Origin: Candidatus Omnitrophota bacterium | GTDB lineage: Bacteria > Omnitrophota > Gorgyraeia > 2-01-FULL-45-10 | Assembly: GCA_003142795.1 (NCBI GenBank) | Contig: PLNN01000059.1 | Span: forward strand, 36,535 to 82,221 | Direction: 5' to 3' | Length of the DNA: 45,687 bases | Part shown: piece by piece, positions 1 to 45,687 of the stretch | Numbering within the stretch: position 1 is the stretch's first letter | How the letters are laid out: every line of letters starts with the position of its first letter | The notes under the pieces: model-generated | What the model saw: only the letters and a program-made list of their open reading frames with translations | What the model was told of the DNA's origin: nothing | The model's database searches: none | Translations under genes and position numbers: made by a program

Positions 1-813
1 CATGCTTTCCGGAGAAAAAGTAAAGAGATGGCGCGGGGGCTCGAGATGAAAACAGTTCCTGCCGAACATCTTATGCGCCATACTATCTATATTCGGCACA
101 TGCATCCCCAATTCCCCGCCGGGCCTGAGGACCCTATAGCATTCTCTGGTCAGCGAGATAGGGTCGGGCATATGTTCCATCACATGATGCAGCGTTATCA
201 TATCCGCGCTCGAGTCAGGCATCTTCAATTCTTCGAAGGTCCCATTAAAAACCGGGATATTTTTCTTTTTCAGGACGGCGACTGCCACGGGATCGGTCTC
301 CACGCCAAGCACCTTCCATCCCAGATATCGCATAAATTCCAGATATTCGCCGTATCCCGCCCCTATATCTATGACGAATGAGCGCTCTTTCGCCTTCGAG
401 TGAGGCAGGAGCCCTCCAAGCTGATAGGCCGAGGCCGGGCCCAATAATGGCGTCCGAGCAATAAGCGGCCCCACCTTGCATAGTATGTGATGCTTATGGA
501 CATGCCTGTATCCGAAATGGCCGCAGAGGACGCTTGCCCTTATTACACGTTTAATGGCCGCTAAAATTTTCGAGTCGGGCGCGATATCGGGCCCGAAGGC
601 CTCTTCTTCGGAGCGGCTGCCGGTATAACATTTTCCTATATCCGCCGCGATCGGGCGGGGATCGAGCCACGCCAGGCGGCATGACGGGCAGAACCTTAGA
701 TTAAAATTTCCATCAACTATGGAAAAACGGTCCCGGAGCCCTTCATACAACAGTTCTCCGATGGACCCGCAAATTATACAATTTGGAAATCGTTCAGTCC
801 GCACCGATATCAT
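1..813 (-). CDS. Class I SAM-dependent methyltransferase with N-terminal Zn-ribbon (polysaccharide-locus type); 3' end lies outside the window
   Basis: Absent from the ORF track because there is no stop in the window. Manual translation from ATG at 813 (ATGA overlap with the flippase stop) gives MISVRTERFPNCIICGS...FCPSCRLAWLDPRP..., SAM motif VIDIGAGYGEYL, then TLHHVMEHMPDP, VLRPGG, VPNIDS and LEPPRHLFTFSPESM. Confidence 0.85.
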   Translation of the reverse strand, partial: MISVRTERFPNCIICGSIGELLYEGLRDRFSIVDGNFNLRFCPSCRLAWLDPRPIAADIGKCYTGSRSEEEAFGPDIAPDSKILAAIKRVIRASVLCGHFGYRHVHKHHILCKVGPLIARTPLLGPASAYQLGGLLPHSKAKERSFVIDIGAGYGEYLEFMRYLGWKVLGVETDPVAVAVLKKKNIPVFNGTFEELKMPDSSADMITLHHVMEHMPDPISLTRECYRVLRPGGELGMHVPNIDSMAHKMFGRNCFHLEPPRHLFTFSPESM

Positions 814-2342
814 ATATTGATATTCCTTAAGAAATCTATGACCCTTGTCCTTGCCGTACCATCAAACCCCCATCTCCATACGAGAAAGGCGTAGAGGATG
901 AAAACTGACAGCATCCCCCCGATATTCAGCGGCGACAGGAAACGCAGGTTCAGGCTCCGCAGCCACCAGAAAGCGGCGCCGCACAAAATGAACGGAAGGG
1001 CTCCGCGATAAAAAATTTTCCGGTACCATGAAACGAGCGATGTCTTGAGCAAGTCGCAGGACGCCTTATGCAGAAGCGCGGCGTCCAGCAGAACGCGCAA
1101 AAACCATGCGCATGCCGCGCCGATGCCTCCCCACCAGTAAATAAGAAGATAGGCCGCAGGCACATATAAGACCGCCTCGATAAGGTGAAAGATGGCCGGA
1201 ATATTAGGCTTATCCATCCCCTGAAGCAGGATCGCGGACGGAGCCGCCGTCGCATTTATCAATCCTGCGATGATCAGGATGTTGAGGATGCCGGAAGAGT
1301 GTTGTGCGAAATCTTCTCCTGCCCAGGCCGCCAGGAACGGTCTGCCGAAGAAACAAAAGAAGAGCACAAAAAACAGGTACGCGAACAAAAGATAGAGCGT
1401 GCTCCTGTAATGGATGTCCTCGCCCGCCTTCTCTTCGTCCGAATTCTGAAAATAGCTGAAGGTAGGGAACAGAACCGTGGAAAAAGAGGACCGCACGAGC
1501 GACAGCCTGTCCATAATAAAATACGGGATCGAATAATAGGTGAGGCTCTGCACGCTGCGCAGGGACGCCAAAAATATCTTTTCGGTATTTCCCAATACGG
1601 GCCCGACGATGCCGGAGATCGTGACAAATCCGCCGAACCTGAATAACTTTACTAATATTTTCGCGTCCCAGCTTGGCACGGACAGGAACGGCATAAGCTT
1701 GTTCGCGTTCACCCAGTAAACGGCAATACCGAGCGCCTGGATCACAAGATTGGACACAACGATCTCTCTCAACGAAAAACCGAACTTGAGGAGGGCGACT
1801 ATCGCCAATACCTGGAGCGTGCACAGAAATATGTCTATGCGGTTTAACACATCGAACCTGCTTTTGGCCTGTATGGCCCCGCTTACCACGCCCGATATGA
1901 GTAAAAAGAGGAACCCCAGCGACCCCACCCTCAACGTAAAGACGGCGATATCTTGGAGCTCCTGCGATATTTTAAATATCCTTTTGACGAGAAACGGGGT
2001 CGAGATATTGATGATCGCTATGCCGATAAGACCTATGATGAGATATATGAATATGCATGACCAGAAAGCCGAGGCGACTTTATCGTCTTCGCCTTTCGCG
2101 ACATACTGGGACATATACTTTATCGAAGCCGTATCCAGCCCCAGCTTCAGTAAAGCAAGGTAACCTATTATCACGCTGGTCAGGGCGTAAACGCCGTATA
2201 TGCTGACGGTCAGCCGGTGCACTATGAACGGCGTAGCTAAGAATGTAATGACGAGGACCCATCCCTGGCCGACCAAAGTCCAGATGATGCCCCTGATGAT
2301 ATTCTCGGCCAGATCCCCTCTTCTCTGAAATTCTCCGCTCAT
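810..2342 (-). CDS. wzx: Wzx-type oligosaccharide flippase (MOP/MATE-like superfamily)
   Basis: 510 aa with many hydrophobic segments. N-terminal pattern TPFIVHRLTVSIYGVYAL...LGLDTASIKYMS, KLFRFGG and WGGIGAACAW are typical of Wzx. Lies in a polysaccharide locus. Confidence 0.85.
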   Translation of the reverse strand: MSGEFQRRGDLAENIIRGIIWTLVGQGWVLVITFLATPFIVHRLTVSIYGVYALTSVIIGYLALLKLGLDTASIKYMSQYVAKGEDDKVASAFWSCIFIYLIIGLIGIAIINISTPFLVKRIFKISQELQDIAVFTLRVGSLGFLFLLISGVVSGAIQAKSRFDVLNRIDIFLCTLQVLAIVALLKFGFSLREIVVSNLVIQALGIAVYWVNANKLMPFLSVPSWDAKILVKLFRFGGFVTISGIVGPVLGNTEKIFLASLRSVQSLTYYSIPYFIMDRLSLVRSSFSTVLFPTFSYFQNSDEEKAGEDIHYRSTLYLLFAYLFFVLFFCFFGRPFLAAWAGEDFAQHSSGILNILIIAGLINATAAPSAILLQGMDKPNIPAIFHLIEAVLYVPAAYLLIYWWGGIGAACAWFLRVLLDAALLHKASCDLLKTSLVSWYRKIFYRGALPFILCGAAFWWLRSLNLRFLSPLNIGGMLSVFILYAFLVWRWGFDGTARTRVIDFLRNINI

Positions 2343-2343
2343 A

Positions 2344-3891
2344 TTATTTATGCCTGATCTTGTCGGTCACGTCGATCAGCGTATATACGTGTTCTTCATC
2401 CTGATAAACATAGTTCCTGTCCGGCAGCAGAGGAAAGTGGCCGCCGAAATAAAGGTTAAAGATCTCCCGGAAGGAATTCACCGGCGTTATCGATTTATAT
2501 AAATGGTTATCCGCGATGCCAGGAAGATAATAGGCGTTCAGGACGCCCGATTTATGCCTTAACTCTTCGCCTGTGGCGGTCCTCCAGTCAAAACTGTAAT
2601 GTTCGATATCGAACCTGGGAGGGAACGGCCCTTCGTCGCCTTGTAAAATAATAATGGGAGGCCGCCGCGACCTTGAGAGTATCTTAGCCACCATCTCTTC
2701 GGCCATGGTATTCGTGTATATCAGCTGGTTTATATAATTCTCTATCTCGGTCCTCTTCCCCCGGATCTTTTCGTTCACAAAGCTGCCGTCCCTGTCAAAT
2801 ACATACGGGACGTGCGGGACATAGAGATGGGCAAAGACGAATATCGGGCCTTTGATCTCCGGCATATTCCCCAATTGGTCGAACTGGTAACGGATCCTCT
2901 TCCATTCCTCCTTGTCGGGGTCGTATATGCCCAGTTTTATGAAAATGGGAAAGACCACCGTGGACCTATACAACATCATTGAAAAATCGGACAGGGTTGC
3001 CAGGTTGACATTCATGTCCGCGTATTTATTCTTGCTCGTCGGCTCCCACATCGACCCGAAATGTATGAATTTATAACCCATAGATCTCAAAATATGCCAT
3101 ACCCTGTAATCCTGGAACATCGGGTACATAAGCCTGTAATGGACTGAGGACTCTCTCATGGCAGGCGTGAGAAAACCGTCTATATACTCCATGTTTAACG
3201 ACGAGGAGAGCGAGTGGACGGTGCAGGAATAATTGGCATAGGTATCCGATGCCACATAAAAGCCCCTGCCCGAAAGATAGTCGATGAATTGGCTGTTGTC
3301 AAAACCGTAAAAGTTTTTAAGAGAGATCTCGCTGGCATATTTGTCCATGATGATATAATAGATGTCCGGAGGAGCAACCGGTTTTTTCAATGCTGCCATC
3401 TCGGCAGATTGCGTGAAAACGGCGGATCTTTTGAAACCGGCATCATAGGCCGCGTGAAGCTCGTAGCCTGCGATGCTCGCTAAAGATATCAGCACTAACG
3501 ATGCCCCTATGACGTTAAGGATCCTGGTCAGATTATCCAGCCCCACACTGGTCCTTACGATCAGATATACGATGAGTGCAAATATCGCGGCCCATATCGG
3601 CAGAAGCAGGGAATGCCTGATAACGACGTAGACGGTCGTTTCGCAAGCCATATCGTAAATATAGCCGTACAAAAAGAATAGGGTTAAAAAGGCGGAAACG
3701 ATCACCGCCGCCTTTTTGTAGTTACGCAGGAACGAGCCGCACAAGAATAGCAGGATGGACACGAGGCACAGTATGGCCGCTATCCAGAGCAGGGCCTCTT
3801 TAAAATAGACCTGTCCTATATTGTACGCGTAGAGGGCAAGCACCGGATAGATCCCGAATAAGAATGGATGCAAAATATACAGCTTCTTCAT
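2344..3891 (-). CDS. Membrane-anchored alkaline-phosphatase-superfamily (sulfatase/LTA-synthase-like) transferase, NoeB-like
   Basis: About five N-terminal TM helices followed by PDIYYIIMDKY, NYSCTVHSLSSSLNM, FVFAHLYVPHVPY and IIILQGDEG metal-site motifs. Confidence 0.7.
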   Translation of the reverse strand: MKKLYILHPFLFGIYPVLALYAYNIGQVYFKEALLWIAAILCLVSILLFLCGSFLRNYKKAAVIVSAFLTLFFLYGYIYDMACETTVYVVIRHSLLLPIWAAIFALIVYLIVRTSVGLDNLTRILNVIGASLVLISLASIAGYELHAAYDAGFKRSAVFTQSAEMAALKKPVAPPDIYYIIMDKYASEISLKNFYGFDNSQFIDYLSGRGFYVASDTYANYSCTVHSLSSSLNMEYIDGFLTPAMRESSVHYRLMYPMFQDYRVWHILRSMGYKFIHFGSMWEPTSKNKYADMNVNLATLSDFSMMLYRSTVVFPIFIKLGIYDPDKEEWKRIRYQFDQLGNMPEIKGPIFVFAHLYVPHVPYVFDRDGSFVNEKIRGKRTEIENYINQLIYTNTMAEEMVAKILSRSRRPPIIILQGDEGPFPPRFDIEHYSFDWRTATGEELRHKSGVLNAYYLPGIADNHLYKSITPVNSFREIFNLYFGGHFPLLPDRNYVYQDEEHVYTLIDVTDKIRHK

Positions 3892-5282
3892 GTGGTCCTT
3901 TCATGCCTGCGCATAAAATAAAGCTGCCTTCCGGAATCTTTAATGCGAACGGAATTAGAAATTTTGAAATGTCTTCCGAATTCGGATTCAAAAAATTCCT
4001 GCGTATAATTTGGAAATACGTCTTCGCGGCATCGCAGAAGCCGTTCGACCTGCGGATCTGTTTTCGGCACAAATTCGATTATGAGAAAATCGCAGACCTT
4101 CCGGAAGAAATCCGCGATCATGCCGAAAGGCAGGTTATTGCCGATAGCAAGGTGGTGAATAAGGGCCAGCGCCATGGCCGTATGCGCCGGGCCGCGAGAG
4201 ACAAGCGACATCCGCTCCTCGTGAGCCCATCCTAAGGCCGGGCTCGGGTTGGCCATATCAAGAAGGATAGGAAGAATGCCGGAGTCTTTGTTCTTTACGC
4301 ATTCGAGATAATTTTTTTCGACACAGGCCGGATCGATATCGAAAGAGATGATCCTGGCGCCTGCGGATGCCGCTATGCGGCTGAACGTGCCATCGTTCGC
4401 CCCGAAGTCCCAGACGCTATCAGGCCTTGTGGACCCTAAAAATTCAGCGACGATCCGTTTTTTAAAATCTAAGGCTTCCGGCGTGTAGTTGGTCTTCGTA
4501 TAATAATCGGCCCATTCCGTGCCGGATGCGTTCCACTTGAGGCCTTTTACCGCAGATTCCAGGTTATCTATAAGGCCGAGAAGCCCGAGGCGGCTCATCT
4601 TATGGCGGCCTCTATCCACGCTTTTATCGGCAAATCGCTTTTGGCTTTTGGCGTGGAGGTAAATATTGAGGAATAACGGCATATTGAAACGCGCGCTGAG
4701 AGGCAGAAGCGCCGATGCCAGATCGAGGGGAATGCCGTCTATGTAAATTCTCATCAATTGGCCCAGCCGGATATCTCTCAAGCTCATCAACGCTAATGGA
4801 GTGAGAAAATGCTGGCAAAACTGCCTGTAGGCGATCCACGGTTCCGCCTCCCGGTACTTTTCGAACGACAACGTATCTACCAATATGGGGCTATAGCCTT
4901 TGAATTGTATATTATAAGCGCTGGCGTCTTTAAGGGAGATCCCGAACCCAATAGCCCTTTTTTGGATCTTCAGGGTGGCCAGCGCGGCGTCTTTTAATTG
5001 GCTGAAAGACCATTCATACGGGTAAGATATGAAAGGTATCTTTTCGGGCCTGATGATCTTGTATGCTGTCATCGGCCCGGCAGGAGCGACAGTCGCCTCC
5101 TCGTGCGAGACCATAAGCCCTGCATTAACGAGATCTTCATAAAGGCCGGACCCCATCATCAGATCATAGTTTTCTTTATATACGTTGTTGACCTGGCGAT
5201 AGAGGCGCCCATCCTTATAAAAAATAAATCCGGCCGGATCCCTGAAAGAGCCCGGGATATTCATATTCTCATCAGGTCTCAT
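3888..5282 (-). CDS. NoeA-like protein: N-terminal kinase-like domain fused to a class I SAM methyltransferase
   Basis: SFRDPAG N-terminus, ISYPYEWSF, LKDASAYN and LVDTLSF (kinase-like catalytic and metal-binding motifs). C-terminal VWDFGANDGTFS, SFDID and LALIHH methyltransferase motifs. Confidence 0.75.
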   Translation of the reverse strand: MRPDENMNIPGSFRDPAGFIFYKDGRLYRQVNNVYKENYDLMMGSGLYEDLVNAGLMVSHEEATVAPAGPMTAYKIIRPEKIPFISYPYEWSFSQLKDAALATLKIQKRAIGFGISLKDASAYNIQFKGYSPILVDTLSFEKYREAEPWIAYRQFCQHFLTPLALMSLRDIRLGQLMRIYIDGIPLDLASALLPLSARFNMPLFLNIYLHAKSQKRFADKSVDRGRHKMSRLGLLGLIDNLESAVKGLKWNASGTEWADYYTKTNYTPEALDFKKRIVAEFLGSTRPDSVWDFGANDGTFSRIAASAGARIISFDIDPACVEKNYLECVKNKDSGILPILLDMANPSPALGWAHEERMSLVSRGPAHTAMALALIHHLAIGNNLPFGMIADFFRKVCDFLIIEFVPKTDPQVERLLRCREDVFPNYTQEFFESEFGRHFKISNSVRIKDSGRQLYFMRRHERTT

Positions 5283-5285
5283 CGC

Positions 5286-5504
5286 TTATTTTTTCCGTTT
5301 AGAAAACATTTTTTTAAAAAATTCCTTTATATTGTTCCAGAAAAGCTTGATCGCGAACAACCCCCCGAGGAATGTCGCCACGACGAGCTGGATCATGTAA
5401 CTGCCGGCCCCCAAGCCGAGATAGGCGAGCGCCTTGGCCGGAAAGACCAGGCCCAACAGGCAGTAAAGTACAAATATACCGATCGTGAATTTAAGGATCT
5501 TCAT
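5286..5504 (-). CDS. Small membrane protein, variant of the 'AY[LI]DPG[TS]GS..Q' family
   Basis: 72 aa. Signal-like N-terminus ending AKALA, then YLGLGAGSYMIQ, a TM helix and a basic tail. GGAGG-like RBS upstream. Tightly coupled to both neighbours. Confidence 0.7.
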   Translation of the reverse strand: MKILKFTIGIFVLYCLLGLVFPAKALAYLGLGAGSYMIQLVVATFLGGLFAIKLFWNNIKEFFKKMFSKRKK

Positions 5505-6877
5505 AAAATTGCCTCCTCTTCTTTGCGCAGCAGCTGCGGCAGCGATAATACGATTGCCGCTATGAACCAGAACGGCTCCATGATCTTTATAATGATAAAT
5601 GTATTGGTACTGATAGCGTTAAAGCACAGGCCGACAAATCCCGCCATGAATCCCACCGTAAGCCCCATGGCGAAATCGCTGTCCCGCACGACGTCGAACG
5701 TCAATACCTTTTTTGCCGCCTTAAAAAGTCTCATCAATACCCATACCAATAATAATAATCCCAACAGCCCCGCTTCGCATAATGTCATGAATGGCTGACT
5801 GTCTATGAAAAATTTCGCGGTGCCGTAGCCGAAGATCGGGCTTCTCGGAAATTTTTCAAACAGAACGACCTTGAAACTGTCGAGGCGCGCGCGGGGGGAT
5901 TCCTCCCACACGAGGCGGGTGCCGGTGGGCTCGTTTTCATGCCTGACCGTCGTAAATATCCTCTCTCTTACCATCTGCGGCATGAAGAATACCGACATCA
6001 GGCTCGCGGCCACCACCAGATATATCAATATCAGTTTTTTGCTTTTAGTAAAATATATAAGCGCTATTATCATCGGCACGACGGCAACATAGGACCCCCT
6101 TGACAGCGTATACAGCATCGCCCTGAACATAAATAATTCCAGCAGTATAAGGAATATCGTCAATATCGGAGATCGGCTGTATAATAAAAGGCCGCCTGTA
6201 ACGGCGATCATGAAGATCAGGTACCCCCCCAGCGTTCCGGCTTCGCCGCCGCCCCTCGTCTCGACCGGCGGGGCAACCCTGAAATAGGTAGCGCCCGATT
6301 TTATTTCCTGAGCGATAAAGATATTGGAATGAGCCGCTACCATGATAGCGGTCAGTAGAAAGACCGCGATATATATCTTTGATAATTTCAGGCTCTTCAG
6401 GCTGTCTTTTACCATGATGAAAAGCAAAAAATATTCCAGATATTTCAATATGGCAAATAAGCTGTCCTGGAGGTTTATAGTGCTGAAGATCATGGCCAGG
6501 GCCGTAGATAAAAAACAGCTTCCTACATATGAAAAATAAGGCAGCGACAGATTGGTCTTGAACGTCTCAGGGATGTTCTTCGTGAGCGCCACCTTGATGA
6601 GCCACGCCAGGATGATAACTATTAAAATAATGTCTTCCGCCCTTACGCTTATCATCCTTGCCCCGGTCCGACCCATTATGGCCTCCGGAGAAAATAGCAT
6701 CGAGAAGATGATGATGATAAGTCCTATCTCCGGACTCAATAGAGTCGGGATGAAGATGAGAAAAAATATCAGCATCCCGAGCGTCTGGGCGGAGAAACTC
6801 GATTTTGCCATAAGCGCGCTTACAGTCAGGCCTATGGCAAAGATAAATAAATATAATATGATCTTCGAGTTATTCAT
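5501..6877 (-). CDS. O-antigen ligase / Wzy_C family membrane protein (polymerase or oligosaccharyltransferase)
   Basis: 458-aa polytopic protein with TLSRGSY, a periplasmic loop containing ARL...PIFGYG, and LCEAGLLGL. Confidence 0.75.
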   Translation of the reverse strand: MNNSKIILYLFIFAIGLTVSALMAKSSFSAQTLGMLIFFLIFIPTLLSPEIGLIIIIFSMLFSPEAIMGRTGARMISVRAEDIILIVIILAWLIKVALTKNIPETFKTNLSLPYFSYVGSCFLSTALAMIFSTINLQDSLFAILKYLEYFLLFIMVKDSLKSLKLSKIYIAVFLLTAIMVAAHSNIFIAQEIKSGATYFRVAPPVETRGGGEAGTLGGYLIFMIAVTGGLLLYSRSPILTIFLILLELFMFRAMLYTLSRGSYVAVVPMIIALIYFTKSKKLILIYLVVAASLMSVFFMPQMVRERIFTTVRHENEPTGTRLVWEESPRARLDSFKVVLFEKFPRSPIFGYGTAKFFIDSQPFMTLCEAGLLGLLLLVWVLMRLFKAAKKVLTFDVVRDSDFAMGLTVGFMAGFVGLCFNAISTNTFIIIKIMEPFWFIAAIVLSLPQLLRKEEEAIL

Positions 6878-6902
6878 CTGTTATTCGAAATACTCGCCGG
6901 CC

Positions 6903-8027
6903 TCACGGTTGCGCCGAATCTTTAATGGACGGGGAATCCTGCTTCGACAGGTCTATTATCGTTCTTTCCCTGACAGGGCTCCCGTCCGCTCCGCTCAGGA
7001 TCATTATGACAGGCCTTAGCGGAGAGCCCGGGTGGGCGCTGATGACCCTTGCCGTCTCTTCGGTATCCAGTTTCACGATGCTTCCTATCGGATAAACGGA
7101 CATCTTATTAATAAATATCTTCATCACATCCGCGTCAAAATAATTTTTCATCGGGCCCACTATGGCCCTGACGGCCTTATGAGTATTCACCTCTTCACGG
7201 TACGGCCTTATATGCGTTATCGCCTCGTACGTATCTACAAGCCCTATGATCTTGGCGTAAACGTTTATTTCATCGGCTTTAATGCCGCGCGGATATCCCG
7301 CGCCGTTCATCCTTTCGTGATGCGTGCGTATCGTCTCTTTCACGACATCGTTTACACCTTCGATCCTTTCGGCGATCCGCAGGCTTTTATCGATGTGGGA
7401 ATCGATAACGCTCCGGCCCTCCCTGGTTATCGCGCTCGGACTGCATATAATCTCTTTCAGGCTGTCTAAACCTGTGTCGTAAAATATGCACGCCAATCCA
7501 AGATGGCTCAAGCGCGATTTATTAAATCCCATATTGAGCCCGATAATGGATGACAATAGCAGACAGTTAACTATGTGGTAAGGCAGGTAATATTCTTCTT
7601 TCTTCTTTTCATATACGCTGATCAGGATATTGTCCCCCATGACAAGCTGGTTGAAGACGTCGTCCAAAAGTTCGGAAAGCTTGTGGTTGTAGAGGTTAAT
7701 GTCTTCGCCCATACTTATCTTCCCGAGCATCTCCCTGATCACGGCAACGGCATTATCGTAAAGGTTCTGCGCCTTTTCATGGCTATCCACCCCATGCTGC
7801 CTCACGGCCGAAATAAGCTTCTTGGACGTCAGGGAATGGTCTTCGGCGCTTGGCACTTCTTTCGGGGCCGATGTCAATATCTCTCTGGGAAAACTTAACG
7901 GCTGGCTCGCGGGCTTCTTTTCTCCGCCGCTGTTTTTCAAATCGCCGGCGGAAGATTTTTTTTCCTGCCCCTCCCGCTTATCATTATTTTTTACGGTACC
8001 TCTCAACACATCAAACATTCTCGGCAT
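6903..8027 (-). CDS. HD-GYP domain protein with a degenerate HD motif
   Basis: HHERMNGAGYPRG, IIGLVDTYEAIT and RPYR are present. The HD position reads YD (ACIFYDTG). C-terminal YPIGSIVKL...PLRP extension. Confidence 0.8.
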   Translation of the reverse strand: MPRMFDVLRGTVKNNDKREGQEKKSSAGDLKNSGGEKKPASQPLSFPREILTSAPKEVPSAEDHSLTSKKLISAVRQHGVDSHEKAQNLYDNAVAVIREMLGKISMGEDINLYNHKLSELLDDVFNQLVMGDNILISVYEKKKEEYYLPYHIVNCLLLSSIIGLNMGFNKSRLSHLGLACIFYDTGLDSLKEIICSPSAITREGRSVIDSHIDKSLRIAERIEGVNDVVKETIRTHHERMNGAGYPRGIKADEINVYAKIIGLVDTYEAITHIRPYREEVNTHKAVRAIVGPMKNYFDADVMKIFINKMSVYPIGSIVKLDTEETARVISAHPGSPLRPVIMILSGADGSPVRERTIIDLSKQDSPSIKDSAQP

Positions 8028-8841
8028 AAAATGACCTTTCCATGGATAAATCTGTCGCTACCCTCTCCACCAAGCCTTTGTCTATGATCTTCGCCTCTTG
8101 CCCGAATCCTATAAGGAGGCTCATGTCGCATATATTGTTTATGTTCCTCGGCAGCCCCTTAGAATACTCATAGATCGTCCTGATGGCCTCTTCCGTGAAT
8201 ATCTCCGTCTTCGCTCCGGCTACAGAGAGCCGGTGCCTTATATACTCCGCCGTCTCCGAATTATTGAGGCCGGTCAGGTGGTATTTAACTCCGAGCCTCT
8301 GCTGCAATTGAGGTATCGACCGGATCTTGGGCAGGAGCTCGGGCTGTCCTATCAATATCAGCGTTATGAGGAATTTGTCGTTCAGTTGAAAATTCAGGAA
8401 GAGCCTGATCTCCTCGAACGTCCCTCTCGATTTTATGATCTGCGCTTCGTCTATCAGTATCACCGTCTTCTTCCCTTCGGTGTGATTTTTGTAGATGATG
8501 TCGTGCATTATGTGCAGGAGCTGGGGCTTGGAACCCACGGCGTGTTCGTTCTTCAGCTGATAGATTATCTCCTGGATGAATTCAACCGGCGTAAGCTGGG
8601 GATGCGTTATGAGCGCCGCTTCGTATATCTTATCCTTTATCAATTCATCTATGACGATCCTGCTCAGGGCCGTCTTGCCGGAACCGTATTCTCCGGTAAG
8701 CATCGTCGCGCCTTTCTCTTCTTTTATGGCATAGAGAAGCCGCATCAGCGCCTCTTCGTGCTTCTTCGAATAGTACATGAAGCGCGGGTTGGGAGTGTTC
8801 TCAAAAGGTTTTTCCGCCAAGCCCCAGTATTTTTCGTACAT
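8011..8841 (-). CDS. ExeA/GspA-like AAA ATPase (type found in polysaccharide and PEP-CTERM-associated loci)
   Basis: MYEKYWGLAEKPFENTPNPRF N-terminus, Walker A GEYGSGKT, Walker B ILIDEAQ, LIGQPEL, LQQRL and GLPRNINNICD. Confidence 0.9.
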   Translation of the reverse strand: MYEKYWGLAEKPFENTPNPRFMYYSKKHEEALMRLLYAIKEEKGATMLTGEYGSGKTALSRIVIDELIKDKIYEAALITHPQLTPVEFIQEIIYQLKNEHAVGSKPQLLHIMHDIIYKNHTEGKKTVILIDEAQIIKSRGTFEEIRLFLNFQLNDKFLITLILIGQPELLPKIRSIPQLQQRLGVKYHLTGLNNSETAEYIRHRLSVAGAKTEIFTEEAIRTIYEYSKGLPRNINNICDMSLLIGFGQEAKIIDKGLVERVATDLSMERSFYAENV

Positions 8842-8852
8842 CTTACACCGCC

Positions 8853-10823
8853 CTATCCGGCATTTTTGCCTGAGCCTTTTTCTTTCTCGCCGTAATACCG
8901 CCTGTAGTAATAGTAATACGCGTCGATCCCTACCTCGGGCATAACATTATTTAATATTATCCCTGAGAGCGATCCCGGCTTGACGCTTTCTATCTGTATC
9001 TTGGCGCGGCGCAGGGCAAGCCTTGAAGTGGCCCCGGCTTTATACACCAAAAGGACTCCGTCCACCTTAGGTATCATAATGGACGGCTCGCTCACGGCCA
9101 GGATAGGAGAAGTGTCTATCAGGATCAGGTCGTATCTTTTTCTGAAGTCGTTTAAAAGGGCGTCCATCTTTTCGGAATTAAAAAGATTTATCGGGTTTGG
9201 GAATATACTGCCCGCCGTAAGGATGTTGAGATTGTTCAGCCATGGCCGGTCTATGATCTTATTGCCCTCGGTCGTCCCCAACATGAGGTCTGTCGCCGTC
9301 TTCACAACGGAATCGAAGGTCACCTTGCCTGTCAGGATATCCAAAAGCCCTCCCTCTTTGCTCTTTAAGCCGAACAGCTTATGGATGTTCGCCCTGCGGG
9401 AGTCGCCGTCGATGAGCAGCGTCTTGTAGCCCATCTGCGCCATGATCACCGCGAGATTGGACGTGATAACGCTCTTACCTTCTTCGGGATTGCAGCTCGT
9501 TACCAATATGATCTTATTTTTTATCTTTTCGCCTTTTCCGAACAGCACCTGCAGGTTCACGCTCAAGATCCGGAAGGCCTCTAAAAAGATAGAGCCTCCC
9601 GGCTGATCGAAGGCGGAGACGGACGTTTCGCATACTGATGTCTTTGCCCCATGCCTTCTTTTGAAAGATATCCCGCCCATGATCCATCTCAGCATCTTTT
9701 TCCACAACCCCGGCCTTTCCATATCTTCGCCGGCCGTCTTGCTCGAGCAGTACGGAATGACGCCCACCACGCTGACCTTTATGAAATTTTCTATGTCATC
9801 GACCCTGCCTATTGAAGTATCGATATGCTCCGTCACCAGCGCAACGGTTACGCCGAGGACAGCGCCCAGGATTAGGGCCATCGCGTAGTTTTTCGCTTTG
9901 TTGGGATATGAAGGGTATCTCGGCGGGATGGCGGGATTGACTATCAGGACATTGTCCACTTTTTCCGCTTCTTTTATCTGCGCCTCCGGCAGTTTCTGTT
10001 TCAGGGAAGTGTAGAGGGCCTCGTTCACCGTTATGTCCCTCTTCAGGATGCTGTACTCGAATTCCTCTTTCGACAGGTCGTGCAAAGACCCTTTCAACTC
10101 GCTTATCTCTTCATCCATGCGCACAACTTCCGGATGTTTTTCAGTAAATTTTGTCATCAGGTCCATGCGTTTCTTTTCCAACTCAGAGATCTGGTTCACT
10201 ATGTTCACACCGGACCCAATGACACCTTGCTTTGTAAGTTCGCGCATCCTCGCATCCTGCGCTTTCAGCTTTGCCGAGATCCTCCTAAGCGTCTTCTCTA
10301 TGAAGGCCCGGACATTATGGGCCTGCTGGTTCTTCTGTTCGAGATTGATATTTTTGAATGCATCGGCGATATTGTTGGCCAGGTTTGCCGCCTTCTCGGG
10401 ATCCTGGGAAGAGACCTGCAGCCTGATCATGTTTGTCTTCTCTATCTCCTGCGCCTCGACGCCGGCGCTCATCTCGCTGATGATCCCGTTCTTGACCTTG
10501 TCGGTCATGCCGTCCGTTATCAGTCCCATATTTTTCCCGGCCAGTTCCAGGACAGGCCTCGAGACGATCTGCCTGGTATAGTCCGAGAGATTGGTCGTCG
10601 CGGCTGTCCAGTATTGAGCGCTCGACGGAAAGACCACCTCGGAGGGTATACTCAAAGTGGGGATTATCTTCAGTAGGACCGTGGCGGAATATATGGGCCT
10701 TTGAAAACTTGTATAGACGAATATGCTTATAAAAACGGTAAAGAAAGAGATTATCACCGACAGCCTTCGCTTCAGGAAGATATTCCAATAATCTCTTAAA
10801 TTCAGTTCGTAGAGTTGAGCCAT
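8853..10823 (-). CDS. wzc: Wzc-like polysaccharide co-polymerase / BY tyrosine autokinase
   Basis: Wzz-type N-terminus (ELNLRDYW, PIYSAT), coiled-coil, second TM helix, Walker A SCNPEEGKS, A' LLIDGDSRR, Walker B LIDTSP and C-terminal tyrosine cluster AYYYYYRRYY. TTG start. Confidence 0.9.
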   Translation of the reverse strand: MAQLYELNLRDYWNIFLKRRLSVIISFFTVFISIFVYTSFQRPIYSATVLLKIIPTLSIPSEVVFPSSAQYWTAATTNLSDYTRQIVSRPVLELAGKNMGLITDGMTDKVKNGIISEMSAGVEAQEIEKTNMIRLQVSSQDPEKAANLANNIADAFKNINLEQKNQQAHNVRAFIEKTLRRISAKLKAQDARMRELTKQGVIGSGVNIVNQISELEKKRMDLMTKFTEKHPEVVRMDEEISELKGSLHDLSKEEFEYSILKRDITVNEALYTSLKQKLPEAQIKEAEKVDNVLIVNPAIPPRYPSYPNKAKNYAMALILGAVLGVTVALVTEHIDTSIGRVDDIENFIKVSVVGVIPYCSSKTAGEDMERPGLWKKMLRWIMGGISFKRRHGAKTSVCETSVSAFDQPGGSIFLEAFRILSVNLQVLFGKGEKIKNKIILVTSCNPEEGKSVITSNLAVIMAQMGYKTLLIDGDSRRANIHKLFGLKSKEGGLLDILTGKVTFDSVVKTATDLMLGTTEGNKIIDRPWLNNLNILTAGSIFPNPINLFNSEKMDALLNDFRKRYDLILIDTSPILAVSEPSIMIPKVDGVLLVYKAGATSRLALRRAKIQIESVKPGSLSGIILNNVMPEVGIDAYYYYYRRYYGEKEKGSGKNAG

Positions 10824-10838
10824 TATTCCCTTCTGCGC

Positions 10839-11645
10839 TTAGTTACTCGGGACATCTTTTACCGGCCTGTGTATAAACCATGCTCTGGCTTCTTTTGCTA
10901 CGGAGGAGAAGTTCGTGCCCGCGGTAAATATGGTCGTGGCGGTATTCAGGACCGGCTGTATTTCGTTCAGGAATTTGTTAAAGTCGGCGATAGTCGACCT
11001 GGGCACATATACCACATCATTCGGCTTAAGAATAATATCGGAGCTTGAAGTGCCTTTCCTTATGGCGGTAAGCATATCTACCCTTCGGACCTTCGGATGC
11101 TCGGTAAGATTGTCGCTTATGACCATGATGCTTTCCCTGCGGCCGTCCGGCGTAAAATCGCCGGCCATGGCCACCGCCTCAAGAAGATTTATAGTTCCCT
11201 TAAAGGTATAGATGCCCGGATAGCTGACCTGCCCTAAAACAAGTATCTTATTGCCTACCGATTCCTTGACGGAAACTGTAACCTGCGGCAGCCTGACGTA
11301 CTCGGACAGTTTCTCCGTGATCATCTGCTGGAGCTGGTCGATGGTCATGCCGGCCGCTTTTATCGTGCCAACCAAAGGATATGACAATTTGCCATCCGGC
11401 CTTACAAGAACGTCACGGGTAAGATCCGTGTTCTGCCATACGTAAATTTCGAGCAGGTCGCCGGCGGCTATGTAATATTCCGCGACAGCCTCACCCATCG
11501 AGCTCGTATTTGTAGGGATTGTGCCGTAGGAAGTGCTTCGAAGTCTTATGAATTCCTTTGCCTGGGGAAATGCCGGCTGGCCGGCAATACAAATTATCGC
11601 GATGAATATAAAAAATACCCTATTTTTCAGCGCACTCTTTAACAT
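10839..11645 (-). CDS. wza: Wza-like polysaccharide export protein (Poly_export + SLBB)
   Basis: YYIAAGDLLEIYVW, VRPDGKLSYPLVG, VLGQVSYPG and LKPNDVVYVP; N-terminal signal sequence. Confidence 0.88.
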   Translation of the reverse strand: MLKSALKNRVFFIFIAIICIAGQPAFPQAKEFIRLRSTSYGTIPTNTSSMGEAVAEYYIAAGDLLEIYVWQNTDLTRDVLVRPDGKLSYPLVGTIKAAGMTIDQLQQMITEKLSEYVRLPQVTVSVKESVGNKILVLGQVSYPGIYTFKGTINLLEAVAMAGDFTPDGRRESIMVISDNLTEHPKVRRVDMLTAIRKGTSSSDIILKPNDVVYVPRSTIADFNKFLNEIQPVLNTATTIFTAGTNFSSVAKEARAWFIHRPVKDVPSN

Positions 11646-11710
11646 GCCGCCATCCGTTTCTTATATATAATATAATTACATCCTAAGCCTGATGTCTCCA
11701 TGTAAATATA

Positions 11711-12874
11711 TCATATATTAAGCATACTTGTCAAATAACGCACGGCTCCGCTGCAAAGCCTTTCCAGATAGCCTCTCTTTCCCATGATCTCCCTGGGCGG
11801 CCAGCACACCCTTTTAAAAACATTTACATGGTCTTTGAAAGATCCCGCCTCCGATATTTCAAATAATATGTAGCTCAGGAAGCTGTCGAGAAGCCTCCTC
11901 CTGAACCTGCTTCTCAGCATGACCCTTTTATTTGCAAAGGTCGTTATGAAAATACGTTTCGGCAGGGAAAGGCGCAATTTGCCCAATATATCTTTGGGAA
12001 AGTTCACATCGAAAATTGAGTCGGTAACTTTAAGCGCGGCGTAAAGCGAACCACGGAGCCGCCACTTGACGGCCTTTTCGGCTAATGCGTCCCAATCGAT
12101 ATCGTTTCCATATTTATCTATCAGGCGGTCTATATCACAGAGATATTTAAGTTTTCGGAAAGAGTCGCTGTTCACCAGATGCGCTGAAAGATAGAGTAAA
12201 AGTTCCTCGGGTTTAAGGTCGTAGAAAGAGACCCCTTCCCACTTCGTCTCTTCCGCGCCCTCCCAAAGCCCCTCTATTCTTTCCGTCGAGCGGACCATCA
12301 TCGTGATATCCCAGTGCAGTTCGATCATCCTTGCCCTGGGCTTATGGAAGGTGTGGCACCATTCGTATGAACTGATCTCGTCGGCCGGTGCGCGGGCATA
12401 ACCCAGTTCTTTTAGCGCCGCGCCTGCGCGGTCTTTATCTTTTTCGCGAACCAGGAGGTCCACATCTACGCTACGGTCCCGGCTTGCTATATCCCCGTAA
12501 AGCCTGTGGGCGAGCGTGATCCCTTTTAGCGGTATCACGGCTATATCGAGCGCGGAAAAATGTTCCAGGACCCTGACCAGTTCATCTTTGTAATATTCAT
12601 TGACCGCGGAACTCGCGGCGTGGGAGACCCGTAAAGACTGAAGCGATCTTTCACCGATTTTGTCTACGGGAACGTAAAACCGAAGAGCGCGGTATACGAG
12701 CGAAGATACTCCTCTTTCGCGCGCCGTCCTTGCGATAGTCTCGAGATCGGCGCCTTCTTTTATGAGGCCGAGGAGCGCCTCTTCATGCGTGGCAGCGTCC
12801 TTTTTTAAGGAGGCGGCGAGGAGCCTTTCCGTGCGTTTATCCAATACCGTTGATCTGGCCCGCGAATAATTCAT
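11711..12874 (-). CDS. Nucleotidyltransferase family protein (NTP_transf_5-like, RiPP/lasso-cluster-associated type)
   Basis: PLKGITLAHRLYGDIASRDRSVDVDLLV (LKG...DxD), IELHW and LKYLCDI motifs. Confidence 0.85.
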   Translation of the reverse strand: MNYSRARSTVLDKRTERLLAASLKKDAATHEEALLGLIKEGADLETIARTARERGVSSLVYRALRFYVPVDKIGERSLQSLRVSHAASSAVNEYYKDELVRVLEHFSALDIAVIPLKGITLAHRLYGDIASRDRSVDVDLLVREKDKDRAGAALKELGYARAPADEISSYEWCHTFHKPRARMIELHWDITMMVRSTERIEGLWEGAEETKWEGVSFYDLKPEELLLYLSAHLVNSDSFRKLKYLCDIDRLIDKYGNDIDWDALAEKAVKWRLRGSLYAALKVTDSIFDVNFPKDILGKLRLSLPKRIFITTFANKRVMLRSRFRRRLLDSFLSYILFEISEAGSFKDHVNVFKRVCWPPREIMGKRGYLERLCSGAVRYLTSMLNI

Positions 12875-14585
12875 TGTATTTTATATCGCTCTCGGCGAAT
12901 GCCTTTGCTGTGCCTGCATCCATCTTGGACGGACTTTTAAGGAAATAGACCGTATCCATCTTCCTGGCGGAAGAGAGCCTGTGAGAGATCATGACAAGTG
13001 TCGACCCGGGATAGGCGCCTATTATGTTATCGACTATTCTTTCCTCTAATCCTGAATCGAGCGACGAGCAGGCCTCGTCCATTATCAGTATCTTCGGCTT
13101 CTTCGCGAGCGCGGCGGCGATCGCCATCCTCTGCCGTTGGCCCTGCGAGATCACCGACACCATGTCTTCCAGTATGGTGTTATACCCGTCGGGAAGGCCC
13201 TCGATGAAAGAATCGATCTCGGCCAATCGCGCCGCGCGCCGGACTTCGGAAGCGTCTATCGAGCGCCCGCCCCATGCCATGGCCTGGGCGATGCTGCCGC
13301 TCCATAGGGACGGTGCCTGAGGGACGAGCCCCGTCTGGCTGTAGATCGATTTCAACGACATCTCTCTCACGTCGCAGCCGTCCAGAAATATTCCGCCGCT
13401 ATTTACATCATACAGCCTCAAGATCAGGTTCGCTATCGTAGTCTTGCCACTCCCGGACGCGCCTACGAGCGCCGCTTTCGATCCGGGCATTACGGTAAAA
13501 TTGATCCTGTCGAGGACGAGATCATTGCCTCCTCTGTACCCGAAAGAGACGTTTTTAAAATTTATTCCTGGGCGCGAGAATTTTACATAGGGCGCGCCGG
13601 ATCTTTCTTTTACATATACCGGCGCATCCAAAACCTCCGCCATGCGCTCCAATGATAAACGGTTCAGGACGATCCGCTCGAAGACCGTCACAAGCGCCGT
13701 ATAGGCTGCCGTGCCCTGGGACATGTAGGCCAAGATAGCGCCGAGAGAGCCGAGAGTCATCTGCCCTTTTATGACCAGTAAGGTTCCGACGAGGCCTACC
13801 GTTCCGAAAAATAGTTTTCCGGATATTTCTGACAGCGCGTCCGAAATAGAATCGAGTTTCGTGGTCGCGGCTTCCGAACGTATCGAATCGAAAAATATAT
13901 GGAAATATTTCCGCACGACGGCGGCCATGGTGCCGGAGGCCTTTATAACGTAAATTTGCGAAAAGATCTGGGTCAGAGCCCTGGACATATCCCAACCCTT
14001 CTTATAAAACGCCCTGGCTAATGCCTCCTGTCGTCTGGCGAAAAATCGCGCCTGGGCTATGACTATAACTTGATAGCACAGTATAAGGATCAATATCTTG
14101 ACATTTATGAACGCAATGATGAGCGTGATGAGTATCAACCGGAGGACTGCTTTGATAAGCTCGGGGGCTGTCGAGGCTATAACGCCGGAACAGACGGTGA
14201 TATCCGCATTCAGCCGCGAGGCATACCCGCCGATAGACTTGTCGCGAAACGATTCGAGCGAAAGTTTTTGTGTCTTCCTGAATACGCTCCTCGCGAGATC
14301 GACCTTTATCTTTCGCGTCGTGGAATTTTTAAGGACCGAGGCCCCCCTGTCAGAAACCTGCCGTAAGAGATAAATTACGCCGCCTATCAGCGTGTATATG
14401 AAAAATGATCTCATATCCCTGCCAAGGATGCCGTTATCGAGGATCAATTTCCCTATATACGGCCCGAAGAGAGAAAATATTATGGAAACGACGCCGCATA
14501 ACAGCAGCGCCGAGCCGGCCTTCCAGTAGCGGATGAGGTAAGAGTTAAACCTTAAAAAAATTTTTATCTTATCGACGCGCGGCAC
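12837..14585 (-). CDS. ABC exporter (TMD + NBD), no C39 peptidase domain
   Basis: About six TM helices, Walker A GASGSGKT, signature ISQGQRQR, Walker B ILIMDEA, H-loop SHRLS. Confidence 0.92.
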   Translation of the reverse strand: MPRVDKIKIFLRFNSYLIRYWKAGSALLLCGVVSIIFSLFGPYIGKLILDNGILGRDMRSFFIYTLIGGVIYLLRQVSDRGASVLKNSTTRKIKVDLARSVFRKTQKLSLESFRDKSIGGYASRLNADITVCSGVIASTAPELIKAVLRLILITLIIAFINVKILILILCYQVIVIAQARFFARRQEALARAFYKKGWDMSRALTQIFSQIYVIKASGTMAAVVRKYFHIFFDSIRSEAATTKLDSISDALSEISGKLFFGTVGLVGTLLVIKGQMTLGSLGAILAYMSQGTAAYTALVTVFERIVLNRLSLERMAEVLDAPVYVKERSGAPYVKFSRPGINFKNVSFGYRGGNDLVLDRINFTVMPGSKAALVGASGSGKTTIANLILRLYDVNSGGIFLDGCDVREMSLKSIYSQTGLVPQAPSLWSGSIAQAMAWGGRSIDASEVRRAARLAEIDSFIEGLPDGYNTILEDMVSVISQGQRQRMAIAAALAKKPKILIMDEACSSLDSGLEERIVDNIIGAYPGSTLVMISHRLSSARKMDTVYFLKSPSKMDAGTAKAFAESDIKYNELFAGQINGIG

Positions 14586-15102
14586 TTATCTTCTCCTCCA
14601 ACCCGGGCCAGAAGCTTCTTTCCTTAACGAATTCCATTTCATACGCCGGGATATTTTTTACAAGATCGCAGGCCGTGGAAAATATTTTCTTAAGAGGCTC
14701 GTCCCCCGTGGCCGCGAGAAAGTGGATGTGGTTCGACAAAATATTAGCCAGGGCTTTTTCAGGCGGTAGATATCTGAACGAGACGCGGTTAGATTTTTTG
14801 ATGAAAAATATCGCGGCGGCCTTTCCTTTCAGGCCGCGCTTCAATTTTATAAAAGGCTGCTGTCTCCACGGGGTTTGAAAAGCGTAATAATGCCTGCCGC
14901 ATTTTCTTATCGCGATGATATCGTCGCCTAAAACCGTGTATTTTCTGGAAAGGGCCGCTATCGTGGATTTGCCGGCGCCGGATACGCCCAAAAAAAGGAA
15001 CGTCTTTCCGCCTTTAACGACGGCTGAGGCGTGCAGCAGCATTCCGTTGTTCAGCGCCAGCATCTGGGAGTATAGATATGAGGCGAGCCTGCTATTACGC
15101 AC
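14569..15102 (-). CDS. HPr-kinase-related P-loop kinase (ScmC-like), short form
   Basis: LLHASAV, Walker A GVSGAGKST, LGDD and TPW motifs. The GTG start overlaps the 3' end of the precursor gene. Confidence 0.8.
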   Translation of the reverse strand: MRNSRLASYLYSQMLALNNGMLLHASAVVKGGKTFLFLGVSGAGKSTIAALSRKYTVLGDDIIAIRKCGRHYYAFQTPWRQQPFIKLKRGLKGKAAAIFFIKKSNRVSFRYLPPEKALANILSNHIHFLAATGDEPLKKIFSTACDLVKNIPAYEMEFVKERSFWPGLEEKISAARR

Positions 15103-15460
15103 CGCCGCCCGAGCCGCTTGAGCATTTTGAAGCGCTGGAGCCGCTTCCGCACATAGGACCTAATGGGGTTGAGCCCCTGGTGCAATCGCCGGGAAAACTA
15201 GAGCCAATGTCGCAGTTTATAACGGCGTCTGTGCCGTTCAGGCAGCTTTCGAGAGCGGTAGTGCCGTTATTGCAATTCAGGGTCTGAGGTTGATTGCCTT
15301 GCTGACATTTTGCCGGACCGCCCTGCGGCTCGGTGCCGTTGGAGCAGGCAGAGCCGATATCGCCGGAGCTGCAGCCCGTTGCGCCCATCGGCGTAAAACC
15401 GGGCTTTCCCGATTCAGGATCGGTTACAAGAGGAGGGACATATTTCTTCTTCATACTCAT
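15095..15460 (-). CDS. Putative RiPP precursor: lasso-type leader plus nine CxxG repeats
   Basis: 121 aa. Leader KKKYVPPLV (YxxP-type RRE-binding motif). Core CSSG, CSNG, CQQG, CNNG, CLNG, CDIG, CTRG, CGSG, CSSG. AGAAGGT RBS upstream. Adjacent to RRE and rSAM genes. Confidence 0.82.
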   Translation of the reverse strand: MSMKKKYVPPLVTDPESGKPGFTPMGATGCSSGDIGSACSNGTEPQGGPAKCQQGNQPQTLNCNNGTTALESCLNGTDAVINCDIGSSFPGDCTRGSTPLGPMCGSGSSASKCSSGSGGGA

Positions 15461-15496
15461 ATATTTTACCTTCTAAATCGGTTATTGTCAATCCCT

Positions 15497-16831
15497 CTAA
15501 CGGGAGATATTTTTCTTTTTCCAGCAGTATATGTCGCGATTTTTTATTCCACCGGGATTATAATAGGGGTAACAGCGATGGCCCAAAAAACACAGATACT
15601 GATAGACGCACCCTTTACATTCCGGTATTTCGTCCAGGTCCACTTCCATCGGTTTGCGGAAAGAATTCATCGTTTCCGAATTTTGCCATATATCGGCCAG
15701 GCTCTTCTCTTTCAGATTCCCGCACTTCACGTCCCACATTATTTCACAGGGCGTGACCCACCCGTCCGGCCGCACTGCGCATTTCGAGCCCGCGGCCCCG
15801 CAAGGCCCGACGATTATCTTGTCATTGGAAGGTTTGTGGTCCTTGACCTTATCGAGTTTTTTCTTCTGGCAGAGATACGAGCTGTCCGGATATATGAAAC
15901 CCTCAAATTCTTGGCTGGCCTGCCAGACCGCCTCTATCGCCTCTCTTTCTTCATCGGGCGACAGGTAAAGCTCTTCTACAAAACACGCGGCGTTCCCCCC
16001 AAAAAATACGTGGTTGAATCGTATGGCGGCTGCGTCCAGTTTTTTCCCGGCGACCACCATATCCCGGACATCTTTATAGTTGAGCTTGGTAAGCGTAACC
16101 GAAAGAAGGACGGATAACCCCTCGTTTCTTAGCGCGCGGATGCCTTTTATGCATCTCTCGAATGTCCCGGCGCCCCGCATCCGCTCCATGATCTCCGGCG
16201 TCGAACCGTCAAAACTCACTACGGTGCTCGTGATCTTGTGGGCCTTGAGCCACCGCGCCATTTCGACATCTATAAGAGTGCCGTTCGTATTGAGAGAGAT
16301 GCTGATCGGATATTTATTTATCCGCTCTATTATGCGCCTGAAGTCCGGATGGCATAGCGGCTCGCCCCCAAAAATATTTATAGCCTTTGTCCCGCCTTCG
16401 CCCATCGCGTCTATAACGTCCACGATCTTCTCGTACGTCATGACGGGCTCCGGCCGGGACTGGGAAGAGCCCGAGGCGCGGTTTATGCAATGCCTGCAGT
16501 TCAGATTACATTTTGATGTAATGCCGAGGCATACGGAGAGAGGAAGATCAGTAATAGAGGAATAATTTTCCAGGAAACCCATCTTCCCCAGCGAGTCCAC
16601 AAATGTGTCATAATCTTTCCGGGCCGTTTTTTCGTCCACGATCTCGAAATCTCGCGACATCTCTTCGATTATCCCGCGCGCCATATTTTTTCCGTCCAGG
16701 CGGGACCAGATGAATTTCCCGGTTTCATTAAGGATGTTGATCTTCCCCGTGTCGGGATCGAAAAGAAGGCCTATCTCTTCTTCTTCCCTGAAGACTATAT
16801 CCGGCTTGCGTTTGTAGTTGATGATTTTCAT
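15497..16831 (-). CDS. scmE: PqqD/RRE-fused radical SAM/SPASM enzyme (ScmD+ScmE-like)
   Basis: N-terminal RRE (LLFDPDTGKINILNETGKFIWSRLDG). CNLNCRHC, GGEP and NTNG. SPASM CGAAGSKCAVRPDGWVTPC...CKGCVYQYLCFLGHRC...C. The symbol is by resemblance to the SynChlorMet cassette. Confidence 0.8.
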   Translation of the reverse strand: MKIINYKRKPDIVFREEEEIGLLFDPDTGKINILNETGKFIWSRLDGKNMARGIIEEMSRDFEIVDEKTARKDYDTFVDSLGKMGFLENYSSITDLPLSVCLGITSKCNLNCRHCINRASGSSQSRPEPVMTYEKIVDVIDAMGEGGTKAINIFGGEPLCHPDFRRIIERINKYPISISLNTNGTLIDVEMARWLKAHKITSTVVSFDGSTPEIMERMRGAGTFERCIKGIRALRNEGLSVLLSVTLTKLNYKDVRDMVVAGKKLDAAAIRFNHVFFGGNAACFVEELYLSPDEEREAIEAVWQASQEFEGFIYPDSSYLCQKKKLDKVKDHKPSNDKIIVGPCGAAGSKCAVRPDGWVTPCEIMWDVKCGNLKEKSLADIWQNSETMNSFRKPMEVDLDEIPECKGCVYQYLCFLGHRCYPYYNPGGIKNRDIYCWKKKNISR

Positions 16832-17097
16832 ATACTCCGAACTTTTATAAGTTTTCTTTTTTCAAGGTCTTTCACGAATCTGGCCGCGTCGTTCTTCGCA
16901 ACCGGCATTCCTATGCCGTACTCCCTCACCAGATGCCGTATTATATCATCTATGCTCTTCCGGCCCTTGCAAAAATCCCAGACCGCGGAAGCGGTATCGT
17001 TCAATACATATGATTTATGGGTGGTCGTATTAAATACTACTTTATTGGGCGGGAAATCCGCCGTCAGCACATCTTTTGATCGCTCTATTTTACGCAT
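16828..17097 (-). CDS. Stand-alone PqqD family RiPP recognition element
   Basis: 89 aa, VFNTTTHKSYVLNDTASAVWDFCKG...DAARFVKDLEKRKLI, the classic PqqD pattern. Confidence 0.88.
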   Translation of the reverse strand: MRKIERSKDVLTADFPPNKVVFNTTTHKSYVLNDTASAVWDFCKGRKSIDDIIRHLVREYGIGMPVAKNDAARFVKDLEKRKLIKVRSI

Positions 17098-17113
17098 ATA
17101 AGTTTAGCCCCCT

Positions 17114-17140
17114 GAAAAATAGGGACACATCCCATTTTTC
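17114..17140. repeat. REP-like palindrome, copy 1
   Basis: GAAAAATAGGGACACATCCCATTTTTC, a hairpin overlapping the stop codon of the 17139..18203 gene. Confidence 0.85.
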
Positions 17141-18203
17141 ATATAATTCTCGATCCCGGGAAGAGGCCTTCCTCATACGCGGCCTGACAGAACGAGAGCG
17201 GCGCCGACACAGAGCCTTTCGAGTAATACGCCTCCGCCCTGCACTTACCCAGGCAATAATATCTCAACATACAGCGGCCGCATATCCCGGACATCCTGGC
17301 CGGAATATTTTCCCTGATCTCTCGCAAAACGGGATGATCGCTCCAGATGTCCTTTATCCTGTCCTTACCTATCCTGCCCAGGACCAGCCTGTCGACATTC
17401 GATCCTATGCCGCATATGGAGATCGCGCCGTCGCCCAAAATGCCCAATATGTTGAATATACTGCAAGTGCTGATGCTCTCTATGCGCATATTCTTAACCT
17501 GTTTAAAAGCAGGAGGTATATCGAATATCACCCTTATCGGGGACAGGACATTCATCTCTTCATTAAGCTCGTTATAAAAATCTATCGTCTCTTTAACAGT
17601 CAATGTCTCTTGCCGTTCCTGCATGAGATCGGCGCGGCACATGCCCTGAATCAGATTTATTTTAACAGAGGAAGCGCCGAGAGACCGCGATAACTTTATT
17701 GTAGATTTTATATTATCTTTATTCCCTCTCCAAAGAGACGTTATTACCTGTATGCTGAGGCCTTCTTTTTTTAGCGCGGCGATCCCCTTGAGGGCGTCGT
17801 CAAAAGAACCTTTTACGCCCCTCAAGGCTTCGTGAATTCCGGCGTTCGGCCCATCCAGAGATACTGCGATAAGCGTTGCTTGCGCCTGCCTTAAGGCCTT
17901 CGCCTCTTTCTCTCTTATGAAGACGGCGTTCGTTTCCATACTGAGCCTTATCGATTTTTCGCGGACGTATTCCAGGAGGCCGAATATGTCATTCCTTGTG
18001 AACGGCTCGCCGCCCGTCAGCTTGACCGATCTCATTCCGAGCTCGCGACACTCTTCAAGGCAGGAGATTATATCATCGAGCGGCGCCTCATCTTCTCTTA
18101 AGCCCCGACTATCCGCGTAAGGAGGGTTTATCCAGCAGTGCCTGCACTTCAGGTTGCAGTATTTAAAATATAGATATACGGTGCGAAGAGCGAATTTGTC
18201 CAT
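17139..18203 (-). CDS. scmF: Radical SAM/SPASM enzyme (ScmF-like)
   Basis: CNLKCRHCWINP, VKLTGGEP and METN. SPASM CSIFNILGILGDGAISICGIG...CGRCMLRYYCLGKCRA...C. The symbol is by resemblance. Confidence 0.8.
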   Translation of the reverse strand: MDKFALRTVYLYFKYCNLKCRHCWINPPYADSRGLREDEAPLDDIISCLEECRELGMRSVKLTGGEPFTRNDIFGLLEYVREKSIRLSMETNAVFIREKEAKALRQAQATLIAVSLDGPNAGIHEALRGVKGSFDDALKGIAALKKEGLSIQVITSLWRGNKDNIKSTIKLSRSLGASSVKINLIQGMCRADLMQERQETLTVKETIDFYNELNEEMNVLSPIRVIFDIPPAFKQVKNMRIESISTCSIFNILGILGDGAISICGIGSNVDRLVLGRIGKDRIKDIWSDHPVLREIRENIPARMSGICGRCMLRYYCLGKCRAEAYYSKGSVSAPLSFCQAAYEEGLFPGSRII

Positions 18204-18216
18204 AATTATATCGGGT

Positions 18217-18690
18217 CTATCTTGGTATTATACGCGTTACCGCTTTTAAAATAAAGAAAAACGAGCAGACAAGCGGTTTTAACGGCGCTCGAACGAAGGA
18301 CGGCATCTCTTTGGCCGAACGCCGCATCGCGATAACGGCGTTGGCGAGCCTAACGTAGAATAGCGCGGCAAACCGGCTCTCTTTCAGGACAACCCGGCCA
18401 ATGACATCTGACTGGGCGATGCGGTCCGCGTCGATGTAAAATTGATTATCGCCTTTGGTGAGAAAAATCCTCTCCTGTTTCGGGCCCTCTATCCCGATTA
18501 CGCGGTGGGTCACGGCCCTCTTAGGAAAAATAGGGACACATCCTATTTTCCATATTTTTTGATATATGATTATGTCACCGGCATGGATCGCATCGGGCGA
18601 AACTTCTTCTACAAGAAGCCGCGCGCCGACACGAATGGTCGGCAGCATGCTCTTGCCCTCGAATGGCATAGTGGTAAAATAGGGACGCAT
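18217..18690 (-). CDS. S26 (Sec11/SipW-type Ser-His) signal-peptidase-like protein; candidate leader peptidase
   Basis: GKSMLP, GDIII, THRV and TKGDN motifs. The annotated ATG lies within a REP copy, so the real start may be the ATG at 18669. Confidence 0.8.
   Translation of the reverse strand: MRPYFTTMPFEGKSMLPTIRVGARLLVEEVSPDAIHAGDIIIYQKIWKIGCVPIFPKRAVTHRVIGIEGPKQERIFLTKGDNQFYIDADRIAQSDVIGRVVLKESRFAALFYVRLANAVIAMRRSAKEMPSFVRAPLKPLVCSFFFILKAVTRIIPR
18524..18551. repeat. REP-like palindrome, copy 2 (intragenic, in frame)
   Basis: GGAAAAATAGGGACACATCCTATTTTCC, which encodes WKIGCVPIFP in the peptidase. Confidence 0.85.
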
Positions 18691-18698
18691 CCTATTTT
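18676..18698. repeat. REP-like palindrome, copy 3
   Basis: AAAATAGGGACGCATCCTATTTT, containing the transposase TAG and the peptidase ATG. Confidence 0.8.
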
Positions 18699-19357
18699 TT
18701 CGGTCTTCCTTTTGGACGCAATGAAAACTCTATCCCGAGTTCCTCCGCTATTTGCCGAATGAATTTTTCGGTTCCTGTCGGTCTTCCCGTATAGAGCGCG
18801 CTTCTTATGCGCCTTTTCTCCTCGTCCGCCTCCGGCAGATTCAGAAACGCAATATAATTTTTTCTTTCTTTTTCATTATACCATATAGGCGTTATTAAAG
18901 GACTTTTTCCTGTGCCGGCGATATGCGTTCTCGCACTTGACCATTCATAACATTCCGGACTGTCGGCGATTTCTGCCCGAACGGGATTTCTTTCTATATA
19001 TTTGCAAACCGTCCAAAGGTGCGAGTCTCTTTCTATCACAGACGCGTAAAATCTGGACTCCCAAAGCCTGCCGGTCCGGTCGTATTTCTTGTTTATATGC
19101 TGCGTGTATGTCAGGCTTAATTTTTGCATCATCTTCGACAAGGCAGTTGCGATTAACGGCGTTAGCAACAAGTGCGCATGGTTATTCATAAGGCAATAGC
19201 TGCTTACGCGACAATCGCATTCAGTGGAATATTTTTTCAACAGATCTAAATATATCCGCCTATCCGAGCCATCAAAATATATGGGCTGTCTGTTATTCCC
19301 TCTCTGGACTACATGATGCGGGTAGTCTACGGCTATGATTCTGGCTATCCGTGGCAT
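18692..19357 (-). mobile_element. REP-associated tyrosine transposase (RAYT, Y1_Tnp/HUH family)
   Basis: MPRIAR, HHVVQRGNNRQ, HUH motif CLMNNHAHLL, GRLWESRF, catalytic Tyr in KYIERNPVRA, YEWSS and KGRPKK tail. Flanked by palindromic repeats. Confidence 0.9.
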
Positions 19358-19489
19358 AGCATCTCCTATTCATTCTGCCGCCTCTATTTTTAAGCACAAT
19401 CGGCGCATCCTTTGCCTTAAGACCTGAATCTTCCCTCACTATATAAGATGCAAAAAACGACAATTTTATTGCAATTTTTTTAAAAAATA

Positions 19490-19559
19490 TAAAAAAATAG
19501 GGACACATCCTATTTTTTTATCAGTCTCTTCGGTAAAAAAATGGGATGTGTCCCTATTT
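19490..19559. repeat. Inverted REP doublet (REPIN-like), copies 4-5
   Basis: TAAAAAAATAGGGACACATCCTATTTTTTTA (19490-19520) and inverted AAAAAAATGGGATGTGTCCCTATTT (19535-19559). Confidence 0.85.
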
Positions 19560-19561
19560 AA

Positions 19562-22500
19562 TTAATTCGTCAGGATGCCGCGGCGGACGCTGGACGATCC
19601 CCACGTGGGAGTTCCGCTACCGACTGTGCCGTTCATCCCGTAGATGGAACTTGAGGTATCCCAGAACGCGTACAGCGTGTTGCCAGCGTTATTGATCGAA
19701 AGCGTCGGGTTGCCGGTCACTATGCCCGCGTAAAGGGTTACTGCAGAGCTCCAAGAGGAGAGCGCGGCGTTGAATTGTCTGTACATCAGCTGATTACTCG
19801 TGTTGGTGTAGATAAGATTGACATTGTGATTAGAATCCATGACGGCTGAGATGGGGACATTGGATCCAACATCAACCGCTCCGGTCGGAATGTACTTCGC
19901 TATATAGCCTGACGATATTCCTTTTACGTCGATGAAGTTTCCGCCAGCGTAAATGTCATTGCCGTTGACCAGCAGAGTATAAACGCCGCCGCTCGAGAAG
20001 CCAACGTCGTTGCCGGCATTTAATGCGTAGAACGTGCTGTTGGAGGGATCATATTTAGCGGCGCGATTGACCGTAACGCCGTTGGCGGTCGTGAAATCTC
20101 CGCCTACATAGATTATTGAATTAAGTATCACCAGGGTGCGGACTGAATTATTCATTCCTGTGCCAAGCGCGCTCCAGCTGGAACCGTTCCACTTGGCTAT
20201 ATAATTTGGATTGGTAACGCCGCCGGCCAGGGTAAAGAACCCGCCGACGTAGACGTGTGTTGCATCCACAACCGCTATGGCATTAACGACGCTATTCACT
20301 CCCGTATTACCATTATACGTAAGCGCATTCCAAGAGCCATTGTATTTCGCAATATAGTTAAGGGTCGTAACGTTGTCGCCGGTCTTGGTAAAACCGCCTC
20401 CCACATAGACATCAGAGCCGGAAAGGACGATCGTGTTTACATAATTATTCAATCCGTTGCCAAGCGCGCTCCAGGTTGAAGTCGAAACGGTCCATTTCGC
20501 TATGCGGTCCGCGGCCGCAATGCCTCCGGCATCGGTAAAATAACCGCCGACATAGAGGTCGGTGCCGTCTGTCGCCATCGTATTTACGTAACTGTTGACC
20601 CCTGTGTTACCGCTATAGACAAACGCATGCCACGAGCCGTCCCACATAGCAAAGCGGTTCAATGTTATCGCGTTATCGGACGTCGCACTGAAGCCGCCGC
20701 CTATATAAAGCTTGCCGTCGATCACGACCAATGCCTTGACGAGACTATTAAGACCGTTATGCCCGTTATCGATGAGGGCCGCCCACGTGCCTGTAGAAGG
20801 CGTGTATTTGGCGATGCGGTTCACCGTAAGGCCGCCTGCCGTTGTAAAGTTGCCGCCTACGTAGATATCTGTGCCCAATACCGCCATTGCGTATACAAGA
20901 CCGTTCGTGCCGATCGCGCCGGAAGCCGGCGTTATCGGGCTCCATGTGATACCGCCGCTGTATATGGACAGGTAACTCGTATTGACGCCGGATGACTGTG
21001 TAAAATCTCCTCCGGCACAGACGTAGTTATTGACATCACGTGCGATAGCTCTGACTGAAGCATTCATACCCGTATCAAGCGCAGACCATGTGTCGTTATG
21101 CCGCAGGGCAATATGGTTGGCAGAATTATTGTCCGCAGTGGTGAAGTCTCCTCCGACGAAGAGGTAGTCGCTGCCGGAATCATAAAGGATGGCTCTGACC
21201 GCACCATTCATTCCTAACCCAAGCGCTGACCAGGAGTTGCCATCCCACTTTGCAATGTAGTTGACAGAGCTGCTGCCCGCATTGGTAAAATCTCCTCCGG
21301 CGTAGACATTGCTGGTGTCCGTGCCATCGATCGCATAGACAGTTCCGTTAAAGCCGTCGCCAACAGGGTCCCAGTAGTTGCTACCACTACCTGCATTATC
21401 TGATACAGCTATTCTATTTGCGGCAATCTGCTCACCATGATAGCCGTAAGCTATCGTAAAATCACCGCCTGCAAAAAGAGCTTCTTGGCCATAGGAGCTT
21501 CCTGCTGTTACTTTCAAAGCGCGCACGGTTCCATTTACGCTGCCATAAGCCCCAGTTGCAGACCAACCACCTCCGTCGTAATTGTAGGTGGCTACATAGT
21601 TAAAATTATTACCGCCGGCAGTAGTGAATGCGCCGCCGACATAGATATCATAATAAGTGATGCTCGTCGCCAATGCATACACAGGGCCGTTTGTGCCCTC
21701 ATTTCCGGCGCCGCCTAATGCGTACCAGCTCGTGCCATTCCACATCGCGATGTAATTAACGTCGGTCTGGCCGCTTCCAGCCGTGGTGAAGAGACCTCCC
21801 ACAAAAAGGTAGTTACCTCCATAGGCGCTGCTTGTCGTCAGAGCTCTAACCGAACCGTTAACGCCGCCGGCAAGATCAACCCAGGCGGAACCATTCCATT
21901 CAGCAATATGATTGATGGCGCTGCCGCCGGCCGTTGTAAAATCTCCGCCGACATATAGGTTCCCGTTCCATATGATCATCGCGTATACCGCTCCATTCAG
22001 ATCGACGTACGGGAACGCGAACCAGGCATAGTCTCCGCCGTCATTCGGCTCGGTCCAGTTAGTGCCGTTATAATAATAATGGGTAATGTTATTAGATATC
22101 CCGGAAGCTAAGATATTCATCGTCCCGGAAGCGCCCGGCAGGAGCACTATGTCGCTCAAAGTCTGAGAGCTCTCTCCCACCTTCACGGCAGTTGTCGGCC
22201 AGGCGGAGATATCGCCGCTCACTACGTTAGTCGATTTCTTTACGTTTACCTGATAATAAGTTCCCTGCACATAGTGGCTGGCGGCCGCCCATACATAATT
22301 ATCCGTGCCTATAGCCAATGTGGGCTTTGAGTAATAGTCGCCGTCCGACGTGCCGCTGAATACTGTCACTTCGCTGCCGAATCCGATACTGGTCGCACTG
22401 ACTGCCCCTTTATTTAACACTATATTGTAACCGTTCACGGTCGCCACGACCGCGTATCCTGCGCCATAAGCTACCGTGAATGTTGGCGTGGTGAAGGAAC

Positions 22501-25500
22501 CGCCCAACGTCGATACTGTCGTCCACGTCGAAGTGTCGGTGGAATAGGCATACTGCACGCCGGAGCCCGTATAATAGAAGGCCCAGTATTTCGAATTGCC
22601 GGTATCATAGAAGGTCTTTCTCTGGTTCTCGTTCCAGGTCGCTGAGCCGCTGCCGGAAATATCGATGCTCAGGACATGGCCGACGAACACACCATAATCG
22701 CCAAGGATGAGGCCGCCGTTCGTAATAGTGATGTCATTGGTTGCCGTGAGATTGCTATTCATTGTCCAGCTTCCGGACGCGTTATTGAAGATGATATTAT
22801 AGAAACTTGATGAGCCCGGGCTAATAGTATGTGCGGTAGCGCCATTAAAGGTAACCGTGGAAGTGCTGCGGTTAAATGTGCCTGAATTAACCCAGTTGCC
22901 TCCGACATGAATAGCGGTAGCGCCGCTGCAAGTAAGCGTTGCGCCCGAACTTATGGTAAGAGTGCCTGTTGAGCTTATTGTGTATACGGCTACCGTGTAT
23001 GTGGCGGCAGTAGCATACTTTGAAAGCGTCAATGCTCCTGCAGAGGTAACCGCTTGTAAAGTAGATGCGCCTTCGCTTGTTAAGGAGATATCGCCCGTTG
23101 TTGAGGTCAAGGTGCCTGTTGCTGTTAATGCGCCTATGGTGGTCATTGTTATGGTTGTAGCTGAGGCACCGCTTGTGTTTAGTGATGTAGGCTGATATGT
23201 GCCACCAACTGTAAGAGATGCGCCTGTTACGGTGATAGAGCCTAATGTAAGGGCCTTGTTATAGTCAATAGTAGTGGTAGTTGTATTACTCATCGTGCCT
23301 ACGCTTAGAGAAGCGCTGCCGGCATTAGTAATACAGATATTCGGATGGTTGCCGGATATGGCAGTAAGCGTAGCAGCATTAACAAGTAGGTTCTGCCCGC
23401 CTGCCTTACCGATGTCTTTACCTGAGCCGGCCGAAAGAGTAATCGTGCCGGTGGGGGTTGCGGTTATTGTACTGGAATTATTCCCGTAAATATGACCATT
23501 GGTTGCGGTTATTGTAACGGTGTTCGTGGTGCTGGTATTGCAAGATATATTGGCGTTCTGGGTAATATTTCCACCACTTGATGATATGGTAATACTCTCG
23601 CTACCGGGGGCTCCACTGCCGATTAAAGAAATGCTGCCATTCTGGCTAATATCGCCGGAGGCAGAAATACTGATCAAATCGTTACCGTTGCCGTGGCCAA
23701 TGCTGATACTGCCGCTTGAAGTAATAGTAACGGTTCCGCTTGCTGCGGAGATAGTAACAGTACTACCGCTGCCACTAGAGTTTACAGCGATACTCGAATT
23801 TATATTAACATTGCCGCTTACGGTAGACGAAAGGGTGACGGTCAAACCGACTGCGCCGCCGCCGGAAATAGTTGAGTTTTGTGTAACATTGCCGGTGGCA
23901 TATACATTAACTGCATTAAGGAAGTTGCTGACCGCCCCGTTTAGCGTGACTGAGGCAGGCCTGGTAGAAGCGCCTATTGAAAGAGCATAGGCAGTTCCTT
24001 GGAATGCGGGACCCGTCAATGTATTAAATATAAACGCTCCGGGCGTTCCTGTTGAATTTATCGTAAGATTGCCGGTGCTGGAAAGCGTACCCGCAGTATG
24101 GTTAATGGAATTGGCGCTGAACGCACTGGCCGTCAAGGTCTTGCCGGAGGCATCTATTACAAGCGCTGCATATGTCGCTTGTGGGATAGTATTCGTATTT
24201 ACAAATGTAAAGCTGCCGACGGTAGAATTCGGGATAGTAAGCGTGCCTGTGCCGACCTTGATAATGCCTGAGTTAGATATTGTGGCTGAACCGGCGCTCA
24301 AGATTGTATTATTGGCGCTCAAGTCAAGCGTTGCACCAGAGGCTATCGTCAGCGTATTGCCTGATCCTACAGTAATAGTGCCTGCAGCTGCGGTGTAAAC
24401 ACCAGTGCCGGATAAATTGAGATCGCCATATGTGGCTTGCTGCACCGTAGCGCTGTTACTTACGTAATTAAAGTTACCGACTGTTGAATTGGGTATTGTA
24501 GGAGTGGCGGTGCCTATTTTGATAATGCCGGAATTGCTGATCGAGCCCGACACGCTTAACGTAGCGTTATTCGCGGCGAGGTCAAATAATTTCCCGGAAT
24601 CAACCGTCAGTGTCCCGCCTGAAAGAATGGTTATCGTGCCGCTTCCCCGCACTCCCGAGACGCTCGTATTAGAGATACGCAGATTGTAGAACGAGACGTT
24701 AGTCTCGGTCTGCATCGCGGTTCCATTAAGGGTAACCGTACTCCTCCCTGCGCTAAAAGTTGAACCCAGATCCCCACTGCTGATATTGATCGCGTGGTTA
24801 ACCGTCGATCTGGAAACGAGACTGCTTGGCGAATAAAGAAACAGATTTGTGATGGACAATGTCTGGGCAGCGGTATTATCCTGGGAGCCGTTATTCCCCA
24901 GATTTACCGTGACAGTCCCCGTGAATGGCGCACCCTGGCCAATAAAAAGAAGGTAGGCGTCGATCTCCAAAGATGAGCCGGCTGCAGAATGGCCGATATT
25001 TACTATTTTGGTCTGTCCGAGGCCGAGGCTAGCACCTAAATTGAGGGTATAGAAGCTGGTATTAGCAGTACCCGTAATGTTAGAAGTCGATGTTCCATTA
25101 AAATTAACCGTGCCGTTATTGTGCGTGAATGTGCCGTTATTAGTCCAATTGTGTTCAATATTAATGCCAGAACTCCTGCCTGTAAGAGTGCCTGTTATTG
25201 TAATATTATAGAATGTTGTGGTTGTTGCGCCGGATATAGTCGTGTTACCGTTAAATATCACGATACCATTACTATGAGTAAATGTGCCATCATTGCGCCA
25301 GTTGCCGGATACGCTCATGGACGAGGGAGCCACTAGTGCACTAAACGAGATGTTATAGAATTGGTGCGTAGCGGAGCCGTATATTGCGCCATTATCGAAA
25401 TAGACGATGCTGTGACCCGGCGTAAATGTCCCGTTATTTGTCCAGTTGCCAAGGATGTCTATTTCATTGCCAAGATTCGATACTGAAACGAAGACTCCGC

Positions 25501-28500
25501 CGCCTGTCGTTCCCTTATTTATAGTCAAGTCGCCATTAATCAGCAAATACTGGCCGGTAATGTTATCCTGGGTCCCATTGTTACCTAAGTTTACCGTAGT
25601 TGTCCCTGTAGTCTGGGTAGTCGAACCTATGTTCAGCGTAGCAACGGTTATGGTCAGCATTGAGCCTGCATCGGAGTGCCCTATATTTATTATCTTGCTC
25701 TGTCCTGCACCGAGGGTCGTGCCGAGATTCAATATATTGAACTCGGTATCAGAAGTTCCTGTAATATATGAGGTGTCGGTGCCGTTAAAGGTGACTGTGC
25801 CGTTACTATGTGTGAATGTGCCGTTATTCGTCCAGTTGCCCGCAACATTTATATTGCCTGAAGGAGCGGTTAAGGATTTGGTAGAATTAATAGTAACGTT
25901 ATAGAAAGAATTGGTGCTTGAACCGCTTATGGTGGTGGTGCCGTTAAAGGTGACTGTGCCGTTACTATGTGTGAATGTGCCGTTATTCGTCCAGTTGCCG
26001 TTAACTGATAAATTGCCGGTTGTTGAAACGAATTCTCCGTTGGATATATTAACATTCCCGGTCACCGCAATACTATTTGTTCCGCCCGATATTTTACCTG
26101 AACCTGACTGGCTAAGATTGCCCTGCACCGTTAAACCATTGGAAGTCTGCGTGCCGAAACTGACAAAAGAAGATGGATCATTCTGGTTATTGTATTGGGT
26201 GGCGATCCAGCCTGCTGAACGGGCAACCGTCGAAACCGTTGCCTCATCCATCATCCCATTCAGTAAGCGACCTGCTGAACTTTGCGCAATATAAAACTCC
26301 CCGTCTGACGAAAAGTTGCCGGACATTGCCTGAGAAACATCCGGCGTATTATTATTAACGTATATTTTCATAGAAGAACCGTCATATGTGGCGGTAACTA
26401 AATACCATGCGTTTGTGTTAAGGCCGGTAGTGCTGTCCAGTTTTATCTGGGAATTGCCATCGGAAAGAACGAATTGGAGTTGATTACTAGCGAGCGCGGC
26501 ATCCCCCATCCTGAATAAAGCGGTGTTCGTATCCCCATCCTCTTGTCCCAGTACTGTAGAAATATAAGGGTAGTTTTCCTGGAACGAAGCGATATTGATC
26601 CATGCCTGAAAGGTCAGGCTTGAACCGGATAAAGCTATAAAGCCATTGTCTATAGAAGAAGTGCTCCCATTAAAACCACCCGCCCCGTCAATCTTCCCCA
26701 CAACAACTGACGTATCAGTATTAGTCCCGTCGTAGCCATTCCATGTCGAATCTAAGGTATTGAGGTTTCCACTACTATTCGCAAGATGCCACACCGCGAG
26801 ATATCCATTAGTCCACACGCTTGTCGGGTCTGCCTGACTCGTGCAATTAGAGTTACCATAGTTCATGTAGAAAGTGGTATCTGATGTGGATGAAATATGA
26901 AATAATTTTACCCAGATATAGGCTGTATCTGACGTTGCGCCTCTTGAATAATATTCTATTTGATAGGACAACCTGTTGCCGTTTGAATCCATGAAAACAA
27001 GGTCCTGGCCCAAAGATTGGGCATGCGCGAACAGGTCTGCGTCATTGCTGATCAGAAGAAGCACGGGAAAATCGGTCAGATCGCCTGATACTAAAGTATG
27101 ATTTATGGTCATAGATTTCCTGTATGACCAGACATATAGGGTACTGCTTCCTGAATGCGTCAGGTTATAGAATGGGCTGCTGCCTATTGAGAGATCCTGC
27201 GTGCCTTCGCCGTTAAAATCCACTGTTCCCGAGTTATGCGTAAAGGTACCGCCGGTTTGCAGCCAGTTGCCGCTTACATAGAGAGTGTTGCTTGGGGCGG
27301 TCAACATGCCGTTTGCGATGACGATGTTATTTACCGTCATATTTGCGGTGGAAACCGACCAGGCTCCGCCCACTCCGTCAAAAACAACATTATAGAAACT
27401 TGAACCGCCCGTACTAATGGTTTTGCCTATAGAGATTGCGTTAAAGGTAACCGTGCTGATCCCGGCGTTAAAGCCCTGACCGCTATTGGTGTTATTATTC
27501 GTCCAGTTGCCGCCCACATTGATAGCATGTGCGTATGTTGACCCTGTGGAGACGAGTTTGCCGCCGCCGGTTGACCCTATATTAATGGTCAGGTCGCCTG
27601 TCACTGTCAGCGTCTGGGGAATCGTGTTAGTCCCGCCGGAGTACGTTCCTAAATTTACCGTAGTGACCCCTGACGTCTGGGAGGTAGAGCCGATATTCAG
27701 CGTAGTGGCTGTGATAGTCAGCGATGAGTCTGCAGTGGAATTGCCGATATTTATCGTACTGCTTTGTGCCGCACCGAGGGTCGTGCCTAAGTTCAAGGTA
27801 TAGAAGGTGGTATCTGCAGTTCCTGTAATGTAAGAGGTGCCGGTGCCGTTAAAGGTGACTGTGCCGTTACTATGTGTGAATGTGCCGTTATTTATCCAGT
27901 TGCCCGCAACATTTATATTGCCTGAAGGAGCGGTTAAGGATTTGGTAGAATTAATAGTAACGTTATAGAAAGAATTGGTGCTTGAACCGCTTATGGCGGT
28001 GGTGCCATCAAAGGTGACCGTGCCGTTATTGTGCGTGAATGTGCCGCTATTCGTCCAGTTGCCGGAAATTGTTATATTCTTGCCATTGGCATCCAGTGTG
28101 CCGGTTGTAATAGTAAGACCAATTGTGATGAAATCTGCAGGAGTTGTAAATGTCGAATTACGGTTAATGGTAAGATAATTCGTGAAATATATCATATCGG
28201 CAGCGGATTCCTGCAGCTTGTATGAATAGCTGAACGTGCCGGTTACTGTAAGGGTCTGGCCGTTCTTATCGAGCGTACCGTTTGTTATGGTAAGGTTATG
28301 GTTTACGGTAACGGCTGATGAGAGGTTAACAAGCGTTGATGTGCCGTTCATCACCACGTCGTAAAAGGGGCTTGTGCCCGCGGTAATGGATTGCTTGGCT
28401 GTTCCGTTGAATGTGACGACTGATATGCCGCAGGTGAAGCTATTGGCGACTGGGCTGTTATTTATCCAGTTACCGCCCACATTGATGACATGAGCATACG

Positions 28501-31500
28501 TTGTCCCGTAGGAGGAGAGTTTGCCGCCGCCGGTCGTTCCTGCGTTAATGGTCAGATCGCCTGTTACCGTCAGTGTCTGGACAGCCGTGCTCGCCTGTCC
28601 TAAAACCACCGTGGTGATCCCTGTTGTCTGGGAGGTCGAACCGATATTCAGCGTAGTGGCTGTGATGGTTAAAGAGGCGCTAAGCGTGGTATTTCTGATA
28701 TATATCGTTTTACTTTGTCCAGCGGTAAGAGTCGTTCCCAGGTTTAAGATATAGAAGGTGGTATTCACGGTTCCGGTAATCTGACCGACGCCGGTGCCGC
28801 CAATAGTAACCGTGCCGTTACTGTGGATGAAGGTGCCATTATTTGTCCAGGTACTGGAAAGGGTTATATTCTTGCCGTTGGCATCCAGCGTGCCGGTTGT
28901 AATAGTGAGACTGGTCACGCTGAAATCTGCAGGAGCTGTAAATGTCGAATTACGGTTAATGGTGAGATAATTCGTGAAATATATCATATCGGCAGCGGAT
29001 TCCTGCAGCTTGTATGAATAGGTGAATGTGCCGGTTACTGTAAGGGTCTGGCCGTTCTTATCGAGCGTACCGTTTGTTATGGTAAGGTTGTGATCTACGG
29101 TGACGGCTGATAGGAGCGTCACCCGCGTCGATGCGCCGTTCAGCGTCACATCGTAGAAGTGGCTTGTGCCCGCGGTAATGGATTGATTGGTTGTTCCGTT
29201 GAATGTGACTACGGAATGGCCGCAGTTAAAGCTACTTGCTACTGGGCTGTTATTTATCCAGTTGCCGCTTACATTGATGGTATGAGCATACGTTGTCCCT
29301 ACGGAGACAAGCTGTCCGCCGCCGGTCGTTCCTGCGTTAATGGTCAGGTTGCCTGTTGCTACAAGCATTTGGGCGACTGTGTTAGTCCCAGAGCTACCGA
29401 TGCCTAAATTTACCGTGGTGATACCTGTTGTCTGGGAGGTCGAGCCGATATTCAGTGTAGTGGCTACGGTGGTCAAGGCTGCGGCGGCCGCGGTATGTCC
29501 TATATCTATTGTGCTGCTCTGTCCGGCTGTAAGGGTTGTTCCTAAATTCAGGGTGTAGAATGTGGTGCCAAAGGTCCCTGTAATGTAAGAGGTGCCGGTT
29601 GTTGTAAAGGTAACCGCGGATATGCCAGCAGTGAAGCCGGCCATGCTATTATTTATCCAGTTGCCGCCCACATTGATAGCATGTGCGTATGTTGACCCTG
29701 TGGAGACGAGGTTGCCGTAGCCGGTGTTAAGGGTCAGATTGCCCGTTACCGTCAGCGTCTGGACTGCCGTGTTCGGTGTGCCATTATAACTTCCTAAATT
29801 TACCGTGGTAAACCCTGTTGATCCTATATTTAATGTAGTGGCTGTGATTGTCAAAGATGCGCTGGTTGTGGAATTGCCGATATATATAACTTTATTCTGT
29901 CCGGTTGTAATAGTTGTCCCCAGGTTTAAGGTATAGAAGGCGGTATTTGCGGTTCCTGTAATATTAGAGCTGTTTGTGGTGTTAAAAGTAACCGTGCTAG
30001 TCCCCGCAGTGAAGGTTCCTCCGTTATTTATCCAGCTGCGTCCTACAGTAATGGTGTAGGACCCTGGAGTAAGCGCTCCAGAACCCGTTAAAGTAACATC
30101 GGTTGCTACGGTAAGCGATCCCGATGTTATTGTAACCGCTGTGGTATGCCCGGATTGAATGGTAAATGATAAGCAAGAAGCAGCAGTATCAATTGAACAT
30201 GCGTTATCGCTGGTTGATGTGAAATATACGTCATCAACGCTGGTAGGCACGCCTGCACTGCCAGCTCCTCCGTCAGTAGCAGACCAGTTACGGGTATCAC
30301 TCCACAATGTCGGCGTAGCAGAAGTTCCTAACCAATAACGAGGGGCATCCCAATTATAGCTATTGGTATCATGGTCAAGGGAAGTACCTAAAATGAGCCG
30401 TGGATCGAGATTATAAGAATCTTCGGCTCGTACGTACGCCAATTCATTGTTGCCCTGGGGATTTATGAACCACTGGACCCCTTTTTCTGAAGACTTAAGA
30501 TCGACGTAAGTTATCGTCCCGTCATCTTCGAGTCTGCCGCTAAAATGGAATACGCCGGTAATAGTATAGGTGTGCCCTGCTTCAAAATATATGGTCTTAC
30601 CCGGAATAGTACAGTATAGGCTTGAGAATGTTATATCGCCGTAGAGATATATTGATCCTTCTCCTACGAGATTGATATGATCAGCTGTTAAAGTGAGTTT
30701 TGTATCGTGGTTGTAGAGTATATAGCCGAAGCCGCCATCGGGCGGGCCTGTTATCAATATGCTTGTTCCTATACCTGTGGACGTAGCTATATCTATGTCG
30801 CCTGTGGTTCTCTGTATTATCAGATTGGCAGTATCTATGTTTAGAGGGTTCATATAACTTCCGAACCTCTCACCTATTACCCTGAAAGTATTGGCACTTA
30901 TTGCGATAGCGCTAGTGGTAGTTACCAGGTCATCGCCTTTTAATGTCACATCGGCTGTTTTTAAGTATGTTGCTTTTAAATTATCCCCTTCCAGGGTCGT
31001 AAACTGGTCGCCGATTGGGCTTTGATATGAACTTGATATGGTTATTATCGGGCCTGGCTGGTAAATAGATAGCGTGGGTGTATCTGTAATAATATTGTTT
31101 ATAGTTGTGCCTGTAATATTTAGTGAATCGGCTGATATAATGGCGTTATTAGAGCATATTATATTAATGGCTTGAAGGGTAAGGGATCCAGAGCTACTCT
31201 TTATGTCGGCTTCTACGTTTATACTCTGTCCGGCCTTTATAGTAGTATCCCCTACAAGCGTAAGAGTGTTCTTTACGTTTACATTGGTATCTGACTCGAC
31301 ATTAATGGTCCCGCCTGGGGCCTCCATAGTGCCGGAGACCTGTATGTTATTATCGGCCACTATGCTAATAACTCCGTTCACATTCTCAAGCTTTGTGGCC
31401 TTTACTATGCCTTCCTGGTTAACGGCATTGGTGAATATGCCTGAAGCTGTCTTGGCGGTCATAATGACCTGGTGGGCCGTGATAGAGTGGTCGGAGGCAT

Positions 31501-32305
31501 TCTTCACGGCATCAGTAACATTCTTGCCTGTCACAAGATCAGCTACATAACCTGTGGTCTTATCATTGACTTCTACCTGTATCAGGCCTCTTTGGTCAAA
31601 GCTTACAGTGGCCTTATCGCCTGAGGCAAGAGTCACTCTGCCCGCACTCGCCATTATAATGCCCCTATTCTCAACAGCTGAAGCTACTAAGGCCACAGAG
31701 CCGGTTGCGGTGATAGTGCCTTCGTTAAGTATCTGGGAATATTGCGTGCCTGTTAGATGCTGTAATATATTATTTGGATTATTAGGGTTATTAGGATCTA
31801 TAAGCATAAAATTAGAACTTAAGAAGTTGGCTGCCGGTATGTTCATCGTGGTGGCAACAAAGTTATTAACGTTGACATTGGCTCCTGGAGCTATATACAG
31901 GCCTGCCATATTCTGGAATACGAATGTCCCTGTGGAGCAATTCACTGTGCCATACCAGGCGCTGGCTCCATTAGCGGCATCGACTTGGGCCAAAAACCTC
32001 CAGCTTGGATCCTGCATGTTGATGTTTAGGGTGGAATATTGTCCCAGGTTGGCGGTTGAAAAAGTCATGACACTGGCTGCTTGAGTTGCGGTTAATGTCA
32101 TGCTGGCGGTTGTGATGTTGGTCTGGGGATTCGTAACTTGCGAGGTTGCAACGCCTACGGTGCCGGCATTTGTTACCTGCGGAAGCTCTGTAGCCGTGGG
32201 CACAGGGGCCGTAACCGGCACTGTGCTATCCGGAGCATAACATGGTCCGGCCCAAGCGCCTATAATCGCAAGACCCAGAATTGTAAGTATCAGTAACTTT
32301 TTCAT
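19562..32305 (-). CDS. Giant secreted adhesin-like protein (4247 aa): haemagglutinin-type N-terminal domain, beta-helix repeats, DUF2341 + LamG-like, GGxFT beta-propellers
   Basis: Sec signal peptide. TPS-like region (GTFVFQNMAGLYIAPGANVNVNNFVATT, ILNEGTI, VENRGII). Many GNWxNxGTFTHxNGTVTFNGT repeats. DUF2341-like WSYRK...DFPVLL...IWVK...FYMNYGN (~27130-26850). LamG-like (~26800-26180). Repeated [LV]YVGGxFTxAGG...IAKWxG (~22000-19890). Confidence 0.85.
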   Translation of the reverse strand: MKKLLILTILGLAIIGAWAGPCYAPDSTVPVTAPVPTATELPQVTNAGTVGVATSQVTNPQTNITTASMTLTATQAASVMTFSTANLGQYSTLNINMQDPSWRFLAQVDAANGASAWYGTVNCSTGTFVFQNMAGLYIAPGANVNVNNFVATTMNIPAANFLSSNFMLIDPNNPNNPNNILQHLTGTQYSQILNEGTITATGSVALVASAVENRGIIMASAGRVTLASGDKATVSFDQRGLIQVEVNDKTTGYVADLVTGKNVTDAVKNASDHSITAHQVIMTAKTASGIFTNAVNQEGIVKATKLENVNGVISIVADNNIQVSGTMEAPGGTINVESDTNVNVKNTLTLVGDTTIKAGQSINVEADIKSSSGSLTLQAINIICSNNAIISADSLNITGTTINNIITDTPTLSIYQPGPIITISSSYQSPIGDQFTTLEGDNLKATYLKTADVTLKGDDLVTTTSAIAISANTFRVIGERFGSYMNPLNIDTANLIIQRTTGDIDIATSTGIGTSILITGPPDGGFGYILYNHDTKLTLTADHINLVGEGSIYLYGDITFSSLYCTIPGKTIYFEAGHTYTITGVFHFSGRLEDDGTITYVDLKSSEKGVQWFINPQGNNELAYVRAEDSYNLDPRLILGTSLDHDTNSYNWDAPRYWLGTSATPTLWSDTRNWSATDGGAGSAGVPTSVDDVYFTSTSDNACSIDTAASCLSFTIQSGHTTAVTITSGSLTVATDVTLTGSGALTPGSYTITVGRSWINNGGTFTAGTSTVTFNTTNSSNITGTANTAFYTLNLGTTITTGQNKVIYIGNSTTSASLTITATTLNIGSTGFTTVNLGSYNGTPNTAVQTLTVTGNLTLNTGYGNLVSTGSTYAHAINVGGNWINNSMAGFTAGISAVTFTTTGTSYITGTFGTTFYTLNLGTTLTAGQSSTIDIGHTAAAAALTTVATTLNIGSTSQTTGITTVNLGIGSSGTNTVAQMLVATGNLTINAGTTGGGQLVSVGTTYAHTINVSGNWINNSPVASSFNCGHSVVTFNGTTNQSITAGTSHFYDVTLNGASTRVTLLSAVTVDHNLTITNGTLDKNGQTLTVTGTFTYSYKLQESAADMIYFTNYLTINRNSTFTAPADFSVTSLTITTGTLDANGKNITLSSTWTNNGTFIHSNGTVTIGGTGVGQITGTVNTTFYILNLGTTLTAGQSKTIYIRNTTLSASLTITATTLNIGSTSQTTGITTVVLGQASTAVQTLTVTGDLTINAGTTGGGKLSSYGTTYAHVINVGGNWINNSPVANSFTCGISVVTFNGTAKQSITAGTSPFYDVVMNGTSTLVNLSSAVTVNHNLTITNGTLDKNGQTLTVTGTFSYSYKLQESAADMIYFTNYLTINRNSTFTTPADFITIGLTITTGTLDANGKNITISGNWTNSGTFTHNNGTVTFDGTTAISGSSTNSFYNVTINSTKSLTAPSGNINVAGNWINNGTFTHSNGTVTFNGTGTSYITGTADTTFYTLNLGTTLGAAQSSTINIGNSTADSSLTITATTLNIGSTSQTSGVTTVNLGTYSGGTNTIPQTLTVTGDLTINIGSTGGGKLVSTGSTYAHAINVGGNWTNNNTNSGQGFNAGISTVTFNAISIGKTISTGGSSFYNVVFDGVGGAWSVSTANMTVNNIVIANGMLTAPSNTLYVSGNWLQTGGTFTHNSGTVDFNGEGTQDLSIGSSPFYNLTHSGSSTLYVWSYRKSMTINHTLVSGDLTDFPVLLLISNDADLFAHAQSLGQDLVFMDSNGNRLSYQIEYYSRGATSDTAYIWVKLFHISSTSDTTFYMNYGNSNCTSQADPTSVWTNGYLAVWHLANSSGNLNTLDSTWNGYDGTNTDTSVVVGKIDGAGGFNGSTSSIDNGFIALSGSSLTFQAWINIASFQENYPYISTVLGQEDGDTNTALFRMGDAALASNQLQFVLSDGNSQIKLDSTTGLNTNAWYLVTATYDGSSMKIYVNNNTPDVSQAMSGNFSSDGEFYIAQSSAGRLLNGMMDEATVSTVARSAGWIATQYNNQNDPSSFVSFGTQTSNGLTVQGNLSQSGSGKISGGTNSIAVTGNVNISNGEFVSTTGNLSVNGNWTNNGTFTHSNGTVTFNGTTTISGSSTNSFYNVTINSTKSLTAPSGNINVAGNWTNNGTFTHSNGTVTFNGTDTSYITGTSDTEFNILNLGTTLGAGQSKIINIGHSDAGSMLTITVATLNIGSTTQTTGTTTVNLGNNGTQDNITGQYLLINGDLTINKGTTGGGVFVSVSNLGNEIDILGNWTNNGTFTPGHSIVYFDNGAIYGSATHQFYNISFSALVAPSSMSVSGNWRNDGTFTHSNGIVIFNGNTTISGATTTTFYNITITGTLTGRSSGINIEHNWTNNGTFTHNNGTVNFNGTSTSNITGTANTSFYTLNLGASLGLGQTKIVNIGHSAAGSSLEIDAYLLFIGQGAPFTGTVTVNLGNNGSQDNTAAQTLSITNLFLYSPSSLVSRSTVNHAINISSGDLGSTFSAGRSTVTLNGTAMQTETNVSFYNLRISNTSVSGVRGSGTITILSGGTLTVDSGKLFDLAANNATLSVSGSISNSGIIKIGTATPTIPNSTVGNFNYVSNSATVQQATYGDLNLSGTGVYTAAAGTITVGSGNTLTIASGATLDLSANNTILSAGSATISNSGIIKVGTGTLTIPNSTVGSFTFVNTNTIPQATYAALVIDASGKTLTASAFSANSINHTAGTLSSTGNLTINSTGTPGAFIFNTLTGPAFQGTAYALSIGASTRPASVTLNGAVSNFLNAVNVYATGNVTQNSTISGGGAVGLTVTLSSTVSGNVNINSSIAVNSSGSGSTVTISAASGTVTITSSGSISIGHGNGNDLISISASGDISQNGSISLIGSGAPGSESITISSSGGNITQNANISCNTSTTNTVTITATNGHIYGNNSSTITATPTGTITLSAGSGKDIGKAGGQNLLVNAATLTAISGNHPNICITNAGSASLSVGTMSNTTTTTIDYNKALTLGSITVTGASLTVGGTYQPTSLNTSGASATTITMTTIGALTATGTLTSTTGDISLTSEGASTLQAVTSAGALTLSKYATAATYTVAVYTISSTGTLTISSGATLTCSGATAIHVGGNWVNSGTFNRSTSTVTFNGATAHTISPGSSSFYNIIFNNASGSWTMNSNLTATNDITITNGGLILGDYGVFVGHVLSIDISGSGSATWNENQRKTFYDTGNSKYWAFYYTGSGVQYAYSTDTSTWTTVSTLGGSFTTPTFTVAYGAGYAVVATVNGYNIVLNKGAVSATSIGFGSEVTVFSGTSDGDYYSKPTLAIGTDNYVWAAASHYVQGTYYQVNVKKSTNVVSGDISAWPTTAVKVGESSQTLSDIVLLPGASGTMNILASGISNNITHYYYNGTNWTEPNDGGDYAWFAFPYVDLNGAVYAMIIWNGNLYVGGDFTTAGGSAINHIAEWNGSAWVDLAGGVNGSVRALTTSSAYGGNYLFVGGLFTTAGSGQTDVNYIAMWNGTSWYALGGAGNEGTNGPVYALATSITYYDIYVGGAFTTAGGNNFNYVATYNYDGGGWSATGAYGSVNGTVRALKVTAGSSYGQEALFAGGDFTIAYGYHGEQIAANRIAVSDNAGSGSNYWDPVGDGFNGTVYAIDGTDTSNVYAGGDFTNAGSSSVNYIAKWDGNSWSALGLGMNGAVRAILYDSGSDYLFVGGDFTTADNNSANHIALRHNDTWSALDTGMNASVRAIARDVNNYVCAGGDFTQSSGVNTSYLSIYSGGITWSPITPASGAIGTNGLVYAMAVLGTDIYVGGNFTTAGGLTVNRIAKYTPSTGTWAALIDNGHNGLNSLVKALVVIDGKLYIGGGFSATSDNAITLNRFAMWDGSWHAFVYSGNTGVNSYVNTMATDGTDLYVGGYFTDAGGIAAADRIAKWTVSTSTWSALGNGLNNYVNTIVLSGSDVYVGGGFTKTGDNVTTLNYIAKYNGSWNALTYNGNTGVNSVVNAIAVVDATHVYVGGFFTLAGGVTNPNYIAKWNGSSWSALGTGMNNSVRTLVILNSIIYVGGDFTTANGVTVNRAAKYDPSNSTFYALNAGNDVGFSSGGVYTLLVNGNDIYAGGNFIDVKGISSGYIAKYIPTGAVDVGSNVPISAVMDSNHNVNLIYTNTSNQLMYRQFNAALSSWSSAVTLYAGIVTGNPTLSINNAGNTLYAFWDTSSSIYGMNGTVGSGTPTWGSSSVRRGILTN
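25777..27996. repeat. Near-identical 156-bp intragenic duplication (25777-25932 and 27841-27996)
   Basis: By-eye comparison shows only about two mismatches. A third partial copy lies at ~25938-25999. Confidence 0.8.
28071..29089. repeat. Intragenic tandem duplication with 792-bp (264-aa) period
   Basis: 28071-28297 matches 28863-29089 closely. The protein repeat LTITNGTLDKNGQTLTVTGTFxYSYKLQESAADMIYFTNYLTINRNSTFT occurs twice. Confidence 0.8.
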
Positions 32306-32316
32306 AACGCACTTCC

Positions 32317-32334
32317 GTTTAACTGCTGTTTAAC
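32317..32334. promoter_or_regulatory. Tandem GTTTAAC boxes upstream of the giant gene start (candidate operator)
   Basis: GTTTAAC at 32317-32323 and 32328-32334 (11-bp period). The same heptamer sits in both upstream promoter spacers. Confidence 0.45.
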
Positions 32335-32359
32335 GCGCAAACCAAAAAAAATAACTTTA

Positions 32360-32545
32360 CTATTTAATTCCGCTTACGTAACGTGTCCTTACTCCATCCA
32401 TATCTTCAATAAATATTCTAAGTAAATAATTCATGACCTCGCTTACGTCTTTCTTGTGCTCATTGCAAAAAGATTTTATACTATCTTCGACCATCTTAGG
32501 CGTCCTGCACGCCAGAAAACCATCGCAATGCCTTACTTTTTTCAT
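32360..32545 (-). CDS. Small putative ribbon-helix-helix DNA-binding protein
   Basis: 61 aa with a strong AGAGGAG RBS. Strand FLACRTP, helix KMVEDSIKSFCNEH, then KDVSEVMNYLLRIFIE, which fits a CopG/Arc-like pattern. Confidence 0.55.
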   Translation of the reverse strand: MKKVRHCDGFLACRTPKMVEDSIKSFCNEHKKDVSEVMNYLLRIFIEDMDGVRTRYVSGIK

Positions 32546-32564
32546 GATTCAATCTCCTCTTTCT

Positions 32565-32701
32565 TACTATAAGTATAACACGTGTTTAACAAAAAGTCAA
32601 GAAAAATATCATTTCCCTTATCATATAAGATTATATAATATGCTTTCATTATCATTTATCATTTCTACTATAAGTGTATCACATGTTTAACAAAAGTCAA
32701 G
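32565..32701 (-). promoter_or_regulatory. Duplicated sigma70-type promoters (~36-bp direct repeat, ~100 bp apart)
   Basis: TTGACT-17-TATACT (32600-32572) and TTGACT-16-TACACT (32700-32673). Each spacer contains GTTAAAC. Confidence 0.7.
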
Positions 32702-32735
32702 CGTATGAATCTTAGATTTTTATTCCTAACTTGAA

Positions 32736-33755
32736 CTAAAGCCGCGCCTTTTCTACGTCCTCTGCTTTGGCGGGTTTGATGGCTAGGGTAGCCTCGCCGC
32801 CAGGCTCTCCGGCCTTCCAATAGTTTATGTTTAAGGCCTCTTCACTGCGGAATTTCGTGTGATAGGCGGCGATCGAAGCGGCAAGCGCAATGAGCGTTTC
32901 ATTGCTTACGGATGGCCGGATACTGCTTATTCTCAAAATAGATACGGGGCCCTGCCTGTCCGCCAGCTTGAATAAGAGATCATTCGGCATGGCAAGCTTC
33001 TCAAGCTCCCCGTTTTCGCCTTCATCCCTTCCTACCACAAGCTTAGCTTCTTCAGAAAGCCTGAAATGCCTGCCGAATTTCAGGAGCCGCACGTTGTCCA
33101 ATATCAATTCGTTATGATCCAGGAGATCGCGTATCCTTTTCGCAAACCCCGGGTCTGTAAGAAGGCACCCGCCTGCCGGACACGGGTAATCGTTGATGTT
33201 GAAGTTCTTGGCAAGCTCTATCTGCGGTTTTCGCGATCTTCCGGAAATTTCCAATAGCTTTTCTCTGTCAACAATGCCTTCTTTTTCCGCAAGCGTCGGA
33301 TCGAATAACTTTGCCGATAAAGGCCTCAAGATACGGCCCTTTAACCCGACCTCTTTTTCTATCAGAAGGATCGCGTCGCGCCTCTGCGACATGGGCCTCT
33401 CACCCAAAACCTCACCTGTTATGATAAAAGATGCTCCGATCTCTTCCATATATTTTTTTGCCATTCCGAAAGTGAATATGCGGCAATCGATGCACGGGTT
33501 CATGTTCGAGCCATATCCGTGTTTAGGTTTTTTAATTATTTCGAGATACTCTTCGGTTATGTTCAGGACTTTCAGCGGAATATTGAGCTGCTTGGCTGCC
33601 TGGGTTGCGGCATGCTGGCAGCCCTTGTGCGTACAGGTGCAAAATATGGTCAGGAAATTGATCGCGTGGATCTCGATCCCCTGTTCCTGCACGAGCCGGA
33701 CAGCGAGAATGCTGTCGAGCCCTCCCGATAACATCGCTATCGCTTTTTTATTCAT
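32736..33755 (-). CDS. PP-loop tRNA thiouridylase-like protein (MnmA/ThiI-related, DUF814-associated type)
   Basis: LSGGLDS, NPCIDCR, TGEVLGERPMSQ, PAGGCLLT, GRHFRL and VGRDEGEN. Confidence 0.8.
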   Translation of the reverse strand: MNKKAIAMLSGGLDSILAVRLVQEQGIEIHAINFLTIFCTCTHKGCQHAATQAAKQLNIPLKVLNITEEYLEIIKKPKHGYGSNMNPCIDCRIFTFGMAKKYMEEIGASFIITGEVLGERPMSQRRDAILLIEKEVGLKGRILRPLSAKLFDPTLAEKEGIVDREKLLEISGRSRKPQIELAKNFNINDYPCPAGGCLLTDPGFAKRIRDLLDHNELILDNVRLLKFGRHFRLSEEAKLVVGRDEGENGELEKLAMPNDLLFKLADRQGPVSILRISSIRPSVSNETLIALAASIAAYHTKFRSEEALNINYWKAGEPGGEATLAIKPAKAEDVEKARL

Positions 33756-35055
33756 TGTTTTTCAATCTCTCGAGCCAGTCTTTTATCTTTTTTTCGTAGC
33801 CCATCTCGGTGGGAAAATAATATTTTACCTCGGAAGGCTTGTATTCCTGCTTTACGTAATGATCTTTAAATTCGTGAGCGTACTTGTAGCCTTTGCCGTG
33901 GCCGAATGCATAACCGTCGAGACTCGCGTCTTTTAGATGATCGGGCACATCCAGCACCTTCCCCTCCTCTACATCTTTTAACGCGCTCTCTATCCCTAAA
34001 TATGCGGCGTTCGACTTCGGCGCGCACGCGACATAGACCGCGGCCTGAGCGAGCGGAATGCGCGCCTCCGGCATCCCGACAAATTCAGAGACCTGCAAAG
34101 CAGCGTTCGCGATAACAAGCGCCTGCGGGTCGGCGTTACCGACATCCTCTGCCGCGCATATCACGATCCTTCGGGCGATAAATCTCGGGTCCTCTCCTGC
34201 GTAGATCATCTTTGCAAGCCAGTATAAAACCGCGTCCGGGTCTGAACCTCTCATCGACTTGATAAATGCTGAGATCGTATCGTAATGTCCGTCTTCATCT
34301 TTATCATAAACAACCGCTTTTTTCTGGATAGACTCTTCCGCGACCTTTAAAGTGAAATGAACTTTTTTATCTTTTGTGGCAGGCGTTGTGAGGCTGCCGA
34401 TCTCGAGCGCAGAAAGACCGCGGCGGGCATCTCCTTCCGATATTTTTGCCAAATGTTTCAACGCATCTTCATCCATCTGTATCGGGATCTTGCCCAGGCC
34501 TCGCTCTTTGTCGACGAGGGTCTGCCTTAATATCTTTATAATATCCGCGTCTAACAATTTTTTGAATTCGAACACCTGGGAGCGCGAAAGAAGGGCCGCG
34601 TTGACATAGAAGAACGGATTATGGGTTGTAGTCCCTATCAGGACCGGGTTACCGGCTTCAACATCAGGCATCAGAACGTCCTGCTGGGCTTTATTGAAGC
34701 GGTGAATTTCATCTATTAAAAGTATGGTGCGTTTGCCGTTCAGGGATTCGCGCTTTTTCGCCTGGTCGATGATGCGCCTTATGTCGGCAACGTTGTTAGA
34801 GGCCGCGTTGATGCGCTCAAAATACGATTTTGTCTTATCGCTTATTATTAAAGCGAGCGTCGTCTTGCCGCAGCCGGGAGGTCCATATAGTATAACCGAA
34901 GAAATTTTATCTGATTCTATGAGACGGCGTAATAATTTATCCGGGCCCAGGATATGCTCCTGCCCCGTGAAATCATCGAGCGCCCGCGGCCTCATCCTCG
35001 CGGCCAGAGGTTCATTGGTATTGTTCTTTGCGCCTTCTTTCTCAAACAGATCCAT
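33748..35055 (-). CDS. rarA: Replication-associated recombination protein A (RarA/MgsA)
   Basis: [48 protein letters not shown] and EDVGNADP. Confidence 0.95.
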
Positions 35056-35073
35056 TTTTTCCAGTTCCTCAGA

Positions 35074-35250
35074 TTTTTATTTTTCGATTCATACAGAAAT
35101 GTGATGTGGCGACGTGGTGAGCAGGGCGTTAAAATTTCGAGGCAGCGTACGAGAAATTTTACGGAGCGAAATTTTCACATGGTTGAAAATTTCGCGTCCC
35201 TGCGAGCCACTCGGCGCATCACATTCTACTACTGTATCGAAAAATAAAAA
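35074..35250. repeat. ~177-bp long imperfect palindrome (MITE-like or structured RNA element)
   Basis: Both ends read inward as TTTTTATTTTTCGAT..ACAG..AATGTGATG.G.CGA.GTGG...GCAGGG. Internal hairpin GCGAAATTTTCA...TGAAAATTTCGC. Confidence 0.65.
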
Positions 35251-35415
35251 ACCCCACGAGTGCCGTGTGAGATTGAATAATCTTGATCCCGTTATGTAAC
35301 AGGTGGGTGCCCTCGAATATGCACCGAAGTGCACAGCAGCTAGGCTCCCTAGTTAAGTGCTAATGGCTCAAGATTCTCCGCTCGAAATCACGCGCACCGC
35401 AGGGAATTTGTGTTT
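35246..35415 (-). ncRNA. ssrS: 6S RNA
   Basis: The minus strand reads TCCCTGCGGTGCGCGTGA...TTGAGCC...ACTAGGGAGCC...GGCACCCACCTG...CGGGATCAAG...CACACGGCACTCGTGGGG. These are 6S-typical motifs with a closing stem, about 170 nt long, with its own promoter. Ends are approximate. Confidence 0.82.
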
Positions 35416-35423
35416 CTAAAATA

Positions 35424-35451
35424 AGTATAGCACAAATTTAATGAAATGCAA
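35424..35451 (-). promoter_or_regulatory. Sigma70 promoter of ssrS
   Basis: TTGCAT (35451-35446), 16-bp spacer, extended -10 TG-C-TATACT (35429-35424). Confidence 0.65.
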
Positions 35452-35463
35452 CTTTTGAGTGGT

Positions 35464-37506
35464 TTAGTATCTTAACCTTGCGCCGAATTTTTCTTCCAGG
35501 GCACGCAAGATACCGGCGTGGGCTTCGGAAACCTGTTTTTCTTCGAGGGTTTTGAACGGATCCCGGTATTCCAGCCTGTATGTGAGGCTTATTTTACCGT
35601 CGGGAACTTGTTTTCCTTCATACTTATCTATAAGTTTTATATCTTTGAGCATTTCGCTCGCCGTGGCGCGCATCAAGCCCACAAGATCCGCATTCAAAAC
35701 GTTCTTCGCGGCTATTATCGATATGTCCCGGAAGACGGAAGGATATTTTGGCGGCTCGATAAACCGTTTTTTCATATCTGCATATTTTATGATCGCGTCA
35801 ACGGATATTTCGCAGATATAGACGGCCTCTTTTATGTCGAAATTGCTCAAAACTTTTTTAGCGGGTACGCCGATGATACCGGCAGCGTCCCCTTCTATCT
35901 CTATCGAAGCGCATGTTGACGCAGAGAAGGTTTCGTCTTTGGCATATTTAAAAGAAACGTTGCGGATGCCCATCTCGCGCAAGAGCGTTTCTGCAATGCC
36001 TTTCAGATCAAAGAAACCGACTGCCCTGGAACCGGCTGCCCAGCTTGAGTTCTCGCCGGCGATCCCGAGAGACAGGAATTTTTTTTCCTCGAATTTACTA
36101 TCGGATTCTTTAACGTAGATATTCCCGATCTCGAACAGTTTAAGGTCTTTGGTCTTTCTATTTACGTTCCAAAGGATCGCGTTCAAAAGCCCGGGGATAA
36201 GGCTCGGCCTCATTATTTCCTGTTCGGCCGTAAGAGGATTGGCCACCTCGGCTATTCCTTCTCCCGAAATAGACGCCGCCTTAAGCATCTTTCTGCCAAT
36301 AAGGCTATAGGTGATTATTTCATCCATGCCAAGCCCTGTTAAGATCTCGCGTATCTTTTTGGTTACTATCACGTCGGTCGGCATCCTATCCGGCTGGTCG
36401 ATAACAGATGGTATCGTTACAGGTATTTTATCGTAGCCGTAAACACGCGCGACTTCCTCGACAAGATCTATCTCATTATTCAGGTCGTACCGGAAGACCG
36501 GGACCTGGAAAGAAGCCTTGCCTTTAGTTGAGGATCTAAGCTTGAGGCCCAGCGCAGCCAGTATCTTTTTTACTTTGGCGGGCGCGATCTCCACTCCCAG
36601 TATTGCATTAAGTTTTTCATATTCCAATGAAATGGTCTTCGCTCCTGCGGGTTTTGCTCCAATGTCGATAAGCTCGCCTATGCTGCCGCCTGCTATTTCC
36701 GTTATAAGGTTTGATGCCCTGTTGGATGCGTATAATATATTCGCAATATCCACTTTGCGCTCGAACCTGTAGCTCGAATCCGTCGAAAGAGCGAGTCTTC
36801 GCGATGTTCTTCTCGTCGAGATCGGATCAAAGTAAGCCGCTTCCAATAAAATGTTCTGCGTGGAATAGTTAACTTCCGTGCTCACGCCGCCCATGACGCC
36901 CGCTATCGCAATAGCTTTTTTGGGATCTGCAATAACGAGACTCGATCCTTCAAGGGTGCGTTCAACACCGTCTATCGTAGTGATCTTTTCGCCGCGAGAC
37001 GCGTTCCTTACGATGATCTCACCGCTCTCTACCTTGTCCAGGTCAAAGGCATGCATAGGCTCGCCGGTCTCAAATAAACAGAAATTGGTAATATCGACGA
37101 CATTATTTACGCTGCGTAGCCCCATTGCTTCGAGTTTTGTTTTCAGCCACGCCGGAGACTCACCGACCTTAACGCCGCGGATGATCCTGGCCGTGTATCG
37201 CGGACAGAGTTTTTTGTCTTCGATCTTCACCGCAACCCCTGCGCTCTTCGCCTTAGATCCCGGGGCTTTTGTCAAAATCGGCATTTTCAGCTTCGCGCCC
37301 GTGATCGCGGATAATTCCCTCGCCACACCGATGTATGAAAGCCAGTCGGGCCTGTTGGCGGTGACTTCTACCTCGAAGACAGCGTCGCCCGTAATATGAT
37401 GGATAGAGTCGACCGTCAGCCCGGCCATAGTTAAAGTCTCGGCTATTTTTTCGGCCGGAAGTTTTATATCGATGTAATCTTTTAACCAGTTATAACTTAT
37501 TCTCAT
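35464..37506 (-). CDS. pheT: Phenylalanine--tRNA ligase beta subunit (short form lacking the B2 domain)
   Basis: MRISYNWL, EVTANRPD, NNVVDITN, RFERKVD, DLVEEVARVYGY and a C-terminal FDX-ACB domain. Confidence 0.95.
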   Translation of the reverse strand: MRISYNWLKDYIDIKLPAEKIAETLTMAGLTVDSIHHITGDAVFEVEVTANRPDWLSYIGVARELSAITGAKLKMPILTKAPGSKAKSAGVAVKIEDKKLCPRYTARIIRGVKVGESPAWLKTKLEAMGLRSVNNVVDITNFCLFETGEPMHAFDLDKVESGEIIVRNASRGEKITTIDGVERTLEGSSLVIADPKKAIAIAGVMGGVSTEVNYSTQNILLEAAYFDPISTRRTSRRLALSTDSSYRFERKVDIANILYASNRASNLITEIAGGSIGELIDIGAKPAGAKTISLEYEKLNAILGVEIAPAKVKKILAALGLKLRSSTKGKASFQVPVFRYDLNNEIDLVEEVARVYGYDKIPVTIPSVIDQPDRMPTDVIVTKKIREILTGLGMDEIITYSLIGRKMLKAASISGEGIAEVANPLTAEQEIMRPSLIPGLLNAILWNVNRKTKDLKLFEIGNIYVKESDSKFEEKKFLSLGIAGENSSWAAGSRAVGFFDLKGIAETLLREMGIRNVSFKYAKDETFSASTCASIEIEGDAAGIIGVPAKKVLSNFDIKEAVYICEISVDAIIKYADMKKRFIEPPKYPSVFRDISIIAAKNVLNADLVGLMRATASEMLKDIKLIDKYEGKQVPDGKISLTYRLEYRDPFKTLEEKQVSEAHAGILRALEEKFGARLRY

Positions 37507-37509
37507 TTT

Positions 37510-38547
37510 TTAGAATTGCTCCAAAAATCGGACATCATTCTCGAAAAACATCCTTATGTCGCTCACCCCATACTTCAATATGGCGATCCGCTCTACGCCC
37601 ATGCCGAACGCGAATCCCGTCACCTTCTTCGGATCGTATCCAACCTTTTCAAATACTTTTGGGTTGACCATACCTGCGCCGAGGATCTCGAGCCATCCTT
37701 TGCCTCCGCAGAGGCTGCAGCGTTTCCCGCCTATTTTTTGCGCGTCCCCGCCGCATATGATACACGATATGTCGATCTCAGCGCTCGGCTCCGTGAACGG
37801 AAAGAAGCTCGGACGAAAACGCATCTTTATCGATTTGCCGAACATCGTCTTGGCGAATATCGACAAGACGCCTTTCAAGTCCGAAAATTTTATGTTATCT
37901 CCTACGGCAAGGCCTTCTATCTGGTGGAACATGAACGAGTGCGATGCGTCCGTGGCGTCAGGCCTGTAGACCTTGCCCGGCACGACTATCGAAAATGGAG
38001 GTTTATTTTTTTCCATGAACCGCGTCTGGACGGGGGACGTGTGGCTGCGCAAAAGATATTTGCCGCTCGATTTTAAATAGAAGGTATCGAATGCATCGCG
38101 CGAAGGGTGCTCGAGGGGAATATTCAGCGTTTCAAAATTGTAGTGTTCTGTCTCGATCTCCGGCCCCTCGACCACCCTGAAGCCGATAGAGATGAAGATC
38201 CTGCATATCTCGTCGATAGTTCTCGTGATGGGGTGCAGATGGCCGGGTTTTGATAAGATTCCCGGCAGGGTTACGTCGAGAGCCTCTTTTTCTTCTTCGA
38301 TCCCGGCGGCCGAATTTAATTTTTCATCCAGCGCCTTCGTAACCGTATTTTTCAAAAGATTGAGGAGCTGCCCTGCTTCCGGTTTTTCGGATGCCGGTAA
38401 CTCCGACATCTTTTTGAATAATTCGGTTACAACGCCTTTACGGCCGAGATATTTTATGCGCAAGCCCTCGACAGCATCCTTAGAAACGGCTGCAGAAGTT
38501 ATTTCCTGGAGAGCTGCCTGTTCGAGTTGTTTGATCTGGTTTTTCAT
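37510..38547 (-). CDS. pheS: Phenylalanine--tRNA ligase alpha subunit
   Basis: HPSRDAFDTFY, LLRSHTSPVQ, FHQIEG, FPFTEPS and GFAFGMGVER; Zn-finger insert CIIC...CSLC. Confidence 0.97.
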   Translation of the reverse strand: MKNQIKQLEQAALQEITSAAVSKDAVEGLRIKYLGRKGVVTELFKKMSELPASEKPEAGQLLNLLKNTVTKALDEKLNSAAGIEEEKEALDVTLPGILSKPGHLHPITRTIDEICRIFISIGFRVVEGPEIETEHYNFETLNIPLEHPSRDAFDTFYLKSSGKYLLRSHTSPVQTRFMEKNKPPFSIVVPGKVYRPDATDASHSFMFHQIEGLAVGDNIKFSDLKGVLSIFAKTMFGKSIKMRFRPSFFPFTEPSAEIDISCIICGGDAQKIGGKRCSLCGGKGWLEILGAGMVNPKVFEKVGYDPKKVTGFAFGMGVERIAILKYGVSDIRMFFENDVRFLEQF

Positions 38548-38568
38548 GGAATTATTCTAGTAATTGCG

Positions 38569-38637
38569 GAAAATAGGGACACATCCCATTTTTCTTTGAG
38601 CCTGACTCTGGGAAAAATGGGATGTGTCCCTATTTTC
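38569..38637. repeat. Inverted REP doublet (REPIN-like), copies 6-7, between rplT and pheS
   Basis: GAAAATAGGGACACATCCCATTTTTC (38569-38594) and its perfect inverse (38612-38637) with a 17-bp spacer. Overlaps the rplT stop. Confidence 0.88.
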
Positions 38638-38983
38638 ATGCCTTCGCGGCTTCGACCAACTTTGTAAATACTTTTGGATCCGTTACCGCCAGGTCCGCAA
38701 GGACTTTTCTATCAAGCAATATCTTCGTTTTTTTAAGGCCCTGTATGAAACGGGAATACGTTGTGCCATTAAGCCTGCACGCCGCGTTGATCCTCGCGAT
38801 CCAGAGCACCCTGAAATCCCTCTTTTTCGCTTTCCTGTCGCGGTAGGAATACATCATTCCCTTAGCGACCGATTCCTTTGCGCGCTTGTAGAATTTTGAC
38901 CTGCCGCCCCATTGTCCTTCGGCGGCTTTCAGTACCCGTTTCCTGTGTCTCTTTGTTGCAACAGCATGTTTGACCCTACTCAT
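38636..38983 (-). CDS. rplT: 50S ribosomal protein L20
   Basis: MSRVK..., [24 protein letters not shown] and [10 protein letters not shown]. Confidence 0.97.
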
Positions 38984-38994
38984 CGTTATCCCCC

Positions 38995-39195
38995 TTATGC
39001 TCCGTACGGCAGCATCTTATGGATGCTCTTTAATTCGCCCTTCGCTACATAGCCGGGCTTGCCGAGAAGCCTTTTTCTCTTCGATCTCTTGCCTGTCAAA
39101 AGATGGCCCTTCCCGGCCCTGAAATGCTTCGCCTTGCCGCTTTTTGTTATCCTGATCCTCTTTTTAGCGCTTCTATTTGTCTTCAATTTTGGCAT
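38995..39195 (-). CDS. rpmI: 50S ribosomal protein L35
   Basis: [21 protein letters not shown]...HLLTGK...LPYG; lies between infC and rplT. Confidence 0.97.
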
Positions 39196-39213
39196 GTATA
39201 ATCCTCGCTCTAT

Positions 39214-39723
39214 TTATTTTGCCCTTATTAGCATGTTGATGAAACGGCCTTCGAGCCTGGGTGATTCTTCTATCTCGCCTATCTGCGATATGTCGCTCGC
39301 GAGCCGCTCCAGGATTTTTCTCCCCAGGTCCATGTGCGACATCTCTCTGCCTCTGAACATCATAGTGACCTTGACCTTGTCGCCTCTTTTCAGGAACTCC
39401 TCGAGATTCTTAAGCTTGAACAGATAATCGTGTTCCCCGATCTTCGGGCCCAGGCGCACCTCTTTGATGTGGACTATCTTCTGCTTTTTACGCGCCTCTT
39501 TCTCCCTTTTCTCCTGTTCGTATTTGTATCTGGAATAATCTATGATCCTGCAGACCGGCGGGACTGCCGTCGGCGCCACCTCGACCAGATCGAGCCCTGC
39601 CTCTTCGGCGCGCTTGATCGCGTCGGGAACCGTCATCACTCCGAGTTGTTCGCTATTCTCACCGACTACCCTGACTTCCCTAGCCCTTATCCTCGCATTT
39701 ATCCTTAGGTCTTTCTTAGCGAT
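39214..39723 (-). CDS. infC: Translation initiation factor IF-3 (probable ATC start)
   Basis: RINARIRAREVRVV, LDLVEVAP, PPVCRIIDY and FRGRE. The ORF-track GTG (39732) lies inside the SD AGGAGGT, while an in-frame ATC sits 7 nt downstream of the SD. Confidence 0.93.
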   Translation of the reverse strand: MAKKDLRINARIRAREVRVVGENSEQLGVMTVPDAIKRAEEAGLDLVEVAPTAVPPVCRIIDYSRYKYEQEKREKEARKKQKIVHIKEVRLGPKIGEHDYLFKLKNLEEFLKRGDKVKVTMMFRGREMSHMDLGRKILERLASDISQIGEIEESPRLEGRFINMLIRAK

Positions 39724-39739
39724 ACCATTCACCTCCTCT

Positions 39740-41455
39740 TTATCTTACCTTTTCCCGTATCTCTTTCTGTATCATCTGTATGAATTCTTCTACACCCATC
39801 TTCCCCATGTCACCTTCGGACTTTGACCTGACCGAAAGGGCTTTCTCGCTTATCTCCGTCTCGCCGAGGATCACCATGTAAGGGGCTTTTTCCACTTCCG
39901 CATCCCTTACTTTTTTCTGCAACCTCTCGTTCCTTGTATCGAGCGTCACCCTTATATCGTTCTCGAGAAAGATATGCTGTATTTCCCTGGCATAACTCAG
40001 GGCCTTTTCGGAGACGGGTATTATAACACATTGGGTCGGGCTAAGCCACAACGGAAGCGCCCCGGCAAAATGTTCTATCAGGGCTCCCATGAAGCGCTCC
40101 AGCGAGCCTAAAATGACCCTGTGAAGCATTATCGGCCTGTATTCTTTCCCATCCGGGCCTATATATGCCAATTTAAATCTCTCCGGAAGGGCGAAATCGC
40201 ACTGTATTGTCGCGCATTGCCATTCTCTGCCGAGAGCGTCTTTCAATTTTATGTCTATCTTCGGGCCGTAGAAAGCGCCGTCTCCCTCGTTTATGGTGTA
40301 ATTCAGATATTTGCGCTTTAGCGCTCCGACCAGGGCGGCCTCCGCGGCTTCCCAATCGGCGTCGTTACCTATCGATTTCTCAGGTCTCGTCGATATCTCG
40401 ACCGAAAAATCCTCGAAACCGAAGACGTTTAGAGTATCGACGACAAAATCTATTACTTTGATGATCTCGTCCTCGACCTGTTCGCGTAAACAGAATATAT
40501 GCGCGTCATCCTGGGTAAAACCGCGCACTCTTAAAAGGCCGTGAAGGACGCCGGACTTCTCATTCCTGTAAACGGTGCCCAGTTCAAAATATCTTATAGG
40601 AAGATCACGGTAGCTCCTGGTCTTCGATTTATAGACGAGAATATGGCCGGGGCAATTCATCGGCTTTATCGCGTATTCCGCGCCCTCGACTTTGAATATG
40701 AACATATTCTCTTTGTAATAACCGTAGTGGCCGCTCGTTATCCATATATCGCTCTTCATTATATGCGGCCCGAGGACAAGTTCGTAGCCGCGCTTTAAAT
40801 GCTCTTTGCGGATATAATTCTCGATAATGCTTCGGAGCATCGCGCCCTTCGGATGATACAGGACAAGGCCGGGTCCAACCTCTTCATTGAAACTGAAATA
40901 TTCGAGCTGTTTGCCCAGGACGCGGTGATCTCTCTTCTTGGCCTCTTCGATCAGCGTAAGGTAATTTTTAAGTTCTTCCGGTTTTTCGAATACCGTGCCA
41001 TATATCCTCTGGAGCATGGGATTGGTCTCTATACCGTGCCAATAGGCCCCTGCTATAGAAAGGAGCTTGAACGCCTTTATCTGGCCGGTCGATTCGATGT
41101 GCGGGCCGCGGCAGAGGTCGGTAAGATCGCCGTCTTTATAAAGCGTAACAGTATCTCCGGGTATTCTTTCTATGAGCTCGAGCTTATAGTTCTCGCCCAT
41201 CTTTTTGAATAATGTAATCGCGTCGGCCTTTTTTAATTCTTCACGCTCGAACTTGTAATTCTTTCTGATGATATCGCGCATCTCGGCCTCGATCCGCTCA
41301 AGATCCTCGGGCGCGAACGGCTCTTCTTTATCAAAATCGTAATAGAAACCGTCCTCAATGGACGGACCTATGCCGAGCTTGGTATTCGGCCACAGATGCT
41401 TTACCGCCTGCGCCATCACGTGCGATGTTGAATGTCTTAATGCGTTTAAATCCAT
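39740..41455 (-). CDS. thrS: Threonine--tRNA ligase (lacks the N-terminal TGS domain)
   Basis: LRHSTSHVMAQA, DLCRGPH, KRDHR, KPMNCPGH, RVRGFTQDDAH, GAFYGPKID and HRVILGSLERF. Confidence 0.97.
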   Translation of the reverse strand: MDLNALRHSTSHVMAQAVKHLWPNTKLGIGPSIEDGFYYDFDKEEPFAPEDLERIEAEMRDIIRKNYKFEREELKKADAITLFKKMGENYKLELIERIPGDTVTLYKDGDLTDLCRGPHIESTGQIKAFKLLSIAGAYWHGIETNPMLQRIYGTVFEKPEELKNYLTLIEEAKKRDHRVLGKQLEYFSFNEEVGPGLVLYHPKGAMLRSIIENYIRKEHLKRGYELVLGPHIMKSDIWITSGHYGYYKENMFIFKVEGAEYAIKPMNCPGHILVYKSKTRSYRDLPIRYFELGTVYRNEKSGVLHGLLRVRGFTQDDAHIFCLREQVEDEIIKVIDFVVDTLNVFGFEDFSVEISTRPEKSIGNDADWEAAEAALVGALKRKYLNYTINEGDGAFYGPKIDIKLKDALGREWQCATIQCDFALPERFKLAYIGPDGKEYRPIMLHRVILGSLERFMGALIEHFAGALPLWLSPTQCVIIPVSEKALSYAREIQHIFLENDIRVTLDTRNERLQKKVRDAEVEKAPYMVILGETEISEKALSVRSKSEGDMGKMGVEEFIQMIQKEIREKVR

Positions 41456-41475
41456 GGGTTTACCTTTATTGATAC

Positions 41476-41562
41476 TGGTGCCGGGAGGGGGGGTCGAACC
41501 CCCGTGGCCTTGCGGCCGAGGGATTTTAAATCCCTTGCGTCTGCCAATTCCGCCATCCCGGC
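41476..41562 (-). tRNA. tRNA-Leu (anticodon TAA), CCA encoded
   Basis: GCCGGGATGGCGGAATTGGCAGACGCAAGGGA-TT-TAA-AA-TCCCTCGGCCGCAAGGCCACGGGGGTTCGACCCCCCCTCCCGGCACCA, with a long variable arm. Confidence 0.96.
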
Positions 41563-41584
41563 CTACAAGTGATAATTTGACGCT

Positions 41585-41613
41585 ATTTTATTACTATTTA
41601 CCGTATATATCAA
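41585..41613 (-). promoter_or_regulatory. Sigma70 promoter for tRNA-Leu/thrS operon
   Basis: TTGATA (41613-41608), 17-bp spacer, TAAAAT (41590-41585). Confidence 0.6.
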
Positions 41614-41626
41614 GCTATTTTTCCAT

Positions 41627-41699
41627 AAAAAACCCGGGACAACGGCTCTATTCAGGACCGACGCTAGTAAGCCCTGAAGGGCGTTCCGCTGACCCGGGT
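41627..41699 (-). terminator. Long imperfect hairpin plus U-tract after the giant multidomain gene
   Basis: ACCCGGG-T-CAGCGG...TTCAGGGC...GTCCTGAA...CCGTTG-T-CCCGGGT followed by TTTTT on the minus strand. Confidence 0.5.
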
Positions 41700-41724
41700 G
41701 ACTTCAACTCGCTAAAAATCGACA

Positions 41725-44700
41725 TTATACTGATGCATCGAGAGCCCTCTGCGCTCTCTTCCAATCATCAAGCCGCCTATAGACCGGCACGATGCTTATT
41801 GGTTGTAGGAATATCAGTTTGCCATTACTAATTCTTATGACCTCGCCTTCATTTTCAACCATTCCTTTTAACAGCGAATTTAGCAGGGTAACCGACTCTT
41901 CGCTCACGCTTGTAGCGCTTCTTGCTATATGAAGCGCGAGCATGGCGCGGTATTCAATATCAGGGTGCTTATTCTCCTTGAAGTTACAATCCGTATACGC
42001 ATCCGGAACATCGACGAGATAGATACCGTCCTTTTGCTGGACGCCTGTGCTGTAATTCACCGCCTTGAATTCACCCCTTGATTCATCATTAAAGACTACC
42101 AGTATATATTTCATGCCGTCATGCTCCTTTTTGGTAACCACGTTGGCTTCGTGCTGTATGCGTGCGTCCTTTAAGCCTTCTATGATCCTTCTCGTGGCTT
42201 CCTCGCAATTTTCGCGCGTCTTGGCCATGCCGTCCTTACCATTGACTCTTACAAATGTTTCGATCCGGATGTTGCTTCTCGCGATCCCGGCCCGTTCGAA
42301 TTTCGTCTTCACGGCGGCGCATATGGATTGGACTTCCGCCATGTTCATATCTTCGTCGATGCCGACCAGAGCCGTTACAATGTCGCCTCTTGGCGCCTCG
42401 TCGATGCCCCGCTTTACCATCGCTTTGCGAGCGGCGATCTGATCTTGCAGGACGCTTGTATTAGCAACTATTGTCGTCGGCAGGATGGGCTTCTCTTCAG
42501 TCGGCGGAATATTTTTCTTCTCTATAACAGCGCCTCCTACGACTACGAGCATTTTACCCTCTGTAAGTTCGATCTGCGGTTCTCCTTCGTTCATTTCCGC
42601 GGTTCGTACCCATATTTTCCCTTCGTAGCATGCGATGCGATCAACACGCTCATTGTCAATGCCGCTCTTGCGAAGCGCCTTCCAGAATCTTGCGAGATTA
42701 CCCAGCACTTTCTGCATATCTTTCATGTAATCTTTATATTGTGGCTGCTCGAATATCTTTGCCAAAACATTTTCGGCCAGACTCTGTATGTTTTCTTCCG
42801 TGATATTACTTACTTTATTCGACGCAAGGACCCCGGCAACTGTCTGTGCCAGAATATCGCGGTCGGCTTCCGGAAAATCTTCCAAAAGCCCATTCCAGGC
42901 ATTTGGCAACACCAGTACCCATCCTGTAATCGGTGTCGTCGCGGCAGCGGATGTTAGTTTGTCAATTGCTTCACCAGCCGCAGCCGGCTCAGGCGCGGCG
43001 GACGGGACGGTCAGAATAACGCCAATGTCAAACTCGAGTTTATCGACTGAAAAACCCGCTCTTTGCAAAAATGTCCCTATAGTCTTATCCTCTGTATCTC
43101 CTACTTTTAATCCGGCAAGGCTGTCGCCGGCTTCAGTTTTCCATCTAAGTTTGTCTGTGCGCGTATTTTCCCCGAAAAGCATTGCGGCCTGCCGCGCCGT
43201 TATCGCCGTGATAAGCGCAACCGCCTCTGTGCCATGGCCCCTGCCTTCAAAATCATTGTGGATGCCGAATCTGAATTGCGCGACCCCAAAATCTGGCGAT
43301 TCCGGATTCTCCGATCTATACAGAACGCCGTGGCCGATGATCTGCCGCGTTCCGGCATCCCTTATAGCATATATGTATGTTGGGCCGTCCGAATGGTATT
43401 CCCCGTAGAGCGCGTGATACTGCCTTGCTCTTACATTAAAGAAGGCCATCTCCAGCCGTCCCGACTTAAAAACAAAGCATTCCCCCATATCCAGGCTGTT
43501 TGGCAGGTGTATCGTGCCAAGCTTATATTGTTCGCCCGCGGCCGTCTGAACCATATGCTGCTCTAGTTCTCCATTTTGTTTGGCGTTTCTCATTAGTTCC
43601 GCCCTAAGAGCATCGGCCATGCTTTTTACATCATCCGGGTTTGTAACAGTATCCACAGCCAGCGGCGTAGTCGCTAGATACGCGGGATTGAGCGGGAAAA
43701 TATCACGGGCGGTTTGTGCCGCCTGCTCTCCGCCGGCAGGTTTAGCCATAGCGGGACCTGTTGTTTTTGCAAGTATGAACAGGCTGAATTTTGTGCCGTG
43801 ACCGGCCTCGTGGCCTTCTTGTTTACATAGCGACTCTACTTTCACGTCGGCGCCCTTAGTCTTCTCAACGAATCTCCTCCCAAGTGCCAGGCCCAGTCCG
43901 GTGCCGCCCTCTCTTTCCGATTCATCCAGGCTGAAAATGACGGATCTGCCTGTTTTGGGGTCTATCGTATTAAGTTTTGCCGCGGGGATACCGTCTCCGT
44001 CATCTTCTATGTCTATCCTCACGTATTCTTTACCGTCTTCGCCGGCTACCCGCGACACGGCGACTACCGGCACATTATTTGCATAATGAATGGCGTTTTT
44101 AAGAATGTTATATATCGCGACCTTCAGATACATGTCATTAGAATTTATTACCGTCCCCTCCTGCACAGTAAATTTAGGCTCGATTTTAGCTCCCGCAAAT
44201 TTACCTTCGCGGTTTTTATCCGTAGCGTCTATAGCGTCTTCTACCAATACCTTTAATTCCGATGGGCCCATATCCCTGGTTTTGAGGTCATTGTTGATAA
44301 AGCCCAGCATATTATCAAGTATATCCAGAGCCTTGTCGAACTCCTCTCTTACTACCTTGTCATAGATCTCCGCGTTGTCCTGGATCGCGCTTCTCGCTTC
44401 TATTATAATTTCTCTCGCGGAAACGAGCTCGGCCACCCCGTCCTCAGCCGTTGCCAGGTCCAGGTCGCCGCCTATCGATTCCTGTCCTATCGTATCTATG
44501 CTTGTCTTTAGGCTTTCGCGCGCTGATTCAAGCTTCGCGACTATGCCGCCCTTATAGTGCTTACCTTCAAATATCTTCCTCATATTAAGCAGGCATTCGA
44601 GTACATCGGACATCGTAGCGTCATGTCTTATGCTTCTTATAGGCATCGCTATGTCCTGGATCTTCCTGGATATCGACAAGGCCCTGGCAGCCCTGCCTTC

Positions 44701-45687
44701 CGAGCCTTCCGCCGTTTCCTGCCTGGACAATACTGTAAGGCTTTGTATATACTCGTCGATGGTCTGCCCAAGTTTCGTGCGCACTTTTTCGAGTATTTCC
44801 GCTTCTGAGAGAGCAGGCACCATCGTGAAAGCCGCGTGAAGTTTGTCGTTGGGACGGTCGAATGCCAGCTTTACCGCAATATCAACCTGACCCGGGAAGA
44901 TCTGCCGGACGTTATTAAATCCGCTGCTGGCCAAAGCATCCACCACTCTTTCCCTGTTGGCCAATACTCTCCTGACTTTATCGATCTTATCCTGCGCGGT
45001 CTCGTCTTCTCTTATTACCGAATTTACGCAGCCCCCGGCAACTATGACTTCTACATCATCGCTTGTGCCTATTTCGGGATCTTCGGCGGCATGAGATATT
45101 TCAGCCAATACGTTCCCAATGCCGGCCGGCGATGCGTGGGCAACGCGCGTTACTCCCGTTCTTCTGTTGTGGATTATTACTCCTATGCGGGATATGATAA
45201 GGGGGAGGCCGACATTTTCAGCCACGTCGCTTTCAAACTTCATTGCCGAACCTATGCTGATCTCTCGCGCATTGTCATATATTTCGTTAAATTCCTGGGC
45301 ACTGGTATCATAATGGCCTGGGTCAAACGGGCCTTCTGCCGCGAGAGCTGCGATGTCCGACGCATTATTCAGCATTATCGTTTCTACCTTTAATTCTCCT
45401 GGAATGGGTGCCGGCTTTGCTGCAACGGACGGCAGAGGAACATTTAAATCGGCGAGCTTACCTTCTACATATTTTTGAAAGAAGTGGTCCGGGTCGCCGG
45501 CATGATCTTTTAATAAACTCTGCAGGTATGTGACATCCCCTTTTGTAGCGGCATAGTCAACACAGAATTTCATCCTGTCGCTCATGTTATTGCTGATAGC
45601 TTCGGGTGAGGCAAATACCGGGTTACCCTGAGGATCAAACATCCTTTCGATATTGCATGCCTTAGTATGCCGTTCATTTTCAGGAAT
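41725..45687 (-). CDS. C-terminal part of a large multidomain protein (CheD-like, HisKA-like/HATPase_c and GNAT-like modules); 5' end probably outside the window
   Basis: The frame stays open from the track ATG (45642) to the window edge. HATPase boxes YNILKNAIHY, IEDDGDGIP, GGTGLGLAL and GHGTKF. GNAT-like FEGRGHGTE. Pro/Ala linkers between modules. Confidence 0.75.
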   Translation of the reverse strand: MPENERHTKACNIERMFDPQGNPVFASPEAISNNMSDRMKFCVDYAATKGDVTYLQSLLKDHAGDPDHFFQKYVEGKLADLNVPLPSVAAKPAPIPGELKVETIMLNNASDIAALAAEGPFDPGHYDTSAQEFNEIYDNAREISIGSAMKFESDVAENVGLPLIISRIGVIIHNRRTGVTRVAHASPAGIGNVLAEISHAAEDPEIGTSDDVEVIVAGGCVNSVIREDETAQDKIDKVRRVLANRERVVDALASSGFNNVRQIFPGQVDIAVKLAFDRPNDKLHAAFTMVPALSEAEILEKVRTKLGQTIDEYIQSLTVLSRQETAEGSEGRAARALSISRKIQDIAMPIRSIRHDATMSDVLECLLNMRKIFEGKHYKGGIVAKLESARESLKTSIDTIGQESIGGDLDLATAEDGVAELVSAREIIIEARSAIQDNAEIYDKVVREEFDKALDILDNMLGFINNDLKTRDMGPSELKVLVEDAIDATDKNREGKFAGAKIEPKFTVQEGTVINSNDMYLKVAIYNILKNAIHYANNVPVVAVSRVAGEDGKEYVRIDIEDDGDGIPAAKLNTIDPKTGRSVIFSLDESEREGGTGLGLALGRRFVEKTKGADVKVESLCKQEGHEAGHGTKFSLFILAKTTGPAMAKPAGGEQAAQTARDIFPLNPAYLATTPLAVDTVTNPDDVKSMADALRAELMRNAKQNGELEQHMVQTAAGEQYKLGTIHLPNSLDMGECFVFKSGRLEMAFFNVRARQYHALYGEYHSDGPTYIYAIRDAGTRQIIGHGVLYRSENPESPDFGVAQFRFGIHNDFEGRGHGTEAVALITAITARQAAMLFGENTRTDKLRWKTEAGDSLAGLKVGDTEDKTIGTFLQRAGFSVDKLEFDIGVILTVPSAAPEPAAAGEAIDKLTSAAATTPITGWVLVLPNAWNGLLEDFPEADRDILAQTVAGVLASNKVSNITEENIQSLAENVLAKIFEQPQYKDYMKDMQKVLGNLARFWKALRKSGIDNERVDRIACYEGKIWVRTAEMNEGEPQIELTEGKMLVVVGGAVIEKKNIPPTEEKPILPTTIVANTSVLQDQIAARKAMVKRGIDEAPRGDIVTALVGIDEDMNMAEVQSICAAVKTKFERAGIARSNIRIETFVRVNGKDGMAKTRENCEEATRRIIEGLKDARIQHEANVVTKKEHDGMKYILVVFNDESRGEFKAVNYSTGVQQKDGIYLVDVPDAYTDCNFKENKHPDIEYRAMLALHIARSATSVSEESVTLLNSLLKGMVENEGEVIRISNGKLIFLQPISIVPVYRRLDDWKRAQRALDASV

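Follow-up and report, generated by a model that had tools for sequence, protein, structure and literature searches.

Why should a cassette for maturing a peptide sit directly against a locus for exporting polysaccharide? The window analysed here, a 45,687-nt stretch of contig PLNN01000059.1 from a Candidatus Omnitrophota bacterium, holds both, and an earlier note on this DNA had proposed that they form, together with a giant secreted protein, a single surface-assembly system. We find the evidence tilting, by a modest amount, towards a narrower reading, in which the exported peptide takes part in the same process as the polysaccharide and selection keeps the two modules together. The ORF survey places every long ORF from position 1 to 32545 of the window on the minus strand, bearing out the single-strand run of ~32 kb described earlier, and the block is longer still, a further ~16 kb of it, with glycosyltransferases, DegT and WbqC, lying beyond the window start. 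From the peptidase gene to the Wzy_C gene, neighbouring genes overlap or lie 1-65 bp apart. The 65-bp gap reported before wza does exist (11646-11710), with no terminator-like hairpin on its minus strand; a contig of run X1, possibly the source sample, covers 10474-20219, and none of the independent contigs listed bridges the gap. Families were assigned with Pfam and NCBIfam profiles, NCBIfam scores being set against curated cut-offs, and only the peptidase and the tyrosine-kinase domain score above them, all other family scores falling below.

Judged by these profiles, the peptide cassette is related to the SynChlorMet (Scm) cassette and comprises genes for a pair of radical-SAM/SPASM enzymes, for a PqqD recognition protein and for a precursor of 121 aa bearing nine Cys-x-x-Gly repeats. 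Its outermost gene encodes an S26 leader peptidase of archaeal/SipW type (157 aa, 18217-18690, minus strand like all genes below; TIGR02228 63.6 bits, cut-off 51.85; weak PF10502), whose translation contains Ser14 (GKSMLP), His62 (THRV) and Asp81 (GDN) and lacks an N-terminal membrane anchor; S24/S26 is the second commonest family across 80 ScmF loci, present in 34. There follow an ScmF-like maturase (354 aa, 17139-18203; TIGR04251 337.5 bits, cut-off 400; PF04055 and PF13186) with the cluster motif CNLKCRHC and orthologues at 37-62% identity, a stand-alone PqqD or RiPP recognition element (89 aa, 16828-17097; PF05402 59.8 bits) whose top NCBIfam match is the lasso PqqD chaperone NF033536 (45 bits, cut-off 80), and an ScmE-like PqqD-radical-SAM/SPASM fusion (444 aa, 15497-16831; PF05402, PF04055, PF13186; TIGR04250 165.9 bits, cut-off 400). 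Beyond the precursor gene (15095-15460) lie an HprK-like kinase of the short ScmC form (177 aa, 14569-15102; TIGR04249 (ScmC) 34 bits, cut-off 125; TIGR04352 (HprK_rel_A) 24 bits), with the P-loop GVSGAGKST, a PEPCK_ATP P-loop match and a family present in 32 of the 80 ScmF loci; an MsbA-like ABC exporter (582 aa, 12837-14585; PF00664 and PF00005), which scores ~245-260 bits against NCBIfam MsbA and NHLM-type exporters, below their cut-offs, and has no peptidase domain; and an NTP_transf_5 nucleotidyltransferase-fold protein (387 aa, 11711-12874; PF14907 168 bits) with a DVD metal motif. In two related loci (L118, L138) NTP_transf_5 and the S24/S26 peptidase are one fused protein, which ties NTP_transf_5 to the peptide.

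The ScmA-like precursor combines a basic N-terminus, the leader motif Y-V-P-P-L-V (YxxPx[LIV]) and a Gly/Ser/Thr-rich core with its nine CxxG repeats spaced at 8-12 residues. Scanning for leader plus repeats recovered 81 such ORFs in 65 of 105 loci, and Tyr7 and Pro10 are invariant in an alignment of 36 precursor sequences; TIGR04252 (ScmA) matches 15 of these 36 at E<=1, the window precursor not among them, and the G434 orthologue is 60% identical to the window's. Does PqqD hold this leader? The predicted complex, which scored 0.47 against 0.00 for the best control, with partner pLDDT of at least 52 and at least 92% of contacts shared between runs, hints that it may. Of 157 solved complexes 116 attain the mark applied to such predictions, as do 2 of 215 mismatched pairs, scores of 0.60 or less coming from only 18 of those 157 and from both of these mismatched pairs.

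Across the gap, the polysaccharide locus begins with a Wza-type outer-membrane export protein (268 aa, 10839-11645; PF02563 91 bits plus SLBB; TIGR03027 131.6 bits, cut-off 180) and a Wzc-type co-polymerase/tyrosine autokinase (656 aa, 8853-10823; PF13807, PF13614; TIGR01007 156 bits, cut-off 108) with GKS in its Walker A motif and a C-terminal tyrosine cluster, YYYYYRRYY. Next come an ExeA-like AAA_22 ATPase (276 aa, 8011-8841; TIGR03015 219 bits, cut-off 324.5), 51% identical to a cassette-linked copy in G025 as against 34-40% to two paralogues in its own genome, and an HD-GYP domain protein (374 aa, 6903-8027; PF13487 74 bits) that retains HHE...GYP and has YD for its HD dyad, the first position of which is Y, C, S or H among 12 orthologues. 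The Wzy_C membrane protein of the O-antigen ligase/polymerase family (458 aa, 5501-6877; PF04932 34 bits) is present once in the window genome, has orthologues in 59 of 401 Omnitrophota genomes and adjoins the cassette in L029, L039 and L042. By Pfam and NCBIfam, a MOP/Wzx-type flippase (810-2342) and a class I methyltransferase (1-813) complete this part. Most of the gene labels given earlier were thus recovered by Pfam and NCBIfam, with two exceptions: the "regulator" is a 61-aa ORF (32360-32545) matching no Pfam or NCBIfam family, and the "modification trio" is really two ORFs of 464 and 515 aa (2344-5282) with no family above threshold, both missing from relatives' orthologous loci. The precedent invoked for such loci, which corresponds to the XrtA/PEP-CTERM system, does not extend to this one, as no exosortase was found in the genome and neither the ATPase nor Wza reaches the cut-off of its family.

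The giant protein (4247 aa, 19562-32305) is a repeat protein with a Rax2 propeller, DUF2341, weak LamG matches and a signal peptide recognised by eye. That it joins the cassette and the polysaccharide locus in one system has in its favour that all three are contiguous on one strand and that a contig of run X2, an independent sample, crosses the junction between the RAYT gene and the giant gene's end. We nevertheless consider this very improbable: tblastn finds no match to the giant protein in 80 cross-phylum loci or in five family loci, homologues of its N-terminal region are encoded on other contigs in 18 of 39 family genomes, and none was found in G019 or G013, both of which keep the link between cassette and polysaccharide locus. 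Very large proteins are in any case common across Omnitrophota, according to a preprint by West-Roberts et al. (10.1101/2023.11.21.568195). Between the giant gene and the cassette, moreover, stands a RAYT (REP-associated Y1 transposase; 221 aa, 18692-19357; NF047646 67.9 bits, cut-off 80; PF01797), whose stop codon abuts the peptidase start codon; L130 and L048, too, have a RAYT bordering the cassette. On sequence comparison the giant protein is a neighbour only, outside the conserved system, and the RAYT is probably likewise a neighbour and not a working part.

The pairing of cassette and polysaccharide locus is conserved in the family, across Omnitrophota and in other phyla, far above chance. 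Within the family, four of the five genomes with an orthologous Wzc (44-73% identity), namely G434, G428, G013 and G019, have NTP_transf_5, along with other cassette genes, immediately upstream of wza. In G019 this slot is taken by another radical-SAM cassette, whose accessory genes are the same, and the Scm cassette stands instead beside orthologues of the distal locus (DegT 381 bits, GT4 363, WbqC 324). ScmF is rare (15 of 401 Omnitrophota genomes), and 12 of 20 distinct Omnitrophota Scm loci adjoin genes of this polysaccharide locus, at differing positions; a Wzy_C orthologue occurs in 8 of the 15 ScmF-positive and 51 of the 386 ScmF-negative genomes. By coordinates, NTP_transf_5 lies within 15 kb on the same contig in 24 of 59 Wzy_C-positive genomes, a count that, like the other linkage counts, includes related and so non-independent genomes, while in a PheS control, with place lists matched by hand, 0 of 150 listed places fell within 15 kb of a listed NTP_transf_5 place. 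Sixteen of these Wzy_C-NTP_transf_5 loci were fetched. In 14 the export module encloses genes for PqqD, one or more radical-SAM enzymes, an ScmC-like protein, an ABC transporter, and S26 and/or NTP_transf_5; in 7 of the fetched loci the cassette lies between wza and wzc, a layout confirmed with Pfam for L138.

Among 80 ScmF loci from other phyla, 13 contain Wza, Wzc, the ATPase, HD-GYP or Wzy_C, as do 7 of the 27 whose 10-kb flanks are complete, in varying and sometimes interleaved arrangements (L087, for example). Ten host genomes carry only 1-10 copies of the export-module genes per 1.2-8.7 Mb, which puts chance adjacency at roughly 1-3% per locus. Clustering of the 1082 ORFs of these cross-phylum loci, blind to function, returned Wzc (7 loci), the ATPase (4), a WecA-like GT4 (4), HD-GYP (3) and Wzy_C (3) as the top annotated non-cassette neighbours. 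The cassette lies always beside or inside the locus yet at different positions, as selection for linkage predicts, though the two may simply travel jointly by horizontal transfer. The link is not obligatory, since 51 of the 59 Wzy_C-positive Omnitrophota genomes lack ScmF, 67 of the 80 cross-phylum Scm loci have none of the five export-module genes in the DNA examined, and in G006 the 10 kb upstream of the export module contain no cassette.

Could the two modules simply be neighbours? On this account, which we rate as unlikely though a serious contender, the peptide is a free antimicrobial or competition product, and adjacency arises through variable, horizontally exchanged regions or shared stationary-phase/biofilm regulation. 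The patchiness of ScmF, the RAYT at the cassette edge in three loci and the many unlinked cross-phylum loci all fit it, as does the patchy history of the linear polyphosphorylated peptide (LPP) clusters discussed below, which Popov et al. read as typical of conflict genes (PMC13381572). Precursor cores are hypervariable across loci and often present in several copies, as those of antibiotic or signalling peptides typically are too, and this counts against a shared role with the polysaccharide. Promoter-like sites on the minus strand precede both the precursor gene (TTGACA-17 nt-TAAAAT, 11/12 matches, 15463-15491, in the 36-bp gap before it) and wza (TTGACA-18 nt-TG-TATATT, 11/12 matches, 11705-11734, at the NTP_transf_5 gene end); the latter, strong and just before wza, means that the modules may be transcribed separately. 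The former is a consensus match only, as such sites show no region-wide excess (23 against 18.6 +/- 3.8 in shuffles). Mere proximity accounts poorly, however, for adjacency at four different positions of one orthologous locus, the wza-wzc interval included, for radical-SAM cassettes of different kinds, alike in their accessory genes, in one and the same slot, and for adjacency far above the PheS control and above copy-number expectation; nor do Pfam and NCBIfam reveal an immunity-like gene in the window. The peptide is probably not a free-standing antibiotic.

A further possibility, less probable again, is that the peptide is an exported signal tuning polysaccharide output through the Wzc autokinase or through the HD-GYP protein and ExeA-like ATPase. 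The last two accompany the cassette as a pair in L021, L025, L029, L087, G025 and the window, interleaved with it in L087, the variable HD dyad hints at a sensory, not an enzymatic, role, and cassettes in the wza-wzc interval encode short, basic cores with three cysteines. Yet the conserved set includes no receptor-like histidine kinase, the window core is long (~95 aa) and repetitive, unlike known peptide signals, and the HD-GYP/ATPase pair is also standard in export modules without ScmF.

How might a shared process work? We infer a matured, exported peptide working with the polysaccharide at the cell surface. In the first module (18690 to 11711), a SynChlorMet-type maturation cassette built on a five-gene LPP core, a PqqD domain would, by analogy, grip the precursor by its YxxPx[LIV] leader, and the two radical-SAM/SPASM enzymes would join the nine cysteines, which are regularly spaced, by cross-links that are most likely thioether bridges if the chemistry follows the enzyme class. 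By the same analogies, the HprK-like kinase would make phosphoserine, so that the peptide is probably phosphorylated, and NTP_transf_5 would place a sugar or nucleotide on the phosphate; the SipW-type peptidase, aided by the PqqD protein, would then remove the leader, and the MsbA-like pump would carry the product across the inner membrane. The second module, from 11645 to beyond the window start (~28 kb), is a Wzx/Wzy-dependent polysaccharide pathway including Wza, Wzc, the ExeA-like ATPase and the HD-GYP protein. The peptide could be a capsule or matrix component, or the locus's sugar enzymes could decorate it; that it is a component of the surface or linked to glycan, and not an antibiotic, is plausible.

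A known parallel is the LPP system, described in Bacillota in 2026, with which the cassette shares a core of SipW-type peptidase, PqqD, HprK-like kinase, NTP_transf_5 and MsbA-like exporter. As Popov et al. (2026, PMC13381572) describe it, the LPP kinase polyphosphorylates one serine, the peptidase depends on the recognition element, and deleting the NTP transferase brought no change in the heterologous host; the final product and its role had, by their account, not been established. For the transferase, PsmN offers a comparison: Zyubko et al. (2019, PMC6993621) report that this uncharacterised NTP transferase is required for a phosphorylated lasso peptide to receive hexose on its phosphate. 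In Bacilli, according to the same 2026 paper, LPP clusters also lie inside loci for capsular polysaccharide, and their expression rises jointly with that of a polysaccharide gene. Co-location of LPP genes with capsule loci is thus already published.

The minus strand carries every long ORF of window positions 1-32545, labelled here from Pfam and NCBIfam searches. In reading direction, a 61-aa ORF with no family match (32360-32545) is followed by a giant secreted repeat protein of 4247 aa (19562-32305), a RAYT gene (18692-19357) and a peptide-maturation cassette. The cassette comprises an S26 peptidase of the archaeal/SipW type (18217-18690; TIGR02228, 63.6 bits against a cut-off of 51.85), a radical-SAM/SPASM enzyme whose best NCBIfam match, below cut-off, is ScmF (17139-18203), a stand-alone PqqD protein (16828-17097), a PqqD-radical-SAM/SPASM fusion whose best match, again below cut-off, is ScmE (15497-16831), a Cys-rich 121-aa ORF with a leader motif and CxxG repeats (15095-15460), a short ScmC/HprK-like P-loop protein of 177 aa with a weak best match to ScmC (14569-15102), an MsbA-like ABC exporter (12837-14585) and an NTP_transf_5 protein (11711-12874). 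Downstream of a 65-bp gap come Wza, Wzc, an ExeA-like AAA_22 ATPase, an HD-GYP protein, Wzy_C, two family-less ORFs, a MOP flippase and a methyltransferase, and from the peptidase through Wzy_C adjacent genes overlap or lie 1-65 bp apart. Together these genes hold the features of a Wzx/Wzy-dependent pathway in one locus, namely a flippase, Wzy_C, Wza, glycosyltransferases and a Wzc that has Walker motifs and ends in a Tyr-rich tail; none of the locus ORFs examined (110 aa or longer) could be identified as a priming transferase.

The same-strand block extends about 16 kb past the window start and terminates at thiamine genes; this extension contains glycosyltransferases, methyltransferases, DegT, a further radical-SAM/SPASM gene, GT4 and WbqC. 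The further radical-SAM/SPASM gene, the third, encodes 384 aa and lies outside the window between DegT and GT4, at the distal end of the locus (L099 5327-6481, G000:C50). Within the window, the two family-less ORFs between Wzy_C and the flippase (464 and 515 aa, 2344-5282) are a local insertion, since the Wzy_C and flippase genes adjoin each other in two related loci, L115 and L116. Upstream of the giant protein stand a ThiI/NFACT-R_2-like protein and then housekeeping genes, and upstream of a thrS-infC-rplT-pheST block a protein with an HATPase_c domain and a faint GNAT match (41725-45687) reaches 1320 aa or more and runs off the window end.

The 121-aa ORF is, by its sequence, the precursor peptide, with a basic N-terminus, a Y-V-P-P-L-V motif and nine CxxG units at 8-12-residue spacing. 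Scanning for [YFW]xxPx[LIVMFA] and, after it, three or more CxxG units recovered 81 ORFs, a few of them false positives, in 65 of 105 loci and nearly all beside maturases. Thirty-six of these precursors were aligned, and the leader Tyr and Pro do not vary among them; the window precursor has both together with the Cys/Gly columns. The ScmA model TIGR04252 matches 15 of the 36 and gives no match to the window precursor at E<=1, and a word-index homologue search with the latter returned only itself and one relative of 60% identity; a profile built from the alignment reaches 1909 representative proteins at E<=0.001 (clusters at 50% identity). This profile also matches proteins of 770-1843 aa in 5-10 stretches, through its CxxG-repeat part only (P0006-P0009, P0016, P0146), and these matches may reflect either large proteins with CxxG repeats or noise from low complexity. 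The complex predicted for PqqD and residues 1-45 of the precursor scored 0.47 against 0.00 for the best control, weak support in a range (0.60 or below) where passing predictions are more often wrong than right unless the pairing is likely beforehand, as it is here because of the comparative evidence; the partner had a pLDDT of 52 or more, and agreement between runs was 92% of contacts or higher.

The window proteins keep the radical-SAM CxxxCxxC motif, the P-loop GVSGAGKST, the peptidase Ser/His/Asp and the DVD of NTP_transf_5. The peptidase residues, Ser14, His62 and Asp81, were read from the translation and would be catalytic by analogy with S29, H68 and D93 of LppS, the peptidase of the linear polyphosphorylated peptide (LPP) clusters. 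Wzy_C, NTP_transf_5 and ScmC gave no useful match when searched by sequence against the PDB. The HD-GYP protein (6903-8027) keeps HHE...GYP and has YD at the 'HD' dyad, whose first residue varies (Y, C, S or H) in 12 orthologues taken from linked loci; many HD-GYP proteins of these loci may be degenerate c-di-GMP binders rather than phosphodiesterases.

The cassette and the polysaccharide genes are joined by a conserved linkage whose position varies. A search of 40 family genomes, the source genome included, with the window Wzc found Wzc proteins of 44-73% identity in five, and in four of these (G434, G428, G013 and G019) the stretch directly upstream of wza holds, as in the window, NTP_transf_5 and additional cassette genes. 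The G434 precursor is 60% identical to that of the window, and its contig ends beyond. G019 carries a different cassette in this slot, with an S26-NTP_transf_5 fusion, an ABC transporter, a ScmC-like protein, PqqD, three radical-SAM genes of divergent sequence and a short precursor that is rich in Cys and has a WxxPxI leader; its true Scm (SynChlorMet) cassette lies on another contig, adjoining close orthologues of the distal DegT, GT4, WbqC and GT9 of the window locus. The two G019 cassettes, L118 on contig C49 and L013/L014 on contig C5, may flank the two ends of a single polysaccharide locus split over two contigs. G006 has the export module with no cassette within 10 kb. Its ScmF (L004/L016, G006:C21), unlinked to the export module in this single family genome whose Scm cassette does not adjoin it, is broken by two in-frame TAA stops. 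In L138, a further locus of the window's family, the cassette sits between wza and wzc, a layout confirmed by Pfam. Ahead of the ExeA-like ATPase stand an OmpA/LysM protein and one that is BamE-like (L138 5033-6379), which recall ExeA's peptidoglycan-binding partners.

Across Omnitrophota ScmF is rare, with 15 positive genomes out of 401. Even so, of the 20 distinct Scm loci 12 adjoin genes of this same polysaccharide locus. The cassette lies upstream of wza in the window and three other loci (L019, L103, L106), between HD-GYP and wza in G025, and at the far end after GT4-WbqC-DegT, on the same strand, in the family of G422, G387 and G219. Wzy_C orthologues occur in 59 of the 401 genomes, in 8 of the 15 that are ScmF-positive versus 51 of the 386 that are ScmF-negative, and NTP_transf_5 in 160. 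By coordinates, at least 24 of the 59 genomes with Wzy_C have NTP_transf_5 within 15 kb of it on the same contig, and the true number may be higher, as 64 places fall outside the matches listed and assemblies are fragmented; when the lists were compared by hand for a PheS control, none of 150 listed PheS places was within 15 kb of a listed NTP_transf_5 place. Fourteen of 16 examined Wzy_C/NTP_transf_5 loci hold, within the export module, PqqD, one to three radical-SAM genes, a ScmC-like protein, an ABC transporter and S26 and/or NTP_transf_5; of the other two, one is cut by a contig end and one is without PqqD and ScmC matches. The cassette falls between wza and wzc in seven Wzy_C/NTP_transf_5 loci, and eight have short, basic, three-Cys precursors with a KKxYxKPx leader.

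The link recurs in other phyla. Loci with ScmF or S26-NTP_transf_5 number more than 555 in the GTDB species set. Among the best 80 ScmF loci of species-representative genomes, 13 contain Wza, Wzc, the ATPase, HD-GYP or Wzy_C, and export-module genes occur in 7 of the 27 loci with full flanks. One example, L029, holds the ATPase, HD-GYP, Wza, Wzc, Wzy_C, NTP_transf_5, ScmE, ScmF, ScmC and S26; L039, L042 and L043 are also linked, and in L087 the genes are interleaved. Clustering of the 1082 ORFs of the 80 loci without regard to function first returned the cassette families (radical SAM in 73 loci, S24/S26 in 34, NTP_transf_5 in 32, ScmC in 32, ABC in 30, PqqD in 30), and the commonest annotated outsiders were Wzc (7 loci), the ATPase (4), a WecA-like GT4 (4), HD-GYP (3) and Wzy_C (3).

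What might a modified peptide do in such a locus? The earlier note had proposed that the giant protein, the cassette and the polysaccharide locus form a single surface-assembly system. Conserved linkage upholds the pairing of cassette with polysaccharide genes, in the four of five family genomes, the 12 of 20 Scm loci and the 13 of the best 80 cross-phylum loci; it does not extend to the giant protein, for which tblastn against the 80 cross-phylum loci and the family loci gave no match. Of 39 family genomes, 18 do encode homologues of the first 1200 residues of this protein, often more than one and situated on other contigs; G019 and G013 yielded none, and a RAYT gene stands between the giant protein and the cassette. 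Very large proteins are common in Omnitrophota, according to part of a preprint (10.1101/2023.11.21.568195). On these sequence comparisons we treat the giant protein as a neighbour outside the system, and we give the version that includes it almost no credence. The RAYT stop codon abuts the S26 peptidase start codon (18690-18692), and RAYT homologues also stand at the cassette edge in L130 (11007-12065, 149 bits) and L048 (14943-15572, 109 bits); RAYT at this edge may mark how the cassette moves.

That the matured, exported peptide acts with the polysaccharide at the cell surface has, in our judgement, slightly better than even prospects, a function that we infer from the linkage. An independent peptide merely co-located with polysaccharide genes is a doubtful reading, though one of some weight. 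Against it stand copy numbers: in ten host genomes of 1.2-8.7 Mb the ATPase family has 2-10 matches and Wza 1-9, which puts chance adjacency at about 1-3% per locus. The transcription signals speak for neither side. The two best minus-strand promoter-like matches (11 of 12 positions) immediately precede wza and, in a 36-bp gap, the precursor gene; the total of such sites is not above that of shuffled sequence, and the 65-bp gap contains no terminator-like hairpin. Read-through plus an internal promoter is the simplest reading. One contig of run X1, possibly the source sample, spans 10474-20219, and among the contigs listed no independent one crosses the 65-bp gap. A contig of X1 matches up to 11661, inside the gap between wza and NTP_transf_5, and then diverges, and in one low-depth record of run X6 position 7126 is joined to 12579; this junction may not be the same in all related strains of the habitat. 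A regulatory peptide, finally, we hold to be unlikely.

The maturation of the peptide can be sketched by analogy with characterised relatives. PqqD would guide modification of the precursor, the SPASM enzymes would cross-link its cysteines, a serine would be phosphorylated and then receive a sugar or nucleotide, the leader would be removed with the aid of a recognition element, and the ABC pump would export the peptide. That NTP_transf_5 acts on the peptide is argued from fusions of S24/S26 peptidase and NTP_transf_5 in relatives (510-569 aa; L118 8556-10265, L138 12418-13950, also L125 and L132). A more specific proposal, which we consider rather improbable, makes the cross-linked peptide a covalent partner of the polysaccharide, as primer or anchor of the capsule. 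The kinase and NTP_transf_5 would place a phospho-sugar on a peptide serine, glycosyltransferases of the locus or the ligase-type enzyme Wzy_C would build or attach the polymer on it, and the peptide-anchored or peptide-capped glycan would exit through Wza. Such a partnership would explain both the insertion of the cassette between wza and wzc and the fusion of peptidase to nucleotidyltransferase.

The usual view of modified ribosomal peptides is that they are antibiotics or signals. In this case gene order ties a whole class, the Scm/LPP-type cassettes that include an HprK-like kinase, NTP_transf_5 and a SipW-like peptidase, to machinery for making and exporting surface polysaccharide in Omnitrophota, in several other Gram-negative phyla and, according to part of one paper, in Bacilli (PMC13381572). 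Were the peptide part of a capsule or matrix, or a glycan carrier, it would represent a new kind of surface polymer and would give a first function to cassettes catalogued for more than a decade without a product. Omnitrophota biosynthetic clusters are expressed in the Cariaco Basin, as part of a study from that site reports (PMC9902471). The comparative data take the giant protein out of the model and point to cultivable carriers of linked loci, rather than the uncultured host, as the place to study the link.

Several known systems share parts of this arrangement. The closest match to the maturases is the Scm cassette, defined by NCBIfam/TIGRFAM models for ScmA (TIGR04252), ScmC (TIGR04249), ScmD (TIGR04248), ScmE (TIGR04250) and ScmF (TIGR04251). 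Both systems have two radical-SAM/SPASM enzymes, and in the window a PqqD protein, an HprK-like protein and a Cys-repeat precursor are candidates for ScmD, ScmC and ScmA. Scm models are the top NCBIfam matches of both window maturases and of the ScmC-like protein, although all window scores fall below the cut-offs (ScmF 337.5 versus 400 bits, ScmE 165.9 versus 400) and the ScmC-like protein is a short 177-aa form. ScmC at 34 bits (cut-off 125) and ScmD at 28 (cut-off 100) are best or near-best matches in the window, far below the cut-offs. The ScmF cut-off is exceeded in 3 of the 401 Omnitrophota genomes, and among the matches listed the best-matching ScmF locus is from an Omnitrophota single-cell genome. 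The Scm cassette was defined by computation only and is chemically uncharacterised; a literature search on SynChlorMet, TIGR04249-51, ScmE and ScmF found, among the papers listed, none on its product.

The LPP clusters have a five-gene core of SipW-type peptidase, discrete PqqD, HprK-like kinase, NTP transferase and MsbA-like exporter that recurs in the window, the last four together at 11711-17097, with the kinase assigned on weak matches and both kinase and NTP transferase likened to LppK and LppN by gene description (PMC13381572). Both systems have a YxxPx[LIV] leader motif and both are embedded in polysaccharide loci; the window shares only this part of the LPP consensus YxxPxVLxHQxIxFETxxS and is without HQxIxFETxxS. 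In the part of Popov et al. (Nat Commun 2026, PMC13381572) drawn on here, the LPP kinase polyphosphorylates one serine, the peptidase removes the YxxPxVL-type leader only with a recognition element, and the NTP transferase has no visible effect in a heterologous host, where the authors suspected that LppN may lack sugar genes expressed alongside it; a complex of LppS, LppB and LppA has been predicted or solved; LPP and paeninodin clusters, it adds, often lie in capsular polysaccharide loci of Bacilli, with a speculated biofilm role. We had considered an S26 peptidase acting outside the membrane after export and dropped the idea, as LppS cleaves in a cell-free system with its recognition element (same part of PMC13381572) and the window enzyme is without an N-terminal anchor. 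To the LPP core the window adds two radical-SAM/SPASM enzymes and a Cys-repeat core, so its product is presumably cross-linked rather than linear, and its host is a diderm with Wza/Wzc, whereas the same text calls these families restricted to Bacillota. As far as we searched, three things are new with respect to print: that the LPP core has a version with radical-SAM enzymes, that this version is spread across Omnitrophota and several further phyla, and that it is integrated into the Wza/Wzc/ATPase/HD-GYP/Wzy_C module, including the insertion between wza and wzc; the titles and abstracts listed on Omnitrophota, RiPPs, PEP-CTERM and polysaccharide export yielded no radical-SAM peptide cassette inside Wza/Wzc loci.

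Two further peptide families overlap with the cassette in part. The lasso peptides paeninodin and pseudomycoidin share PqqD-type recognition of a [Y/W]xxP leader, an HprK-like kinase, an NTP transferase and an ABC exporter, and the part of Zyubko et al. (2019, PMC6993621) used here describes an uncharacterised NTP transferase, PsmN, as needed for a hexose on the phosphate of pseudomycoidin. The leader is removed by a B2 peptidase in lasso clusters and would be removed by the S26 peptidase in the window, where no ORF has a Pfam or NCBIfam match to an Asn-synthetase-like lasso cyclase or a transglutaminase-like B2 cysteine peptidase. Sactipeptides and ranthipeptides share SPASM radical-SAM enzymes with an RRE/PqqD domain acting on Cys-rich precursors, and PapB, StsB and AlbA are among the weaker NCBIfam matches of the window maturases; the window differs in its at least nine regularly spaced CxxG units, its two maturases and its kinase and NTP-transferase tailoring, and its thioether chemistry is putative.

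On the polysaccharide side, the nearest relative is the XrtA/PEP-CTERM system, which likewise has an ExeA-like ATPase (TIGR03015), a Wza-like exporter (TIGR03027), a chain-length/tyrosine-kinase protein and Wzy_C in one polysaccharide locus; the window proteins score below the XrtA family cut-offs (219.1 versus 324.5 bits for TIGR03015 and 131.6 versus 180 for TIGR03027). Exosortase EpsH/XrtA (PF09721) has no match in the source genome, a 1.94-Mb assembly of 70 contigs that is 92.3% complete, and the PEP-CTERM model TIGR02595 has none there and likewise none in any control genome. A PEP-CTERM tail was not seen by eye at the C-terminus of the giant protein. Where PEP-CTERM systems would have their sorted proteins, the window has a peptide cassette.

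What the first reader, a model, noticed from the sequence alone, without database searches (positions are those of the whole stretch)
11711..18690. Complete RiPP-like cassette (two rSAM/SPASM, two RREs, kinase, nucleotidyltransferase, S26 peptidase, ABC exporter) around a CxxG-repeat precursor
Seen: eight co-oriented, overlapping or tightly spaced genes: S26 peptidase, rSAM/SPASM, PqqD, PqqD-rSAM/SPASM fusion, precursor, HprK-like kinase, ABC exporter and nucleotidyltransferase. Known: this resembles the bioinformatically defined SynChlorMet cassette, whose product is to my knowledge uncharacterised. HprK-like kinases and nucleotidyltransferases accompany phosphorylated lasso peptides such as paeninodin. 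Inferred: a hybrid pathway in which rSAM enzymes form Cys-thioether or other crosslinks, a kinase and nucleotidyltransferase add further decoration, and an S26 peptidase removes the leader in place of a lasso B2 or C39 protease.
Basis: partly seen in the sequence, partly recalled or inferred. Interest (0 to 1): 0.9.

Follow-up and report, generated by a model that had tools for sequence, protein, structure and literature searches.

The report
Radical-SAM cassette for CxxG-repeat peptide
An eight-gene operon in a small-genome uncultured bacterium most likely turns a small protein carrying nine evenly spaced cysteine-glycine motifs into a cross-linked, decorated and exported peptide that belongs to a widespread family whose chemistry nobody has yet worked out.

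Summary
Eight co-oriented, overlapping or tightly spaced genes on the minus strand (11711-18690) encode an S26 peptidase, a ScmF-like rSAM/SPASM enzyme, a PqqD protein, a PqqD-rSAM/SPASM fusion, a 121-aa peptide in which all 9 Cys start a CxxG motif, an HprK/PEPCK-fold P-loop protein, an ABC exporter without a peptidase domain, and an NTP_transf_5 protein. ScmF, ScmE and ScmC are the best NCBIfam hits, but all four Scm models score below their cut-offs. This is therefore a divergent relative of the SynChlorMet cassette, not a member. In 15 of 19 other Omnitrophota loci picked by the ScmF-like gene, the same parts recur in varying order together with a CxxG-repeat peptide that has a [KR]xYxxPx[IVL] leader. 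Canonical SCM loci in other phyla carry related Cys/Gly peptides and the S26 gene. A profile search found 124 short peptide clusters of this kind, none named in Pfam or NCBIfam. The chemistry remains inference: thioether links are most likely, possibly followed by phospho-glycosyl decoration. In this genome a REP/RAYT element has altered the S26 gene and the P-loop gene lacks its N-terminal domain, so "complete" needs qualifying. It is a new variant of a catalogued but uncharacterised RiPP system.

The parts
18217..18690 (-). S26 (ER/archaeal-type) signal-peptidase-like protein, 157 aa. Proposed leader peptidase.
   Evidence: It matches TIGR02228 at 63.6 bits against a 51.85 cut-off and Pfam S26 at 21.7 against 22.9. 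G12, S14, M15, P17, H62, R63, G80, D81 and N82 are invariant in 19 cassette homologues. It has no N-terminal hydrophobic segment; the only KD(19) window at or above 1.6 starts at residue 137. Residues 46-56 are encoded by a REP copy at 18525-18555, and the start codon lies in a REP copy at 18674-18704.
17139..18203 (-). ScmF-like radical SAM/SPASM enzyme, 354 aa, with no RRE domain.
   Evidence: It has Radical_SAM at 80.7 bits and SPASM at 24.5 bits. TIGR04251 ScmF scores 337.5 against a 400 cut-off, followed by AhbD at 151 and NirJ2 at 133. The CxxxCxxC motif is at residues 16-23, with a C-terminal Cys cluster at 308-339.
16828..17097 (-). Stand-alone PqqD-type RRE, 89 aa.
   Evidence: It matches PF05402 at 59.8 bits. 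The best NCBIfam hit is lasso_PqqD_Bac at 45 bits against an 80 cut-off; ScmD scores 28 against 100.
15497..16831 (-). Fusion of a PqqD-type RRE (about residues 1-92) with a ScmE-like radical SAM/SPASM enzyme, 444 aa.
   Evidence: PqqD covers residues 23-86, Radical_SAM 104-259 and SPASM 344-408. TIGR04250 ScmE scores 165.9 against a 400 cut-off and is the top hit. The CxxxCxxC motif is at 108-115. The nearest solved sequences are SkfB, CteB and SuiB, all distant.
15095..15460 (-). Precursor peptide, 121 aa. The leader is about residues 1-29 and holds K-K-Y-V-P-P-L-V. The core is about residues 30-121 and holds nine CxxG units of roughly 10 residues.
   Evidence: Translation is. All 9 Cys start CxxG, spaced 9-13 residues apart. 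There are no Pfam or NCBIfam hits. Y7 and P10 are conserved in 108 aligned relatives. The core has no confident fold, with pLDDT 39-52. There is no hydrophobic segment. It is single-copy in the genome.
14569..15102 (-). HprK/PEPCK-fold P-loop protein, 177 aa. It corresponds to the C-terminal half of ScmC and is the proposed peptide kinase.
   Evidence: ScmC scores 34.1 against a 125 cut-off and aligns to profile positions 123-290 of 292; HprK_rel_A gives E 1.4e-5. The AF2 model has pLDDT 92.2. Every Foldseek row shown is PEPCK or HprK/P. It carries GVSGAGKS at residue 39 and LxDD at residue 58. It lacks the N-terminal domain present in 24 of 26 relatives.
12837..14585 (-). ABC exporter, a fused permease-ATPase of 582 aa with no peptidase domain.
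   Evidence: It has ABC_membrane at 73.4 bits and ABC_tran at 96.8 bits and no C39 hit. It aligns to NHLM ABC1 from profile position 151 onward, that is, after that model's peptidase part.
11711..12874 (-). NTP_transf_5 (Pol-beta-type nucleotidyltransferase fold) protein, 387 aa. Proposed tailoring enzyme.
   Evidence: It matches PF14907 at 168.2 bits against a 31.2 cut-off. A G-x...D-x-D motif starts at residue 118. It has no PDB relative by sequence.
17114..17144 (.). REP-like palindromic element in the ScmF/PqqD intergenic gap. Further copies lie at 18525-18555 and 18674-18704.
   Evidence: It belongs to repeat family D9. The genome holds 14 copies against 0 for the reversed control.
18692..19357 (-). 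RAYT-like Y1 transposase, 1 nt upstream of the S26 gene. It is a mobile-element neighbour and not a cassette part.
   Evidence: Y1_Tnp scores 62.6 bits. REP_Tyr_transpos scores 67.9 against an 80 cut-off. REP doublets lie at 19490-19564.
10839..11645 (-). Wza-like polysaccharide export protein, 65 nt downstream of NTP_transf_5. It is recurring context, followed by Wzc-like 8853-10823 and a PEP-CTERM-type ATPase 8011-8841.
   Evidence: Family hits are. The same ABC-NTP5-Wza/Wzc order occurs in L004, L007, L032 and L044.

Best explanation
This is a RiPP-type maturation operon of the SynChlorMet (SCM) superfamily, in a divergent Omnitrophota branch.

The substrate is the 121-aa peptide. A roughly 29-residue leader carries a [KR]xYxxPx[IVL] motif. 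It is followed by a disordered core of nine units of about 10 residues, C-x-x-G-x-x-[A/P]-x-x-x.

Proposed order of events, all inferred:
1. The PqqD-type RREs, one free and one fused to the ScmE-like enzyme, hold the leader.
2. The two radical SAM/SPASM enzymes modify each Cys unit. The most likely product is a Cys thioether cross-link within the unit, either to the invariant Gly at +3 (a 4-residue sactionine ring like those reported for streptosactin) or to the residue at +4.
3. The HprK/PEPCK-fold P-loop protein phosphorylates the peptide, and the NTP_transf_5 protein elaborates that phosphate, as the pseudomycoidin enzymes do.
4. The anchor-less S26 peptidase (Ser-His type) removes the leader.
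5. The ABC exporter, which has no peptidase domain, secretes the product.

Shown here: gene identities, conserved catalytic motifs, co-inheritance of the parts, and conservation of the leader and the CxxG unit. Inferred: every chemical step, the order of steps and the biological role.
For: Domains and motifs:
- Both rSAM enzymes have Radical_SAM+SPASM and CxxxCxxC.
- The S26 Ser/His/Asp-region residues are invariant in 19 homologues.
- The P-loop motifs are conserved. Its AF2 model has pLDDT 92.2, and all listed matches are PEPCK or HprK/P, E from 2.9e-6 and TMq 0.37-0.58.
- NTP_transf_5 scores 168 bits.

Co-inheritance. The 19 other Omnitrophota loci were chosen only by the ScmF-like gene. 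By tblastn and ORF rules they contain:
- second rSAM, 18
- RRE, 17
- P-loop, 18
- ABC, 14
- S26, 13
- NTP5, 12
- CxxG peptide with leader motif, 15
This holds although one clade orders the genes rSAM-ScmF-Ploop-ABC-PqqD-peptide-S26-NTP5.

Fusions. L007 encodes a 790-aa protein joining a radical SAM domain to the P-loop domain. L032 fuses ScmF to a methyltransferase.

Peptide conservation:
- In six close precursors, 57 of 58 Cys have G at +3 and 49 of 58 have A, P or V at +6.
- A profile of those six found 145 proteins at E<=1e-3 among 1.84 billion representatives, 124 of them <=200 aa.
- In those 124, 848 of 893 Cys start CxxG and 117 of 124 have [YWF]xxPx[ILVMAF] near the N-terminus. The modal Cys spacing is 10 (408 of 769 spacings). 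This enrichment is partly built in, because the profile came from CxxG peptides.
- The Cys count is odd in 69 and even in 55 of them, which argues against obligate disulfide pairs.
- The core has no confident fold, pLDDT 39-52.

Leader binding. Co-folding the fused RRE domain with peptide residues 1-40 gave weak support: ipSAE 0.51 against a best control of 0.00. The mark was reached by 58 of 80 solved complexes and 2 of 110 mismatches, but at 0.60 or under by only 7 of those 80 solved complexes and by both mismatches that passed. The runs agree in at least 86% of contacts and the partner's pLDDT is at least 55. RRE-leader complexes of other RiPP classes are solved (recalled), so this pass may reflect likeness to them.

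Precedents read as passages:
- An HPr-kinase homologue phosphorylates a peptide Ser, and a nucleotidyltransferase adds hexoses to that phosphate (PMC8498205).

Kinship. L014 is a bona fide SCM locus: ScmD 109, ScmF 427.7 and ScmC 150.8, all above cut-off. It has a Cys/Gly-rich 74-aa peptide and an S26 gene in the same arrangement.
Against: - No product, mass shift or transcript has been observed.
- All four Scm equivalog scores are below their cut-offs.
- The closest relatives of the ScmF-like enzyme outside ScmF are haem-pathway enzymes (AhbD 151 bits, NirJ2 133 bits) and not peptide maturases. The nearest solved structures are distant. The sequences therefore do not predict the reaction.
- The residue at +4 is variable: T 19, S 8, D 7, G 6 of 58. 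That weakens a fixed Cys-to-(+4) link.
- Gly at +3 could be purely conformational. Some canonical SCM peptides have CxxxG instead.
- The precedent kinase acts on a C-terminal Ser. This peptide ends in Ala, and only 18 of the 124 relatives end in Ser.
- A simple [AV]xA site before the first Cys is not enriched: 23 of 119 against 109 of 735 before the other Cys. The S26 cleavage site is therefore undefined.
- In this genome the S26 gene has a REP-encoded 10-residue insertion and a REP-derived start that removes about 20 N-terminal residues present in relatives.
- The P-loop gene lacks its N-terminal domain.
- Among 16 other genomes of the same family, the one cassette match has two in-frame TAA stops in ScmF.
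Confidence: 0.75

Rival explanations
1. Same cassette, but eroding or inactive in this genome. REP/RAYT activity and deletions have damaged the leader peptidase and the kinase, so no mature product is made, or only a partly processed one.
For: - A REP copy at 18525-18555 lies in frame inside the S26 ORF. It is the only 10-column insertion in the 19-row alignment.
- The S26 start codon and first residues come from a REP copy, and about 20 N-terminal residues present in L003-L007 and L032 are missing.
- The P-loop protein is 177 aa, against 251-368 aa in relatives.
- The cassette is rare in the own family: 1 of 16 other genomes, and that copy has 2 TAA stops.
Against: - All eight reading frames are open.
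- All invariant S26 residues and the P-loop motifs are retained.
- The truncated P-loop domain folds confidently on its own, pLDDT 92.2.
- A second short copy (184 aa) exists in L015.
- The insertion lies between conserved blocks, not within one.
Confidence: 0.2
2. The thioethers are lanthionine-like rather than radical. The P-loop kinase phosphorylates Ser/Thr at +4 or +5 of each unit, phosphate elimination gives dehydro-residues, and Cys adds by Michael addition. The rSAM enzymes then do something else, such as epimerisation, C-methylation or decarboxylation.
For: - The P-loop protein is as constant a cassette part as the rSAM enzymes: 18 of 19 loci.
- Ser/Thr make up 41% of +4 and 35% of +5 positions in the 124 relatives.
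- ScmF resembles the decarboxylating haem enzymes AhbD and NirJ2.
- Phosphorylation followed by elimination is the route of class II-IV lanthipeptides (recalled knowledge).
Against: - No lyase or cyclase domain was found in the cassette.
- Many units have no Ser/Thr at +4 or +5; for example, G, D, N or Q is at +4 in 21 of 58.
- What is invariant is Gly, not Ser/Thr.
- rSAM/SPASM enzymes next to Cys-rich peptides are the usual signature of radical thioether formation.
Confidence: 0.1
3. The Cys/Gly-repeat ORF is not the substrate. It would be a small secreted structural or metal-binding protein of the neighbouring exopolysaccharide/surface locus, and the rSAM enzymes would act on another molecule.
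For: - The cassette lies between a 4247-aa surface-type protein and a Wza/Wzc/PEP-CTERM-type locus.
- ABC-NTP5-Wza/Wzc adjacency recurs in L004, L007, L032 and L044.
- The ScmF-like enzyme's nearest named relatives are cofactor enzymes.
Against: - The peptide has no signal peptide or hydrophobic segment; the maximum KD(19) is 0.47.
- It has no confident fold.
- Odd Cys counts are common.
- It has a conserved RRE-type leader motif, and one or two RREs are encoded beside it.
- It moves together with the rSAM/RRE genes through rearrangements, and up to 3-5 copies per locus occur in L034 and L008.
- Long proteins that matched the profile are unrelated perfect tandem 10-mers.
Confidence: 0.05

Closest known systems
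SynChlorMet (SCM) cassette as defined by NCBIfam/TIGRFAM models TIGR04248-TIGR04251 (ScmC, ScmD, ScmE, ScmF)
   Same: ScmF, ScmE and ScmC are the best NCBIfam hits of the window proteins. Loci that pass the SCM cut-offs (L014, and for ScmF also L038, L044, L008, L011 and L013) share several features with the window. They have a PqqD-type RRE, one or two rSAM/SPASM genes, a P-loop ScmC and an anchor-less S26 peptidase. All except L011 also carry a Cys/Gly-rich peptide with a [YW]xxPx[LIV] leader.
   Different: All four window proteins score below the equivalog cut-offs: 337.5 against 400, 165.9 against 400, 34.1 against 125 and 28 against 100. The window clade adds a second, lasso-like PqqD, fuses the other RRE to ScmE, and usually appends ABC and NTP_transf_5 genes. 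Its peptide is longer, with a strict 10-residue CxxG unit, 9 here and up to 14 in short relatives. No paper holding the word 'SynChlorMet' was found.
Type-2 sactipeptides and ranthipeptides (streptosactin/GggB, QmpB, freyrasin/PapB, NxxcB, thermocellin/CteB)
   Same: All pair an rSAM/SPASM maturase with a Cys-bearing precursor and form short, unnested Cys-to-nearby-residue rings. Streptosactin has 4-residue sactionine rings (passages of PMC9389541). That ring size would fit C-x-x-G.
   Different: No close sequence relation exists. PapB family scores 78.7 against 340, StsB 88.9 against 625 and AlbA 74.5 against 850. This system uses two rSAM enzymes and 5-14 tandem units. It adds a kinase-fold protein, an NTP_transf_5 protein and an S26 peptidase. 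The link itself is unproven.
Phosphorylated and phospho-glycosylated lasso peptides (paeninodin, pseudomycoidin)
   Same: Both combine a PqqD-type RRE, an HPr-kinase-like protein, a nucleotidyltransferase and an ABC exporter. The leader motif YxxPx[LIV] resembles the lasso leader motif (recalled). The stand-alone PqqD's best hit is lasso_PqqD_Bac. The enzyme precedent was read in PMC8498205.
   Different: The cassette has no lasso cyclase and no B2 protease domain. The peptide has no C-terminal Ser. The lasso_PqqD score is 45 against an 80 cut-off.
ER/archaeal-type signal peptidase I (TIGR02228; SipW-like)
   Same: It passes the TIGR02228 cut-off, 63.6 against 51.85. The GxSMxP, HR and GDN blocks are invariant.
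   Different: It has no N-terminal membrane anchor. It is encoded inside a peptide-maturation operon in two or more phyla. Its likely substrate has no signal peptide.

Membership tests
SynChlorMet cassette (NCBIfam equivalogs) | ScmF equivalog score >= 400 bits (TIGR04251) | tested here: not met
   The window scores 337.5 bits and ScmF is the top hit. Relatives L004, L032, L033, L035 and L041 score 333-364. L038, L044, L008, L011, L013 and L014 score 428-576.
SynChlorMet cassette (NCBIfam equivalogs) | ScmE equivalog score >= 400 bits (TIGR04250) | tested here: not met
   The window scores 165.9 bits; ScmE is the top hit.
SynChlorMet cassette (NCBIfam equivalogs) | ScmD (>=100 bits) and ScmC (>=125 bits) | tested here: not met
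   ScmD scores 28 for the free PqqD. ScmC scores 34.1 and covers only the C-terminal half of the profile.
SynChlorMet cassette (gene-neighbourhood sense) | RRE + rSAM/SPASM + ScmC-like P-loop genes side by side, with a shared precursor type | tested here: met
   The same parts plus a Cys/Gly-rich peptide with a [YW]xxPx[LIV] leader occur in the bona fide SCM locus L014 and in L010, L012, L015, L038 and L044.
rSAM/SPASM peptide maturases (sacti-/ranthipeptide type) | CxxxCxxC radical SAM cluster motif and a SPASM auxiliary-cluster domain | tested here: met
   Both enzymes have PF04055 and PF13186. The motifs are at residues 16-23 and 108-115, and both have C-terminal Cys clusters.
rSAM/SPASM peptide maturases (sacti-/ranthipeptide type) | Cys-to-carbon thioether in the product | not testable with these tools
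   This needs MS/NMR of the product.
Lasso peptide pathway | Asn-synthetase-like lasso cyclase (C) and transglutaminase-like leader protease (B2) | tested here: not met
   None of the eight proteins has such a Pfam or NCBIfam hit.
HprK/P-PEPCK P-loop kinase fold | Fold and P-loop. Membership of HPr(Ser) kinase proper needs TIGR00679 >= 240 bits. | tested here: inconclusive
   The fold is met. The AF2 model has pLDDT 92.2, and the listed Foldseek hits are only PEPCK (E 2.9e-6, TMq about 0.55) and HprK/P (E 3.5e-5, TMq 0.40-0.47). GVSGAGKS and LxDD are present. TIGR00679 scores only 17 bits, so this is not HprK proper. Kinase activity is untested.
NTP_transf_5 (PF14907) | Pfam gathering score 31.2 | tested here: met
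   It scores 168.2 bits, covering profile positions 3-248 of 249.
S26 signal peptidase, ER/archaeal type | TIGR02228 cut-off 51.85 and Ser/His catalytic blocks | tested here: met
   It scores 63.6 bits. S14, H62 and D81 with their flanks are invariant in 19 homologues. The Pfam S26 score of 21.7 is just under its 22.9 cut-off.
Peptidase-containing bacteriocin ABC exporters (C39 type) | N-terminal C39 peptidase domain | tested here: not met
   There is no C39 hit. The alignment to TIGR03796 starts at profile position 151.

The most novel reading that the evidence does not exclude
The product founds an uncharacterised RiPP class. It would be a long 'beads-on-a-string' peptide in which each of 5-14 tandem 10-residue units is closed by a radical Cys-to-Gly(+3) alpha-thioether. 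A kinase-fold and NTP_transf_5 enzyme pair then phospho-glycosylates it. It is exported not as an antibiotic but as a component or primer of the capsule/exopolysaccharide layer of small-genome Omnitrophota and other anaerobes. That role would explain the recurring ABC-NTP5-Wza/Wzc adjacency and the use of a signal-peptidase-type leader protease.
Probability: 0.12. Interest if true: 0.8.

Novelty: new variant of a known kind. Interest (0 to 1): 0.6.

Why it matters
The SCM cassette has existed as four NCBIfam models with no named substrate model that matches these peptides, and I found no paper on it. This work ties the cassette to a concrete precursor family that can be recognised from sequence:
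- a [KR]xYxxPx[IVL] leader;
- tandem C-x-x-G-x-x-[A/P] units with a period of 10;
- at least 124 clusters at 50% identity, spread over several phyla;
- no match in Pfam or NCBIfam.

It also shows that an anchor-less S26 peptidase and an HprK-fold P-loop protein are core parts of the system. ABC and NTP_transf_5 genes are frequent additions.

That gives natural-product chemists a ready target: one peptide and two rSAM enzymes to co-express. It offers a test case for a signal-peptidase-type leader protease in RiPP maturation. Through the recurring polysaccharide-export neighbourhood, it also raises a testable idea that some rSAM-modified peptides are envelope components rather than toxins.

Tried and rejected

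- Literature. 'SynChlorMet' returned 0 papers. TIGR04251/TIGR04250/ScmF/ScmE as whole words returned 418 papers; the 20 listed were unrelated acronyms with 0 occurrences of the TIGR numbers. A five-term search (ranthipeptide, signal peptidase, PqqD, cysteine-rich, SPASM) requiring at least 4 terms returned 0. For Omnitrophota + RiPP + radical SAM, only two of the 15 papers listed hold the word Omnitrophota (PMC13635244, PMC9902471). I read passages of PMC9902471 only, and it names no such cassette. Supplements are closed and could list such clusters. About 1.7 million PMC articles are not searchable.

- Word-indexed homologue search. Searching with the precursor found only itself and one 60%-identical protein. 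The exhaustive profile search was needed.

- Long profile hits. Of the 21 hits longer than 200 aa, the seven longest examined are unrelated proteins such as GH20, QSOX and BTB. Those whose sequences were read (P0003, P0010) carry perfect tandem 10-mers that happen to contain CxxG. I rejected them as relatives. P0016 and P0026 look like genuinely long precursors.

- Folded-repeat idea. AF2 with 108 sequences gave mean pLDDT 52.8 and pTM 0.24, with the core at or below 52. The Atlas model has pLDDT 0.40, and its nearest feature clusters are unnamed hypothetical proteins.

- S26 site. [AV]xA within 9 residues before the first Cys is not enriched, 23 of 119 against 109 of 735. I dropped the claim of a classic AxA site. 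Clade-specific junctions such as G-A-T-G before the first Cys are only noted.

- PDB by sequence. The P-loop protein matches Walker-A stretches only. NTP_transf_5 matches nothing. S26 matches one weak SPase I hit, E 0.064.

- Promoter and terminator scan. The counts equal the shuffle expectation, 13 against 12.3 and 9 against 9.8. I make no operon-boundary claim. The 11/12 matches at 15491-15463 and 11734-11705 are only noted.

- Expression. No RNA holder was listed. Two metatranscriptome runs of the same study as X1 laid 0 contigs. This says nothing about expression.

- Composition. The profile shows no anomaly over the cassette.

Full report
WHAT IS THERE.

On the minus strand between 11711 and 18690 lie eight open reading frames. 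The gaps between neighbours are 13, 41, -4, 36, -8, -17 and -38 nt. In order of transcription they are:
- An S26 peptidase-like protein (18217-18690). NCBIfam sigpep_I_arch scores 63.6 bits against a 51.85 cut-off. Pfam S26 scores 21.7 against 22.9.
- A radical SAM/SPASM enzyme (17139-18203).
- An 89-aa PqqD protein (16828-17097).
- A 444-aa fusion of a PqqD domain with a second radical SAM/SPASM enzyme (15497-16831).
- A 121-aa peptide (15095-15460) with no family hit.
- A 177-aa P-loop protein (14569-15102).
- A fused ABC permease/ATPase without a peptidase domain (12837-14585).
- An NTP_transf_5 protein (11711-12874, PF14907 at 168.2 bits).

The window belongs to a 1.94-Mb, 70-contig genome that is 92% complete. 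Its closest cassette relatives are all titled Candidatus Omnitrophota.

THE PEPTIDE.

All nine Cys begin a C-x-x-G motif and are spaced 9-13 residues apart. I compared the window peptide with a 60%-identical metagenome protein and the peptides at the same place in four syntenic Omnitrophota loci. In these six, 57 of 58 Cys have Gly at +3, and 49 of 58 have Ala, Pro or Val at +6. The N-termini share K-x-Y-x-x-P-x-[IVL].

A profile of the six, run against 1.84 billion representative proteins, gave 145 hits at E<=1e-3, of which 124 are <=200 aa. In those 124:
- 848 of 893 Cys start CxxG.
- 117 of 124 carry [YWF]xxPx[ILVMAF] near the N-terminus.
- The commonest Cys spacing is 10 (408 of 769 spacings), followed by 11 (176).
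- Position +6 is Ala in 49% and Pro in 20%.
- The Cys count is odd in 69 and even in 55.

The query profile was built from CxxG peptides, so part of this enrichment is built in. The conserved leader and the period of 10 are still striking.

I examined seven of the 21 longer hits. They are unrelated proteins, and the two whose sequences I read carry perfect tandem 10-mers. I discarded them as relatives.

None of the peptides tested hits Pfam or NCBIfam; the tested set was the window, L004, L007 and L014. The nearest Atlas clusters are unnamed. AlphaFold2 with 108 sequences gives no confident fold for the core, pLDDT 39-52. The peptide has no hydrophobic segment. It looks like a leader-plus-core precursor, not a secreted folded protein.

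CO-INHERITANCE.

A scan of species-representative genomes with the ScmF-like protein returned 14 loci. A search of 401 Omnitrophota genomes found it in 15 including the window's own genome. I fetched wider flanks for the other 14. That gave 19 Omnitrophota loci besides the window, chosen only by the ScmF-like gene. Automatic tblastn and ORF rules found:

| Part | Loci of 19 |
|---|---|
| Second rSAM | 18 |
| RRE | 17 |
| P-loop gene | 18 |
| ABC exporter | 14 |
| S26 gene | 13 |
| NTP_transf_5 | 12 |
| CxxG peptide with the leader motif | 15 |

Several misses are at contig ends. L003 keeps only S26 and ScmF. The same-family locus L045 has two TAA stops in ScmF.

One clade orders the genes rSAM-ScmF-Ploop-ABC-PqqD-peptide-S26-NTP5. 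The parts therefore stay together through rearrangement. L034 has three precursor genes and the Kapabacteria locus L008 has five.

Two fusions tie parts together physically. L007 has a 790-aa radical-SAM-plus-P-loop protein, and L032 has ScmF fused to a methyltransferase.

RELATION TO THE SYNCHLORMET CASSETTE.

ScmF (337.5 bits), ScmE (165.9) and ScmC (34.1) are the best NCBIfam hits of the respective window proteins. ScmD scores only 28, behind lasso_PqqD_Bac at 45. All four are below the curated cut-offs of 400, 400, 125 and 100.

L014 (Desulfobacterales) passes for ScmD, ScmF and ScmC. Between ScmF and ScmC it carries a 74-aa Cys/Gly-rich peptide with a K-W-x-x-P-x-L leader, followed by an S26 gene.

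ScmF scores in ten further loci split cleanly. L038, L044, L008, L011 and L013 score 461-576. L004, L032, L033, L035 and L041 score 333-364.

The window therefore belongs to a divergent branch beside the canonical SCM family. The canonical family is itself present in some Omnitrophota, and both branches share the precursor type and the S26 gene.

I found no paper containing 'SynChlorMet'. The targeted searches found nothing on this cassette.

THE ENZYMES.

- Radical SAM enzymes. Both have CxxxCxxC and a SPASM Cys cluster. Their nearest solved relatives by sequence are distant: SkfB, CteB, SuiB, PqqE and a cytosylglucuronate decarboxylase. After ScmF, the ScmF-like enzyme resembles the haem enzymes AhbD and NirJ2. 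Sequence alone therefore does not fix the reaction.
- S26 protein. GxSMxP, HR and GDN are invariant in 19 homologues, and there is no N-terminal anchor.
- P-loop protein. It folds confidently (pLDDT 92.2). In the PDB its listed matches are only ATP-dependent PEPCK and HprK/P. LHA, GxSGxGK[ST] and LxDD are conserved.
- RRE and leader. Co-folding the fused RRE domain with peptide residues 1-40 gave weak support, 0.51 against a best control of 0.00. The caveats and calibration counts are given in the For line.

HOW IT MOST LIKELY WORKS (inference).

1. The RREs hold the YxxPx[IVL] leader.
2. The two rSAM/SPASM enzymes modify each CxxG unit. The most likely product is a thioether. Short unnested Cys-to-nearby-residue rings, including the 4-residue sactionine rings of streptosactin, are documented (PMC9389541 passages).
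3. The kinase-fold protein and the NTP_transf_5 protein add and elaborate a phosphate, as in paeninodin and pseudomycoidin (PMC8498205 passages).
4. The S26 protein removes the leader.
5. The ABC pump exports the product.

Points against the specifics:
- Position +4 is variable.
- Some canonical SCM peptides use CxxxG.
- The peptide has no C-terminal Ser.
- No classic AxA site is enriched.

STATE OF THIS COPY.

A 31-nt palindromic REP-like element occurs 14 times in the genome, against 0 for a reversed control. Seven of the 14 copies lie in this window and five cluster at the 5' end of the cassette:
- One copy lies in the ScmF/PqqD gap.
- One lies in frame inside the S26 ORF, covering residues 46-56. 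It is the only 10-column insertion in the S26 alignment.
- One supplies the S26 start codon, replacing about 20 N-terminal residues seen in relatives.
- An inverted doublet lies upstream of a RAYT-like transposase gene that ends 1 nt before S26.

The P-loop gene lacks the N-terminal domain present in 24 of 26 relatives. All frames are open and the catalytic motifs are kept. Function is plausible but not assured.

CONTEXT.

A Wza-like gene starts 65 nt downstream. It is followed by Wzc-like and PEP-CTERM-type ATPase genes. The same ABC-NTP5-Wza/Wzc order occurs in L004, L007, L032 and L044, and Wza/Wzc genes lie near the SCM loci L014 and L015. Upstream is a 4247-aa repeat protein. This hints at an envelope-related role but does not show one.

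No RNA evidence could be obtained.

VERDICT.

This is a new variant of a catalogued but chemically uncharacterised RiPP system, and it now has a defined and widespread precursor family. Interest is 0.6.

Noticed in passing
window 17114-17144, 18525-18555, 18674-18704, 19490-19564, 38569-38637; RAYT-like gene 18692-19357: A small REP/RAYT system. A 31-nt palindromic element occurs 14 times in the genome against 0 for the reversed control, partly as inverted doublets, beside a Y1 transposase (REP_Tyr_transpos 67.9 against an 80 cut-off). One copy is inserted in frame in the S26 gene, and another provides its start codon. A RAYT homologue (41% identity) also sits between the ABC and NTP5 genes in L005.
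   Followed up: yes
window 19562-32305 (-): A giant 4247-aa repeat-rich protein lies directly upstream. It has Rax2 beta-propeller, DUF2341 and weak Laminin_G hits and many internal DNA repeats (families D1-D12).
   Followed up: partly
window 8011-11645 (-): A polysaccharide export set follows the cassette: a Wza-like protein (pepcterm_export 131.6 against 180), a Wzc-like tyrosine kinase, and a PEP-CTERM-system-type ATPase (219.1 against 324.5). The ABC-NTP5-Wza/Wzc order recurs in L004, L007, L032 and L044.
   Followed up: partly
L007 13402-15774 and 5302-9947: L007 encodes a 790-aa fusion of a third radical SAM domain with the P-loop kinase domain. Just upstream it has a second, divergent mini-cassette of S26, NTP_transf_5 (opposite strand), S26, P-loop, PqqD and rSAM.
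   Followed up: partly
L032 7394-9919: Here the ScmF-like enzyme is fused to a C-terminal SAM-dependent methyltransferase domain (841 aa). The precursor gene starts 2 nt after it.
   Followed up: partly
L016 2300-20400: A locus from an uncultured bacterium holds at least 17 tandem radical SAM paralogues, each weakly similar to the window's rSAM enzymes.
   Followed up: no
window 15463-15491 and 11705-11734 (-): Two 11-of-12 sigma-70-like matches. One ends 3 nt before the precursor start codon, so it would imply a leaderless or internal start. The other lies at the end of the NTP5 gene, ahead of the Wza-like gene. The total number of such sites equals the shuffle expectation.
   Followed up: no
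L008 13026-15604: The Kapabacteria SCM locus carries five tandem precursor genes. Their leaders contain Y-C-x-P-E-[IV]-V-D-F-[KR]-W-M, and their cores mix CxxG and CxxxG units.
   Followed up: no

Follow-up and report, generated by a model that had tools for sequence, protein, structure and literature searches.

A probable ScmA-like precursor of a radical SAM-modified ribosomal peptide in a SynChlorMet-type cassette of Candidatus Omnitrophota

Introduction

Database models of the SynChlorMet (SCM) cassette have existed for more than ten years. In NCBIfam these models include ScmA (TIGR04252), ScmC (TIGR04249), ScmD (TIGR04248), ScmE (TIGR04250) and ScmF (TIGR04251). Our literature search found no published work on the system described here or on SCM chemistry, and in the available part of a survey of biosynthetic gene clusters that covers Omnitrophota (PMC9902471) we found nothing specific to this system.

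For streptosactin, the accessible portion of PMC8172795 describes unnested Cys31-Gly34 and Cys25-Ser28 sactionines. Lasso peptide leaders carry the motif YxxPxL, and the associated kinase is stimulated by the B1 RRE, according to the sections available of PMC10368454. Among the tailoring enzymes of lasso precursors are an HPr-kinase homologue and a nucleotidyltransferase, the latter in some cases fused to the B2 protease (PMC8498205, available excerpt).

Here, we analyse a stretch of 45,687 nucleotides from a Candidatus Omnitrophota bacterium (contig PLNN01000059.1), called the window in the following, in which an earlier note had pointed out a small open reading frame with a lasso-style leader and nine CxxG motifs. 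The system is related to the SCM cassette, whose precursor ScmA is already in NCBIfam. Judged by sequence comparison, the SCM cassette, ScmA to ScmF, is the closest known system. On balance, we favour the reading that the frame encodes a ScmA-like precursor of a radical SAM-modified ribosomal peptide, processed by an SCM-type cassette along the course proposed below.

Results

The precursor gene is located on the minus strand at 15095..15460 and encodes 121 amino acids followed by a stop codon; the translation begins MSMKKKYVPPLV and ends with SGSGGGA. The leader comprises approximately residues 1-29 (15374-15460, minus strand) and the core residues 30-121 (15098-15373, minus strand), the latter consisting of nine CxxG units of about ten residues each. 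The cysteines are found at positions 30, 39, 52, 63, 73, 83, 93, 104 and 113, all nine with a glycine at +3, and the spacings between them are 9, 13, 11, 10, 10, 10, 11 and 9 residues. Cut between G29 and C30, the core would be 92 amino acids long, with 18 Gly, 15 Ser, 9 Cys, 7 Asn and 7 Thr. In 100,000 shuffles of such a core the mean number of CxxG motifs was 1.72, and nine were reached in none of them; translation and shuffles together confirm the claim that the frame encodes nine cysteines, all in CxxG and 9-13 residues apart. A homologue at 60% identity has kept all nine motifs. Neither the precursor nor 15 of its relatives matched a Pfam family.

A word-indexed homologue search with the precursor returned only the precursor itself and one relative, and an exhaustive profile search was needed. 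Searching 1.84 billion proteins, the profile of the CxxG peptides matched 677 cluster representatives at E <= 0.001, a set in which the high share of CxxG is partly circular since the profile itself encodes this motif. Among the best 150 of the 677 matches, 130 are at most 200 amino acids long, and 118 of those 130 carry the leader motif. The other 20 are long Cys-rich repeat proteins, which were set aside as matches in repeat composition; the six of them that were scanned contain eukaryote-type domains (QSOX, GH20, AKAP7, BTB) and have no leader.

In 18 cassette-linked precursors, 129 of 130 cysteines are part of a CxxG motif, with a spacing of about 10, it being understood that 16 of the 18 aligned sequences had been chosen by a filter for at least three CxxG and at least 60% of the cysteines in CxxG. 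Position +6 from the cysteine is Ala in 54%, Pro in 20% and Val in 10% of the cases, and +4 is occupied by T, S, N or G; no side-chain acceptor is kept at a fixed offset. Across the family, no core position other than Cys and Gly(+3) is invariant, and the number of CxxG units per member ranges from 3 to 14. Long repeat cores are the kind of substrate that gets iterative modification, in line with the earlier proposal of such a modification.

The leader motif KxxYxxPx[ILV] is present throughout the family, with Y in 113 and P in 120 of 120 sequences, and the assignment as a RiPP-type precursor with an RRE-style leader is borne out by this. The description of the leader as lasso-style fared differently in its two parts: YxxP is family-wide, but Thr at -2 relative to the first cysteine is present in only 17 of 120 members. 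From the alignment, the lasso-style junction A-T-G before the first cysteine is confined to close relatives of the window precursor. The commonest residues at -1 are N (22 of 120), A (13), D (10) and P (9). An AxA cut directly before the first cysteine was considered as a family-wide rule and rejected, given the many members with N, D or P at -1; since -3 and -2 are frequently occupied by small residues, the cut may lie at least one residue further upstream in many members. The highest hydropathy over nine residues in the window leader is 0.26, and by its sequence the leader is not a signal peptide.

The frame is not an orphan. It is flanked by genes for two radical SAM/SPASM enzymes, two RREs, an S26 peptidase, an HprK-like kinase, an ABC exporter and an NTP_transf_5 protein, all on one strand in the order S26, ScmF-like, PqqD, RRE-fused ScmE-like, precursor, kinase, exporter, NTP_transf_5. 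The maturases adjoining the frame (PqqD and the two radical SAM/SPASM enzymes) had been missed, the earlier note having named such genes only as a search target.

Directly upstream of the precursor lies the gene for a radical SAM/SPASM maturase of 444 amino acids (15497..16831, minus strand) with an N-terminal PqqD-like RRE. Its domains are PqqD (residues 23-86), Radical_SAM (104-259) and SPASM (344-408), it contains CX3CX2C at residue 108 and a Cys-rich C-terminus, and its best match is ScmE (TIGR04250; 165.9 bits, cut-off 400). The next gene (16828..17097, minus strand) encodes a discrete PqqD-family RRE of 89 amino acids (PqqD, 59.8 bits), which scores 45 bits against its best NCBIfam match, lasso_PqqD_Bac (cut-off 80), and 28 bits against ScmD (cut-off 100). 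It is followed by the second radical SAM/SPASM maturase, which has no RRE (354 amino acids; 17139..18203, minus strand). This enzyme carries CX3CX2C at residue 16 and CX2CX5CX3C at residue 308 and matches ScmF (TIGR04251) best by a wide margin and over the full model length, with 337.5 bits (cut-off 400).

The S26 gene (18217..18690, minus strand) encodes an archaeal/ER-type signal peptidase I-like protein of 157 amino acids (TIGR02228; 63.6 bits, cut-off 51.85) and is a candidate for the leader peptidase. The motifs GxSMxP, HRV and KGDN are kept in 14 aligned homologues, and an N-terminal hydrophobic anchor is missing. In related loci, the S26 protein is fused to PqqD (L022) or to NTP_transf_5 (L023), and the exporter of the window has no peptidase domain, its match to NHLM_micro_ABC1 beginning at model position 151. 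These fusions, the conserved catalytic motifs, the missing anchor and the exporter without peptidase domain suggest a role of the S26 protein in leader removal. The window gene contains a copy of a REP-like element of repeat family D1 (18526-18555) as a 10-amino-acid in-frame insertion, which among the 14 aligned homologues is found in the window copy only, and its N-terminus is shorter than in relatives.

Downstream of the precursor, a gene at 14569..15102 (minus strand) encodes a ScmC-like, HprK-related P-loop kinase of 177 amino acids with the Walker A sequence GVSGAGKS. It matches ScmC (TIGR04249) with 34.1 bits (cut-off 125) over model positions 123-290 of 292, the C-terminal half. The N-terminal domain present in relatives (274-338 amino acids, longest open reading frames) is absent, and a stop codon is found upstream in frame. 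Together with the REP insertion and the shortened N-terminus of the S26 protein this is, at the sequence level, wear of the window cassette. The ABC exporter (12837..14585, minus strand; 582 amino acids) is a fused permease and ATPase (ABC_membrane and ABC_tran), and the last gene (11711..12874, minus strand) encodes an NTP_transf_5 'uncharacterised nucleotidyltransferase' of 387 amino acids (PF14907, 168.2 bits), a candidate tailoring enzyme that is kept at the cassette end in 10 of 17 loci searched.

For the four enzyme and chaperone genes of the window, the matching SCM model is the best or near-best NCBIfam match. The precursor itself did not match ScmA (cut-off 35) even at E <= 1. Weak matches to this model (E <= 1) were obtained for 8 of the 18 cassette-linked precursors, and one of the profile matches (P0037) passes its cut-off with 36.5 bits. 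The related locus L022 encodes a bona fide ScmE, with 409.9 bits above the cut-off of 400.

We searched for the precursor in 16 related loci, defined by a ScmF-like gene at 37-77% identity and mostly from Omnitrophota. Small CxxG-repeat reading frames adjoin the ScmF-like gene in 11 of them; the five loci in which no precursor was found include three at contig ends, and two (L015 and L036) have room for one. One of 19 distant radical SAM loci passed the CxxG filter, with an unrelated reading frame. Two synteny types carry the same gene set, and the radical SAM pair adjoins the peptide in every complete locus. Of 401 sampled genomes from the phylum, 11 were matched by the peptide profile and 15 by the ScmF-like enzyme; all 11 peptide-positive genomes were also ScmF-positive, no peptide match was obtained in the 386 ScmF-negative genomes, and four of the 15 ScmF-positive genomes gave no peptide match. 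The cassette is repeatedly found beside genes for polysaccharide synthesis and export (the window, L018, L012, L021 and L027).

The strict co-occurrence with ScmF-like genes speaks against a small Cys-rich protein that is left unmodified, a disulfide-stapled or metal-binding repeat (solenoid) linked to the radical SAM genes only incidentally. The regular 10-residue Cys/Gly periodicity does resemble repeat proteins, and the profile also matches long Cys-rich repeat proteins, the 20 among the best 150; however, the six that were scanned lack the leader and carry eukaryote-type domains, and the window peptide has a conserved RRE-type leader, which is not a signal peptide. With a 120-row alignment, AlphaFold2 predicted the precursor at a mean pLDDT of 52, with most of the core below 50, and the Atlas model stands at 0.40; on these models the precursor has no autonomous fold. 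The metal-binding solenoid offered in the earlier note as an alternative thus finds no support, and we regard an unmodified protein as very unlikely. It is highly probable that the peptide is a genuine radical SAM-modified precursor.

The predicted complex of the discrete PqqD protein with the leader scored 0.49 versus 0.14 for the best control, which was classed as 'weak support'. The runs agreed in at least 96% of the contacts, with a partner pLDDT of at least 53. Among solved complexes 116 of 157 attain this mark, and among mismatched pairs 2 of 215; scores of 0.60 or below comprise only 18 of the 157 solved complexes and both passing mismatches. RRE-leader complexes have already been solved, and the pass may reflect likeness to those. 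The structure prediction proposed earlier as a check thus points weakly to leader binding, a result to which resemblance to solved complexes may have contributed.

The leader, which fits YxxPx[ILV] and in the window precursor has Thr at -2, and the discrete PqqD protein, with the lasso B1 model as its best NCBIfam match, could also belong to a lasso precursor with its cyclase and B2 protease genes located elsewhere. Kinase, nucleotidyltransferase and ABC exporter are likewise gene types associated with lasso clusters in the available text of PMC8498205. The statement that the window contains no lasso cyclase or B2 gene was correct. Across the entire 1.94-Mb assembly, which is 92% complete, PF13471 (B2) gave no match, and the sole strong Asn-synthase match (PF00733) is on another contig (C54). 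The lasso macrolactam is, as a rule, formed with Asp or Glu at core position 7-9. Here, the core starts with CSSGDIGSAC, with a lone Asp at position 5 and no acidic residue at 7-9. A 92-residue core with nine cysteines is unlike any lasso core, Thr at -2 is rare in the family, and the radical SAM pair is kept beside the peptide. We consider the lasso reading extremely improbable and rejected it on the missing B2 gene and the location of the Asn-synthase match.

A promoter-like site (TTGACA-17 nt-TAAAAT; 15463..15491, minus strand) was detected by a hexamer scan directly upstream of the precursor ATG and includes the Shine-Dalgarno-like stretch AGAAGG. With 11 of 12 hexamer matches it is the joint best of the region, in which 11 such sites compare with a shuffle mean of 10.6, no excess, making it weak evidence for a promoter. 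No RNA dataset turned up with the stretch in it, and two metatranscriptome runs, both from the same study as the best-matching DNA run, contained nothing on 14569-18690 and are uninformative either way on expression. A second DNA run matches some of the stretch, 15305-15635 among it, and shows no differences there; with its short, shallow contigs it does not allow a selection analysis.

Discussion

A Cys-rich precursor together with an RRE-associated radical SAM enzyme carrying a SPASM domain is the gene content of sactipeptide and ranthipeptide clusters, and this content is present here. The solved chains nearest to the ScmE-like enzyme are the thioether-forming SkfB (52.5 bits) and CteB (39.7), which leads us to lean slightly towards a thioether of some kind at the cysteines. 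The scores against families of thioether synthases are low: 88.9 for StsB (cut-off 625) and 78.7 for PapB (cut-off 340) with the ScmE-like enzyme, and 74.5 for AlbA (cut-off 850) with the ScmF-like enzyme, so that by these cut-offs the profiles place neither maturase in a characterised sacti- or ranthisynthase family.

A modified precursor with another chemistry at CxxG is a less likely but substantial alternative. Options are a formylglycine-like oxidation of the cysteine (anSME-type SPASM enzyme), a thio-oxazole-type conversion, C-C cross-links or epimerisation elsewhere in the repeat; Gly(+3) would then be only a turn or recognition residue. Non-thioether SPASM proteins match both enzymes equally well or better (125 and 151 bits for AhbD, 128 and 126 for WgkB with the ScmE-like and ScmF-like enzymes, and 119.5 for MftC), the solved chains nearest to the ScmF-like enzyme are BlsE and PqqE, which are not thioether synthases, and the constant pairing of two different radical SAM enzymes suggests two chemistries. 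However, the anSME motif, C/S-x-P/A-x-R, is absent from the precursor repeats. The invariant Cys and Gly(+3) also fit a donor-acceptor pair, with a precedent in the Cys31-Gly34 sactionine (PMC8172795, accessible portion). The specific assignment as a sactionine between Cys and Gly(+3) is nevertheless tentative, and we hold it with less than even confidence.

Going beyond the observed gene, its conservation and motifs, and the recurrent cassette, we infer the order of steps, each chemical step and the cleavage site as follows. A PqqD-type RRE, be it the discrete 89-residue protein or the domain at the N-terminus of the ScmE-like enzyme, would recognise KxxYxxPx[ILV] in the leader and so bind the unstructured 121-residue peptide. 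The two radical SAM/SPASM enzymes would then act iteratively on the nine 10-residue units, most likely introducing one intramolecular thioether per CxxG. The linkage we would prefer joins Cys-S to the alpha-carbon of the invariant Gly(+3), which would result in nine sequential, unnested, four-residue rings similar to streptosactin. The HprK-like kinase and the NTP_transf_5 protein would put phosphate, and perhaps a sugar, on Ser/Thr as their homologues do in lasso clusters. The S26 peptidase, taking the place of the lasso B2 protease, would cut the leader near the G29-C30 bond, and the ABC protein would export the product.

A wider picture, which taken as a whole we consider improbable, would make the CxxG-repeat peptides a large RiPP class of anaerobes with poly-sactionine cores, tailoring borrowed from lasso pathways, release by S26 and a surface product. 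Each unit would be a four-residue Cys-S-to-Gly-C(alpha) ring, a 'string of beads' in ScmA and its expanded relatives. Phosphorylation and glycosylation would be carried out by the kinase/nucleotidyltransferase module borrowed from lasso pathways, and the RRE-guided S26 signal peptidase homologue would represent a new type of RiPP leader peptidase. In this picture, given the location of the cassette beside genes for polysaccharide synthesis and export, the product may be a component of the cell surface or matrix and not an antibiotic.

The substrate logic has become clear, with one invariant Cys and one invariant Gly(+3) per 10-residue unit and 3-14 repeats. In addition, a full parts list is now available, including a candidate S26-type leader peptidase that elsewhere is fused to an RRE or a nucleotidyltransferase, and there are several hundred sequence clusters from which expression candidates can be picked. 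If a thioether is formed as predicted, no sactipeptide-like scaffold known so far would carry more cross-links, and it would follow that a lasso-style module of leader, RRE, kinase and nucleotidyltransferase can be coupled to radical SAM core chemistry. If not, a new type of reaction at Cys or Gly would be the likely activity of the radical SAM pair.

Among known systems, the phosphorylated or phosphoglycosylated lasso clusters (paeninodin, pseudomycoidin, Bsf) share with this locus a YxxPxL-type leader, a discrete PqqD/B1 RRE, an HPr-kinase homologue and an ABC exporter (available parts of PMC8498205 and PMC10368454). According to the same excerpt of PMC8498205 their nucleotidyltransferase is sometimes fused to the leader protease; here it is fused to S26 in L023. 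They differ in that the window has neither a lasso cyclase nor a B2 transglutaminase-type protease, the core-forming enzymes being radical SAM/SPASM proteins and the protease of the S26 type.

Ranthipeptides/SCIFF (CteB, PapB) and sactipeptides (SkfB, AlbA) have Cys-rich precursors, RRE-bearing radical SAM/SPASM enzymes and repeated short Cys motifs in common with the window; freyrasin, for instance, is built of CxxxD units. In contrast, the window enzymes score far under the family cut-offs, and the window repeats have no fixed side-chain acceptor. Streptosactin (GggA/GggB), a type II sactipeptide, would be similar in linking Cys(i) to the alpha-carbon at i+3 in sequential, unnested, four-residue rings, and its Cys31-Gly34 ring is itself a CxxG unit (PMC8172795, in the part available). 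The window repeats contain exactly the two invariant positions needed for this chemistry. However, streptosactin comes from streptococci and has 14 residues and two rings, compared to up to nine rings here, and the resemblance is a mechanistic analogy and not a homology drawn from comparing GggB with ScmE/ScmF.

The SCM cassette differs from the window in several respects. The ScmA model has 49 positions, compared to 121 residues and nine repeats in the window precursor, the ScmE-like enzyme of the window carries a fused RRE, and the window cassette also contains the S26 peptidase, the ABC exporter and the NTP_transf_5 protein, for which no SCM-named models were found. The window scores are under all five curated cut-offs, suggesting a divergent, repeat-expanded relative of SCM; the gene family as such is already catalogued. 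What both have in common is a small Cys-rich precursor, two paired radical SAM/SPASM enzymes, a PqqD protein and an HprK-related protein, encoded in one operon-like block.

The precursor and its gene cassette

The minus-strand ORF at 15095-15460 comprises 121 codons with an ATG start; its product begins with MSMKKKYVPPLV and ends with SGSGGGA. The earlier note had described nine cysteines, each in CxxG and regularly spaced, and this description was accurate: Gly is found at +3 of Cys in 9/9 cases, and the Cys-to-Cys spacings are 9, 13, 11, 10, 10, 10, 11 and 9. Shuffling the 92-residue core gave a mean of 1.72 CxxG motifs, and nine were obtained in 0 of 100,000 shuffles. The gene is single-copy in the source genome (1.94 Mb, 70 contigs, 92% complete). 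A near-consensus promoter-like sequence, TTGACA-17-TAAAAT, is located at 15463-15491 (-), 2 nt upstream of the precursor ATG, in a region where the count of such sites is no higher than chance gives. Transcription from this site, if any, would begin at the first ATG or immediately behind it, and the second ATG (Met3) would then serve as a leaderless start codon.

All sizeable ORFs near the precursor are located on the minus strand. According to Pfam and NCBIfam matches, the first in transcription order encodes an IS200/RAYT-type Y1 transposase (18692-19357), followed by an S26 signal-peptidase-I-like protein (18217-18690; TIGR02228, 63.6 bits, above cut-off), a radical SAM (rSAM)/SPASM protein matched best by far by ScmF of the SynChlorMet (SCM) cassette (17139-18203; 337.5 bits, cut-off 400), a PqqD protein of 89 amino acids with a lasso B1 model as best match (16828-17097; 45 bits, cut-off 80) and another rSAM/SPASM protein that carries a PqqD domain at its N-terminus and is closest to ScmE (15497-16831; 165.9, cut-off 400). 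The precursor gene is located between this ScmE-like gene and that of an HprK-related P-loop protein closest to ScmC (14569-15102; 34.1, cut-off 125), after which an ABC exporter without peptidase domain (12837-14585) and an NTP_transf_5 protein (11711-12874) are encoded. Both rSAM proteins have kept the CX3CX2C motif and the Cys-rich SPASM regions. The precursor ORF thus occupies a middle position in a RiPP-type cassette and is not an orphan. The earlier note had neither listed the adjacent maturases nor connected the ORF with the SCM family.

Next in transcription order are polysaccharide export and PEP-CTERM-associated genes, with a Wza-like exporter directly after NTP_transf_5 both in the window (1-11645) and in a related locus (L018, 18861-19646). 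Upstream in loci with the second gene order described below (L012 193-5069, L021 809-6205, L027 13-7913), glycosyltransferases, WbqC, a PIG-L deacetylase and a DegT aminotransferase are encoded. This recurrent neighbourhood could be due to synteny that related genomes share, or the cassette and the polysaccharide genes could be linked in function, for instance through glycosylation or a product at the surface. On the other side of the cassette, a giant minus-strand ORF (19562-32305, 4,247 amino acids) with DUF2341, laminin-G-like and Rax2-type beta-propeller matches is flanked by the housekeeping block thrS-infC-rplT-pheST and by the RAYT gene with the cassette.

Linkage of the peptide with its enzymes

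An ScmF-like alignment was used to scan a single genome from each species, which yielded 35 loci. Of these, 16 encode proteins with 37-77% identity to the ScmF-like protein of the window; the remaining 19 contain distant rSAM genes (24-31%). The closest loci in public genomes come from Candidatus Omnitrophota MAGs. A filter for CxxG ORFs retained those of up to 250 amino acids with no fewer than 4 Cys and 3 CxxG motifs, provided that CxxG accounted for at least 60% of the Cys. Next to the rSAM gene, such an ORF was detected in 11 of the 16 close loci and in 1 of the 19 distant ones, where it looked unrelated. No ORF passed the filter in the remaining five close loci; three of these end at or near the rSAM gene, and L015 and L036 have room for a peptide, yet none was found. 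At L015 (3534-5284) the S26 gene is kept upstream of the closest ScmF-like gene (77% identity), and a phmmer search revealed no other cassette gene there; this locus is a remnant of the cassette or is arranged differently.

With the proteins of the window and of genome G395 as phmmer queries, the same gene set was found in two conserved orders. In type I (window, L016, L018, L019, L020) the order is S26, ScmF, PqqD, RRE-ScmE, precursor, HprK, ABC and NTP_transf_5; in type II (L017 (= G395), L021, L023, L026, L027, L028 and L013 (= G351)) it is ScmE, ScmF, HprK, ABC, PqqD, precursor(s), S26 and NTP_transf_5. A variant cassette in an Endomicrobiales MAG (L029, 6005-7397 and 8214-14389) contains four tandem CxxG precursors, whose leader is a different one (KWIKPEKI). 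It also encodes ScmE- and ScmF-like enzymes and a long S26 protein, and has two PqqD genes, a third rSAM gene and a peptide-arginase-like gene (NF052474, 161.7 bits, cut-off 350).

In a sample of 401 genomes of the phylum, which are related and not independent, a profile of 18 cassette-linked precursors (E <= 1e-5) matched 11 genomes and the ScmF model TIGR04251 (E <= 1e-60) matched 15. All 11 peptide-positive genomes were among the TIGR04251-positive ones, and the 386 TIGR04251-negative genomes contained no peptide match. Among tryptophan-synthesis genes, with no rSAM gene nearby, there is an ORF (L005 1399-1692, G187:C25) that has CxxG repeats and a leader of another type (…LSWTKPGL…). The ScmF of genome G187, above cut-off, is encoded elsewhere and its reading has two in-frame TAA codons; such codons also occur in the precursor matches of genome G184. 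They may reflect pseudogenes, errors of assembly or recoding.

The peptide family

Of the 130 Cys in the 18 precursors, 129 belong to CxxG motifs; 16 of the 18 had been selected by the filter, and 99% is still far above its 60%. Position +6 from Cys is Ala (54%), Pro (20%) or Val (10%), and the next Cys is commonest at +10. A metagenomic protein (P0002) with 60% identity to the window precursor has kept all nine CxxG units. In a search of 1.84 billion cluster representatives, the profile matched 677 proteins at E <= 0.001, of which 37 reached E <= 1e-10. The best 150 matches include 130 of at most 200 amino acids, 118 of which combine a [KR]x0-2[YWF]xxP leader with at least three Cys; 889 of the 932 Cys in these short matches are in CxxG, partly by construction of the profile. 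The 20 long proteins were set aside; the six scanned were eukaryote-type Cys-rich repeat proteins. Family members have 3 to 14 CxxG units. Aligned on Tyr (113/120), the leaders contain K(-3) in 93, P(+3) in 120, I/L/V at +5 in 90, D(+7) in 60 and L(+8) in 81 of 120 sequences.

State of the cassette in this genome

The kinase ORF (14569-15102 (-)) encodes 177 amino acids and only the P-loop half, compared to 274-338 amino acids for the longest ORFs of its relatives; the N-terminal domain of about 100 residues found in L016, L019 and L020 is missing, and the frame is closed upstream by a stop inside the precursor 3´ end. The S26 protein has a shorter and different N-terminus than its homologues and a 10-residue insertion absent from 13/13 of them, which stems from a 31-nt palindromic REP-like repeat located in frame within the gene (18525-18555). 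Including this one there are five copies with the core AAATAGGGACACATCC[C/T]ATTTT; the others (17114-17144, 18674-18704, 19492-19522, 19534-19564) are located around the gene for the REP-associated tyrosine transposase (NF047646, 67.9 bits). Although catalytic motifs have been retained, the cassette is possibly being eroded in this genome.

Possible maturation of the peptide

The leader may be bound through the region of precursor residues 1-40 by the discrete PqqD protein. Their predicted-complex score was 0.49 compared to 0.14 for the best control, classed as weak support: the mark is attained for 116 of 157 solved complexes and for 2 of 215 mismatched pairs, scores of up to 0.60 comprise only 18 of the solved complexes and both passing mismatches, and the pass may reflect only likeness to known structures because RRE-leader complexes have already been solved. 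At least 96% of contacts agree between runs, and partner pLDDT is at least 53.

In the core, alignments of family precursors show only Cys and Gly(+3) as invariant; position +4 is variable, and therefore no side-chain acceptor is conserved there. No autonomous fold was predicted for the peptide (mean pLDDT 52 with 120 aligned sequences; Atlas model 0.40). The nearest solved chains are the thioether-forming SkfB and CteB for the RRE-bearing ScmE-like enzyme, and BlsE and PqqE for the ScmF-like enzyme. In streptosactin, according to a review (PMC8172795), an rSAM/SPASM enzyme joins Cys(i) to C(alpha)(i+3) in sequential, unnested rings, including one on Cys-x-x-Gly; for the first bridge, this text states Cys15-Ser28 in one place and Cys25-Ser28 in another. 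Because of the invariant Cys and Gly(+3), the missing fold, the likeness to SkfB and CteB and the streptosactin precedent, we favour a Cys-S-to-Gly-C(alpha) ring that one rSAM enzyme would install in each CxxG unit; the second could share ring formation or add another modification. By analogy, one such ring per unit is a tentative proposal; a thioether of any kind in the core is somewhat probable.

The S26 protein would remove the leader. It has kept the GxSMxP, HRV and KGDN motifs and is without N-terminal membrane anchor; the exporter contains no protease domain. At the window junction G-A-T-G|C, positions -3 and -1 are occupied by small residues, and in the family as a whole N, D or P is often found immediately before the first Cys. 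An S26 peptidase is fused to PqqD in a Desulfuromonadaceae MAG (L022 9698-10537) and to NTP_transf_5 in an Omnitrophota MAG (L023 3943-5820); both fusions link the S26 domain to the function of the cassette.

Comparison with lasso peptide and SCM systems

The L023 fusion mirrors the fusions of B2 with nucleotidyltransferases in lasso clusters. According to PMC8498205 and PMC10368454, linear lasso precursors are phosphorylated by HPr-kinase homologues, stimulated by the B1 RRE, and a nucleotidyltransferase adds hexoses to the phosphate. By this precedent the HprK-like kinase and the NTP_transf_5 protein might tailor the peptide. The family leader also has the YxxPxL pattern reported for lasso leaders in PMC10368454. 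Lasso machinery is absent, as the earlier note had said. Its interpretation is partly right: the proposal of a RiPP precursor with RRE-type leader and iteratively modified repeat core holds. Thr at -2 from the first Cys, which the note took as a general lasso-style hallmark, occurs in only 17/120 family members and is a feature of the window's subgroup, not of the whole family.

The SCM precursor model TIGR04252 (SynChlorMet cassette protein ScmA; 49 positions) did not match the window precursor even at E <= 1. It weakly matches 8 of the 18 relatives, and one protein found with the profile (P0037) exceeds its cut-off (36.5, cut-off 35). L022 encodes an ScmE above cut-off (409.9 bits) beside a five-unit CxxG peptide, and of three genomes in the phylum sample with ScmF above cut-off two (G184, G187) also have peptide matches. 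These profile matches show the window system to be a divergent relative of the SCM cassette with expanded repeats; it was not filed as a strict member because all five curated cut-offs are missed. The NCBIfam SCM models presumably date from about 2012, and a literature search (article supplements aside) found no published SCM chemistry. The system is thus of a known, chemically uncharacterised kind, here in a new form, which makes the substrate logic of SCM-type systems explicit and testable.
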